From Anaerolineales bacterium (GTDB lineage Bacteria; Chloroflexota; Anaerolineae; Anaerolineales; E44-bin32): a DNA stretch of 40,192 nt. The notes beneath the pieces were generated by a model. That model was not told the DNA's origin. It ran no database searches and saw nothing but the letters and a program-made list of their open reading frames with translations. Every line of letters starts with the position of its first letter. Within the stretch, counting starts at the first letter, position 1. Positions 1-40,192 of the stretch are shown in pieces. The position numbers and the translations under genes were made by a program. The DNA is taken from contig JAZGCZ010000080.1 in NCBI GenBank assembly GCA_036477195.1, forward strand, positions 1 through 40,192. Direction: 5' to 3'.

Positions 1-1517
1 CGACACCCGAGACACCCACTCCGACCCCCACAATAATTCCCGCCACGTTGCGCGTTCAACGCACTGCAATTCCAACCGAATTAGCTCAGACGCCGCTCGC
101 ATTCTTTGTTGCCCAAACGCCCACTCCCACAACTGTCGTGGGAATAACGCCACACCCGGCCTTCGAGGCATACTCCTCCGGGCTGCGCGCGTTGGAGCGC
201 GGCAACTATGAACAGGCGGAGGGATTTTTCAATCAGGTGTTGGATCTAGATAACGCGCTGGCCGATGCCCACTATTTCAAAGGAGAAGCACGGCGACTCT
301 ATGCCATGTCAGACGATGGCGCGGACGACCGCAGCGCACTTCTTGGTGCGGCCATCCAATCCTTCGACAACGCGGTTTTGAGAGATCCGGAATATGCCCC
401 GGCTTACTTGGGTCGCGGACGAGCGCTTGTTGAGCGAGCCATCATTCGGGAGGGTCCTAAAGGGATCGATGGCCAGGACCTGCCTGCGGACTACGCCAGA
501 GCACTCGATCTTGATCCGACCTTCATGCAGGCCTATGTTGCTCAGGCGAAATTCATGCGATCCGTAGGCTTATGGAAGAACGCCGAAGAAACATTGCAGG
601 CGGCACTGGACGTCGGCTTGCGAGACCCGATTGTGTACATCCTGATTGCTGAAGCTCAGCTCATTCGCGGAAAGAATGAGGCCGCCTTGGAGAATGCCAT
701 TGAAGGCAGCGGCCGCGATCCCACAGACATAGACGGGTATTTCGTGTTGGGGCGAACCTTCGTTCGTCTTGAGCAGTACGAGCAGGCGCTGCAGCCTCTT
801 CTGACTTACGTAGCGTACAAGGGGGATGATCATCGCGGTTGGAGTGATTTGGGCCGCACGCAGCTCGAGCTGGGCGATCTGCCAGCTGCCGAGTTCTCGC
901 TCAATCAGGCACTCACGATCAAAGCGGATTACTCGCCTGCATTTATCGGGCGTGGTTGGTTGAACTTGGAATTGGGAGACTATCAATCTGGGGTAAATGA
1001 CTTCAACAAAGCCATTCAGTTCGGGCAAGAGACATTCGAGATGTACCTAGGCCTGGGACATGCATACTTCCTGTTGGGAGATCTTCAGGGAGGCTTGAAT
1101 CAAGCCAGTACTGCAATGCAACTAGCTTCATTGGCCAAGGAGTGTGAAGTTCACGATCGAGATATTTCACGCGGATACCATCTGCGTGCGATCATCTCGG
1201 AGGCTTCGGACGAGTTGACAGACTACGCGATTCAAAATTGGGAATGGATTTTGGCCCTCGTGTGCCCGGATCCGCTCATCCGTGAGATTGCGGAGGAACA
1301 CCTTTTGATCTTGACCGGCGAAATTCCGGTTCCTTCGCCGACCGCAAGCCGTACAGCGACTCCTGCCGGACCCACACCGACGCCGCCGATGTCTCCTACG
1401 CCGACCCTTTCTCCTACGCCAGCGCCGACCGCAACTCCCACGCGCACTTCGACTCCAGGCCCGACCTCCACCCCTACTCCCTCGCGCACTCCTACCCCCA
1501 CTTCATTCGCTCAATAA
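1..1517 (+). CDS. TPR-repeat protein with Pro/Thr-rich linkers (5'-partial)
   Basis: Frame is open from the window start (TPETPTPTPTIIPATL...). Many TPR-like helical repeats (AYLGRGRAL, GYFVLGRTF, AFIGRGWL) and a C-terminal PT-rich tail. Confidence 0.85.
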   Translation, partial: TPETPTPTPTIIPATLRVQRTAIPTELAQTPLAFFVAQTPTPTTVVGITPHPAFEAYSSGLRALERGNYEQAEGFFNQVLDLDNALADAHYFKGEARRLYAMSDDGADDRSALLGAAIQSFDNAVLRDPEYAPAYLGRGRALVERAIIREGPKGIDGQDLPADYARALDLDPTFMQAYVAQAKFMRSVGLWKNAEETLQAALDVGLRDPIVYILIAEAQLIRGKNEAALENAIEGSGRDPTDIDGYFVLGRTFVRLEQYEQALQPLLTYVAYKGDDHRGWSDLGRTQLELGDLPAAEFSLNQALTIKADYSPAFIGRGWLNLELGDYQSGVNDFNKAIQFGQETFEMYLGLGHAYFLLGDLQGGLNQASTAMQLASLAKECEVHDRDISRGYHLRAIISEASDELTDYAIQNWEWILALVCPDPLIREIAEEHLLILTGEIPVPSPTASRTATPAGPTPTPPMSPTPTLSPTPAPTATPTRTSTPGPTSTPTPSRTPTPTSFAQ

Positions 1518-1631
1518 TGGGCCGAGAGGTGGCCACGCCCACTTCTTCTCGCGCAACATTCGATGAGGTAGCTCGCCATAGGCGCGAGACCAAATGGACG
1601 CACGCAAGCTCAACAAGCATTGGGCCATGTG

Positions 1632-1660
1632 TAGACATTCCCCCATCACTACGCTAAAAT
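1632..1660 (+). promoter_or_regulatory. Putative sigma70 promoter for rpsT
   Basis: TAGACA-17 bp-TAAAAT about 50 bp upstream of the rpsT start. Confidence 0.55.
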
Positions 1661-1710
1661 AGCACGCTGGATAGCGGCACATTTGTGTGCCCCACAGACT
1701 GGAAGAGCTA

Positions 1711-1980
1711 TTGGCAAACACACTATCGGCTAAGAAGCGTATCCGCCAAAACGAAAAACGCCGGGTGCGAAATAAAGCAGATCGGACTCGAACCCGGAAT
1801 CAAGTGCGGATGGCTCGAGCCGCGCTCGAATCGGGAGATTCAGAGGCAGCCTCAGCTGCCGTCCATCTGGCCGCAAGCGAGCTCGATCGAGCCGCCGCCA
1901 AGGGTGTTTTTCACTCTAAGAATGCCGCTAGGCGGAAGAGCCGGTTGATGAAGCAGCTTGCAGCCCTCGTCAAGGGATAA
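1711..1980 (+). CDS. rpsT: 30S ribosomal protein S20
   Basis: ANTLSAKKRIRQNEKRRVRNK...DRAAAKGVFHSKNAARRKSRL. TTG at 1711 follows GGAAGAG and matches the usual S20 N-terminus (ORF track start 1687). Confidence 0.97.
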   Translation: MANTLSAKKRIRQNEKRRVRNKADRTRTRNQVRMARAALESGDSEAASAAVHLAASELDRAAAKGVFHSKNAARRKSRLMKQLAALVKG

Positions 1981-2003
1981 GAGAATTAGAGCGCACACGC
2001 CGC

Positions 2004-2038
2004 GACCTCGACGTTGGGTGTCGAGGTCTCTTTATTTC
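2004..2038 (+). terminator. Intrinsic terminator after rpsT
   Basis: 9-bp stem GACCTCGAC/GTCGAGGTC followed by TCTTTATTT. Confidence 0.7.
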
Positions 2039-2073
2039 TCAATTCGAATCCCTGCTGCGATTTAGCCCCTCCT

Positions 2074-3858
2074 ATGTTCGATTCGGAGATTCTCAAACTC
2101 ACCACTAACCTTCGGGAAGCTCTGGACCGCGCGAATATTCCTTATCCCGAACAAATCCAATGGAACCCTACTCCCTTCAGTGGTCGTTGGGGAATTGGAA
2201 CCGCGGTCGCCTTCCAGGCCGCCGCTCTCGAGGGTGATGCTGACGATGTTCCAAAACGGGCTCGAGAGATCGCAGCTCTCGCCGCTGAGGAAATCAGTTC
2301 GCCGGCCGCATTTGAGCTTATTCAGGCCGAGAATGCGTACATCAACGCCTACTTCGACACCGCCACGTATGCCGCACGCGTGGTCGATTCAGTTCTGGAT
2401 CTTAACCAGGATTTTGGCAGAGGCTCCCCAAAGGGTGAGCGAGTGATGGTTGAGTACGCCCAGCCAAATACACACCACTCCTTCCACATAGGGCACGCGA
2501 GAAACACCGTTCTCGGAGAGTCGCTCGCAAGGCTCGTCGAGTTCGCGGGCTTCGAAACCATCCGCGCCTCCTACCCAGGAGATATCGGCCTGGGTGTGAT
2601 CACATGCATGTGGGCTTATCAGAAGTTTCACGAGGGTCAAGAGCCTGAGGGTGTCCATGAGCGGGGCCAGTGGCTTGCCGGGATCTACCATGAAGCCAAT
2701 ACACTGCTTACCCCCAAGGATGATGAGACGGCTGAGGAGCGCGAACTGCGCGAGCAGTACGATGCAGAGCGAAGGGATATGTTTCGGCGCTGGGACCGCA
2801 AGGACCCGGAAGTCCGCGATCTTTGGTTGAAGACGCGCGCGTGGAGTCTGGACGAGCTCCATGAAATTCTACACATCCTGGGCGCTGATATCGATGTCTT
2901 TTTCTTTGAGAGCGAGATGGATGAACCAGCCAAGGAAATCGTGGAGGAGCTCATTTCCCTGGGTATCGCCGAAGATGAGCGGCCCGACGGTACAGTATTT
3001 GTGAAGATTGATGAAAAGCTGGGATTGAAAAAGGAAAAATATCGCACATCTGTCTTACTGCGCCAGGATGGAACCACGCTTTATTCAGCCAAGGACCTGG
3101 CGTTGGCTAAGCGCAAGTTCGAAACCTATGACGTGGATCGGTCTGTCTACGTGGTAGATGTGCGCCAGAGCCTGCATTTCGACCAGGCGTTCAAGATTCT
3201 TGAGCTTTGGGGGTTTGAGCAGGCCAAGAAGAGCCATCATCTATCCTATGGATTTGTGACCCTACCCGGGGGGATGATGTCTTCCCGCCTGGGAAACGTG
3301 GTGTTATTCATGGATGTCGCCACAGAGGCGCAACGCCGCGTGCTCGACATCATCGCTGAGAAGAATCCCTCGCTCACCGAGGACGAGCGGGCCGTAGTTG
3401 CCCGCCAGGTTGGATTGGGAGCGCTCAACTATGCGCTCATCTCAGTGGATAACACAAAAGAAATCGTCTTCGATTGGGAAAAAGTCTTAAGTTTCGAGGG
3501 TCAGTCGGCCCCGTACATTCAAAATGCGCACGTCAGAGCCAGTAGCATCCTGAGGAATTCTGAGGGCGTATCCGATCATGCGAGTTTCGATTACGAGTTA
3601 CTCGAGATGGAATCGGAGCTAATCGAGCGTATCTCCCAGTTCCCAGAGGTCGTCCAGAAAGCCGCTGCAGAATACAAACCCCTCCATATGTCAAACTATG
3701 CCTATGAGCTAGCCAGAACTTTCCACACCTTTTATCACTCGGTGCCTGTCTTGCGTTCGGATCAGCGGGAGGCGAGAATTCGCCTGACCGCGGCCGCGAA
3801 GCAGACACTTGCCATTAGCCTGCGCCTACTGGATGTCGAGGCCCCAGATCGTATGTAG
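2074..3858 (+). CDS. argS: Arginyl-tRNA synthetase
   Basis: VEYAQPN...HIGHARN (HIGH), MSSRLGN (KMSKS-like), GQSAPYIQNAHVR and a C-terminal DALR-like anticodon domain ending PDRM. ATG 2074 preferred because the ORF-track start lies inside the terminator. Confidence 0.96.
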   Translation: MFDSEILKLTTNLREALDRANIPYPEQIQWNPTPFSGRWGIGTAVAFQAAALEGDADDVPKRAREIAALAAEEISSPAAFELIQAENAYINAYFDTATYAARVVDSVLDLNQDFGRGSPKGERVMVEYAQPNTHHSFHIGHARNTVLGESLARLVEFAGFETIRASYPGDIGLGVITCMWAYQKFHEGQEPEGVHERGQWLAGIYHEANTLLTPKDDETAEERELREQYDAERRDMFRRWDRKDPEVRDLWLKTRAWSLDELHEILHILGADIDVFFFESEMDEPAKEIVEELISLGIAEDERPDGTVFVKIDEKLGLKKEKYRTSVLLRQDGTTLYSAKDLALAKRKFETYDVDRSVYVVDVRQSLHFDQAFKILELWGFEQAKKSHHLSYGFVTLPGGMMSSRLGNVVLFMDVATEAQRRVLDIIAEKNPSLTEDERAVVARQVGLGALNYALISVDNTKEIVFDWEKVLSFEGQSAPYIQNAHVRASSILRNSEGVSDHASFDYELLEMESELIERISQFPEVVQKAAAEYKPLHMSNYAYELARTFHTFYHSVPVLRSDQREARIRLTAAAKQTLAISLRLLDVEAPDRM

Positions 3859-3888
3859 CGGGGCAGAAAGGAAGAGTTTCAAACTCTA

Positions 3889-5223
3889 ATGGAGCCCGAT
3901 CGCGTGCTAATCATGGGAGCCGCGGGCCGCGACTTTCACAATTTCAACGTGTACTTTCGAGATAACTCGGCCTACGAAGTAGTAGCCTTCACCGCCACTC
4001 AAATTCCAAATATCGATCGTCGGACTTACCCGCCTGAGTTGGCCGGCGAGATGTACCCCAACGGCATTCCGATCTACCCCGAGGACCAGCTCGAAACCTT
4101 GATTGAGACAGAGGAGATTTCGCAGGTTATTTTCGCCTACAGCGATATCCGACACACCGACGTGATGCATATCGCCTCCAGGGTTCTGGTTGCTGGCGCT
4201 GATTTTCGGCTGATGGGATTGGGATCCACGCTGATTGAGTCTTCAAAACCCGTTGTTTCAATCTGTGCAGCTCGCACGGGAAGCGGAAAGAGCCAGACCA
4301 GCCGCAAAGTAGCGTCTATTCTACGAGAGCTCGGCCACAAGCTGGCGGTCGTACGCCATCCCATGGCCTATGGTGATCTGGCGGGCCAGGCGGTGCAGCG
4401 GTTTGCCAGTTATGATGATCTCGATCGCTACGCCTGCAGCATTGAAGAACGAGAGGAATATGAGCCACACCTCGCCCAAGGCACGGTGGTTTACGCTGGC
4501 GTCGATTACGAAGCGATCCTGAGGGAAGCGGAAAAGGAGGTCGATATTGTCCTCTGGGATGGAGGCAATAACGACTTGCCGTTTTTCAAGAGTGACCTGG
4601 CGATTGTAGTGGTGGATCCTCATCGACCAGGCCACGAGTTGAGCTACCATCCGGGGGAAGCAAACGTGCGGGCTGCAGATGTGATCATTATCAATAAGAT
4701 CGACACGGCCGCGGAAGATGACATCGAGACCGTAAGAGACAATGTCGCGAAATTGAATCCAGAAGCGCAAGTCATCGAAGCCGCTTCTCCGATACAGGTG
4801 GACGATCCGGATGCTATTCGTGGCAAACGCGTGATTGTGGTCGAAGACGGCCCCACCCTGACACATGGAGAAATGGCCTTTGGGGCGGGCTGGATCGCGG
4901 CCCGTCGATATGGAGCCGAAGAAATTGTGGATCCGCGCCCCTATGCCCAGGGCACCATTTCGGAGACCTATGCCAAATACCCGAACACCGGCGCCGTCTT
5001 ACCTGCGATGGGCTATGGCGATGAGCAGATGGAAGAACTCGAGCAGACGATCAATGCCGCGGATGCGGAGGTAGTGATCATCGGCACCCCGATCGACCTC
5101 GGTCAGCTGCTCGATCTCGATAAGCCCTACCAGAATGTCCGCTATCACTTGGAAGAGATCGGCCAACCCCGCCTGCCGGGGATCCTGAAAGCGCAATTCG
5201 GCCGAGGACCGGGAGAGACGTGA
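3889..5223 (+). CDS. COG2403-type P-loop ligase (cyclic 2,3-diphosphoglycerate synthetase-like; probable arginine synthetase ArcE type)
   Basis: N-terminal IMGAAGRDFHNFN, P-loop RTGSGKSQT, VRHPM, IEEREEYEPH, WDGGNND, EDGPTLTHG, LPAMGY. Confidence 0.8.
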   Translation: MEPDRVLIMGAAGRDFHNFNVYFRDNSAYEVVAFTATQIPNIDRRTYPPELAGEMYPNGIPIYPEDQLETLIETEEISQVIFAYSDIRHTDVMHIASRVLVAGADFRLMGLGSTLIESSKPVVSICAARTGSGKSQTSRKVASILRELGHKLAVVRHPMAYGDLAGQAVQRFASYDDLDRYACSIEEREEYEPHLAQGTVVYAGVDYEAILREAEKEVDIVLWDGGNNDLPFFKSDLAIVVVDPHRPGHELSYHPGEANVRAADVIIINKIDTAAEDDIETVRDNVAKLNPEAQVIEAASPIQVDDPDAIRGKRVIVVEDGPTLTHGEMAFGAGWIAARRYGAEEIVDPRPYAQGTISETYAKYPNTGAVLPAMGYGDEQMEELEQTINAADAEVVIIGTPIDLGQLLDLDKPYQNVRYHLEEIGQPRLPGILKAQFGRGPGET

Positions 5224-6485
5224 CCGTAGACGGACCGGTACTCACTTGGGAGGGCAAAGAGGCGGTCCTCCCGCCTCCAATTCGGCTTGTCCAGACCGCT
5301 GTCGTCCTTCCCAATGGTGCTCCGGAGGCAGCCGACCGGCGTTTGATCCAGGGCGAGAATCTGGGGGTCATGAGCGCGCTCCTGACGGACTACAAAGGCA
5401 AGATTGACCTGATCTATGCCGACCCTCCATTTCTATCTGGTAAGTCGTACCGTGTACGAACAGGCCATAGAGAAGATTCCCGACGACCAAATGACTGGAA
5501 GACGGCCGAAGGCTTTCGCGACGAATGGAACGATCGCGCGGAGTATCTCAACATGCTTTATTCTCGACTCCGCTTGATGCACACGTTGCTATCGCACACC
5601 GGAACGCTCTACCTGCATTTAGATTGGCACGCGGCGGGATACGCCCGTGTGCTTCTAGACGAGGTTTTTGGCCATGAGCGTCTGCTAAATGAGATCATCT
5701 GGACCTATCATGGACCTTCCCCCATCCGAACCGCGTTCAAGCGAAAACACGATACGATCTATGTCTATACGAAGTCCAAGGAGTACACTTTCAATGCCGA
5801 TGCAGTGCGCATTCCCTACAACGCATCGACGGTCAAGACCTTTTCCTCCGCAAAGGCCGGTTTCGGCAAACGCCCAGACCTGGAGCGTGGAAAAGTGCCT
5901 GAAGACTGGTGGTACTTCCCGGTCGTCGCACGAATGCACCGAGAGCGCACTGGCTACCCCACCCAGAAGCCCGAAGCACTATTGGAGCGGATTATCCTCG
6001 CCTCAAGCAATCCGGATGACCTCGTAGCAGACTTTTTCAGCGGGTCTGGGACCACTGTAGCGATCGCCAGACGATTGGGCCGTAGATGGCTGGCATGCGA
6101 CATCTCACCCATCGCAATAAACACGACTCGACGCCGGCTGCTACTCGAGCCAGGTGCGGGAGGCTTCGGCGTCTGGGTGGACAAAGCCAGCCAGGATCAG
6201 CATGCTCTGCATCCAAAGATTGATGTCCGGGCCAACAACTTGGATGTGCAGGCACAGCTCACAGATCTCGACCCAGAGGCTCTGACTGCTTTCGAATTGG
6301 ATTGGAATTTTGATGGCCAGCTGTTTCGCAGTGAAGCTCAATCAATAAGGGGCTGGCGGGAGGAGCGCATCAACATCCGGCTGGACCATTCGTATCCCGA
6401 GGCGGGCAGTTACGTGGTTGCTGCGCGCGCGGTGGACACTGAGGGAAAAACCGGCTTAGCCACTGAGCGAGTGCAGGTCGGTTAA
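5220..6485 (+). CDS. Site-specific DNA methyltransferase (N4-C/N6-A, beta-class, Mod-like) with C-terminal PKD-like extension
   Basis: DLIYADPPF (motif IV) precedes YPTQKPE and DFFSGSGTT (motif I). GTG start overlaps the upstream stop. Confidence 0.9.
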   Translation: MTVDGPVLTWEGKEAVLPPPIRLVQTAVVLPNGAPEAADRRLIQGENLGVMSALLTDYKGKIDLIYADPPFLSGKSYRVRTGHREDSRRPNDWKTAEGFRDEWNDRAEYLNMLYSRLRLMHTLLSHTGTLYLHLDWHAAGYARVLLDEVFGHERLLNEIIWTYHGPSPIRTAFKRKHDTIYVYTKSKEYTFNADAVRIPYNASTVKTFSSAKAGFGKRPDLERGKVPEDWWYFPVVARMHRERTGYPTQKPEALLERIILASSNPDDLVADFFSGSGTTVAIARRLGRRWLACDISPIAINTTRRRLLLEPGAGGFGVWVDKASQDQHALHPKIDVRANNLDVQAQLTDLDPEALTAFELDWNFDGQLFRSEAQSIRGWREERINIRLDHSYPEAGSYVVAARAVDTEGKTGLATERVQVG

Positions 6486-6550
6486 CGGCGCTCGCGATCG
6501 ACGTTGAGGGACAGTCCAGCTTCGTCATTGACCGAGTGCACGTCGGTTAT
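6421..6550 (+). repeat. Two 65-bp tandem copies of the methyltransferase 3' end
   Basis: 6421-6485 vs 6486-6550 align ungapped at 49/65 by manual count. Confidence 0.85.
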
Positions 6551-6579
6551 CAGCGAAGGTTACCTCTCTTAAAGAAATT

Positions 6580-6603
6580 GAGCGCACCCAATATTGTGCG
6601 CTC
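6580..6603. terminator. Hairpin between convergent genes, probable terminator
   Basis: GAGCGCAC-8 nt-GTGCGCTC; T-rich tail on the minus strand. Confidence 0.55.
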
Positions 6604-6626
6604 GTTGATTCATCAGAACGTTTCGC

Positions 6627-7292
6627 TCAGTTTGGAAGATCGAATCGGTATCCCATTCCTCGGATCGTATGTAGGAACACGGGCTTGGCGGGATCTAGCT
6701 CAATCGCGTGGCGCAGCCAGCTCATATGGACGTCCAGGGTGCGCGTATCTCCTGTGTAGTCGGTTAGCCAAACCTCTCTGATCAGTTTCTTCCGGGTCAG
6801 CAGCTTCCCAGGGTTGTGCATAAAAAGCTCAAGCAGTTTTGATTGCTTCGGTGTCAGTCTCGCTTCTCTGCCATTGACGCGAACTTTCCGCTGCGCCAAG
6901 TTCAGCTTGACCGGCCCAGCTTGAAGCACATAACGTTCATCTCCTGGAAGGAGCCGAATCACGCGGTTCACCAGCTTGCGAGGTGTGAATGGTTGAACAA
7001 GCGTTACGCTAGATCCGTTAGCAGGATCGGGACGAGTGCCACTTGGGGATATGAGGATGATGGGAATGCCATTCAGGCCCGCGCTTGCAGCCCGGGACAT
7101 CCGAGACCCACTCGTTCGCATCGAGGCAGCATCCAGTACTAACACATCCGGAGAGGTTTTGGCTGCAGCGCTGATTCCTTTATCGACTTTGTGATGGACG
7201 GTGACATCGAACCCTTTTTTCTCGAGCGCCGAGGCGAATGAGGGAGCAGTCGGGCGACCGCTCTCGATCAGTAGGATTTTCGCTATCGCCAT
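6627..7292 (-). CDS. OmpR/PhoB-family response regulator with atypical receiver
   Basis: Receiver-like N-terminus plus winged helix (LTPKQSKLLELF, VW..DY.GDTRTLDVHMSWLR, TIRGMGYRF). ATG 7292 lies downstream of a consensus promoter. Confidence 0.9.
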   Translation of the reverse strand: MAIAKILLIESGRPTAPSFASALEKKGFDVTVHHKVDKGISAAAKTSPDVLVLDAASMRTSGSRMSRAASAGLNGIPIILISPSGTRPDPANGSSVTLVQPFTPRKLVNRVIRLLPGDERYVLQAGPVKLNLAQRKVRVNGREARLTPKQSKLLELFMHNPGKLLTRKKLIREVWLTDYTGDTRTLDVHMSWLRHAIELDPAKPVFLHTIRGMGYRFDLPN

Positions 7293-7355
7293 TAAGTGAA
7301 ATCCCCAGCTAAAAGAACTCGGCAGCGGGGACTGTTCACGCTGCCTGTGATGGTC

Positions 7356-7384
7356 ATTATACATGAGCGACATTGGTGCATCAA
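7356..7384 (-). promoter_or_regulatory. Putative sigma70 promoter
   Basis: Minus strand TTGATG-17 bp-TATAAT upstream of the response regulator. Confidence 0.6.
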
Positions 7385-7391
7385 TGAGACT

Positions 7392-8477
7392 TTAGTTGGG
7401 CAGTTTGGAGTTGCCTAAATCCTTAAGTGAGTGTAATTGCGTGCTCGAGCGGATACGACTGATTCCGCCTCCCTCAGCGCGATCGCGGCCGCCGGTAAAA
7501 CCTCTGAACGGTCTTTCACCAAGCCGACCCATCACCGAGTCCGAGTAAGCCACCGGACCGGCCCATAAAGCCAATGGGCTGAGATCCTCGCGCAGCAAAT
7601 CCGAGCCATATTTCCATTCGCTGCGGATGAGCTTTCTGCCAATCTGTGCCGCGGCCTCTTCGATTTCACGCTCGCGCCCCGATGCGCGACCGCCCGCGCC
7701 CAACACCCAGACTGGAAGTCGAGAAGGGTCGTTGAAATACTCGAGGTGCGCCCATTCCTCGACTTCTTGCGACGACGCAGATTGGCCCGCAGCCTCAATA
7801 ACCTTCGCAGCAGCAAACATCGCTGCTCCGCGAACGGGCCCAGAGCCCAAGAATAAGATAGGTTGAGACGGGTCGATCTGCTGCGCGGCATCACGTCCGA
7901 TCGCCGACTCGCCCTCCCCCCATTCTGCTAAGGCCTCAGGTAATCCGCTCAGATAATTATCAATTTGATCTTGGAGGCCGCTATTAGCCAGCTGGGCTCC
8001 GATCGCATAACCGGCCATAAGCGCTGCGAGGTAGCTGATAAGCCCGGGTCCCTCAGGGTATTCAGGCAGGTCGAGAACAAATACTCCGTTGGCCATGGTG
8101 GCAAGGGTGCTATCTGGATCGGCCGTTATTCCGAGGGTCTGTGCCCCCAACTCCTGAGCAAGGCGCATCGCCTCGATGGTACGGGCGGTTTCCCCCGAAG
8201 CTGAAATTCCCGCCACCAAAAGACCTTTACCCACCGAGCGAGGAATCGTGTATCGTGCGGCTTCCATCGCGTGAAGACCCCGCGCGGTATGACCCGTCCA
8301 ATTCGCAAAAGCATAGGAGAGAGCATAGGCCGCGTGATGTGAGTCGCCGCAGCCGCAGAGAATGAGTTCCTGGAAGTCTACAGTGAGAACTCGAGCGGCG
8401 CGTTTTCTAGCTTGAGGCCAATAATCCTGGATGAAGTGGGCTGCTGATGCTGATTGAAGAGCTAGTGAAGTGGGCAA
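7392..8477 (-). CDS. Double SIS-domain protein (GlmS isomerase/FrlB-like sugar-phosphate isomerase or deglycase)
   Basis: LCGCGDSHHAA, GISASGETARTIEA, FLGSGP, AAKVIEAA, EEWAHLEYF. TTG start. Confidence 0.85.
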   Translation of the reverse strand: MPTSLALQSASAAHFIQDYWPQARKRAARVLTVDFQELILCGCGDSHHAAYALSYAFANWTGHTARGLHAMEAARYTIPRSVGKGLLVAGISASGETARTIEAMRLAQELGAQTLGITADPDSTLATMANGVFVLDLPEYPEGPGLISYLAALMAGYAIGAQLANSGLQDQIDNYLSGLPEALAEWGEGESAIGRDAAQQIDPSQPILFLGSGPVRGAAMFAAAKVIEAAGQSASSQEVEEWAHLEYFNDPSRLPVWVLGAGGRASGREREIEEAAAQIGRKLIRSEWKYGSDLLREDLSPLALWAGPVAYSDSVMGRLGERPFRGFTGGRDRAEGGGISRIRSSTQLHSLKDLGNSKLPN

Positions 8478-8494
8478 GTCAGTATAATGCGAGG

Positions 8495-9499
8495 ATGTCC
8501 GTCCGCTACCTCATCATCGGAGGGCTACGGGAAGATTATTGTATCACCCACGATGGTCAGGCTCGATCGGGCGTGCTCGGCGGGAACGCCGTGTATGCAG
8601 CCACGGGTGCGGCACTGTGGTCGGACTCAGTTGGGCTTCTCGGCCGCGTGGGCTCCAACTTCCCAACAGAGTGGATAGAGCAGATCGCGGAATCTGGACT
8701 GGATACGACCGGCATCAAGGTACTTTCTGATCCGCACGACACCCGAACCTTCTATGCCTATCTTTCCCTCGAGGAACGAGTTGATACAGATCCAAACTTG
8801 CATTATCAACGAGCGGGGATTCCCGTCCCGAAAGCGTTGGCTGATTACGTCTCCTCAACCGAGGGCCAGCGATCGAAAGATAGATTCGGACCGCTTGCAC
8901 TCCGGCCCGAGGACCTTCCAAGTGCTTCGGGAATGGCAGCGGCGGCTCACCTTGCCCCAGGAGATTACCTCACTCACAGCATCGTCCCAGCCCGATTGCG
9001 CGAGCTGGGGGTTGGCACGGTAATGGTTGATCCCTCTGCCCGATATATGGAGCCCGAGTTTCGAAAAGAGTTACCAGATCTCCTGAAAGGACTTGCAGCT
9101 TTCCTACCCAGCGAATCTGAGGCTACATCCTACTTTCAGCCGCGGCCGCCTGATCTCTGGGAGATGGCCGAGAGCCTGTCCGAGCTTGGCTGCCCGATTG
9201 TTGGCATAAAGCGCGGCGGGGCAGGAGTGTACCTCTGGGATCAGGTGAGCCGTCGGCGACTTCATATACCAGCCTATCCATCGCGAGTTGTTGACGTTAC
9301 GGGGGCTGGAGACGCCTTCTGTGGTGGATTCTTGGTAGGTTTGAATGAGACCGATGATGTTCTTGAGGCCGGCTTGAGAGGGAGCGTTTCTGCTTCGCTC
9401 GCAATTGAAGGCGCCGGCGCACTCTATGCAATGGGTGCGGCACCCGGTCTGCCGCAGGCTAGGCTCGAGGCACTTCGACCCATGGCGCGCCTGATCTAG
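8495..9499 (+). CDS. PfkB-family carbohydrate kinase
   Basis: GGNAVYAA..A, IKRGGAG, VVDVTGAGDAFCGGF signature. ATG 8495 avoids overlap with the divergent gene and follows TATAAT at 8483. Confidence 0.92.
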   Translation: MSVRYLIIGGLREDYCITHDGQARSGVLGGNAVYAATGAALWSDSVGLLGRVGSNFPTEWIEQIAESGLDTTGIKVLSDPHDTRTFYAYLSLEERVDTDPNLHYQRAGIPVPKALADYVSSTEGQRSKDRFGPLALRPEDLPSASGMAAAAHLAPGDYLTHSIVPARLRELGVGTVMVDPSARYMEPEFRKELPDLLKGLAAFLPSESEATSYFQPRPPDLWEMAESLSELGCPIVGIKRGGAGVYLWDQVSRRRLHIPAYPSRVVDVTGAGDAFCGGFLVGLNETDDVLEAGLRGSVSASLAIEGAGALYAMGAAPGLPQARLEALRPMARLI

Positions 9500-9501
9500 C
9501 T

Positions 9502-10602
9502 ATGGATCTTGATCGCTGGATCGAATGCACGCTCAACATTCAATCCATTCCTTCCCCGACGTTTGGTGAAGCTGAGCGAGCAGATTTCCTCAGAACCCGG
9601 TTCGAAACACTGGGCGTGACTCAGCTGGACCGGGATGATATCGGCAACTTGTTCGCCCGAATTCCCGGGGATAACGCCCCTCCACTAATCGTTTCTGCCC
9701 ATCTCGACACTGTATTTTCGGGACATACTGATCTGACCCACCGCAGAACCCGAACGCGGTTGATTGGTCCGGGTGTCGGAGACAATTCTGTGGCGTTGGC
9801 GGCGCTGGTGGAACTTGGTGAGGACCTTCAGAAGGTGGGTCTGGCAGGTGACGTTTGGCTGGTGGCTAATGTGGGCGAGGAGGGTCTGGGCAACCTGCGC
9901 GGAATGAGGGAGGTCGTGGCCAGGTTCGGGGAAAAGGTCACTGCGTACATTGTCTTAGAAGGGATGGCTCTGGGGCATATTTATCACCGCGCACTCCCTG
10001 TGCGAAGGTATCGCATTACATGTCGCACCGAAGGGGGTCACTCCTGGATTCATGCCGGCCGGACATCCGCCCTGCACAAGCTAATTGAGGTAGGGGGAAA
10101 AGTTCTAAACATGAGGGTCCCTGTTGACCCTCGCACGACGCTGAACATTGGCCGCGTTGAGGGGGGGCGCTCCATCAACAGCATCGCTGATCTGGCCGTG
10201 CTTGAAATTGACGTGCGATCAGAATCGGAGACCACTTTGAAGGAATTGGATAAGCAATTGAGGAATCTAGTCAGAGATGTCCGCCGTGGAGATGCGGAGA
10301 TAGAACTGACTCCAGTGGGATCCCGCCCGGGTGGCGAATTATCGTCCGACCACCCGCTTGTACTGGCGGCCCTCAACTCACTTGGAAAAACAGGCGAACC
10401 GGATGCATACCTTGAATTCGGCTCAACGGATGCCAGTGTTCCCCTCAATCGGGGCATTCCTGCGGTCTGCGTAGGGATCACGAAGGGCGGTGAGGCTCAT
10501 ACCATCCGCGAGTATATTGAGATACGGCCCATGCGAAGGGGTTACGCTGCGGTCCTAGATCTCATCGAAACTGCCTTTTCGCTTAACGGCAAATCGACCT
10601 GA
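9502..10602 (+). CDS. M20/M25/M40 family metallopeptidase/amidohydrolase
   Basis: SAHLDTVF, GPGVGDN, GEEG, GGHSW, GSTDA and AHT..E metal-binding motifs. Confidence 0.9.
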   Translation: MDLDRWIECTLNIQSIPSPTFGEAERADFLRTRFETLGVTQLDRDDIGNLFARIPGDNAPPLIVSAHLDTVFSGHTDLTHRRTRTRLIGPGVGDNSVALAALVELGEDLQKVGLAGDVWLVANVGEEGLGNLRGMREVVARFGEKVTAYIVLEGMALGHIYHRALPVRRYRITCRTEGGHSWIHAGRTSALHKLIEVGGKVLNMRVPVDPRTTLNIGRVEGGRSINSIADLAVLEIDVRSESETTLKELDKQLRNLVRDVRRGDAEIELTPVGSRPGGELSSDHPLVLAALNSLGKTGEPDAYLEFGSTDASVPLNRGIPAVCVGITKGGEAHTIREYIEIRPMRRGYAAVLDLIETAFSLNGKST

Positions 10603-10618
10603 ACGGCGCGGTGAATTC

Positions 10619-11368
10619 TCAGGGGGTCGGCGATGAGGGAGGACTGTCCTCGACTGAAAATTGGGACGATACAATCCAACGCCTCCCAAGAAACATCTGA
10701 ATCTCATATTTACCGGGGAGCCACCCCTCTTCGGGTCGACATTCCGTATAGCCGTATCCGCCGGTTCCTCCATCCCAAGGTTTTGTCTCTGAGCACACGA
10801 TCTGGGAATCTAAGTACCAAATTGCAGTCCAGCGCACTCCGTCATCCAGGAAATCGTACGTAAAAGCCCCGTACAGAATATCGATCGGATTTTCAAAACC
10901 TGTGTTCGGACCGATAGCTCGATTCAGAACATCCAAACTTCGACTGATCTCAATTGAGCTGAATACGGCCTGCGGGCGAGGTGTAATGGTCTCTCTGAAC
11001 AACACGGTCAAGCCTTCAGGGATTTCGGGAGAGGGGGTAACAGACGGAGTAGGTGTAATGCTGGCGGTAGAGGTGATGGAGGCTGTTGGAGTAATGGAAG
11101 GAGTTAAGGTCAGCGTCGGCGTAGAGGTTACCGATGGTTCTGGCGTGCTTGAGGGAATGGGTGTCACGATCACTGCCACGGCCTGCGATCCGAACAACCT
11201 TGTTATCAGTCCGAAGAAGCCCAGGGCAAATCCAAGCAGGATGAGCCGCCACCCTTCCCTTATTCGCAGTTGGCGGAGGCCAAAAAAGGGAATCTCCTGA
11301 GCTCCACGCAGCCTGCGCCATCCAAGCCAAAGAAATATGGGCATGGATAGCGAGAGCACGGCAACCAA
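10619..11368 (-). CDS. Hypothetical membrane protein with Thr/Pro linker and extracytoplasmic beta-rich domain
   Basis: Two N-terminal hydrophobic segments, TPSITPT repeats, C-terminal WDGGTGGYG...GKYEIQMF. The start may be further upstream (CTG 11398). Confidence 0.75.
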   Translation of the reverse strand: MVAVLSLSMPIFLWLGWRRLRGAQEIPFFGLRQLRIREGWRLILLGFALGFFGLITRLFGSQAVAVIVTPIPSSTPEPSVTSTPTLTLTPSITPTASITSTASITPTPSVTPSPEIPEGLTVLFRETITPRPQAVFSSIEISRSLDVLNRAIGPNTGFENPIDILYGAFTYDFLDDGVRWTAIWYLDSQIVCSETKPWDGGTGGYGYTECRPEEGWLPGKYEIQMFLGRRWIVSSQFSVEDSPPSSPTP

Positions 11369-11481
11369 GATGGCGATGGAGGAATCAATCGGTCCCAGGT
11401 GGAATTCTCCGATCGGCTATTTGATTTTAGACCGCTGAGATATGGGGCTGGCTGGGATCCAGAGACTTCGCTACGGCGTCG

Positions 11482-12585
11482 TCAGCGAACGGTAAAGTAG
11501 CTGAAATGGAACTGGATCTTGCCCTCTCTCAGACCCAGTGTATCGTTTCCGTCAATAACCTGTCCACGAGAGCTTTGCGCGGTCCAAGTGTAATGCCGAG
11601 TGCTCCCCGTGCCGGCCTTTCCGGTGATCATGAACTTGCCGTTGGGCAATGTTTCGTGGAATAGCTTGCCGTACCAATCCGCGATTGCCTGGCGCGAGAA
11701 AACTGTTCGCTTTCCAGTGACATGCGCTGCATTCTCGGCATATAGCCCAGCCACGAGGTCCCGGTCATGTTGGTTCAATCGTCCGATCAAGCGCTCTGGC
11801 ATGTCGGCCAAAGGAGGATCGGTGGGCCAGTCGAAATCTGACACAGCCCTCCAGAGATCATTGTAAGCAGGCCGGGTACCCACATCCCAACTCCAGGCAT
11901 TTGCGGCGCTGAGGCCCATTTCCTTAGCTTTCGCAAAGAAGCGCGTGGTCTCCTCCGCTGAGGGGCGCCAATCACCTCTTCCATAAATTGGAGCGGTAGG
12001 GATGATCGGCCGCGCTGGGTTGAGGGCCATATACTGTTCGACACAAATCTCAAGTTGCGTTTCGGGGTTGTGGCGTTGTTCGTAGTAGACCTGCGGCATG
12101 GCGTAATCGCATCCAGCAAGAAATTCAGCGAATGGCAATGTCCGATGAAGTTTAGGGAATCTGTAGGTGCTTAGCGCAATGGGCAGATCGGGTAGCGCCG
12201 CCCTGAGCTCATTCATGTATCGCGTGGCGGCGGTCCGCTTGCTGGTCGACTGATATTCGGCCTCGGCATCAATTACCAAACCATCCATCCCGAGCGCTTT
12301 CGTCCGCTGGATGGCAAGATGAGCCTCTCCAATCGGATTGCGGCCGCGGACATATTGCCAGCCCCATACTTCGATCCCTTCCTCCTTCAAGGTTCGCAAC
12401 ACTGGAGGAATCAGATCGACTTTGGTATTGGGATCAAGGTTATAGCTCCAGTAATCTCCATCCGCGATCTTAATGAGCACGTGAGACAGTCCAGCAGCCT
12501 TGGCTTTGGCTGCGATGACCTCAGGATCACCGCCGTCGCACTTCCAGAGCTGCCAAATAAATAACCCCTTGCCGCGCAGTGTCAT
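11482..12585 (-). CDS. Putative glycoside hydrolase-like (GH25-like TIM barrel) domain fused to C-terminal SnoaL/NTF2-like domain
   Basis: GLSHVLIKIADG, VWGWQY, LVIDAEAE (DxE), AMPQVY; C-terminal LNQHD..LVAGLYAENA...DGNDTLGLREGKIQFHF. Confidence 0.6.
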   Translation of the reverse strand: MTLRGKGLFIWQLWKCDGGDPEVIAAKAKAAGLSHVLIKIADGDYWSYNLDPNTKVDLIPPVLRTLKEEGIEVWGWQYVRGRNPIGEAHLAIQRTKALGMDGLVIDAEAEYQSTSKRTAATRYMNELRAALPDLPIALSTYRFPKLHRTLPFAEFLAGCDYAMPQVYYEQRHNPETQLEICVEQYMALNPARPIIPTAPIYGRGDWRPSAEETTRFFAKAKEMGLSAANAWSWDVGTRPAYNDLWRAVSDFDWPTDPPLADMPERLIGRLNQHDRDLVAGLYAENAAHVTGKRTVFSRQAIADWYGKLFHETLPNGKFMITGKAGTGSTRHYTWTAQSSRGQVIDGNDTLGLREGKIQFHFSYFTVR

Positions 12586-13748
12586 TGCGAATCCTCCACG
12601 GACCGCTTGCTCAAACTGTCCGCGCGCCTCAACGCCCTTTGCCCATATTTCTCCCGGATCTCGTCAACTGCTTTTAGCAATTTGTGGTCCTGCTCCCAAC
12701 TTTGATCAAACAGCTCGAGCTGGCGCATTGGAGGCCCCAAATCTGCGATACCGACCCCCAACAACCGTACCGCCTTGCCTGACCGCCAGTTGTCTGCAAA
12801 AAGTTTAAGAGCGGCGGCGTAGATTTCTCCATCCTGGTCTGTGGGTTGGCTAAGCCGCATTTGCCGTGTAAAGGTGGAGAAATCAGGCCATCGCAGCTTG
12901 ATGCGCACCGTCGAACCCACCATTCCTGCTCTCCGAACCCTGGTTCCCACTCGCTCACTTAGGTGAAGCAGGTGGCGGCGCAATTCCTGCATGGTTTCAA
13001 CATCCTTTGGGAAGGTCCTTTCGGCAGATACCGAGTGCCGATCATGCAGCTCCTGAACAGGTCGATCGTCTATCCCCTTTGCCTTTGATGCAAGATCCAT
13101 GCCTCGTGAGCCAAATAGGTCCTGGAGGCGAGGCTCAGGCATAGCTGCAAGATCCCCTATCGTTCGGATACCTAGTTTCGCAAATCGCTTCGACGACTTG
13201 GGTCCCACACCCCACATCATGCTCACCGGAAGCGGTGCCAGGAACGTTGCCTCCTTTCCAGGAGGCACAACCACGAGGCCCCTTGGCTTACCAACCTCGG
13301 TTGCGATCTTAGCGACAAGCTTATTCGTCGCAATTCCCCATGAAGTCGGCAATTTGAAACGTTCTAAGATTGCAGCTTGCATCTCCGATGCCGCTTGCTC
13401 CCCACCCCGTGGATCATCGCTGGCGTCCAAAAAGCCTTCATCGATCGAGATCTGCTGCATGACGGGAACTGCCTCGCGCAGGAAACGCATGACCTGACGG
13501 GAATGCTCGGAGTAATCTGAGTGGTTGGAGCTCACTACGATGAGGTCTGAATGCAGCCTGAGGGCGCGCGACATCGGCATCGCTGATTTGATGCCGTATT
13601 TGCGTGCGGGATAGGAGGCAGAGGTAACTACCCCTCGGCCTTCCGGGCTGCCTCCTACGACGAAAGCCTTGCCGCGCAAATCTGGATTGCGAATTTCTTC
13701 CACGGAGCAGAAGAAGGCATCCAAATCGACGTGGAGTATCTGCCTCAA
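12582..13748 (-). CDS. dinB: DNA polymerase IV
   Basis: ILHVDLDAFFCSVE, SASYPARKYG, SIDEGFLD, KLVAKIA..KPRG, VRLLGV. Confidence 0.96.
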   Translation of the reverse strand: MRQILHVDLDAFFCSVEEIRNPDLRGKAFVVGGSPEGRGVVTSASYPARKYGIKSAMPMSRALRLHSDLIVVSSNHSDYSEHSRQVMRFLREAVPVMQQISIDEGFLDASDDPRGGEQAASEMQAAILERFKLPTSWGIATNKLVAKIATEVGKPRGLVVVPPGKEATFLAPLPVSMMWGVGPKSSKRFAKLGIRTIGDLAAMPEPRLQDLFGSRGMDLASKAKGIDDRPVQELHDRHSVSAERTFPKDVETMQELRRHLLHLSERVGTRVRRAGMVGSTVRIKLRWPDFSTFTRQMRLSQPTDQDGEIYAAALKLFADNWRSGKAVRLLGVGIADLGPPMRQLELFDQSWEQDHKLLKAVDEIREKYGQRALRRADSLSKRSVEDSQ

Positions 13749-13943
13749 TTCAAACCTATCCCTCTGGATTAGACACGACCGGGTGAAGTAAGATTATGCC
13801 CGAAGGGGAGCGAAGGGCACCGAAGGGTATCGAAAGAGCATTGAGAAGCACGGTCGGGGGCATATAGGCACCTCACGGGCTTCAGAGAGCACCGTACAGG
13901 TGACGAAGAGCATCGCATAGGCATCCCCCGCGAAAGAGCATCA

Positions 13944-14162
13944 ATGGCGACACGACAAGAAGCCGCGCTGTCGAAACTGGAAAGCAATCCGAGAGTCAGT
14001 AGGATCCGACTCATTGTGGCTCATGATGCCTGTCCCGCTTGTCGGCGGCAGGAGGGCGAATATGACAAGGGGCATGTCCCAGAACTTCCTACGCGGGGTT
14101 GCTCTCATCCCCTAAAATGCCGCTGCTTTTACGAACCCACGCTAACCGAAATCTTTCCATAA
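13944..14162 (+). CDS. Small Cys/His-rich putative zinc-binding protein
   Basis: DACPAC...GCSHPLKCRCFY; 72 aa, divergent from dinB. Confidence 0.7.
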   Translation: MATRQEAALSKLESNPRVSRIRLIVAHDACPACRRQEGEYDKGHVPELPTRGCSHPLKCRCFYEPTLTEIFP

Positions 14163-14361
14163 TCAACCTAGATTAAGCAGCCGATAACGAGCAATCTCGA
14201 GAGCTTCGGCTTCGAACGAAGTTCCAGAATCAACCTAGATCAAGCAGCCGATTATGAGCAGACTTCAGAACTTCGGCTTCGGACGAAATTCCAGAATCAA
14301 CCTAGATCAAGCAGCCGATTACGAGCAAACTTCAGAGCTTCGGCTTCGGACGAAATTTCGG
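14161..14361. repeat. Three 67-bp tandem copies of the tRNA nucleotidyltransferase 3' end
   Basis: Units start at 14161, 14228 and 14295 (AATCAACCTAGAT...). The third is the coding end; the others differ from it at about 9 and 5 positions. Confidence 0.95.
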
Positions 14362-15676
14362 CTTCCACCTGCTTCTCAGCAATTGCTGCCAGCAGTTCTC
14401 CAATGATGGGCCCTGGACTTAGATTGAGCGCAGTTGCAAGCTCGTCCCCACGTAATAGTTGGAGAGGGTTCACGATCTGGTCCCGCTTCTCGAACCAAGC
14501 CTCAAACAGCCTTCGAGCAACACTGACCTGTACTTCCCACAAGTCTTGGGTTGGCGATTGTGCGAACGAGATCGCCAGGTACAGCATAGCCGCCTCAATT
14601 CCAGCCGCTCCGCAGTCCCGAAAGTAACGGTGTGCCGCCAGATCGGTAATCCTGCTCTCCATGGCACGTGCTCGGACGCGACAACGCGTGATAGACCGGG
14701 CCAGTGCGGCTTCTGCCTCGCTATAGCGCAATTCACGCGCACTCAAGTATGCAGACTCATGAGCGTTCTCGGTTAAGCAGTGCAATGCTGCCAGGAATAG
14801 AATCTGACTGGAACGGTGACCGCCCGTCAGGGTCGAGCTGAGGTGATGCGCTAAGCTAGACCGATAACGGCCGAGCTTCAAGGAAAGTTCGGCGAGGGGA
14901 AGATTTCCCACCCGGTCCGGTATAAACCCACCCGCCACGGCCCCCATAAATCCAGCCAGTTTGTCGACAACGCTCAAAGTACGATCCCATACATTGGACG
15001 TCAGCGCGGCTTGCTTTGGCAAGACACTCTGCAACAATTCCAAACGGCGCATAAGCCGCATGGCGGTGGCTATCCACTCGGGCTCGAGCATTTTTGAAAG
15101 TTCATCTCGTCGTCGTTCTGCCGCACAATCAGACAGACTGTCGGCAGATTGGCGAACCTGCTCCTTAGTTTGATTTTCAAGCCGTAGCGTCAGGCTGGCG
15201 GACAGGCGGATCGCCCGGAGCGAACGAATGGCGTCTCTTTTGATCGAGTCGGTCGCACAAGCCCGAAGCACCTTGTCTTTGAGGTCCTGAAGGCCTTCCA
15301 GAGGGTCGACGAGTCGATCCGGGTCGTCCAGGCCAACTGCCATCGCATTCATGGAGAAGTCTCTGAGTCGAAGATCACCCTCTAGCGTCGGCGCCCTAAG
15401 GCGAGCAAAATCGAGGGTTCGCTGCTCGGGAAGCATCACCCGCGCGGTGTCTCGCTGCTCGTCCAGTACGTAGCAGGGAACTGCAAGCGCGTCCGCCAGT
15501 TCCCGTGCAAGGGAAATGGCGTCACCGTCCACGGCAAAATCGAGATCAGGTTGATCTAGTTCGAGGAAATGGTCGCGCAGCGCGCCACCGACCAGCCAAA
15601 CTTGTTGATCGTTGGATTTCGACCGAATGAGGGCGGCCAGGTCTGATTGCAGGAGTTGTTCAACTAGCGTCGGCAA
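14297..15676 (-). CDS. cca: Class II tRNA nucleotidyltransferase (probably CC-adding type) with degenerate HD domain
   Basis: VWLVGGALRD..DLDF, RDFSMNAMA, DP..G..DL, DAIRSLRAIR, C-terminal GP.IG.LL..I. Start estimated at TTG 15676 (the ORF-track start overlaps hpt by 128 nt). Confidence 0.85.
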   Translation of the reverse strand: MPTLVEQLLQSDLAALIRSKSNDQQVWLVGGALRDHFLELDQPDLDFAVDGDAISLARELADALAVPCYVLDEQRDTARVMLPEQRTLDFARLRAPTLEGDLRLRDFSMNAMAVGLDDPDRLVDPLEGLQDLKDKVLRACATDSIKRDAIRSLRAIRLSASLTLRLENQTKEQVRQSADSLSDCAAERRRDELSKMLEPEWIATAMRLMRRLELLQSVLPKQAALTSNVWDRTLSVVDKLAGFMGAVAGGFIPDRVGNLPLAELSLKLGRYRSSLAHHLSSTLTGGHRSSQILFLAALHCLTENAHESAYLSARELRYSEAEAALARSITRCRVRARAMESRITDLAAHRYFRDCGAAGIEAAMLYLAISFAQSPTQDLWEVQVSVARRLFEAWFEKRDQIVNPLQLLRGDELATALNLSPGPIIGELLAAIAEKQVEAEISSEAEALKFARNRLLDLG

Positions 15677-16226
15677 ACTCGGAAACTTTATCGTGGCGAA
15701 GAACGCCGATGAAAGGCAGGTTGCGATAGTATTCATCGAGATCCAGGCCATAGCCGAATACGAACTTATTCGGAATCTCAAATCCACGGTAGTCGATAGG
15801 GACCTCGGACTCCCTCCGCTCAGCCTTATCCAGCAGCGTGCACACCTTCAAGGATTTCGGTCGGCGCAGATTGAGCAGCTCGAGGACCGAGGCGATCGTG
15901 TTCCCACTATCGATAATGTCCTCGACCAGTAGCACATTGCGCTCCGCGATGGAGGTCGTCAGATCAAGGGTAATCCGCACCTGGCCCCTTGTTTGCCGAG
16001 CGCCGGCACCGTAAGAAGACACGGCCATAAAGTCGATGATGTGCGGAACGGTGATCTCGCGCATTAGATCAGTGAGAAATAGCACTCCACCACGCAAGAT
16101 GCATATCAGCAGCAGATCCTGGCCTTCATAATCGGCACTGATTTCCAGGCCAAGCTCGCGGATTCGGTTCTGCAGCTGCTCCTCACTGATCAGGATCTCC
16201 TCCAAATACTCCTGGTAATCCATCAT
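15660..16226 (-). CDS. hpt: Hypoxanthine phosphoribosyltransferase
   Basis: [45 protein letters not shown]. Confidence 0.96.
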
Positions 16227-16783
16227 TCGGGCAGCTCGTGGTGCTCGCGGCAGCGAGCTTCGTACAACTCGCTTGCGCCAACCACGATGATCGGGTCTGA
16301 GGCACGCGCAGGCGCATTGTCAATCAGACGTTGTGTCCGAGTGGCTGGCTTCCCGCATATCATGCAAATTGCATGCAGCTTATCGACCCGCTCCGCAGTC
16401 GCCATGAGTCGGGGCACCGGACCAAAGGGGTTGCCCCGAAAGTCCGTATCCAGACCAGCAACAATCACCCGCCTGCCTTCATCTGCCATATCTCGACAAA
16501 CTTTCAAGATCATGTCGTCGAAAAACTGGGCCTCATCAATTGCAACTACGGTCGTGTCTCCATCAATCTTCTCGGAGATTGCCTCCGCGTTTTCAATTGG
16601 CGTGGCTTCAAATTGTCCACCTGCATGTGAGATGAGCATCTCGGCGTCATACCGATCGTCGATGCTTGGCTTGAAGACCTGCACCTTCTGACGAGCGATG
16701 GTGGCGCGTCTGAGGCGCCGGATCAACTCGTCCGTCTTTCCGCTAAACATTGATCCCGTAATCACTTCCATTGAACCTGTCAA
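16223..16783 (-). CDS. tdk: Thymidine kinase
   Basis: [29 protein letters not shown] and YEARCREHH zinc site. Confidence 0.97.
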
Positions 16784-16804
16784 ATTTCACGTCCCTCAGA
16801 TACG

Positions 16805-16833
16805 AAAAAGGCAGGTGCCCAGGCACCTGCCTT
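16805..16833 (-). terminator. Intrinsic terminator after rpmE
   Basis: Minus strand AAGGCAGGTGCC-TG-GGCACCTGCCTTTTT. Confidence 0.8.
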
Positions 16834-16856
16834 GAGTTTACTTCAAAGCTGTAGCG

Positions 16857-17330
16857 TTAGACCTGTGGCTCCTCTGAGAACTCGGGCAATACGAAACCAC
16901 GCGATTTCATTCGGCGCTTTAGATCCGACAGGCTCTTACGCCCAAAATTATCAATTTCAAGAAGCGCCATGTCACCCTGCTTCATCAACTCCAGCGCTTG
17001 GCCCACCTCTATGATCCCTGCTTTTTCAAGTGCGGTCTGCGCTCGTTTACCGATCTCGAGTTCTAGAATCGGGGTGTCAGGAGAGCTCTTGGATGCCTCC
17101 CGATCCTTCGCATCCTGAATGTATCCTTCTCGGGCCTCCAGCTTGCGGTAGAAGCGATCGACCTGACCCTCGGTATCAACGATGCGCTGCTCCCCAGTGT
17201 AGAAGGGATGACAATCAGAGCAAACGTCGGTGTGAATCATTTCGACCGTGGAGCCCGTTGTCCACGTGTTTCCGCAGGAACAAACCACCGTGGCCTCAGT
17301 GAAGTACTCTGGGTGGATTCCTGGCTTCAT
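16857..17330 (-). CDS. rpmE: 50S ribosomal protein L31 (zinc type A) fused to an RNA polymerase alphaCTD-like domain
   Basis: [36 protein letters not shown], then [20 protein letters not shown]...[17 protein letters not shown]. Confidence 0.95.
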
Positions 17331-17587
17331 TTGGCAGCCTCTAACACGTTGACCCGCTTCTTACCTCCGCGGGCGAAGTCATACATGACGGTGCCGTCGC
17401 GGGTGGCAAAGAGCGTATCATCCGAACCCTTGCCCACATTCAGCCCTGGATGGATGCGCGTGCCCCGCTGGCGAACGAGGATATTTCCCGAACGTACCAG
17501 CTGGCCGCCATATCGCTTCACCCCTAAACGCTGCGACTGACTGTCGCGTCCGTTGCGGCTTGATCCTCCACCTTTTTTATGTGCCAT
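17327..17587 (-). CDS. rpmA: 50S ribosomal protein L27
   Basis: [24 protein letters not shown]...RQRGT. Confidence 0.99.
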
Positions 17588-17598
17588 CTGACAATCCC

Positions 17599-18132
17599 TT
17601 AATCTTTCTTTGCTGCCTTCGGTTTGCCTGTGCTTTTCTTCGTAGAAGCGCTTGTGCTTTTCTTCGTAGAAGCGCTTGTGCTTTTCTTTGTAGATGCGCT
17701 TGCGCTTTTCTTTGTTGCAGAACTTTCGCTCTTTTTAGACGAAGTCTTGCCCGCGGCAGTCGTCTTGGATGAGGTCGACTTGCTCTTAGTTTCAGTTTTC
17801 TTCTTTGGAGGTGCCGTCGGCAATCCAACACTTTCGATCTCTACATGGGTAAGCAGCTGCCGGTGTCCCTGCGTGCGTCGATAGCGCTGCTTGGGCTTGT
17901 ACTTGAAGACCGTGATCTTCTTGCCCTTCGGATGGTCCTGAATCTTTCCCTTAACGCTTGCGCCTTTGACGAACGGCGCGCCAACTTCCACTTTCTTCCC
18001 ATCGGAGACTAGCAAGACATCCTTGAAGACGACCTGTTTGCCAACTTCAAGCGACATTCGGTCTACCTCAATGAGGCTTCCCTCCTGCGCCAGATATTGC
18101 CTTCCGCTGTGTTCGACGATAGCGTATTTCAT
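17599..18132 (-). CDS. rplU: 50S ribosomal protein L21 with Lys/Ser/Thr-rich C-terminal tail
   Basis: [37 protein letters not shown], followed by about 75 aa of low-complexity basic tail. Confidence 0.97.
17631..17726 (-). repeat. 24-bp coding tandem repeat (about 4 units, KKSTSAST) in rplU tail
   Basis: Units at 17631, 17655, 17679 and 17703 (TGCTTTTCTTCGTAGAAGCGCTTG; first two identical). Confidence 0.9.
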
Positions 18133-18161
18133 ACGGTGTAGTTCATACCTTGCGACGGAAC

Positions 18162-18191
18162 ATTATAAAGGCCGGCAAAACGCGGTGTCAA
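18162..18191 (-). promoter_or_regulatory. Consensus sigma70 promoter of rplU-rpmA-rpmE
   Basis: Minus strand TTGACA-18 bp-TATAAT, 29 nt before the rplU ATG. Confidence 0.8.
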
Positions 18192-18289
18192 CCTCCATGC
18201 ACTTGGCGTTCTTCGCGCTACGTGCACAATCCCCAGAAGTTTGCAACCTCCGGGGATCGTTTGCTCGTAAGGCTCTGGTGGCTGGCTAT

Positions 18290-21200
18290 TTAGTCAGCCG
18301 CAACCATTTCCGCCTCGGGAACCTCCACGACTTCGCCTTCTGGCTCTGGTTCTGGTTCTGGTTCTTCCTCTTTCGTCGGCTCGCGCTCACCATCTATGCG
18401 CTCGTCATGGAGCACGACTTCTTCGCCAGGGAAACCCGTTCCAGCGGGAATTAGCTTCCCGATTATCACGTTTTCCTTTAACCCTCGCAGGTAGTCCACC
18501 TTGCCTTCAATGGCTGCCCCGGCCAAGACCTTGATCGTGTGCTGGAACGAGGAGGCCGACAAGAAGGATTCGGTGCTTAATGAAGCCTTGGAGATACCGA
18601 GGAGAATTTCGGTGGATCGAGCGGGCGACTTCCCTTCCTGCAGGATTTGCTCATTCAGGCGCAGCAAATACCGGCGATCAATGAGATCACCCGGTAGCAG
18701 GTCTGTCTCCCCAGGATGCGAAATCTGTACCTTCGATAGCATCTTGCGAAGGATCACTTCGAAGTGCTTGTCATTGATGTTTTGTCCCTGCGATCGATAG
18801 ACCTGCTGAACTTCCGTCAACAGATAAAGCTCGCACGCCTCACGACCCAAAATCCGTAGAATGCGGTGCGGATTTAGCGAACCATCCGTCAATTGATCCC
18901 CTGCCTTGACCTTGTCTCCATGCTTCACGAGCAGCCGAGCGCTCGCCGGGACGTCGTAATCAACCTGATCGTTCAGTTCATAAGAGATCGTAACGACACG
19001 GTCCTCTACGTTGGCCTTGCCCCCATGGCTTGCCGTGATCTGCGAGTCGCCGCGGCTTGCGATAAGATCACCCGCCTCTAGCTCATCGCCGCTCTCGGTC
19101 TGGAGCGACCAATTTCCCGGGACTTTGTAATCATCATGCAGCATCTGACTGATTTCGATGTGAACAACCCGCTGTCCATCAGGGGTATCTGGAGTAAGGA
19201 TCTCAACCGTTCCTTCGATTTCGGAAGTGATCGCCTCACCCTTGGGCTTTTTCCGCGCCTCGAATAATTCTTCGACGCGGGGGAGGCCGGTTGTGATATC
19301 GGCACCGGCCGCAACGCCACCGGTGTGGAAAGTCCGGAGCGTCAGCTGTGTGCCAGGCTCTCCAATGGATTGGGCAGCTACGATTCCAACCGCTGCCCCC
19401 AGCTCCACCCTCTTGCCTCTGCCCAGATCCATACCGTAGCAATCAGCACAGAGCCCGAATTGCAGCTCACAGGTTACCGGTGAGCGAACTACAACTTCTT
19501 CAGGTAATGCGTCCCCGATTCGCTGAGCCGCCTTCCCGTCCAGCAACTTTCCGCGACGATAGATCACCTCGCCAGTACCTGGATCTGCCACGGCCTTAGC
19601 CAACACACGGCCAATCACACGCGAGGTAAAATCTTGACCGGCGACATCGTCGGCCGATCGCAGCACTATTCCTAGTTCCGTCCCACAATCTTCCGAATTG
19701 ATGATCACGTCCTGTGCAACGTCCACGAGGCGACGCGTTAGGTAGCCGGCATCGGCCGTGCGTAGGGCCGTATCCGTGAGACCCTTGCGGGCACCGTGAG
19801 TGGAAATGAAATACTCGAGTGTGTTCAAGCCGTCTCTGAAATTGGACCGAATGGGGAGCGGGATGATCCGGCCGGAAGGGTCGGCCATTAAGCCACGCAT
19901 TCCAGCTAGCTGTGAAATCGGCCCAAATCCTCCCTTGGTAGCACCGGATATGGCCATCACGCTTAGATTCCCAGCGGGATCCATCCCGGCTCGCACAGCG
20001 GCCGCAACCTCAGCTGTCGTCTCTTGCCATAGCTCGATGATGCGCTCATTTTGCTCTTTTTCGGTGAGCAGTCCACGCTGGTAGTCGCTTCGCACGGCTT
20101 CTGCCGCTTCCAACGTCCGCGCGACGATCTCACCTTTCTCTTCCGGTACAGTGATGTCTGACACCGAAATTGAGGTTCCAGATTGACTGGCGTAGGCGAA
20201 ACCAATATCCTTGATGGCGTCCACAACTGCTGGAGTGCCATCTTCTCGGAGTTGATGATAAATCTCGCCAACCAGCGCCTGCATGGCCTCCTTATCGAGG
20301 ACCTTGTTGACGAAGCGCAATTCCTCCGGAAGGACGCTATTGAAAATAACGCGACCCACCGTGGTGTCCACCACGCGCAACTCTGCATCTTCCATGCGAA
20401 CACCATCATCGTCATACCAAGTGGCGATTTGAAGCTTGATGGGAGCATGTAGATCGACTTGACGCAGGGCCCAGACCATCTCCACTTCTTCTACACTGGC
20501 GAAGGCTCGGCCTTCACCCTTCCGACCCTTGCCTTCCACCTGCATGGTCAAGTAGTACACCCCCAAGACCATATCCTTGGAGGGAGTCACAATTGGCTCT
20601 CCGTCCGCAGGCTTAAGCAGGTTCACGCTAGCCAGCATCAGTTCACGAGCTTCCGTAACCGATCGGCTGGATAGTGGCACATGCACCGACATTTGGTCGC
20701 CATCAAAGTCCGCATTGAATGCGGAGCATACAAGTGGGTGCAATTGGATAGCCTTGCCCTCCACAATGACTGGCTCGAAGGCCTGGATCCCCAGGCGGTG
20801 CAGAGTGGGAGCTCGATTTAGGAGTACGGGTCGATCCTTGATGACTTCTTCTAGAACCTCCCATACTTCCGGGCGCTCGCGTTCGATGATGCGCTTGGCA
20901 CCCTTGACATTGGCCGCATAGTTATAAAGCACCAATTTGGAGATCACGAACGGCCGATATAGCTCAAGAGCCATAGTCTTGGGAAGACCGCATTGATAAA
21001 GCTTCAAGTTTGGGCCGATCACAATCACCGATCGCCCCGAATAGTCCACGCGCTTTCCAAGCAGATTCCTGCGGAAGCGACCCTTCTTACCTTTCAGCAT
21101 GTCGCTGAGCGACTTCAACTCGCGGCGGCCTCGCCGCGAAAGGGCCTTGCCGCGCTGCGCATTATCAATAAGCGAGTCCACCGCCTCCTGGAGCATCCGC

Positions 21201-22588
21201 TTCTCGTTTCGAACGATGACGTCCGGTGCGCCCAACTCGACCAGCCGCTTCAGACGATTGTTACGGTTGATGACTCGGCGGTAGAGATCGTTTAGATCGG
21301 ATGTAGCAAATCGTCCCCCATCGAGCTGAACCATCGGCCGCAGGTCGGGTGGGATAACGGGCAATACGGTCAGAATCATCCACTCCGGTTTGTTCCCCGA
21401 CCGGCGGAAGGCCTCAACAACTGCGAGCCGCTTCGTGGCCTTTTTCCGCCGCTGCTTGCTCTTGGTGGTACGGACCTCTTCCCAAAGCTCGACCATGAGC
21501 TTATCCAGATCCAGGCGTTGAAGAATATCGTAGAAAGCTTCGGCACCCATGTCGGCCCGGAACACCTGCCCCCAGCTCGACTTCAGCTCCCGGTATCGGG
21601 TCTCGCCAAGAAACATCATCTGGGTTATGCCTTCGAGTTCCTCGCGCTCCTTCACCAATTCCTCGATCTGCGCTAGGTTTTCCTCCTGGGGAACACCCTT
21701 GACTTGCTCGATCTCACGATCCGCAACTTCTTTGACCTCTTCGATTTCCACCTCGACAATATCGACTTTCTCATCGAACTTCACCTTTGCGGAGGCTTCG
21801 ACTTTTTCCAGTTGTTCGCTAACGATCTTTTGAACGACCGCGATGTGATCCTTGGAGATCGTCTCACCCTTCTCGGCAATTTGCTGATCGACAGCTTTGA
21901 AAACGATTGACACGCGAATCGTCTTGCCAGACTTATCACGTAGATCGCGCTCGAGTCGCTGACCTTCTCGAATGATGGGGGCTATTTGCTCGGCGACTTC
22001 CTCTTCGTACGCTAACTTTAATGCCTTTAGCTCGGCCTTCAGTTCGTCTAGCTTTTCCGTCTTTTGAGTACTGATTTCCTCCAACCGCGCGTCAACCGCA
22101 TCATGCTGATCCTGCTGCTGGCCCGAGATCTGCTCGTCAATTCGCGCAATTGCTTTGCGGCGGGCATCCTCGTCGACATGCGTCACGATGTACTGTGCGA
22201 AATAGAGCACGCGATCCAGATTTCGCCGAGAAATATCAAGAAGCAAACCAAGGTAGGAAGGGACGCGGCGGGTATACCAAACGTGCGCTACCGGAGCAGC
22301 TAAAGTAATGTGTCCCATCCGCTCACGGCGCACTGAGGCGCGAGTCACTTCCACGCCGCATTTCTCGCAGGTAATACCTTTAAATCGGATGTTCTTGTAC
22401 TTGCCGCAGTAGCATTGCCAATCTTTGGTGGGGCCAAAGATCGCTTCGCAAAATAATCCGTCCTTTTCAGGACGTAACCGCCGGTAGTTGATGGTCTCCG
22501 GCTTCAACACCTCGCCATAAGACCAGCTACCTATGATCTCTGGCGAAGCAAGACTGATGCGTAACGCTCGAAACCTTTTAGATTCCAC
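18290..22588 (-). CDS. rpoC: DNA-directed RNA polymerase subunit beta'
   Basis: KPETINYR, zinc finger, [54 protein letters not shown] start with GGAGG RBS. Confidence 0.99.
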
Positions 22589-22667
22589 GCGTTGACCTCC
22601 GCTTTATGTAAAGGCTAGTCGATCGACGGATTTCGAACAAACGTGCTAGCATCGCCACAAATGAAAC

Positions 22668-22698
22668 CAGCGCTCAAGCTCACTGGCTTTGAGCGCTG
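22668..22698 (-). terminator. 10-bp perfect hairpin upstream of rpoC (terminator or attenuator)
   Basis: CAGCGCTCAA/TTGAGCGCTG; followed on the minus strand by GTTTCATTT. Confidence 0.55.
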
Positions 22699-22741
22699 TC
22701 ACTCACAAAACTCGCGGCGATCCTTTGCCATGTAACCCTAA

Positions 22742-22769
22742 ATTATACGCCGTGATTCATAAAAGTCAA
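22742..22769 (-). promoter_or_regulatory. Putative sigma70 promoter for rpoC
   Basis: Minus strand TTGACT-16 bp-TATAAT overlapping the stop codon of the upstream kinase. Confidence 0.6.
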
Positions 22770-25700
22770 GAACGCTCTGTGCCCCTTGAAGCGACTTGTT
22801 TTTGTGGAACGAGCATGGGAATGGCGATGGTGAACTTGCTTCCCATACCTAACCGACTTTCGACGCTCACCCTCCCATGATGCTGTTCAACAATCGACTT
22901 GACAATCGCCAAACCAAGCCCTGAACCCTTGGTGTCGTCCTTGCCGAGTCTAAAGAATTTCTCAAATAGCCTGGGCTGATCGGCGGGGGCGATGCCAACC
23001 CCCGTATCTTCCACTTGAATGATCTGTCGACCGTCCACCTGCTCGGCCCGCAATATGACTCGGCCGCCAGAATCCGTGTACTTGATGGCGTTGTCCACAA
23101 GGTTGGATACGGCTTGACGCAGCAGCATCGGATCTGCCTGCAGGGGCCGCATCGCATCATCGAGCTCGATCTCAAGTGAAACTCGCTTATTGAGCGCTTG
23201 CGGTCGGAAGGTTGTGAGGATGTCTTGAGCTATGAGAGGAATTTCTACTGGCTCGGGCGAAAGGCCGATCCCAGTTTCAATTCGCCCCAAGTCCAGAAGG
23301 TCATCCACCAACTTACTCATGCGGTCAACGCTGGTCAGGATCTTGTCCAGAAATTCCTGCTGCTGCTCATTGACCGGTCCCACATTCGACAGCATCGTCG
23401 TATAACCACGCATCAGGGTGAGCGGCGCGCGCAGATCGTGGCTGACTGTCGATACGAACTCTGACTTAAGCGTATCGAGGATTTTGAATTGAGTCACATC
23501 CGACAACACGCAAACTCGCCCCGTCTGGCCGCCAGGCACTTCGGATGCCACAGCGTAGAGTACTCGACCGCCTTCGGCCTTAATCTCTATCGCCTGCTCG
23601 CTCATTCTGGGCCGAGTCAGAAGCTTCTTAAGCTCAGGTGGCCCGATCGCGTCATCGATCGGCCTGCCTACCATTTCGTCAGCCCGCCCGGTCAATACTG
23701 CCTCGGCAGCTGGATTGGCCAGCGATATCCGACCCTCGGAGTCCGTGACAATCACCGCATCTGGAGTCGAATCCAGAATGGTCATCAACCGACTTCGCTC
23801 CTGCTCCGCACGATGGTATAGACCTACGTTAGCAAGCGATATGCCAAGTTGGCTGGCGAAAATAGTGAGCAGTTTGGTTTCCGAGGCCGCGAACGCTCGG
23901 GGGGTGCGGTAGCCGAGCCACAGCGCGCCCACGAACTCATCCTCATGTGAGACCGGAATCGCGATCAGAGACTCTAAACGGTCCAAAACATCCGCCATAT
24001 CAAGCACCGCACCTGCCCTGGAAGGATTCTCCAATGCAAATTGCCCGCGGGAGCGTGAAAGTCTCACGATTCCAAGATCCAGGCTCCCCCACCCTCGCCC
24101 TCCATGACCAGCTTGGTACGACCCGGACTCCAGCACCAGCCGCACGGTTTCAGCCCCGGTCAAATCTCGAATTTTCCCGAGCACCTCTGGCAGCGCTTGA
24201 TCGAGGTCGAAGCTCTCGGACATGCTTTGACTGGTTGATAGCAGCAGATTGAGTTCGTCCAATCGCGCTTTTAAGCTGATCCGCATTCGCTCGAAAGAGG
24301 TCGATAGCCGGCCAATCTCATCCTCACCCTTCCCGGAAATATGACGATTCAAGTCCCCGCGCGCGATCGACTCAGCGGTGGATGCCATCTGGCGTAATGG
24401 GAGAGTTAGCCGCCGACTCATCAAGTTCACGCCTACAATTAGGACCGCGCCAATAGTCACAAGCAGGATGAAGAGGTTGGCCGTAGTCGCGAAGGCCAAG
24501 GTATCCAGTGTCCGTTGAGGTGTCGATACCAGCACGTTCCAGGGATACCCTGATACCGGGTATGAATAAACTAGGGATCGAGTTCCTTCCGAACTGGTTG
24601 CCTCGAAGAACACCCCTTCTGGGCCTTCCGCAAAATCGGCTTGTTTTAGCCACTGATCGGGATCAGAATGGGAAATCACTCTTCCCCTCTCATCTACGAT
24701 TAGCGCCTGGCCGTCTCGGTATGCTGCCAATCGCGCCAACACAGGCTGGAGCAGCGGATTGCGTGCTAGATCTGCCCAGCCGACGACCGTGAATCCGGAT
24801 CCGGCCACAGGAGATACGAAGATCAACTGAACCCCCTCGCCCTCCCGATCCGGCGGCACGCTAATTTCCTGAGGGACTCCCGTTTGCGCGGCCGCTTGGA
24901 GCTCTACCGGAACGGTCACGGACCCTTGCGGCCAATCTGCTAACACAGCCCCGTCAGAGTCGAGCACTGCAAGTCTCGTGAAAAATGTCAGAGATCGGTG
25001 AGTATCCGCAAGAAGCGTAGTCAAGAACTGATCGCTGGCTCCGATGCCCTCCGTACTGCTTGCGAGATCCCGAATCTGTGTCCTACCGGTATGAATGAAG
25101 AACGGAATTCCTTCTCCGGCCTGATGTGCCGTCTGCTCCATCTGATCGGCGATAATCTTCGTTGCCGATGACCGCGCTAGCAGCCAATTGCCATAGGTGA
25201 GCGCTACTCCGCCGATGACCCCGAACGTGATGATCACCGTGAGCATTCGGGCGGATAAGGAGCGATTGTATGGCCCGACTTGGATCTGGGATGGACGATG
25301 CCAGGACACAAGAGTTCGGAGACTCTCGGCAACCACGCCCGCGATAGCCATCTCGAGAACACTGGACAATATCGTGGGTCCAAGAAACGACAGCGCATAG
25401 TCCAGTGCCGTGAAGAAATCGCCAGTGCTGTAGGCGAAGTTTTCGATGGAATGCATTACGCCGAAGAGCAAACCTACGGCTAAGGCACTTGGCAGCGGCC
25501 GTGCGGCTAATCGTCCAAGCCAGTCCGCATAGCTTCGTCGGATAAGCCAGGCAAATACCGCGGCCTGCGCAGCAACGCTAAACGGGGTCAGCAGTCGCTG
25601 CGTTTCCCAACCTCCGCGCGCCAAACCCCCAATGAATGCGACAGCAATCGCATGGGGCTCCCCAAGCAGTCCTGCCGCCAATAGCCAGGGAACAGCGCCA

Positions 25701-25975
25701 AACAACTGGAATGAAGCTCCGGTAGGCTCTATGGGTTGACCTGGAGATGCAACGCCGAAGGGAAACTGGACAGTCAGCAACCCCGCAGCGATGGGCGCGG
25801 AGATCAACAGGCCCAAAAATAGATATCGATCCGATGTAGATGAAAGGGCCAGTCGCTTGTGACGCAGACCCAGAATGATCAGCAGCACATATGCTGCAAT
25901 GAGCACATATCCGACATCGCGGATGGGCAACGCTAAATAGAAGGATCCCCCAAATCCCCAGCTCCCCACGTTCAT
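22766..25975 (-). CDS. Multi-TM sensor histidine kinase (membrane domain, Cache-like, HAMP, GAF, PAS, HisKA, HATPase)
   Basis: DEIGRLSTSFERM (HAMP), ILDSTPDAVIVTD (PAS), SHDLRAPLT (H box), NLVDNAIKYT, DTGVGI, GSGLGLAIVK. GGAGG RBS. Confidence 0.93.
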   Translation of the reverse strand: MNVGSWGFGGSFYLALPIRDVGYVLIAAYVLLIILGLRHKRLALSSTSDRYLFLGLLISAPIAAGLLTVQFPFGVASPGQPIEPTGASFQLFGAVPWLLAAGLLGEPHAIAVAFIGGLARGGWETQRLLTPFSVAAQAAVFAWLIRRSYADWLGRLAARPLPSALAVGLLFGVMHSIENFAYSTGDFFTALDYALSFLGPTILSSVLEMAIAGVVAESLRTLVSWHRPSQIQVGPYNRSLSARMLTVIITFGVIGGVALTYGNWLLARSSATKIIADQMEQTAHQAGEGIPFFIHTGRTQIRDLASSTEGIGASDQFLTTLLADTHRSLTFFTRLAVLDSDGAVLADWPQGSVTVPVELQAAAQTGVPQEISVPPDREGEGVQLIFVSPVAGSGFTVVGWADLARNPLLQPVLARLAAYRDGQALIVDERGRVISHSDPDQWLKQADFAEGPEGVFFEATSSEGTRSLVYSYPVSGYPWNVLVSTPQRTLDTLAFATTANLFILLVTIGAVLIVGVNLMSRRLTLPLRQMASTAESIARGDLNRHISGKGEDEIGRLSTSFERMRISLKARLDELNLLLSTSQSMSESFDLDQALPEVLGKIRDLTGAETVRLVLESGSYQAGHGGRGWGSLDLGIVRLSRSRGQFALENPSRAGAVLDMADVLDRLESLIAIPVSHEDEFVGALWLGYRTPRAFAASETKLLTIFASQLGISLANVGLYHRAEQERSRLMTILDSTPDAVIVTDSEGRISLANPAAEAVLTGRADEMVGRPIDDAIGPPELKKLLTRPRMSEQAIEIKAEGGRVLYAVASEVPGGQTGRVCVLSDVTQFKILDTLKSEFVSTVSHDLRAPLTLMRGYTTMLSNVGPVNEQQQEFLDKILTSVDRMSKLVDDLLDLGRIETGIGLSPEPVEIPLIAQDILTTFRPQALNKRVSLEIELDDAMRPLQADPMLLRQAVSNLVDNAIKYTDSGGRVILRAEQVDGRQIIQVEDTGVGIAPADQPRLFEKFFRLGKDDTKGSGLGLAIVKSIVEQHHGRVSVESRLGMGSKFTIAIPMLVPQKQVASRGTERS

Positions 25976-26108
25976 GGGTCCTCCGAATTCAAGTGCGCGC
26001 CGGGATTATACAAGCCGGGGAGAGAATCCGAAATTGTGGCCGCCCAATGACAAAGGGTGATTCTGGAGCTCCGAACGACCTAACATAAGGTGTAGGAATG
26101 CCGAATCC

Positions 26109-26137
26109 TTGCTCCACATTGCCCTTTATGCTAGACT
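26109..26137 (+). promoter_or_regulatory. Putative extended -10 promoter
   Basis: TTGCTC-17 bp-TAGACT with TGn, upstream of ATG 26164. Confidence 0.5.
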
Positions 26138-26163
26138 GCCATAGCGCTATTTTCTGGAAAAAT

Positions 26164-27318
26164 ATGACTGAAAAAATCCTTATCATCGATGACGACATCG
26201 ATACCTTGAAGCTCGTCGGGCTGATGCTCGAGCGTCAGGGATATCAGATTGCCGTCGCGAGTAACGGCACCATCGGGCTCTCAAAGGCTGCATCCGAGAA
26301 GCCTGATTTGATTCTTCTGGACGTGATGATGCCTGATATGGACGGGTATCAAGTGACAGAGCGCCTTCGATCCGATCCATCGCTTTCTCACATCCCCATC
26401 GTCATGTTCACCGCAAAGACAATGGTGGACGACAAGGTCAAAGGCTTCGAATCTGGAGTTGATGACTATCTGACGAAACCTACGCACCCTGCCGAACTGA
26501 CGGCGCATGTGAAGGCCGTGCTGTCGAGATCAATTGCTGCGCCTTCCAAGGAAACCCCAGAGCAGGCACAGATCATTAGTTTCTTCGGCACTCGGGCCGG
26601 CCTGGGAACCTCGACCCTCGCATTGAATGTAGGGGTTGCAATGCAGCAGACTGGGGTGGACGTGATTGTGGCGGAAATCAATCCGGGCCAAGGTTCTATG
26701 GCGTTGAATCTCGGGATAACAACCCCTACCGGGCTGACCGCGCTGCTCTCTCGCTCACTTAAGGATATTCATCTCAGATCGGTGGAGGCAGAGCTGGTTA
26801 CCCATAACAGCGGCGTTCGCCTGCTTTTATCGTCCTATCAGCCGCAAGAGGCCGAGCTGGATGAGGCCGTGTCTCAGACGGAGGCGATAGTCAGCAACCT
26901 TGCCACCATGAGCGATGTTCTCATTCTGGATATCGGATCTGGCGCGCGCCCCTATACGCGCCCGCTCCTGGGGCTGAGTACAAGGGTTGTTGTTATTGTT
27001 GAGCCGGTCTATCCTTCCAACGTGATTGCTCGGGCGGTGCTTGAGGAAATGTTCTCGAGTGGATTGGAGCGAAGTAAGACCAGTTTGGCCCTCATTACTA
27101 GAGAACGAACCAGCCTCAACATCCCATGGAAACAAGTTGAAGCCGATCTAGGCATCGAGTTAGCAGGCATCGTTTCGCCCGCCCCAGAACTGGCTCAGCA
27201 GGCGGCCCAGAATGGCAAGCCGCTAGTGATCTTGCATCGGGACACACTGACTGGTGATCAGATCCGCAAGATGACAGAGACGATCAGTTCACAATTGACT
27301 ATCACCAACCCCCTTTGA
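26164..27318 (+). CDS. Response regulator receiver fused to MinD/CpaE-like ATPase domain
   Basis: KILIIDDD, LLDVMMPDMDG, DDYLTKP; second domain SFFGTRAGLGTSTLALN...LILDIG. Confidence 0.88.
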   Translation: MTEKILIIDDDIDTLKLVGLMLERQGYQIAVASNGTIGLSKAASEKPDLILLDVMMPDMDGYQVTERLRSDPSLSHIPIVMFTAKTMVDDKVKGFESGVDDYLTKPTHPAELTAHVKAVLSRSIAAPSKETPEQAQIISFFGTRAGLGTSTLALNVGVAMQQTGVDVIVAEINPGQGSMALNLGITTPTGLTALLSRSLKDIHLRSVEAELVTHNSGVRLLLSSYQPQEAELDEAVSQTEAIVSNLATMSDVLILDIGSGARPYTRPLLGLSTRVVVIVEPVYPSNVIARAVLEEMFSSGLERSKTSLALITRERTSLNIPWKQVEADLGIELAGIVSPAPELAQQAAQNGKPLVILHRDTLTGDQIRKMTETISSQLTITNPL

Positions 27319-27464
27319 ACGAAACTAATCTCTGGCAGCAAACCCGTCGAGTAGCGGACCGGCTGCTGAACTCGAAGCATGCAGTTGCGCTTTCAGGTGG
27401 CCTAATGGGAAACGTCGCCGAATTGCTCCCAATGGTTGTTGATGAGGTGCGTCTTGAGCAGTAG
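27315..27464 (+). pseudogene. 49-aa relic of an NAD-dependent deacylase (sirtuin/CobB) with in-frame internal deletion
   Basis: Manual translation MNETNLWQQTRRVADRLLNSKHAVALSG-GLMGNVAELLPMVVDEVRLEQ resembles the sirtuin N-terminus joined to its C-terminus. It overlaps both neighbours. Confidence 0.65.
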
Positions 27465-28704
27465 CAAACCTCCCGGTCCAGACACAGCCATTCGAAATTA
27501 TCCGAAGCTTTTAAACCGCTACGAGCGCCTGCTGGAGCTGACCTCTGATTTGGCCGCGACGTTTGACCTGGACACTTTGCTGCAGAGGATCGTGGTCGCG
27601 GCCCGGGAATTAACGGACAGCGAAGCCTCATCACTTCTCCTGTATGAAAAGCAGACCCATTCGCTTTACTTTGAGGCGGCCACTGGCGCACTCGTGAGCG
27701 GCGTGGGGCAACGAGCCATTCCCGCCGACAACAGCATCGCAGGTTGGGTTTTCACGCATGGAGAGCCGATCGTCTCCCAAGACGTGATAAACGATCCTCG
27801 TTTCTATCGAGAGTTGGATGCGCTGACTCGATTTGAAACCCAGAGCATCCTGGGTGTTCCGCTGCGTACGAAAGATAAGGTTTTGGGCGTCATCGAATCA
27901 GTCAACAAGACAGAAGGAATCTTCACGGATGAGGATGTGCAAATCCTGCAGACCCTCGCCGCCCAGGCCGCCATCGCCATTGAGAATAGCCAACTCTTTA
28001 TGCAAAGCGATCTCATTGCCGAGATCGTGCACGAACTCCGGACCCCCTTAGCTGCGTTGACTGCCGCCGCTCATCTTCTTCAGCGACCCGACCTCCCGGA
28101 CGAACAGCACACGAAGCTCGGCCAGACAATTCTGAACGAGGTACAACGCCTCAACGATCTCACCACCGATTTCCTGGAACTCTCGCGGCTGGAATCTGGT
28201 CGCATGCACTTCAAGCGTGAGCCGGTTCATCTGGGCGGGCTTGTCCAGGAGTCGTTGGAATTGGTGCGCGCCCAAGCGATATCAAACGAGATTGGGCTGG
28301 AGACCGAAATCGATGCGTCGGTAGTGCCTGTTCACGGCGATCGCAAGATTCTCAAGCAGCTGCTGCTGAACCTGCTGACCAATGCGATCAAGTACAGCCA
28401 TCCCGGGGATGTTGTAACGGTGGTATTGCGGGCCGAAGGCGATGAGGTACTGATGGAAGTTCGTGATACCGGACGCGGCATCTCATCTGAAGATCAGGAG
28501 CGGTTGTTTCAGCGCTTCTATCGTGCAGGGGACGCAGAAGATGAAATTCAGGGAACCGGTCTGGGCCTCGTTATCGCAAAACGAATTGCGGAGAGCCATG
28601 AAGGCTCGATTACGGTCGAGAGCGCGCTCGGAGAAGGCGCAACATTTATCGTGAGGCTTCCCGTGGGGTCGTCATCAGAAGTTTCAACGCGCCCGCGCAG
28701 CTAG
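27454..28704 (+). CDS. Cytoplasmic GAF-domain sensor histidine kinase
   Basis: GAF (SIAGWVF..GEP, SILGVPL, LAAQAAIAIEN), HELRTPL, NLLTNAIKYS, GTGLGL. TTG 27454 follows GAGGTG. Confidence 0.93.
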   Translation: MSSSKPPGPDTAIRNYPKLLNRYERLLELTSDLAATFDLDTLLQRIVVAARELTDSEASSLLLYEKQTHSLYFEAATGALVSGVGQRAIPADNSIAGWVFTHGEPIVSQDVINDPRFYRELDALTRFETQSILGVPLRTKDKVLGVIESVNKTEGIFTDEDVQILQTLAAQAAIAIENSQLFMQSDLIAEIVHELRTPLAALTAAAHLLQRPDLPDEQHTKLGQTILNEVQRLNDLTTDFLELSRLESGRMHFKREPVHLGGLVQESLELVRAQAISNEIGLETEIDASVVPVHGDRKILKQLLLNLLTNAIKYSHPGDVVTVVLRAEGDEVLMEVRDTGRGISSEDQERLFQRFYRAGDAEDEIQGTGLGLVIAKRIAESHEGSITVESALGEGATFIVRLPVGSSSEVSTRPRS

Positions 28705-28733
28705 CGTAGCATTCTGGCAGGCAGAGGATCCTG

Positions 28734-28758
28734 AGGCCTGGCGGCCTTTTTTTTATTT
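28734..28758 (+). terminator. Intrinsic terminator
   Basis: AGGCC-TGGC-GGCCT followed by a run of T. Confidence 0.7.
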
Positions 28759-28778
28759 GCGGCATTCTAAATTACTTT

Positions 28779-30464
28779 CTACCCTCTTCGCCCAAACTGG
28801 CGCTCCAGCGCGGCCACCGAAAGATGTACCATCGTGGGACGTCCATGCGGGCAAGTCCGAGGAGATGAGCTCTGTTCAAGGTCTAAAATCAACTGCCTTT
28901 GTTCCTCCAGAGACAATACCTGTCCCGCTTTGATGGCGGCCCGTTTACAAACGCGTGCGGCCAGCCGAGCTTCTTGCTCCGCCGCGAGTGGGGTTTCATC
29001 CTCTTCAAAATCCTCCACCACGGTTCTCAGCGCCCGCTCAGGAGACAAATTGGATACCAAGGCCGGCAAAGCTCTGACACGAAATGCGCGTGCGCCGAAC
29101 GGCTCAATCGCGAACCCCAACGATTGTAGTATTTTCAGATTGCTCTCCACCACTTCGGCCTCACCTTGGGTTAGTTCGACGGTCTCTGCCTGAAGCAGCC
29201 CCTGAGATTCGGGAAGCTCTGCTTCGACCTGCGCCATAAGCTTCTCAAATAGCACCCGCTCATGTGCCGCATGCTGGTCAATGAGATATATGCCGTCCGG
29301 CCCCTCTGCAACCAGGTAAGTGGCACCCACCTGGCCAACGGACCGGAGCATCGGGACAGTCATCGATCGCTGGGCAGGAGCCTCAATCCTCCGGTCTACA
29401 GTTTCAGAGCTGCCTGCGTTCGCCGTAATACGTTCGCCTGACCAAATGGATTCCATAGACAATGGTTGAACAGGCGATTGCCCGAGAAGCGTCGCGCGAA
29501 CGGCCCGCTGAACAATCGAAAACACCAACCCTGGATTCTCGAAGCGGATTTCTGATTTGGCGGGGTGCACATTGACGTCTACGCTCTCGGGCGGAGCCGT
29601 GATGAAAATCAGCGCGATCGGAAAACGCCCGACCATTAGAAAGGTGTGATAGGCCTGCGCAACGGCTGACCCCAAGCTAACATCTTGAATCCACCGCCCA
29701 TTGACGATAAGTGTGATTTCTCGTCGGTTGGAGCGATTAATGAACGGCGCGCCCGCGAAGCCGGAAACTGAGATCCCTTCACTGGATGCATTCGCTACAG
29801 GGATCATTTGCTGGGCCAATTCCAGGCCATAAATCTCCGCCAGCACCTCCAATGGATCTCCGCTTCCAGTTGTCTGGAGCCGGGTCCGGCCTTCGCTGAC
29901 ATATTCGAAGCGGCAGCTAGGGTATGCCATGGCATAGCGGGTTACAAGTCTCGAGATCCATCCGCGTTCCGTTGTATCCGTCTTCAAGAAGCGTCGCCTG
30001 GCCGGCACGTTGAAAAACAGGTCCTTCACTTGAACGGTCGTGCCATCAGGAACCCCAGCTTTTTCAGGCTCCCCCAATCGCCCTCCATCAACGGACAGAC
30101 GCGTGCCCGCCTGCTCCCCCTCTGCGCGTGTAGTCAAAACCATTCGGGATACCGCGCCTATAGAAGCCAGAGCTTCTCCACGAAAGCCCAAAGTGCTTAT
30201 CGAATGCAGGTCCGAGAGAGTTTCCACCTTCGATGTCGAATATCGCTCGACCGCGAGCTTGACCTGCTCTTGAGGGATTCCTGAGCCGTTGTCGGAAACT
30301 TCGATCAGGGACTTTCCCCCCTCTTTGATCTGTATGGCCAGCGTGGTAGCAGCGGCATCCAGGGAGTTTTCAATCAACTCTTTGACGATTGAGGATGGAC
30401 GTTCGACGACTTCGCCCGCCGCGATAGCAGATGAAACTTCGTCGGAGAGAAAGTGGATAGGCAT
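28779..30464 (-). CDS. mutL: DNA mismatch repair endonuclease MutL
   Basis: IAAGEVVERP, GFRGEALASI, DVNVHPAK, DQHAAHER, CPHGRP. Confidence 0.98.
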   Translation of the reverse strand: MPIHFLSDEVSSAIAAGEVVERPSSIVKELIENSLDAAATTLAIQIKEGGKSLIEVSDNGSGIPQEQVKLAVERYSTSKVETLSDLHSISTLGFRGEALASIGAVSRMVLTTRAEGEQAGTRLSVDGGRLGEPEKAGVPDGTTVQVKDLFFNVPARRRFLKTDTTERGWISRLVTRYAMAYPSCRFEYVSEGRTRLQTTGSGDPLEVLAEIYGLELAQQMIPVANASSEGISVSGFAGAPFINRSNRREITLIVNGRWIQDVSLGSAVAQAYHTFLMVGRFPIALIFITAPPESVDVNVHPAKSEIRFENPGLVFSIVQRAVRATLLGQSPVQPLSMESIWSGERITANAGSSETVDRRIEAPAQRSMTVPMLRSVGQVGATYLVAEGPDGIYLIDQHAAHERVLFEKLMAQVEAELPESQGLLQAETVELTQGEAEVVESNLKILQSLGFAIEPFGARAFRVRALPALVSNLSPERALRTVVEDFEEDETPLAAEQEARLAARVCKRAAIKAGQVLSLEEQRQLILDLEQSSSPRTCPHGRPTMVHLSVAALERQFGRRG

Positions 30465-30488
30465 GGCTAAGGATTATAAAGCTGCCGG

Positions 30489-30517
30489 TTGACCCGCATC
30501 CCGCGACTGCATATACT
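30489..30517 (+). promoter_or_regulatory. Putative sigma70 promoter; a divergent TATAAT for mutL lies at 30473-30478 (-)
   Basis: TTGACC-17 bp-TATACT. Confidence 0.6.
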
Positions 30518-30529
30518 CGCCTGATCAGA

Positions 30530-30781
30530 ATGGATTCCGTGCCCCAGTTGAGTCCCGCGGTCGTCGTCTGTTTAGCCATAGCTCTTGTTGTTGCCGTAAA
30601 TGGCGGATTAGTGCTGGCGGTACGTCGTGGCGGGGCACAGCGCCAAGTGAAGATGCTGCGCCGAGCAGCCAAGGCAGCTAGGAATCCGTGGGTTAATCAG
30701 AACAAAGAGATGAGTGAATTACGGGAAAGGGTCGCGCAGTTGAAGCCCGAGACCGGGAGCAGTTCTGAACCCGATGACTAA
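30530..30781 (+). CDS. Small membrane-anchored hypothetical protein
   Basis: N-terminal TM helix, ARNPW motif, short coiled coil (MSELRERVAQL). Confidence 0.75.
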   Translation: MDSVPQLSPAVVVCLAIALVVAVNGGLVLAVRRGGAQRQVKMLRRAAKAARNPWVNQNKEMSELRERVAQLKPETGSSSEPDD

Positions 30782-30855
30782 TATGAGCGAATTGAGGGAC
30801 CGCGTCGTGCGACCAGGGCCCAACAGCGGGAGCGGTTCTAAACCCGATGAATAAG
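30710..30855 (+). repeat. Two 73-bp tandem copies spanning a gene junction; creates mini-ORF 30774-30854
   Basis: 30710 vs 30783 align ungapped at 52/73. Mini-ORF MTNMSELRDRVVRPGPNSGSGSKPDE*. Confidence 0.85.
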
Positions 30856-31632
30856 CTGATGAATCTCCAGGATAGTGTCAAACTGATTCCCGAAGGCGAT
30901 GCCGTGCTTGCCCTAGGGGGTGTGACGAATTATCGGCGCCCAATGGCATTCGCTCTTGCCGCGCTCGCCAACCCACCTTCTCAGCCCGTGACATTGCTTA
31001 CCTTTACCGCCGGATTGGAAAGCGACCTCCTTGTCGGTGCGGGCCTCGTAGCTCGGGTCAGAACATGCTATTTCGGGCTGGAGGCATTCGGGCTGGCTCC
31101 GAACTTCACCCAGGCCTCGGATCTGGAGATCATCGAGGAGAGCGAGGCCAGCCTGGCGCTCGGGCTGCGCGCCACTCTCGCAAGAGTTGGCTTCATGCCC
31201 TCCTTAGCCTGGCAGGGCACGGACCTTTTGAAGCTGCGTCCAGATGTGAAGGAAATTAACGATCCGTACACCGGGGCAAAGCTGACAGCCTTCCCCGCCG
31301 TGGAGTGCGATCTCGCGGTCATCCATGCACTCCGGGCAGATCCTATGGGAAATACTCAGCTCGGACGAAATTGGGGGGTGGATCGGGAACTAGCTTACGC
31401 TGCCAAGAAAGTGCTCGTAACTGCGGAAGAGATTGTGCCGCGACTCGACCGAGCGGATATCGATGGGTCGATTGTCACCGCCGTAACCGAAGCGCCAAAA
31501 GGCGCTTGGCCTACTTCATGCCATCCAAACTACCCTTTGGATGGACAGGAATTCCTAAATTATGTGGACTTAGCCGGAACCGAAGGCTATGATGCGCTCA
31601 TTGAATCCTGGGCCGCTCGCCACCTGCACTAG
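30847..31632 (+). CDS. CoA-transferase subunit A (glutaconate CoA-transferase alpha-like)
   Basis: GDAVLALGG..RRPMA, DLLVGAG, DLAVIHA..AD..GN, VTAEEIV, GAWPTSC. Confidence 0.85.
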   Translation: MNKLMNLQDSVKLIPEGDAVLALGGVTNYRRPMAFALAALANPPSQPVTLLTFTAGLESDLLVGAGLVARVRTCYFGLEAFGLAPNFTQASDLEIIEESEASLALGLRATLARVGFMPSLAWQGTDLLKLRPDVKEINDPYTGAKLTAFPAVECDLAVIHALRADPMGNTQLGRNWGVDRELAYAAKKVLVTAEEIVPRLDRADIDGSIVTAVTEAPKGAWPTSCHPNYPLDGQEFLNYVDLAGTEGYDALIESWAARHLH

Positions 31633-31729
31633 CCTGCATTCCGCATTGCGCCTTTACCCCTTATTCTTCATCCTTCTCTTATGATCCTGTGATATTTTCA
31701 CCCGGTTCTTCTGCATCAGGAGCGTTCAC

Positions 31730-33001
31730 ATGAAATCCAACGCGTTGAAGATCGGCCTCGTCCTGGCCGTTGCGATCGGACTGACCGGCCTCGCGTTTAC
31801 ATCCGGGCTCGCGCTCGGTTACGTGGCTCCGCGAATTACTGCGGCCTCAGGGGAGGCGCCACCGATCGAGTTCTCTATCCCACAAATCGTTTCAAGAGAT
31901 GAGGTCACGCCCGAAGCTGATGTGGACCGCGATGAGTTGATCGCACCATTCTGGGAAGCCTGGGAGATCTTGCAGGACGACTATGTCGATCAGCCGTTGG
32001 ACAGCGAGACTCTGATGCGCGGCGCGATTCGTGGCCTGGTGGATTCGCTTGAAGATCCCCACACGTCCTATATGGATCCGGACGAGTTTCTCCAGGCTAA
32101 CCTTCCCCTGAACGGGGAGTACGAGGGCATAGGGGCCTGGGTCGATTCGGAAGCCGAATATCTGACGATAATTTCTACCATGCCCGGGTCTCCAGCGGAG
32201 AAAGCCGGGCTGCAGGCCGGCGATCAGGTGGTCGGTGTGAATGGCGAAGACGTTGTCGGCATGGATCCCAGTCTCGTCATTCGACAAGTGCTGGGCCCTG
32301 CTGGAACTCCAGTCAATCTCACAATCCGGCGAGAAGGGCTGGCGGAAGTATTTGATGTCGAAATTATTCGCGAGAAGATTGATCTTCCAAGTGTCCAAAG
32401 CGAGATGCTCGAAGACAACATCGCTTATGTGCGTCTCCTAAGTTTTGGCGCTGAATCGGCACAGGATCTCAATCGAGCATTGAGAGATTTACTGGCGGAC
32501 GATCCGGTGGGCCTCATTCTGGATCTACGTGGAAATGGGGGAGGCTTCTTGAATGCTGCTGTGGATGTGGCCTCAGAATTCATACCCGACGGCGTCATTT
32601 TGATCGAGCGATTTGGCGATGGCGAGGAAACCCTTTACCAAGCTAGATCGGGGGGAAGAGCGACTGAGATCGATATGGTGGTATTGATGAATGGTGGATC
32701 AGCATCGGCTTCAGAGATAGTGGCCGGCGCGATTCAGGATCACGGCCGTGGCCTCCTGGTCGGCGAGACTTCTTTCGGAAAAGGCTCTGTGCAGAACTGG
32801 GTTGAGCTCGCCGACAGTAAGGGTGCAATCCGCGTCACAATTGCGCGTTGGTATACTCCGGATGACCGGCTCATCCACGGCATCGGTCTGAGTCCTGACG
32901 TTGAGGTTCTAATTCCTGAATCTGGCCTCGAGGAAGGCGAAGATCCGCAGCTGGACGAGGCCATCAAGCTTCTATTGGGCGAGTCAGTCCCGAACCGTTA
33001 A
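31730..33001 (+). CDS. ctpA: S41 family C-terminal processing protease
   Basis: Membrane anchor, PDZ (GSPAEKAGL), LDLRGNGGG, SASASEIVAGAIQD, SFGKGSVQ. Confidence 0.95.
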   Translation: MKSNALKIGLVLAVAIGLTGLAFTSGLALGYVAPRITAASGEAPPIEFSIPQIVSRDEVTPEADVDRDELIAPFWEAWEILQDDYVDQPLDSETLMRGAIRGLVDSLEDPHTSYMDPDEFLQANLPLNGEYEGIGAWVDSEAEYLTIISTMPGSPAEKAGLQAGDQVVGVNGEDVVGMDPSLVIRQVLGPAGTPVNLTIRREGLAEVFDVEIIREKIDLPSVQSEMLEDNIAYVRLLSFGAESAQDLNRALRDLLADDPVGLILDLRGNGGGFLNAAVDVASEFIPDGVILIERFGDGEETLYQARSGGRATEIDMVVLMNGGSASASEIVAGAIQDHGRGLLVGETSFGKGSVQNWVELADSKGAIRVTIARWYTPDDRLIHGIGLSPDVEVLIPESGLEEGEDPQLDEAIKLLLGESVPNR

Positions 33002-33034
33002 GCTCCCCTAACACAACCTAGAGAGGGGGTTCCC

Positions 33035-34387
33035 ATGGATCCCTCACAAATCGACCTCGCGCTAGCGCGCATCCGAACTGCGCTGGAAGCAGGCGAAGTT
33101 CAGGCTGCAATCGACACCCTGACCGACCTACATCCCGTCGATCGGGCGGATGCATTTTCAGATCTAGATGACAAGGATCAGGCGGCTCTTTTGCCTCGAT
33201 TAGATCTGGAAGCAACTGCCGACCTGCTGGAGGAATTAGAAGACGAGCAAGCGGCGGCAGTGGCCGAGACCTTCGGCACGGAGCAGCTGGCGGACGTCCT
33301 GGACGAGATGGAGCCCGACGAAGCGGCGGATGTTCTGGGCGACCTCCCCACCGCTCGGGCGGAAGAGGCTCTGGCGGAGATGGAAGAGGCCGAAAACGTA
33401 CTTCCGCTCCTTCCTTTCGCCGATGAAACGGCCGGCGGACGGATGACGACCTCGTTCATAACGCTTCCAGTTGGATCCCGCGCCTCGGAAGCGATCCAAA
33501 CCCTTCGAAAGGTAGAACCTAGTTCGGAGGCGCCCTATTACCTCTATGTTGATGATGATACCGACCGACTAGTCGGGATTATTAGTCTCCGCGATTTAGT
33601 GATTGCCAAGCCGGAGTCAAAGCTTGAAACGTTCATGGACCCGGAGGTTATTTTCGCTCATACCTACGAAGATCAGGAAGAAGTGGCGCTGCGCATGGCA
33701 CGCTACGATCTGGCTGCCGTCCCGGTGGTAGATGATCGAGGGTCTGTTGTCGGAGTAATTACACATGACGATGTCATGGACGTTGTTGAGGAGGAGGCAA
33801 CCGAGGATATCTACCGATTGGCCAACGTCTCAGATTCCGACCTCTCAATTCACAGCTCGATCCTTCTCGCCATTCGAAAGCGGATACCATGGCTGTACCT
33901 GAGTGCGGTTACGGCACTTTTTGCGGCGTGGGTCGTCTCGAGATTCGAGACACTCATTGCAGAGGTGGCGATCCTGGCTGTGTTTCTCTCGGTAGTCGCC
34001 GGCCTGGGAGGCAATACTGCGACCCAGAGCCTGGCCATGATCGTCCGTGCCTTCGCTCTAGGCGAAATTGACATGCGTCGCGCATGGCGAACTGTTTTCA
34101 AGGAGGGCTTAACCGGACTCATCGCGGGCGTACTGGTGGGAACGGCCGTTGGATTCGCCGTCTGGCTTTGGCAGGGGAGCGTGGTGCTCGGCGTAGTTCT
34201 GGGATTGGCATTAATTGGCAACATGTTCGTCGCCGGCTTTGTTGGCGCCCTAATACCGATCTCACTAAGAGCTCTCAAGCTGGATCCTGCCCTGGCTTCG
34301 TCGGTCCTGGTAACTACCGTTACCGACAGCGTCGGCTTTGCCTTGTTCCTGACCTTATCTGCCCTCGCACTGTCAAACTTACGGTGA
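33035..34387 (+). CDS. mgtE: Magnesium transporter MgtE
   Basis: Acidic N domain, two CBS domains, KRIPWL, GGNTATQS, DPALASS..VTTVTD. Confidence 0.96.
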   Translation: MDPSQIDLALARIRTALEAGEVQAAIDTLTDLHPVDRADAFSDLDDKDQAALLPRLDLEATADLLEELEDEQAAAVAETFGTEQLADVLDEMEPDEAADVLGDLPTARAEEALAEMEEAENVLPLLPFADETAGGRMTTSFITLPVGSRASEAIQTLRKVEPSSEAPYYLYVDDDTDRLVGIISLRDLVIAKPESKLETFMDPEVIFAHTYEDQEEVALRMARYDLAAVPVVDDRGSVVGVITHDDVMDVVEEEATEDIYRLANVSDSDLSIHSSILLAIRKRIPWLYLSAVTALFAAWVVSRFETLIAEVAILAVFLSVVAGLGGNTATQSLAMIVRAFALGEIDMRRAWRTVFKEGLTGLIAGVLVGTAVGFAVWLWQGSVVLGVVLGLALIGNMFVAGFVGALIPISLRALKLDPALASSVLVTTVTDSVGFALFLTLSALALSNLR

Positions 34388-35040
34388 GGATCTTTCGCAG
34401 TCTCTTACAATTATTTTTCCGGCAGTTCTATACCACCCTGGCCTGGTCCTATGACATCGTGGCCAGGATTGTATCGGTGGGCCAATGGAACGATTGGGTT
34501 CGCTCAATCCTGGAGCCCTTTCCAGCCCGACCCATTCTCGAAATTGCTCATGGGCCTGGACACCTTCTTCTCGAACTCAATTTGCGGCGCGGAAATGCGT
34601 TCGGTGTCGATGCGTCGCGGCAAATGTGCCGTATGGCAAGTCACCGACTGAAGCGGAATGGCCATGTCTCAAAGGTGGTTCAAGGTCGAGCACAGGCCCT
34701 ACCCTTTCCACCGGAAACGTTCGCCACGCTGCTCAGTACTTTCCCGACCGAATTCATCCTGGACCCGGGCTCGCTTACAGAGGCACATCGAACACTGCAG
34801 CTCGAAGGACAATACCGGATCGTGCCGATGGCGGAAATTCGTGGCCCTAGCCTCCTCGATCGCATGGCCGGATGGCTATTTCGTGTGACCTGGCAGTACG
34901 TGGAATTGCCGACTTCATGGACCCAGCCAATCTCTGACGCGGGATTTCACGTACGCAGGGAGGATGTACTGTTAAGCCGCTCAAGGGTGATCCGAATTAT
35001 TGCGACCCGAGTGAAGCAGAAGGAAGGTCAAGTTGTCTGA
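34384..35040 (+). CDS. Class I SAM-dependent methyltransferase
   Basis: LAWSYDIVA, ILEIAHGPGHL, GVDASRQM, AQALPFP. GTG 34384 overlaps the mgtE stop. Confidence 0.85.
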   Translation: MRIFRSLLQLFFRQFYTTLAWSYDIVARIVSVGQWNDWVRSILEPFPARPILEIAHGPGHLLLELNLRRGNAFGVDASRQMCRMASHRLKRNGHVSKVVQGRAQALPFPPETFATLLSTFPTEFILDPGSLTEAHRTLQLEGQYRIVPMAEIRGPSLLDRMAGWLFRVTWQYVELPTSWTQPISDAGFHVRREDVLLSRSRVIRIIATRVKQKEGQVV

Positions 35041-35150
35041 AACCAGCCAATCCGGCGACCTGGCATTGTTCCTCGCGAGGGGTGTGAAGCAGATGGAGGT
35101 CCAAGTTGCCTGACACCAGCCAAGCCGGCGACCTGGCAATGCTCGTCGGG
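35011..35150 (+). repeat. Two tandem copies (73-bp period) spanning the methyltransferase/trmI junction; creates mini-ORF 35033-35113
   Basis: 35011 vs 35084 align at about 56/67. Mini-ORF MSETSQSGDLALFLARGVKQMEVQVA*. Confidence 0.9.
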
Positions 35151-35891
35151 TCTAACGGCAAACAGTTCATTATTCAGCTTAATTTGGGTCAGCAGCTCCA
35201 AACGCATCGTGGCGTGTTGCGGCACGAGGATCTTATCGGCCTGTCCTGGGGCACGACTATTACGAGCCACACTGGCAAAGACTTCCTGATGCTGGAGCCA
35301 TCCCTACGCGACGTCTTACTTCACACTAAGCGCCTGTCCCAAATTATCTACCCCAAAGAAATTGGCTATATCCTGCTTCGACTTTCAATTGGCCCCGGCG
35401 TCGAAGTGGTGGAGTCCGGGACTGGTTCGGGCGCCCTTACAACCGCTTTCGCTTGGGCGGTGGGATCAGAGGGTACGGTCTATTCCTATGATCGGCGAGA
35501 AGACATGCTGGAGCTCGCCAGCCGCAATCTAGAACGTGTGGGGCTGCGTGAAATAGTCGAGTTAAGACACTTAGATATCGAGGCCGGTTTTGATGAGCAA
35601 GGGGTCAGATCCGTATTTTTGGATTTGCCCCATGCTCACCGCTACCTGCGTCAGGCACGCGAGGCTCTAGCAGATGGGGGAACTTTGGGCGCGATAATGC
35701 CAACTGCCAATCAGGTCAGTCGGTTCCTGTCAGAACTTGAGGGGCAGTCTTTCGGGCTGCCCGAGGTGTGTGAAATCATGCTCCGGTTTTACAAGTCGAA
35801 TCCGCAGCGACTCCGCCCAACCGATCGCATGGTAGCCCACACCGGGTATTTGGTATTTGCGCGCGCGGTAAGAGGCACGTCGCATGGTTGA
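35106..35891 (+). CDS. trmI: tRNA (adenine-58-N1)-methyltransferase
   Basis: THRG...QIIYPKEIG, VESGTGSGALT, FLDLP, RMVAHTGYL. TTG start with GGAGG. Confidence 0.92.
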   Translation: MPDTSQAGDLAMLVGSNGKQFIIQLNLGQQLQTHRGVLRHEDLIGLSWGTTITSHTGKDFLMLEPSLRDVLLHTKRLSQIIYPKEIGYILLRLSIGPGVEVVESGTGSGALTTAFAWAVGSEGTVYSYDRREDMLELASRNLERVGLREIVELRHLDIEAGFDEQGVRSVFLDLPHAHRYLRQAREALADGGTLGAIMPTANQVSRFLSELEGQSFGLPEVCEIMLRFYKSNPQRLRPTDRMVAHTGYLVFARAVRGTSHG

Positions 35892-36471
35892 TCTGATAGA
35901 ACGATTGGAGCGATCTCTTAGTGAACTGGATGCCAAGGTTGAAACAGAATGGGAGGCAACGCCCGCCGCGGTTCTGATACCTCTATATCAAGAAGATGGG
36001 GACTGGAATTTGCTCTTTACTCGCCGCACCGACTCGGTAGATGTACATGCCGGACAAGTTTCGTTTCCAGGGGGCCGGATTGAGGATTCCGACGTGTCGG
36101 CCGTGGCGGCCGCACTTCGGGAGGCCCAAGAGGAGATCGGGTTGGACCCGGCCGATGTAGAAATGCTTGGACAGCTTAATCCGATCTTTACGGTCACACA
36201 GTTCTTGGTCACCCCGGTGGTTGGAGTGATTCCGTGGCCTTATCCGCTGGCCTCCAACCCAACCGAGGTTGCCCACACTTTTGGCGTTCCAATCAAATGG
36301 CTATCAGACCCAAATAACGTCGAGGTTCGGGATCGACAGCCCCTAGTTCCCGGGCGCAACATTCAGGTCTACTATTTCAAGGAATTTGATGGTGAGACGA
36401 TCTGGGGCGTCACCGCAAGGATCACAGTTAATTTTCTGCAGATGTTGGATGCTGCCAATCCGCCGACTTAA
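35884..36471 (+). CDS. Nudix hydrolase, CoA pyrophosphatase family
   Basis: PAAVLIPL, LFTRR, HAGQVSFPGG, ALREAQEEIGL, IWGVTA. Confidence 0.93.
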   Translation: MVDLIERLERSLSELDAKVETEWEATPAAVLIPLYQEDGDWNLLFTRRTDSVDVHAGQVSFPGGRIEDSDVSAVAAALREAQEEIGLDPADVEMLGQLNPIFTVTQFLVTPVVGVIPWPYPLASNPTEVAHTFGVPIKWLSDPNNVEVRDRQPLVPGRNIQVYYFKEFDGETIWGVTARITVNFLQMLDAANPPT

Positions 36472-36546
36472 TACATCATGATTGGCGGCCCAGCCTCCAG
36501 ATATTGTGGTGATATTTAGTTTTCGAGATCTCTATCGGAAAGTGTC

Positions 36547-37233
36547 TTAGCTCTCGCTATCTGGTTCGGGCTCGGCCTCTGAATCAGTTTCTTCCTCGGC
36601 CTCTGCCTCCTCATCCAATTCCTCGCCTTCGGCCAGCTCCTCGAGCTCTTCTTCCTCGACGATCTCCTCAATAATCTCTTCTTCCTGATAGATCGGGCGC
36701 GCAATTAATTCATCTGGCTCCGTCAATATGGTGACGCCCTCTCCAGGGAAGAGATCGGAGACACTGATTGAATCGTCAAGATTCTCAAGGGTCTCAAGGT
36801 TGGCCGTAATTCTGTCTGGCAGGTCCGCGGGTAGAGCCTCCACCTCGACCGTAGATACGCCCGTGAGTAGAACGACCCCAGCCTCTTCGGCTGCCGGGGG
36901 TTCGCCGATTAATTCAATGGGTACCTGTGCTCGGATAGTCTCGTCCATGGCGACTTTGAGGAAATCGACATGCAGGTAATCGCCGCGAATCACGTCCCGC
37001 TGCACCCCTCGAACCAGGACCGAATGTGATTCGTCGTCAAAGTCGAGCTCGATCAAGGTTGAGCTGCTTGCGCGTGTAAGAATCCGTGAAGCTTCACGCC
37101 CGTCTAGTTCAATAGGCAAGGATACAATGCCTGCACCGTAAAGTACTCCAGGAAGCTGACCATTTTGCCGCAAGGTCTTGACCCGCTTTCCGATCAGCGT
37201 CCGCTTCTGTACTTTAAGTTTAGGAGTATCCAT
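36547..37233 (-). CDS. rplY: 50S ribosomal protein L25/Ctc (long form, acidic tail)
   Basis: LRQNGQLPGVLYG, VQRD...HVDF, VPIELIG, VEALPADLP. ATG 37233 follows GAGGTG. Confidence 0.95.
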   Translation of the reverse strand: MDTPKLKVQKRTLIGKRVKTLRQNGQLPGVLYGAGIVSLPIELDGREASRILTRASSSTLIELDFDDESHSVLVRGVQRDVIRGDYLHVDFLKVAMDETIRAQVPIELIGEPPAAEEAGVVLLTGVSTVEVEALPADLPDRITANLETLENLDDSISVSDLFPGEGVTILTEPDELIARPIYQEEEIIEEIVEEEELEELAEGEELDEEAEAEEETDSEAEPEPDSES

Positions 37234-37243
37234 CAATCGCACC

Positions 37244-37720
37244 TCAATTCTCGCTTCGCTTGCTCAAGAGACGACCCAACAGCATGAAAAGCCCGCCTAT
37301 AACTCCGGCTGCGAGACCTGCCAGCAGCGCGCCCCGAGTATCAAGATAAGTTTGCACGTCGCCATGAACCTCCCGAGCCACAAATATCAGGCTTGGACTG
37401 TTGCTCACCCGTAGCTCCCGCCCCACAATGAGGCCGGTCCTTGAGTCTTCAAGCTCTGTAGTGTCAGCCAGTACCAGCCCAGTTGTAGAGCCGAGCAACG
37501 AAATCTGCTCTCCGCGTACTCCAACTGCTCCGGATTGGCGCATCTCAATTCTACCGCCTTGAATGTTCCAGGCACCGCCCTGACGCATTTCAATATGATC
37601 AGCGGAAATGGATCGGGCTCCGCCCTGCGTGATTAATACTTCTTCTGCCTCGACGTGGTCTATTGTTCCGCCATCGAGGTTAATAGTTTCGGCATCTAAG
37701 TGTTCGTCCTTTTGATCCAT
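37244..37720 (-). CDS. Hypothetical protein with 15-aa beta-solenoid-like repeats and C-terminal TM helix
   Basis: Periodic I-x-M-x-Q-G-G-A repeats; hydrophobic C-terminus followed by basic residues. Confidence 0.75.
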   Translation of the reverse strand: MDQKDEHLDAETINLDGGTIDHVEAEEVLITQGGARSISADHIEMRQGGAWNIQGGRIEMRQSGAVGVRGEQISLLGSTTGLVLADTTELEDSRTGLIVGRELRVSNSPSLIFVAREVHGDVQTYLDTRGALLAGLAAGVIGGLFMLLGRLLSKRSEN

Positions 37721-37800
37721 CCCGATTCTCTTTCTAAGGTCCCAATGATCTCGCCGTGACTAAAATGCGCCAATCGGTCGGAATATGAATGTGAGTGGCA

Positions 37801-37837
37801 GAAAAATTGGGCCGTCCCTGCTTCCAGGACGCCCAAC
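37801..37837 (-). terminator. Terminator-like hairpin immediately after a promoter
   Basis: Minus strand TTGGGCGTCC-TGGAAGCA-GGGACGGCCCAA-TTTTTC. Confidence 0.55.
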
Positions 37838-37845
37838 GCCCGGCG

Positions 37846-37874
37846 ATTCTAACGGGGAAGGTGGGCCTCGTCAA
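37846..37874 (-). promoter_or_regulatory. Putative sigma70 promoter of hypothetical-rplY operon
   Basis: Minus strand TTGACG-17 bp-TAGAAT. Confidence 0.65.
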
Positions 37875-38037
37875 CATGATAGACTCGTCAGTTGCGTTAT
37901 GGTTTTGAGAATTAACTCACTCGAAATCAGCCCATCGGGCGGAAACCTGCGGCCCGATAGTTTCGAATGACGGCTGATCGGACACAGCTCGTCGAGCGGG
38001 GGAACGTGCAGCTAGGCAGTTTTGACGGACGGCTGAT

Positions 38038-38691
38038 TTGAAAATCTTGTTGGTGGTCTGGGTTTCGGCCACCACCTTGTTGCCAGTGCTGCGCCAGGTG
38101 CCTGGATTTGCCGAAATCACGGAGCCGGGACAAGGCCAGGCGGTGACTGGGATCGTCACGATTTTCGGAACCGCCACTCACCCAGCATTTCAGAGCTTTG
38201 ATCTAGCATTCAGTTTCGACCCAGACCCCACCGAAACCTGGTTCCCAATGGGCGAGGCGCTAGACACACCAGTCGTAGATAGTCGATTAGCGATCTGGGA
38301 CACCACCCAAATTACCGACGGTGTGTACCGTCTTCGACTGAGGGTACATGTCGACAGAGCTCCGCCGTTCGAAACCGTGGTCAATGGAATCCGCGTCAGA
38401 AACTATACGCCTACAGAGACTCCACCGCCTGAAGCCGAAACCGCTGAGCCCACAGAGGTGGCAGCGACCCCCGTCGCTGTCATCGAGCAGGAGCCTGAGG
38501 CACCCGTTGAGACACCCAGCCGATTTTCTTCTGCTCTTCGAGCTGGCATCTTCTTGGGACTTTTCCTCACGCTGGCAACTGCAGCGTATGTGCGCCTGGC
38601 GCCGAGAGTGCGCGCCTATTCCGGATATCTGCGCATGCGGCAGCTACACCGGCGGCAGGACCGCGCCCGACATGGCGGCAAGCGTGAGTAA
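38038..38691 (+). CDS. Hypothetical secreted/membrane protein with Ig-like domain
   Basis: Signal-like N-terminus, ITEP..GQAVTG.V.IFGTA, LAIWDTT.ITDG.Y.LRLRV, P/T/E linker, C-terminal TM helix. Confidence 0.8.
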   Translation: MKILLVVWVSATTLLPVLRQVPGFAEITEPGQGQAVTGIVTIFGTATHPAFQSFDLAFSFDPDPTETWFPMGEALDTPVVDSRLAIWDTTQITDGVYRLRLRVHVDRAPPFETVVNGIRVRNYTPTETPPPEAETAEPTEVAATPVAVIEQEPEAPVETPSRFSSALRAGIFLGLFLTLATAAYVRLAPRVRAYSGYLRMRQLHRRQDRARHGGKRE

Positions 38692-38897
38692 GCACCCGAT
38701 TATCGGATTGGGGAATCCCGGTCAACAAAGAGGCGGCAAGCGTGAGTAAGCACTCGATTATCGGATTGGGGAATCCCGGTCAGCAAAGAGGCGGCAAGCG
38801 TGAGTAAGCACCTCATTATCGGATTGGGGAACCCCGGTCAGCAAAGAGGCTGCGAGAGTGAGTAAGCATCTGATTATCGGATTGGGGAACCCCGGAC
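38674..38897 (+). repeat. Four 58-bp tandem copies of the junction upstream of pth; three mini-ORFs (38684-38749, 38742-38807, 38800-38865)
   Basis: Units at 38674, 38732, 38790 and 38848 (GGCGGCAAGCGTGAGTAAGCAC...GGATTGGGGAATCCCGG). Confidence 0.97.
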
Positions 38898-39427
38898 GTC
38901 ACTACCGCGGAAATCGGCATAACGCGGGCTATATGCTCATCGATCGGTTATTAGATATCTATGGCGCTGCTCTCAACCGCAGCGTATCAGAGGCGCTCGT
39001 AGCCGTAATTGAAAATGAGGATCGAACGCTGGTACTTGCCAAGCCCCAGACCTACGTCAACGAATCGGGTCGCGCCGTGGCTTCACTGGTCCGTTCCTTT
39101 GGAGTGGAGTTGCAGAATATGATGGTCGCTTTCGATGAGCTAGATATCGAACTGGGTGCGATCCGCATGAGACCCGCCGGCGGCTCCTCGGGGCATCGAG
39201 GCATGCGCTCAATCATCAATCACATGGAGACTCAGGAGTACCCGCGACTGCGGATCGGAATTGGCCGGCCGCCAGGTCGGCGCCCGGCGGCAGATCATGT
39301 TCTTTCCAATTTCAGCAAAGCTGAGATGGACATCCTGTCTGGCGTTCTTGAACGGGCCGCGGCTTGCGTCCAACAGTACCTGGGAGAGGGTATCCAGATC
39401 GCAATGACCGCCTGCAACCCAATCTGA
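38858..39427 (+). CDS. pth: Peptidyl-tRNA hydrolase
   Basis: LIIGLGNPG..Y..NRHNAG, KPQTYVNESG, GSSGHRGMRS, RLRIGIGRP. Confidence 0.97.
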   Translation: MSKHLIIGLGNPGRHYRGNRHNAGYMLIDRLLDIYGAALNRSVSEALVAVIENEDRTLVLAKPQTYVNESGRAVASLVRSFGVELQNMMVAFDELDIELGAIRMRPAGGSSGHRGMRSIINHMETQEYPRLRIGIGRPPGRRPAADHVLSNFSKAEMDILSGVLERAAACVQQYLGEGIQIAMTACNPI

Positions 39428-40192
39428 TGGATCTCTCCTCGCTCTTGCCAGCCCTACGCCAAGGTGTTGAGCCTCAGGAAGGAATATCGAGCGGGATTCT
39501 CCCGCTCCCCGCCTCCGCTCGAGCGCCAGTAGCTGCCTCTCTCATCTCAGAATTGTCGGGGCCACTGCTAATCGTCTCGCCGCGCTTCGACCGGGTACTG
39601 ACGCTCGCTCAAGAACTTCCCTACTGGATTCCACAATCGGAAGTCGCAATCTTTCCAGAGCCGGACCCGCTTTTCTACGAGAAGCTTCCCTGGGGTGAGC
39701 AGACTCGCCAGCAGCGCGCTGAAATTCTTGCCAAGCTGGCTGCCGAGACGAAGGCCGAGAACCACATTATTCTTGCCTCAGTTCGAGCCATTATGGCCGT
39801 GACTCTTTCACCAGATCAAATGCGCGAGAGCATTCGCGAACTCCAGATTGACCAGATGGTTGAAATCCAGGAGCTGCTGGAATTCCTATTGGGGATCGGC
39901 TACGAACCCGCGAGTATCGTGACCAATCGGGGGCAATATAGCCGGCGAGGAGGGATTCTCGATGTTTGGTCGAATTCAAGAAACAGCCCGGTTCGAATTG
40001 AGCTGTTTGGAGACCAAATTGATTCCATGCGGGAGTTCGAACCGGCCACTCAACGATCCTCGCGGAGAATTCGCAATCTTGAGCTCACACCCGCCCGCGA
40101 GGGTATTCCTAACTTCTTAGCGAAGACGCCCGAGCATGAATCGGAGCTGCATGAGTACTACATGCCGAGGGTCAACCCCGATGCTGCTGGAT
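39427..40192 (+). CDS. mfd: Transcription-repair coupling factor Mfd (3'-partial; absent from ORF track)
   Basis: Manual translation from ATG 39427 (TGATG overlap): FPEPDPLFYE...GYEP...GQYSRRGGILDVW...PVRIELFGDQIDSMREFEPATQRS. pth-mfd order is conserved in many bacteria. Confidence 0.93.
   Translation, partial: MDLSSLLPALRQGVEPQEGISSGILPLPASARAPVAASLISELSGPLLIVSPRFDRVLTLAQELPYWIPQSEVAIFPEPDPLFYEKLPWGEQTRQQRAEILAKLAAETKAENHIILASVRAIMAVTLSPDQMRESIRELQIDQMVEIQELLEFLLGIGYEPASIVTNRGQYSRRGGILDVWSNSRNSPVRIELFGDQIDSMREFEPATQRSSRRIRNLELTPAREGIPNFLAKTPEHESELHEYYMPRVNPDAAG

Follow-up and report, generated by a model that had tools for sequence, protein, structure and literature searches.

Among the systems considered, the closest published analogue of the structures described here is the mycobacterial MIRU. 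MIRU-VNTRs (Supply et al. 1997, as summarized in passages of PMC12548453 and PMC3184786) are tandem units of ~40-100 bp that are located between operon genes. According to the same passages, each unit contains a small ORF that overlaps both the flanking stop and the flanking start, an arrangement that has been read as a ribosome relay limiting the harm to downstream genes (PMC12548453, PMC3184786).

Here, we analyzed a stretch of 40,192 nt (in the following, the window) from the genome of an uncultured marine-sediment Anaerolineales bacterium, for which at least six short tandem duplications had been claimed. A repeat search of the window recovered all six arrays, and comparison with relatives confirmed each of them as genuine, the window being longer at every one of these sites than the same-genus genome G003. 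At the 3' end of a DNA methylase gene (5220..6485, forward strand; Pfam N6_N4_Mtase), a 65-bp unit occurs twice (6423..6552; 6423/6488 pair, 65 nt, 75% identity), with the real stop lying within copy 1 (6423-6487) and copy 2 (6488-6552) representing a decaying copy of the gene tail. Similarly, 3.2 copies of a 67-bp unit (14155..14370; copies at 14155/14222/14289, spacing 67, 87% and 84% identity) are found at the 3' end of the minus-strand gene (14297..15676/15787) for the CCA-adding enzyme, of which the copy at 14289-14355 contains the real tail and TGA stop, while two extra copies follow downstream (14155-14288). Three arrays, all on the forward strand, are located at gene junctions: a 73-bp unit in two copies (30701..30859; 30745/30818 pair, spacing 73, 81% identity across 42 nt) between a conserved ORF of 83 aa (30530..30781) and a CoA-transferase-like gene (30847..31632); another 73-bp unit in two copies (35002..35147; 35002/35075 pair, 73 nt, 81% identity) between a methyltransferase gene (34384..35040) and trmI (35106..35891); and 3.8 copies of a 58-bp unit (38674..38905; copies at 38674/38732/38790, spacing 58, 95% and 84% identity) between a 217-aa ORF (38038..38691) and pth (38858..39427). 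The weakest of the six is an old, partial 59-bp repeat in two copies (37941..38037, forward strand; 37941/38000 pair, spacing 59), which lies in a divergent intergenic region directly upstream of the gene that has its start at 38038/38053. It falls below the threshold of our genome-wide detector and reaches 74% identity across only 38 nt (28/38), a match that was found at offsets of 30-130 in 0/30 shuffles of the window. TRF reported two multi-copy arrays in the window (14155-14357, period 67, x3.0, 89% matches; 38674-38895, period 58, x3.8, 92% matches). Furthermore, TRF and the repeat search detected a 24-bp in-frame repeat in five copies (17602..17745, minus strand) within the extended C-terminus of ribosomal protein L21 (17599..18132), where the window is 88 nt longer than G003. 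Scanning the window against Rfam and for tRNAs returned no matches.

At the six sites, the excess length over G003 amounts to 68 nt (array at 6423), 134 nt (2 x 67; array at 14155), 73 and ~73 nt (the two 73-bp arrays), 62 nt (array at 37941), and 171 nt (array at 38674), in each case approximately (copies-1) x period, as is characteristic of local duplication. The array at 14155 is represented by one copy in G002, G012, and G003, and the array at 35002 by a single copy in G002, G012, G003, G005, and G010. The array at 30745 is present in this genome (G000) as well as in G012 and G002, and has a single copy in G005, G010, and G003. Across 36 kb of synteny, no insertion of 40-150 nt is specific to G002. 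For five of the six window arrays, none of the closest relatives compared at the respective site has a counterpart; the sixth is common only to the two nearest species. The duplications are local tandem copies, and they are derived in this lineage.

Genome-wide, tandem arrays were identified with a detector requiring a period of 30-130 and z >= 7. This revealed 161 arrays in 1.707 Mb, i.e., 94 per Mb, in a fragmented draft assembly that is 52.5% complete. With the same detector, five relatives yielded 7.5-20 arrays per Mb (G003, 4 in 317 kb; G030, 3 in 400 kb; G018, 4 in 400 kb; G012, 7 in 400 kb; G002, 2 in 100 kb), or 12.4 per Mb when pooled, corresponding to a 7.6-fold higher density in this genome (p = 3e-27). 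Together with the five window arrays absent from the closest relatives compared, this bears out the proposal of a duplication process specific to the lineage. At 94 arrays per Mb, finding six in 40 kb is unremarkable (Poisson P = 0.18); the window is typical of its genome, and the outlier is the genome itself in comparison with its relatives. The size restriction that had been proposed is likewise evident, since the periods of the 135 non-internal arrays are unimodally distributed with a median of 58 bp, 75% of them between 40 and 75 bp and none above 130 bp. However, the expectation that all arrays lie at gene boundaries fails at the genome scale, with 49/161 arrays being purely intergenic and 26/161 internal to genes. 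Copies within arrays are 70-97% identical (mostly 0.75-0.95) and never identical. In a 52.5% complete draft in which copies more than 97% alike are missing, a past burst cannot be separated from the presence of young arrays that collapsed in assembly. Among the 47 arrays with a z of 5-7, no co-directional junction array was found.

The distribution of the arrays relative to genes points to a filter on gene integrity. Internal arrays make up 26/161 compared to ~81% expected, and in 25/26 of them the period is a multiple of three (p = 2e-11), the L21 repeat being an example of this class. In 39/42 arrays of the stop class, the real stop resides in the gene-proximal copy. Arrays containing a stop account for 68/135 of the non-internal arrays, twice the 25% predicted by a null model of plain tolerance (p = 3e-10). 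This enrichment could in part reflect slower decay of the coding-constrained copy, as well as overlooked genes, which would make the intergenic fraction of the null too large. Copied stops at plain gene ends were retained in 60/66 extra copies, nearly as well as at junctions, while copied starts at plain gene starts were retained in 15/23 cases. Since copied stops are kept almost equally at plain ends and junctions, codon retention adds little to the argument.

The junction arrays have a distinctive geometry. At the three co-directional junctions of the window, the genes overlap by 8 nt (ATGACTAA/ATGAATAA, TTGTCTGA/TTGCCTGA, and GTGAGTAA), a proximity of stop and start typical of termination-reinitiation coupled pairs, and the sum of unit length and overlap is 81, 81, and 66. 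The extra copies form five bridge mini-ORFs, all on the forward strand and free of internal stops on translation: one of 26 codons in the array at 30701..30859 (30774-30854, with an 8-nt overlap at each end), one of 26 codons with a TTG start in the array at 35002..35147 (35033-35113), and three of 21 codons each, running from GTGAGTAA to GTGAGTAA, at the pth junction (38684-38749, 38742-38807, and 38800-38865). Every one of them recreates the 8-nt overlap at both ends, so that the geometry described in the original prediction (8-nt overlaps, unit + 8 being a multiple of three, and stop-free chimeric ORFs) holds exactly at all three junctions. The 8-nt overlap itself does not extend to a rule, as junction arrays also occur on overlaps of 4, 1, 10, 11, and 17 nt, and also where a spacer of 1 nt separates the genes. 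Among the 1031 co-directional gene pairs of this genome, 20 overlap by 8 nt and 114 by 4 nt, and the 8-nt class contributes 5/22 junction arrays compared to ~10% of overlapping pairs, an enrichment that we do not find convincing as a sign of a special feature. At the pth junction, the 8-nt overlap is ancestral, with a single junction copy and an 8-nt overlap in seven same-genus relatives, as it is at the 30745 junction, where it was found in G005, G010, and G003. These are the two junctions that were aligned across relatives, and the overlap has no apparent special role.

Manual curation placed 15/22 co-directional junction arrays in the frame that generates a relay mini-ORF, whereas one third would be expected (p = 9e-4), and the bias persists when the three arrays of the window, from which the hypothesis arose, are removed (12/19, p = 0.007). 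An automatic rule based on gene-caller coordinates gave 13/20 in frame (p = 0.004) and 10/17 outside the window (p = 0.03). The frame bias that had been predicted for coupled junctions is therefore present elsewhere in the genome, although these counts depend on a crude gene caller and manual curation, and the significance outside the window is only moderate. Among the individual assignments, C177 changed from out of frame to in frame upon start reassignment, C21 has in-frame geometry but has lost its copied start, C23 has lost one copied start, and the ambiguous C202 was scored as out of frame. The rarest class comprises mini-ORFs overrunning the real start in the third frame (3/22), and two of these three still stop on the start. 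C5 and C112 are out of frame, yet their mini-ORFs end on the real start via a different stop, which indicates that stops near starts are common and that the relay geometry is partly a matter of arithmetic.

Taken together, we consider it probable that the arrays are local tandem duplications that accumulated or were retained in this species lineage several-fold above the level of relatives and were then filtered by purifying selection, and that they are neither mobile elements nor assembly echoes. We deduce the steps of this filter from the geometry. A duplication wholly within a gene would need a length divisible by three to survive; one spanning a stop codon would leave the gene intact and add a decaying tail copy downstream; and one spanning an overlapping stop/start junction would leave both genes intact but move them at least one unit apart. 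The survivors at junctions would mainly be those in which unit and overlap add up to a multiple of three, such that the extra copy becomes a short ORF leading from the copied downstream start to the copied upstream stop. A ribosome terminating on the upstream gene could then pass from stop to overlapping start and be relayed to the real downstream gene. No RNA sequencing run containing this stretch was found. Since termination-reinitiation coupling declines within ~20 nt of spacing (PMC10666635), a gap of 58-73 nt lacking such a relay would be expected to uncouple the genes. Judging from the geometry, the junction frame bias may thus represent selection that keeps termination-reinitiation coupling, or selection against an ORF overrunning the real start.

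A different reading, in which gene integrity is the only filter and the junction frame bias results from chance or counting choices, with coupling playing no role, appears rather unlikely to us, but it draws on several of the results above: the independent frame test is modest (the automatic 10/17), copied stops are kept nearly as faithfully at plain gene ends (60/66), 7/22 junction arrays are out of frame, and the 30745 bridge ORF, which is intact in G000 and G012, is broken in G002. It does not readily account for the curated counts, both overall (15/22) and outside the window (12/19), exceeding one third, for the scarcity of overrunning mini-ORFs (3/22, two of which stop on the start), or for the plain stop and intergenic arrays, which show no skew of the period modulo three comparable to that of junction arrays. 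The same bridge ORF also bears on the suggestion that the arrays are adaptive devices, i.e., contingency-type variable expression spacers or new small-protein genes, which we regard as improbable. As the one bridge ORF that can be traced across species, it has visibly diverged beyond the level of its neighboring genes (~60% nucleotide identity for G000 vs G012, estimated by eye on the alignment) and is interrupted in one of three species, so that the mini-ORF peptides appear not to be conserved and the idea of new small proteins finds no backing. Regarding tunable spacers, the only hint of copy-number variation comes from the 58-bp array at the pth junction, the copies 1-3 of which are ~95% alike: a contig of run X1, from another study, lacks 113 nt of it (~two copies), which could be copy-number variation, but this k=31 contig may have collapsed near-identical copies, and the divergence of most arrays argues against active slippage.

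That metagenome assembly or binning generated the arrays artificially, e.g., by placing strain variants in tandem, is extremely unlikely. The draft is indeed fragmented and incomplete, and among the contig pieces listed from four public runs, none bridges the array at 35002. However, the copies differ by 3-30%, reading frames are respected (25/26 internal periods), and arrays are not enriched at contig ends (17/161 compared to 7.9% of the genome, p = 0.13). Moreover, the array at 30745 is present in the assemblies of two other species and is crossed without a gap by a contig of run X1, which originates from a different study; this contig spans 30473-31977, in agreement with the original prediction that the diverged copies are not simple assembly echoes. 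Equally slight is the probability that the units belong to a mobile interspersed repeat family of the MIRU, REP, or MITE type inserting at gene junctions. The size of ~40-100 bp, the location at operon junctions, and the ORFs overlapping the flanking genes do resemble MIRU descriptions in the excerpts of PMC12548453 and PMC3184786, but an all-against-all blastn comparison revealed only one related pair among the 161 units and four units with a match elsewhere in the genome, and each unit copies the adjacent gene tail or head at a site that is single-copy in relatives.

Concerning the source of the excess, we tentatively propose, as a possibility that we rate below even chances, a heritable hyper-duplication state that arose in this species lineage after the split from the nearest sampled congeners and generates duplications of ~30-100 bp (mode 50-60 bp) at several-fold the background rate. 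Flap-nuclease defects have reportedly been linked to such duplications (Tishkoff 1997; Nagata 2002). Checks of the Pol I 5' nuclease, Ku, and MutS provided no lead: G000 encodes a full-length Pol I 5' nuclease domain (188 bits), similar to that of relatives; Ku was found in 0/15 genomes; and the sole MutS match detected in G000 is of the MutS2 type, with most relatives showing an additional match of the MutS1 type, a difference of little weight given 52.5% completeness. The mutL gene is intact in this genome. Loss of a stand-alone 5' nuclease paralogue was rejected as the cause, as this paralogue is absent from G000 but also from the low-density genome G003. The ends of two-copy arrays are ragged, with an excess of at least 6 nt in 31% (5% simulated) and a deficit of at least 6 nt in 28% (12% simulated), which does not match a clean microhomology signature. 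Folding of the units was no better than that of matched gene-end controls (-0.242 vs -0.227 kcal/mol/nt, p = 0.21), and inspection of unit boundaries by eye revealed no common motif.

A single species carrying ~8 times the minisatellite-type load of its congeners offers a handle on the mutational process behind it, and its surviving arrays are a record of what a bacterial genome tolerates, namely insertions that stay in frame, duplicated tails of genes, and copies of junctions by which the relay would be kept. If the frame bias holds in larger data, it would provide evidence from evolution for a role of short stop/start overlaps in expression, and it would imply that MIRU-like relay ORFs can arise via local duplication, without a mobile element. 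Should the hyper-duplication state be real, such genomes would constitute natural mutagenesis experiments that point to an unidentified repair or replication function and supply in vivo evidence of selection on the ribosome hand-over at stop/start overlaps. In annotation, neither the bridge ORFs nor the tail copies should be called as genes.

Our literature search, which covered papers without their supplements, retrieved none that describes an excess of local duplications at gene boundaries across a whole genome, and none that describes a frame filter at duplicated junctions. A tandem-repeat survey over thousands of genomes likewise described repeats as rarer within genes and more common just outside, which was read as tolerance or regulation; that survey presents an average, whereas the present case concerns one species with ~8 times the density of its congeners, narrow periods, and an explicit frame filter. 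Borg elements, as portrayed in PMC9879509, also accommodate many independent local tandem repeats in one replicon that are largely absent from relatives. Their repeats are described there as recent, rapidly evolving, and giving rise to disordered protein regions, in contrast to the arrays reported here, most of which consist of two or three diverged copies located at gene ends in a bacterial chromosome. With the termination-reinitiation systems treated in parts of Huber et al. (PMC10666635, PMC6728339), the arrays share ancestral short stop/start overlaps, which are recreated at the bridge ends; however, those accounts deal with single junctions, while duplication has produced chains of two to four here. 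The likeness to MIRUs lies in the tandem arrangement of 40-100 bp units, their location at operon junctions, and the presence of an ORF that overlaps the flanking stop and start, represented by the five bridge ORFs of the window and 15/22 junction arrays. Whereas MIRUs form a related family at ~40-50 loci that is described as apparently mobile and overlaps its neighbors by 4 nt, the overlaps found here are of 8, 4, 1 nt and other lengths, and 159/161 arrays do not belong to a dispersed family, each consisting of a unique unit copied from the local junction or gene end.

A seed-and-extend repeat finder recovered all six tandem duplications of the original prediction where they had been placed, with periods of 65, 67, 73, 73, 59 and 58 bp (arrays at 6423, 14155, 30745, 35002, 37941 and 38674, respectively) and copy identities of 74-95%; Tandem Repeats Finder returned two of them, the multi-copy arrays at 14155-14357 and 38674-38895, with periods of 67 and 58, respectively. 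The 59-bp pair is partial (28/38 nt) and exceeds chance, as none of 30 window shuffles matched it at offsets of 30-130. Sequences and translations also bore out the geometry proposed for the three co-directional window junctions, where the genes overlap by 8 nt and unit plus 8 is divisible by three (81, 81 and 66). The five mini-ORFs created there, each running from a copied downstream start to a copied upstream stop (bridge ORFs), contain no internal stops, and the end of each overlaps the following start by the same 8 nt. According to Pfam, the arrays neighbor ordinary housekeeping genes: a DNA methylase (5220..6485), a CCA-adding enzyme, whose minus-strand gene ends at 14297, a CoA-transferase-like gene (30847..31632) downstream of a conserved 83-aa ORF, trmI (35106..35891), which is preceded by a methyltransferase gene, and pth (38858..39427), downstream of a 217-aa ORF that matches no Pfam family. 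Within the window, nothing was found by Rfam and tRNA scans.

Elsewhere in the window, the gene for ribosomal protein L21 (17599..18132, minus strand) carries a 24-bp in-frame repeat in five copies within its C-terminal extension (17602-17745), a site at which the window is 88 nt longer than the same-genus genome G003, and a C-terminal domain of ribosomal protein L31 (16857-17330, minus strand) matches the RNA polymerase alpha C-terminal domain in Pfam.

The relatives found in a collection scan are MAGs labeled Anaerolineae, Anaerolineales or Chloroflexota, and most of the public runs containing part of the window sequence are metagenomes from marine or other sediments. The pth junction is single in seven relatives of the same genus, which share the 8-nt overlap (GTGAGTGA, GTGAGTAA, GTGACTAA or ATGAGTGA), and the overlap is ATGA in four more distant relatives of that genus. 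In BLAST comparisons of the window with the relatives' syntenic contigs, the diagonal shifts at each array by approximately (n-1) times the period, the excess over G003 amounting to 68, 134, 73, ~73, 62 and 171 nt at the six sites, and that over G002, also of the same genus, to 134 nt at the 67-bp array and ~75 nt at the trmI junction. In the 36 kb that are syntenic between G002 and the window, no insertion of 40-150 nt is specific to G002. These comparisons indicate that the window duplications are derived. The duplication at 30745 (73 bp) is an older one, being carried by the window's own draft genome (G000), G012 and G002, whereas G005, G010 and G003 have a single copy.

Two further length differences were seen. 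Between a response-regulator and a histidine-kinase gene, G002 (C202:39834-40475) has ~640 nt more than the window (27391-27408). In the region separating the convergent genes for the methylase and a regulator (6481-6621), the window is 134 nt longer than G002, half of which is accounted for by the 65-bp copy; the remainder contains a hairpin with an 8-bp stem (~6580-6603, by eye) that could be a two-way terminator, and the extra stretch is also present in G003.

Contigs from four runs of four studies were compared over window positions 30001-40000. A contig from one of these public metagenome runs aligns over 30473-31977 without a gap, at 23 differences, and thus spans the 30745 array. In a second contig of that run, 38670 is directly followed by 38784; the 113 nt missing between them correspond to about two 58-bp units, reflecting either a varying copy number or the collapse of near-identical copies. 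Among the pieces listed from the four runs, none bridges the 35002 array.

Using an ungapped detector (periods 25-200, identity of at least 66% over one unit, z of at least 7), we identified 161 arrays with a period of 30-130 in the G000 draft (1.707 Mb, 224 contigs, 52.5% complete). Applied to relatives, the detector found 4 arrays in G003 (317 kb scanned), 7 in G012 (400 kb) and 2 in G002 (100 kb), which belong to the same genus, 4 in G018 from the same family (400 kb) and 3 in G030 from the same order (400 kb). The resulting density of 94 arrays per Mb, compared to 12.4 per Mb in the pooled relatives (ratio 7.6), supports the central proposal of a lineage-specific duplication process. Because six arrays are compatible with the G000 density (P = 0.18), the window is typical of its genome. 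Periods form a single broad peak (19, 32, 40, 34 and 18 arrays in the bins from 30-40 to 70-80; none above 130), with a median of 58 bp and 75% within 40-75 bp for arrays not internal to genes. Copy number is approximately 2 in 95 arrays, 3 in 46 and 4 in 17, and rounds to 5 in two and to 1 in one.

All-against-all blastn revealed one related pair among the 161 units, and just four units match elsewhere in G000; the units thus do not constitute a repeat family. The sole arrays with related units (C36:119-197 and C98:170-248; 32-bp period, 90% over 31 nt) are both located close to contig ends and have additional matches in the genome, and may therefore represent a small dispersed repeat or a single locus split by assembly. 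Overall, arrays are not concentrated at contig ends. With respect to their origin, unit ends are ragged, without clean microhomology, and the units lack unusual structure. Ku went undetected in all 15 genomes searched, and a Pol I 5' nuclease domain is present in G000. For MutS, the 52.5% complete draft yielded only a MutS2-type MutS_V match (123 bits); a MutS1-type match of ~283 bits occurs in most relatives, with none in this half-complete draft, and mutL is present in the window (28779..30464). Copy identity is mostly 0.75-0.95, exceeding 0.95 in just 10 arrays (maximum 0.968); the lack of copies above 97% may reflect a past burst or the collapse of young arrays in short-read assembly.

The six window arrays had been described as lying at gene ends or starts; across the genome, such positions do not account for every array. 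Our own crude codon and dicodon gene caller, which makes visible errors such as missing L21 in the window, assigned 49 of the 161 arrays to intergenic positions, 42 to one stop, 18 to one start, 19 to a start plus a stop (all at co-directional junctions), 7 to two convergent stops and 26 to gene interiors, where 81% of random units of the same lengths would fall. For the 135 non-internal arrays, we used a tolerance null under which any unit not entirely within a gene survives, and the observed classes depart from it (chi-square p = 2e-19): intergenic 36% (expected 56%), stop 31% (18%), start 13% (18%), start plus stop 14% (7%) and stop plus stop 5% (0.5%). Stop-containing arrays (68/135, against 25% expected) are thus about twofold enriched, and start-only arrays show no enrichment. 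The gene-proximal copy contains the real stop in 39 of 42 stop-class arrays, as required of a duplicated gene tail. The stop excess may be due in part to copies decaying more slowly when one of them is constrained, and to genes overlooked by the caller, which inflate the intergenic share of the null. The seven convergent stop-stop arrays (C8, C49, two on C84, C175, C186 and C209, all contigs of G000) represent ~10 times the tolerance expectation; the original stop-stop distance is -4 to +13 nt in six of them, and the seventh has a ~41-nt overlap.

Among the arrays inside genes, 25 of 26 have a period divisible by three (p = 2e-11). For junctions, we inspected 22 arrays by hand, comprising the 19 start-plus-stop arrays, the 30745 array (filed under start due to the low score of its small upstream ORF) as well as C23 and C202, added from neighboring classes, and scored them as in frame when (overlap + period) mod 3 = 0. 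Fifteen are in frame, compared to one third expected (p = 9e-4): three window arrays and twelve on other G000 contigs (C21, C23, C90, C142, C153, C158, C177, the 44-bp array of C181, C188, C211, C217 and C220). Out of frame are C5, C39, C71, C112, C164, the 33-bp array of C181 and C202. With the three arrays of the window excluded, since they had given rise to the hypothesis, 12 of 19 are in frame (p = 0.007). A mechanical rule on gene-caller coordinates gave 13/20 (p = 0.004), or 10/17 outside the window (p = 0.03), the two counts differing by C177, whose start was moved by hand, and the added C23 and C202. It should be noted that C21 and C23, both counted as in frame, have lost the copied start and one of the copied starts, respectively, and that C202, counted as out of frame, is ambiguous. 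In four out-of-frame arrays, the period is a multiple of three, which places the copied start in the same frame as the real start; two of these, C39:9146-9287 (45 bp) and C164:14453-14617 (48/96 bp), lengthen lipoprotein signal peptides by repeating the N-terminal part in frame. In C5 and C112, the mini-ORF terminates on the real start anyway, via another stop. At nine of the 22 junctions the genes overlap by 4 nt, at five by 8 nt, at four by 1 nt and at one each by 10, 11 and 17 nt, and one junction has a 1-nt spacer; among 1031 co-directional G000 gene pairs, 20 overlap by 8 nt and 114 by 4 nt, and the 8-nt overlap at all three window junctions looks like coincidence. Taken together, the data support a lineage-specific duplication process whose survivors are filtered for frame, as seen within genes and at junctions outside the window, the support being of moderate strength for the proposed role of translational coupling.

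The maintenance of bridge ORFs is suggested only weakly. Even at plain gene ends, the copied stop is still a stop in 60 of 66 extra copies, and at plain gene starts the copied start is still a start in 15 of 23, so that a high codon retention at junctions says little. At 30745, G000 has an intact bridge ORF of 26 codons and G012 an intact one of 22 codons that has lost 3 nt in frame; in G002, the ORF is broken by a TAG that follows 9 codons and by the loss of 1 nt. It diverges more than its flanking genes (~60% between G000 and G012, estimated by eye on the alignment), and inspection of the alignment of the three genomes gave no sign of a conserved peptide. The suggestion that such ORFs are a source of new proteins is therefore not supported, nor is their proposed use as tunable spacers.

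Tandem repeats have been reported, in the parts of the source consulted, to be generally enriched just outside prokaryotic genes (PMC12418385). In a literature search covering main texts, neither a species-level excess of local gene-boundary duplications nor a frame filter at duplicated junctions was described. The logic of bridge ORFs as a relay would follow from termination-reinitiation coupling being nearly lost at a spacing of ~20 nt, as stated in the accessible part of PMC10666635. As far as the available portions of PMC12548453 and PMC3184786 describe them, the nearest published analogue of the duplicated junctions are MIRUs, units of 40-100 bp in operon junctions with ORFs overlapping the neighboring genes, an overlap read there as a means of inserting with little harm to expression. 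However, MIRUs are portrayed in these portions as a dispersed, apparently mobile family, a feature that the G000 units, with their single related pair, lack.

Follow-up and report, generated by a model that had tools for sequence, protein, structure and literature searches.

A ribosomal protein bL31 fused to an RNA polymerase alpha-CTD-type domain in part of the Anaerolineae

The window analysed here, a stretch of 40,192 nucleotides from an Anaerolineales bacterium, carries on its minus strand a short ribosomal protein operon whose last gene encodes bL31 joined to a domain of the kind found at the C-terminus of the RNA polymerase alpha subunit (alpha-CTD). The first gene of the operon is rplU (L21; 17599..18132), the product of which has a C-terminal tail, some 75 aa long, with many Lys, Ser and Thr residues. 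It is followed by rpmA (L27; 17327..17587) and, directly downstream, by the fused gene rpmE-alphaCTD (16857..17330; 157 codons plus stop, ATG start), whose start overlaps the rpmA stop by 4 bases (17327-17330). The upstream neighbour on the same strand is rpoC (18290..22588; 1432 aa). Between rpoC and rplU we found a sigma-70-type promoter-like site, TTGACA-18-TATAAT (18162..18191, minus strand; 12/12), and beyond the fused gene a terminator-like hairpin (16808..16833, minus strand) of 11 pairs, 7 of them G-C, whose stem starts 24 bases past the rpmE-alphaCTD stop codon and which is followed by the T-containing tail TTTCGTATCT. The original prediction had placed rpoC just upstream of this operon, which is correct as to position, but the promoter separates rpoC from rplU. 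With a consensus promoter after rpoC and a hairpin after rpmE, rplU-rpmA-rpmE looks, from these signals, like its own transcription unit. Further downstream on the minus strand lie a thymidine kinase gene, a phosphoribosyltransferase gene and a CCA/poly(A) polymerase-family gene. The rplU-rpmA-rpmE order is found in 26 of 26 fused loci, with thymidine kinase next in 24 of them, and rpoC precedes in five of the six fused loci with long enough flanks. As a minor observation, the part of rplU encoding the L21 tail (17599-17830, minus strand) is made of repeats, including identical 22-nt stretches at 17630-17651 and 17654-17675.

The fused protein divides into four parts, all encoded on the minus strand. 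A zinc-type bL31 core occupies residues 1-63 (17142..17330) and matches Pfam Ribosomal_L31 (PF01197) over model positions 1-63 of 65 with 99.1 bits against a cut-off of 27, a genome search giving the same coordinates. Next comes a charged spacer of residues 64-85 (17076..17141), within a predicted long helix (53-81), whose length is 22 residues in all but one of the 33 family members aligned, and which has a conserved aromatic residue at 70 and a conserved S-P motif at 83-84. Residues 86-148 (16887..17075) form an alpha-CTD-like (HhH)2 domain with a 3-residue insertion specific to Anaerolineae at 116-118, and the protein ends in a short tail (residues 149-157; 16860..16886) of low model confidence in which P149 is nearly invariant. 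Pfam RNA_pol_A_CTD (PF03118) matches residues 78-142 with 36.7 bits against a cut-off of 23.8 (E 3.4e-9), and the fusion scores 38.5 bits in a six-frame search of the genome with the same model. Both NCBIfam L31 equivalogs score above cut-off (NF000612, 96.5 versus 70; TIGR00105, 90.3 versus 38.35), while matches to the NCBIfam RpoA models are limited to the last ~80 model positions with scores far under the cut-offs. A sequence search of the PDB likewise returned L31 chains for residues 1-66 and alpha subunits for residues 85-150. The cysteines C17, C19, C37 and C40 are all present and nearly invariant in the family alignment, in a CxC ... CxxC pattern that we take to be that of the zinc-type L31 ligands.

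The fused gene thus encodes a real two-domain protein, a complete zinc-type bL31 followed by a charged linker and an alpha-CTD-type domain, just as the original prediction had held. Since the Pfam scan of the fused protein found no match to the alpha N-terminal dimerisation and insert domains (PF01193 and PF01000), it is a member of the alpha-CTD domain family and not an RpoA. Compared with canonical bL31 of type A (PF01197, TIGR00105), it has the full core, the four cysteines, the status of sole copy and the rplU-rpmA-rpmE context, and differs in having 94 extra residues made up of the spacer, the folded domain and the tail. The solved L31 chains that were matched mostly have 45-97 residues and none carries such a domain.

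A whole-protein AlphaFold model (pLDDT 73.5) combines the L31 sheet with a single long helix (53-81) and five short ones. Because Foldseek with the whole 157-residue model returned L31 chains only, we folded the domain alone, modelling residues 81-157 with AlphaFold from an alignment of 24 family members (pLDDT 82.5, pTM 0.66). All Foldseek rows listed for this isolated-domain model are RNA polymerase entries. Isolated alpha-CTD entries (3n97, 3n4m, 3k4g, 1lb2, 1doq, 3gfk, 1z3e, 9dvt and 9zum) matched with a TM of about 0.7 (0.73) and rmsd mostly 0.9-2.8 A, the values over 62-69 columns being 0.9-2.2 A. In a VIA search of 48,161 representative chains the six best matches are all alpha-CTDs, with Z from 10.4 to 8.0 (1z3e_B 10.4, 4mex_A 9.7, 2max 9.3, 8w9z_A 8.8, 1doq 8.6 and 5vi8_T 8.0), and the domain superposes on 1z3e_B with an rmsd of 1.8 A over 66 residues. 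The next match is a chain of the human BCDX2 (RAD51 paralog) complex (Z 7.8), and mitoribosomal proteins also appear, with Z about 5. As modelled, the C-terminal domain has the alpha-CTD fold. It shares with the RpoA alpha-CTD this fold, the PF03118 match above cut-off and the 3-residue insertion, and differs in being joined to bL31 instead of the alpha N-terminal domain.

We then determined how widely the fusion occurs. In a search of 5.8 billion proteins, both PF01197 and PF03118 were present in all but one of the 120 best relatives, and these 119 proteins are 155-162 aa long; the one exception is a 124-aa protein with the L31 domain only. The source names of these relatives are Chloroflexota or Anaerolineales. 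In a sample of 401 genomes of the phylum, a full-length match is present in 34 of 34 genomes of the same order (one with a flagged TGA) and in 3 of 11 other genomes of the class, and there was no uninterrupted full-length match among the matches listed for the 355 genomes of other Chloroflexota classes. Six genomes in this sample are flagged as unpublished (G038, G272, G173, G344, G145 and G227), and none of the claims based on the phylum tallies depends on unpublished genomes alone. A second sample of 201 genomes of the class, including the source genome and covering 57 families, yielded 30 full-length matches in 11 families: f1, f2 (5/5), f5 (4/4), f9 (5/5), f94 (2/2), f97 (4/4), f104 (2/2), f119 (1/5), f124 (2/2), f125 (3/3) and f130 (1/1). 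This count includes G458 and G548, each with a flagged in-frame TAA, and leaves out a match in G573 with two TGA. The fusion thus characterises some Anaerolineae but not the class as a whole.

Several candidates for a wider occurrence were rejected. Two Dehalococcoidia loci (L018 and L021) that had shown long query coverage encode L31 proteins of 77 aa without a fusion, the matches having run past the stop codon, and a Gemmatimonadota locus (L078), likewise with long coverage, encodes an unfused 106-aa protein with an acidic tail. Twelve longer-looking matches elsewhere in the phylum, once fetched, proved without exception to be L31 proteins of 69-117 aa that lack the fusion; among 12 unfused Chloroflexota L31 proteins examined, 10 have a charged tail 25-50 aa long. 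Of the database proteins of 79-138 aa that scored high with a profile of the module we fetched 14, and 10 of these are fragments of L31 fusions or L31 fusions with miscalled starts rather than stand-alone modules; no truncated alleles were seen among these 14 besides fragments at contig ends. As a separate observation, the two fused L31 proteins of family f9 that were examined (L101:1498-1941 (-) and L102:1501-1944 (+)) are without all four zinc cysteines, which means that the module sits on zinc-free L31 too.

The fused gene is the organism's sole bL31. The source genome (52% complete, 224 contigs) has a single PF01197 match, and each of five relatives that are 97-100% complete (three of them single-contig) has one L31 gene, which is the fused one. 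The low completeness and fragmentation of the source assembly might by themselves raise the thought of a lost stop codon, a chimeric assembly or a functionless passenger domain. An artefact is refuted by the occurrence of the same reading frame in many independent assemblies, single-contig genomes included. Against a neutral passenger stand R96, L101, G105, G110, G119, L124, G130, L134 and K138, which are invariant or nearly so, and the fact that the L31 modules belong to a single clade of long standing (see below). We regard this whole family of explanations as scarcely credible. The fusion is real and under selection, as follows from the 119 of 120 relatives, the genome counts, its status as the only L31, the mean pairwise identity of 0.53 among the L31 modules and the constant spacer length. 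The two-domain architecture was already visible in precomputed Pfam annotation.

In order to trace the origin of the module we aligned 33 L31 modules with 46 distinct RpoA alpha-CTDs, 20 from Anaerolineae and 26 from other Chloroflexota classes. Five of 51 RpoA rows (L148, L133, L134, L135 and L125) had been dropped as identical or from the same place, and among the 46 is one from the unpublished genome G038. The RpoA of the source genome (contig C197) has all three domains and keeps its own alpha-CTD (71-74 bits), and the source NusA has an alpha-CTD-like C-terminal module of its own, described below. All 33 L31 modules have the 3-residue insertion (residues 116-118 in the source protein), and so do all 20 Anaerolineae RpoA alpha-CTDs, whereas none of the 26 RpoA alpha-CTDs of other Chloroflexota classes has it. 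This class-specific insertion, common to the L31 module and the Anaerolineae RpoA, indicates that the module is a duplicate of the lineage's own alpha-CTD. In a tree from which the insertion columns had been left out, all L31 modules fall into a single clade with a long stem (SH-aLRT 96), and 18 of the 20 Anaerolineae RpoA domains join it (support 87). The L31 module is only 0.29-0.40 identical to the RpoA alpha-CTD of the same genome (0.38 in the source genome), and over 45 matched genome pairs the identity of the L31 module is 0.52 as against 0.82 for the RpoA domain. Judged by these alignments and trees, the lineage's RpoA alpha-CTD was duplicated once, long ago, and the copy on L31 has since evolved faster.

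The DNA-binding surface of the E. coli alpha-CTD is known as the 265 determinant and comprises R265, N268, C269, G296, K298 and S299. To number the module accordingly we aligned residues 21-83 of the C-terminal piece of the query to residues 255-314 of the 329-residue E. coli alpha chain, which pairs residue 96 with E. coli 265 and residue 130 with E. coli 296; between these two points the module is three residues longer. The residue-by-residue match proposed earlier (R96 with R265, and G130-R131-K132-S133 with G296-K297-K298-S299) is borne out. At the determinant positions the source protein has R96, T99, A100, G130, K132 and S133. Across the family, R265 and G296 are each kept in 32 of 33 L31 modules, K298 in 26 and S299 in 23, as compared with 46 of 46 RpoA domains for each of the four. 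By contrast, N268 is kept in none of the 33 L31 modules and in all 46 RpoA domains, and position 269 is Ala in 27 of 33 modules but Cys or Ser in 45 of 46 RpoA domains, so that no L31 module has the complete determinant. Further replacements relative to RpoA affect K271 (8/33 versus 45/46), R293 (0/33, mostly Glu or Asp, versus 46/46) and N294 (6/33 versus 45/46). Aligned in this way, the canonical DNA-binding determinant is only partly kept in the L31 module. Acidic residues stand at E. coli position 259 in 31 of 33 modules and at position 261 in 25 of 33. New in the last helix are basic residues, which occupy positions 138, 139 and 142 in every one of the 33 modules and position 140 in 26. 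Position 139 is acidic in most RpoA domains, and in E. coli numbering position 305 has gone from acidic in RpoA to basic in the L31 module. The mean pI of the module is 8.0, compared with 6.9 and 5.9 for the RpoA domains; as the net charge is only slightly above that of RpoA, the idea of a basic domain shrinks to one helix.

This pattern of kept and lost residues bears on the possibility that unassembled L31-alphaCTD acts off the ribosome as a regulator, competing with the RpoA alpha-CTD for UP-like DNA or for activators and so feeding back on the supply of ribosomal proteins. Such a role would be in keeping with the derivation of the module from the lineage's own alpha-CTD, with the large degree to which R265, G296, K298 and S299 are kept, with the acidic residues at 259 and 261, and with the description of E. 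coli bL31 as an autogenous repressor in a review (PMC10931766). It is hard to reconcile with the loss of N268, K271, R293 and N294, which are invariant or nearly so in the RpoA of the same genomes. An Rfam search around the operon found no ribosomal-protein leader or other family, its sole match being a chance microRNA below threshold, and the 5' untranslated region after the promoter-like site is only about 30 nt. Altogether we consider such a regulator quite improbable.

The same kind of module is present on other proteins of the class. NusA of the source genome (L104:1-1878 (-), equivalent to G000:C5) is about 630 aa long (626 aa read) and has NusA_N, S1 and KH domains, followed at residues 436-492 by an (HhH)2 module with a weak PF03118 match (16 bits) and then by a long acidic tail. 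Long NusA open frames in two other families (562 and 623 aa) match PF03118 with 40.8 and 32 bits, and thirteen NusA modules of the class were aligned. A search of the class with the NusA module retrieved small frames in which a ribosomal protein is joined to a module of this kind. In family f87, L21 has a PF03118 domain at its C-terminus (L200:620-1219 (+) and L205:432-1214 (+), with 41.7 and 40.3 bits), and the 201-genome class sample contains 5 genomes with a full-length L21 fusion (f87, 3/3; f127, 2/2). L31 is unfused in loci carrying the L21 fusion (L200:1488-1724). S16 carries such a domain at L201:673-1218 (-), L202:1045-1563 (-), L203:1096-1617 (-) and L204:709-1206 (+), in families f107, f86 and f87, with 62.6 and 37.6 bits to PF03118 for the two that were scanned. 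Full-length S16 fusions occur in 6 genomes of the same sample (f86, three of f87, f107 and f127), and there are partial S16 matches in f101, f111, f119 and f123. RpoC of three other Anaerolineae families contains an alpha-CTD-like module that is inserted in Rpb1 domain 3, at about residues 725-797 (L206:2848-6000 (+), L207:2888-6001 (+) and L208:1-3795 (-)); PF03118 scores 30.4 bits in one and 22.2 bits, below cut-off, in the second, and the third is found by a custom profile only. No such insertion was found in the RpoC of the source genome, where a profile of all modules detects three copies only, on RpoA, L31 and NusA. S16 of the source genome (G000:C171:2978-3679 (+)) is without the HhH module; its tail of roughly 150 aa is strongly acidic, with an abundance of Glu, Asp and Ala.

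The L21 and S16 fusions have a plan in common with the L31 fusion, namely a ribosomal core, a spacer and a C-terminal PF03118 domain with the 3-residue insertion. They differ in that the host proteins take other places in the ribosome and come from families f86, f87, f107 and f127. Their modules also more often keep the R-V-x-N motif and have G-P-K where L31 has G-R/Q-K. All aligned modules have extra residues at the site of the class-specific insertion, two S16 modules being shorter there. A tree of 101 rows groups the accessory modules with one another (support 70) and nests them among the RpoA domains of the class (74-88), with weak resolution. The occurrence of alpha-CTD-type modules on L21 and S16 of other Anaerolineae families, on NusA and inside RpoC is new here. 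Their recurrence on these four proteins within one class amounts to several independent constructs and argues that the module matters to the organisms. A literature search (subscription journals mostly outside coverage) found no paper on L31, L21 or S16 fused to an alpha-CTD, and passages of PMC10931766 and PMC3353972 make no mention of such a fusion.

Run against 1.84 billion representative proteins, the L31-module profile retrieved 7,677 clusters with E up to 0.001, of which 804 reach 1e-10 or better. A Pfam scan of 18 such metagenomic proteins showed that several are arrays of up to 10-11 copies of PF03118, that 5 of the 18 contain Sigma70 region 4, and that 2 of the 18 contain a ResIII helicase domain, one of them together with an Mrr-type nuclease domain; one of the 18 is an RpoA with two alpha-CTDs. 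Proteins with such arrays or with DNA-handling domains include P0123, P0126, P0156, P0204 and P0221, some with a ResIII/DEAD helicase.

What the module does on L31 has to be considered from the position that L31 would give it. In a review (PMC10931766), bL31 is described as binding uL5 of the central protuberance with its N-terminal domain and uS13 of the 30S head with its C-terminal part. If the L31 core of the fusion takes its usual place as a bridge between the central protuberance and the 30S head, this contact of the C-terminal part with uS13 would place the (HhH)2 module close to the top of the head. There it could simply be a structural extension, attached to rRNA or to head proteins close to the C-terminus of L31, that strengthens or tunes the B1 bridge and the movement of the head and has no link to transcription. 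Several features would suit such a role: the constant length of the spacer with its aromatic residue at 70 and S-P at 83-84, the new conserved basic patch on the last helix, the partial loss of the DNA determinant, and the mitoribosomal proteins among the structural matches. In addition, the charged tails of 10 of 12 unfused Chloroflexota L31 proteins suggest that this site tolerates, and perhaps uses, extensions. The related modules on L21, S16, NusA and RpoC speak against it, as these have no common ribosomal site, and so does the conservation of R265 and the G-x-K-S hairpin, which a new rRNA site would not require. On balance we think a purely structural role possible, though somewhat unlikely.

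We favour, tentatively, a different reading in which the module would be a ribosome-tethered docking module for a partner that is not fixed to the ribosome. The likeliest partners would be DNA beside the transcribing polymerase or the NusA/RNAP elongation machinery, and either would hold ribosomes close to sites of transcription. That modules occur on three ribosomal proteins without a common site, and that related modules keep company with DNA-handling domains, favours off-ribosome docking over a structural role, and the retention of R265, G296, K298 and S299 in most L31 modules counts as support as well. A possible working model is found in the E. coli NusA coupling pantograph: passages of bioRxiv 10.1101/2020.03.01.972380 describe TTC-B, in which alpha-CTD-I holds NusA AR2, alpha-CTD-II holds NusA-N and NusA KH1 contacts S2/S5. 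The resemblance is in possible working only, an alpha-CTD-type module serving as a flexible tether between machines; the NusA of the source genome likewise ends in an (HhH)2 module. It differs in that the E. coli alpha-CTDs belong to RNAP while here one belongs to the ribosome. Counting against docking are the degraded canonical determinant (N268, K271, R293 and N294) and the faster evolution of the module as compared with that of RpoA. The constant spacer and new basic helix would fit a defined rRNA contact equally well. The fusion is also dispensable for the class, as 171 of the 201 Anaerolineae genomes are without it.

A broader form of the docking reading would treat the alpha-CTD-type module as mobile and present on both machines, that is, on RpoA, RpoC and NusA on the one side and on L31, L21 and S16 on the other, the modules binding each other or a shared partner such as NusA or DNA next to RNAP. 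The known route of ribosome-polymerase coupling in E. coli is NusG-S10, and modules on both machines, if this were true, would constitute a hard-wired link between ribosome and RNA polymerase that is independent of it. We regard this broader form as unlikely.

bL31 and the alpha-CTD are textbook parts of different machines, and a ribosomal protein that permanently bears a polymerase interaction module represents an unusual natural experiment. To our knowledge, transcription-translation coupling has not been studied in Chloroflexota. If the module reaches DNA, NusA or RNAP it would provide a lineage-specific means of keeping translation beside transcription, and if it binds rRNA it would show a DNA-binding module converted into a ribosomal element. 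The fusion is easy to test, given that the domain is small, is predicted to fold alone and can be deleted without touching the L31 core.

We also note some variation in the alpha-CTD of RpoA itself. Three single-contig genomes of family f21 (G047, G059 and G107, one genus, 95-96% complete) have no PF03118 match and a further one (G010) has a weak match only; their RpoA may have lost or strongly changed its alpha-CTD. In each of five genomes of family f22, which belongs to another class, PF03118 matches two frames (325-386 aa) that may both be rpoA genes. Some RpoA proteins (P0132, P0133 and P0154, two of them fragments) bear two alpha-CTDs in tandem, with the insertion of the Anaerolineae type.
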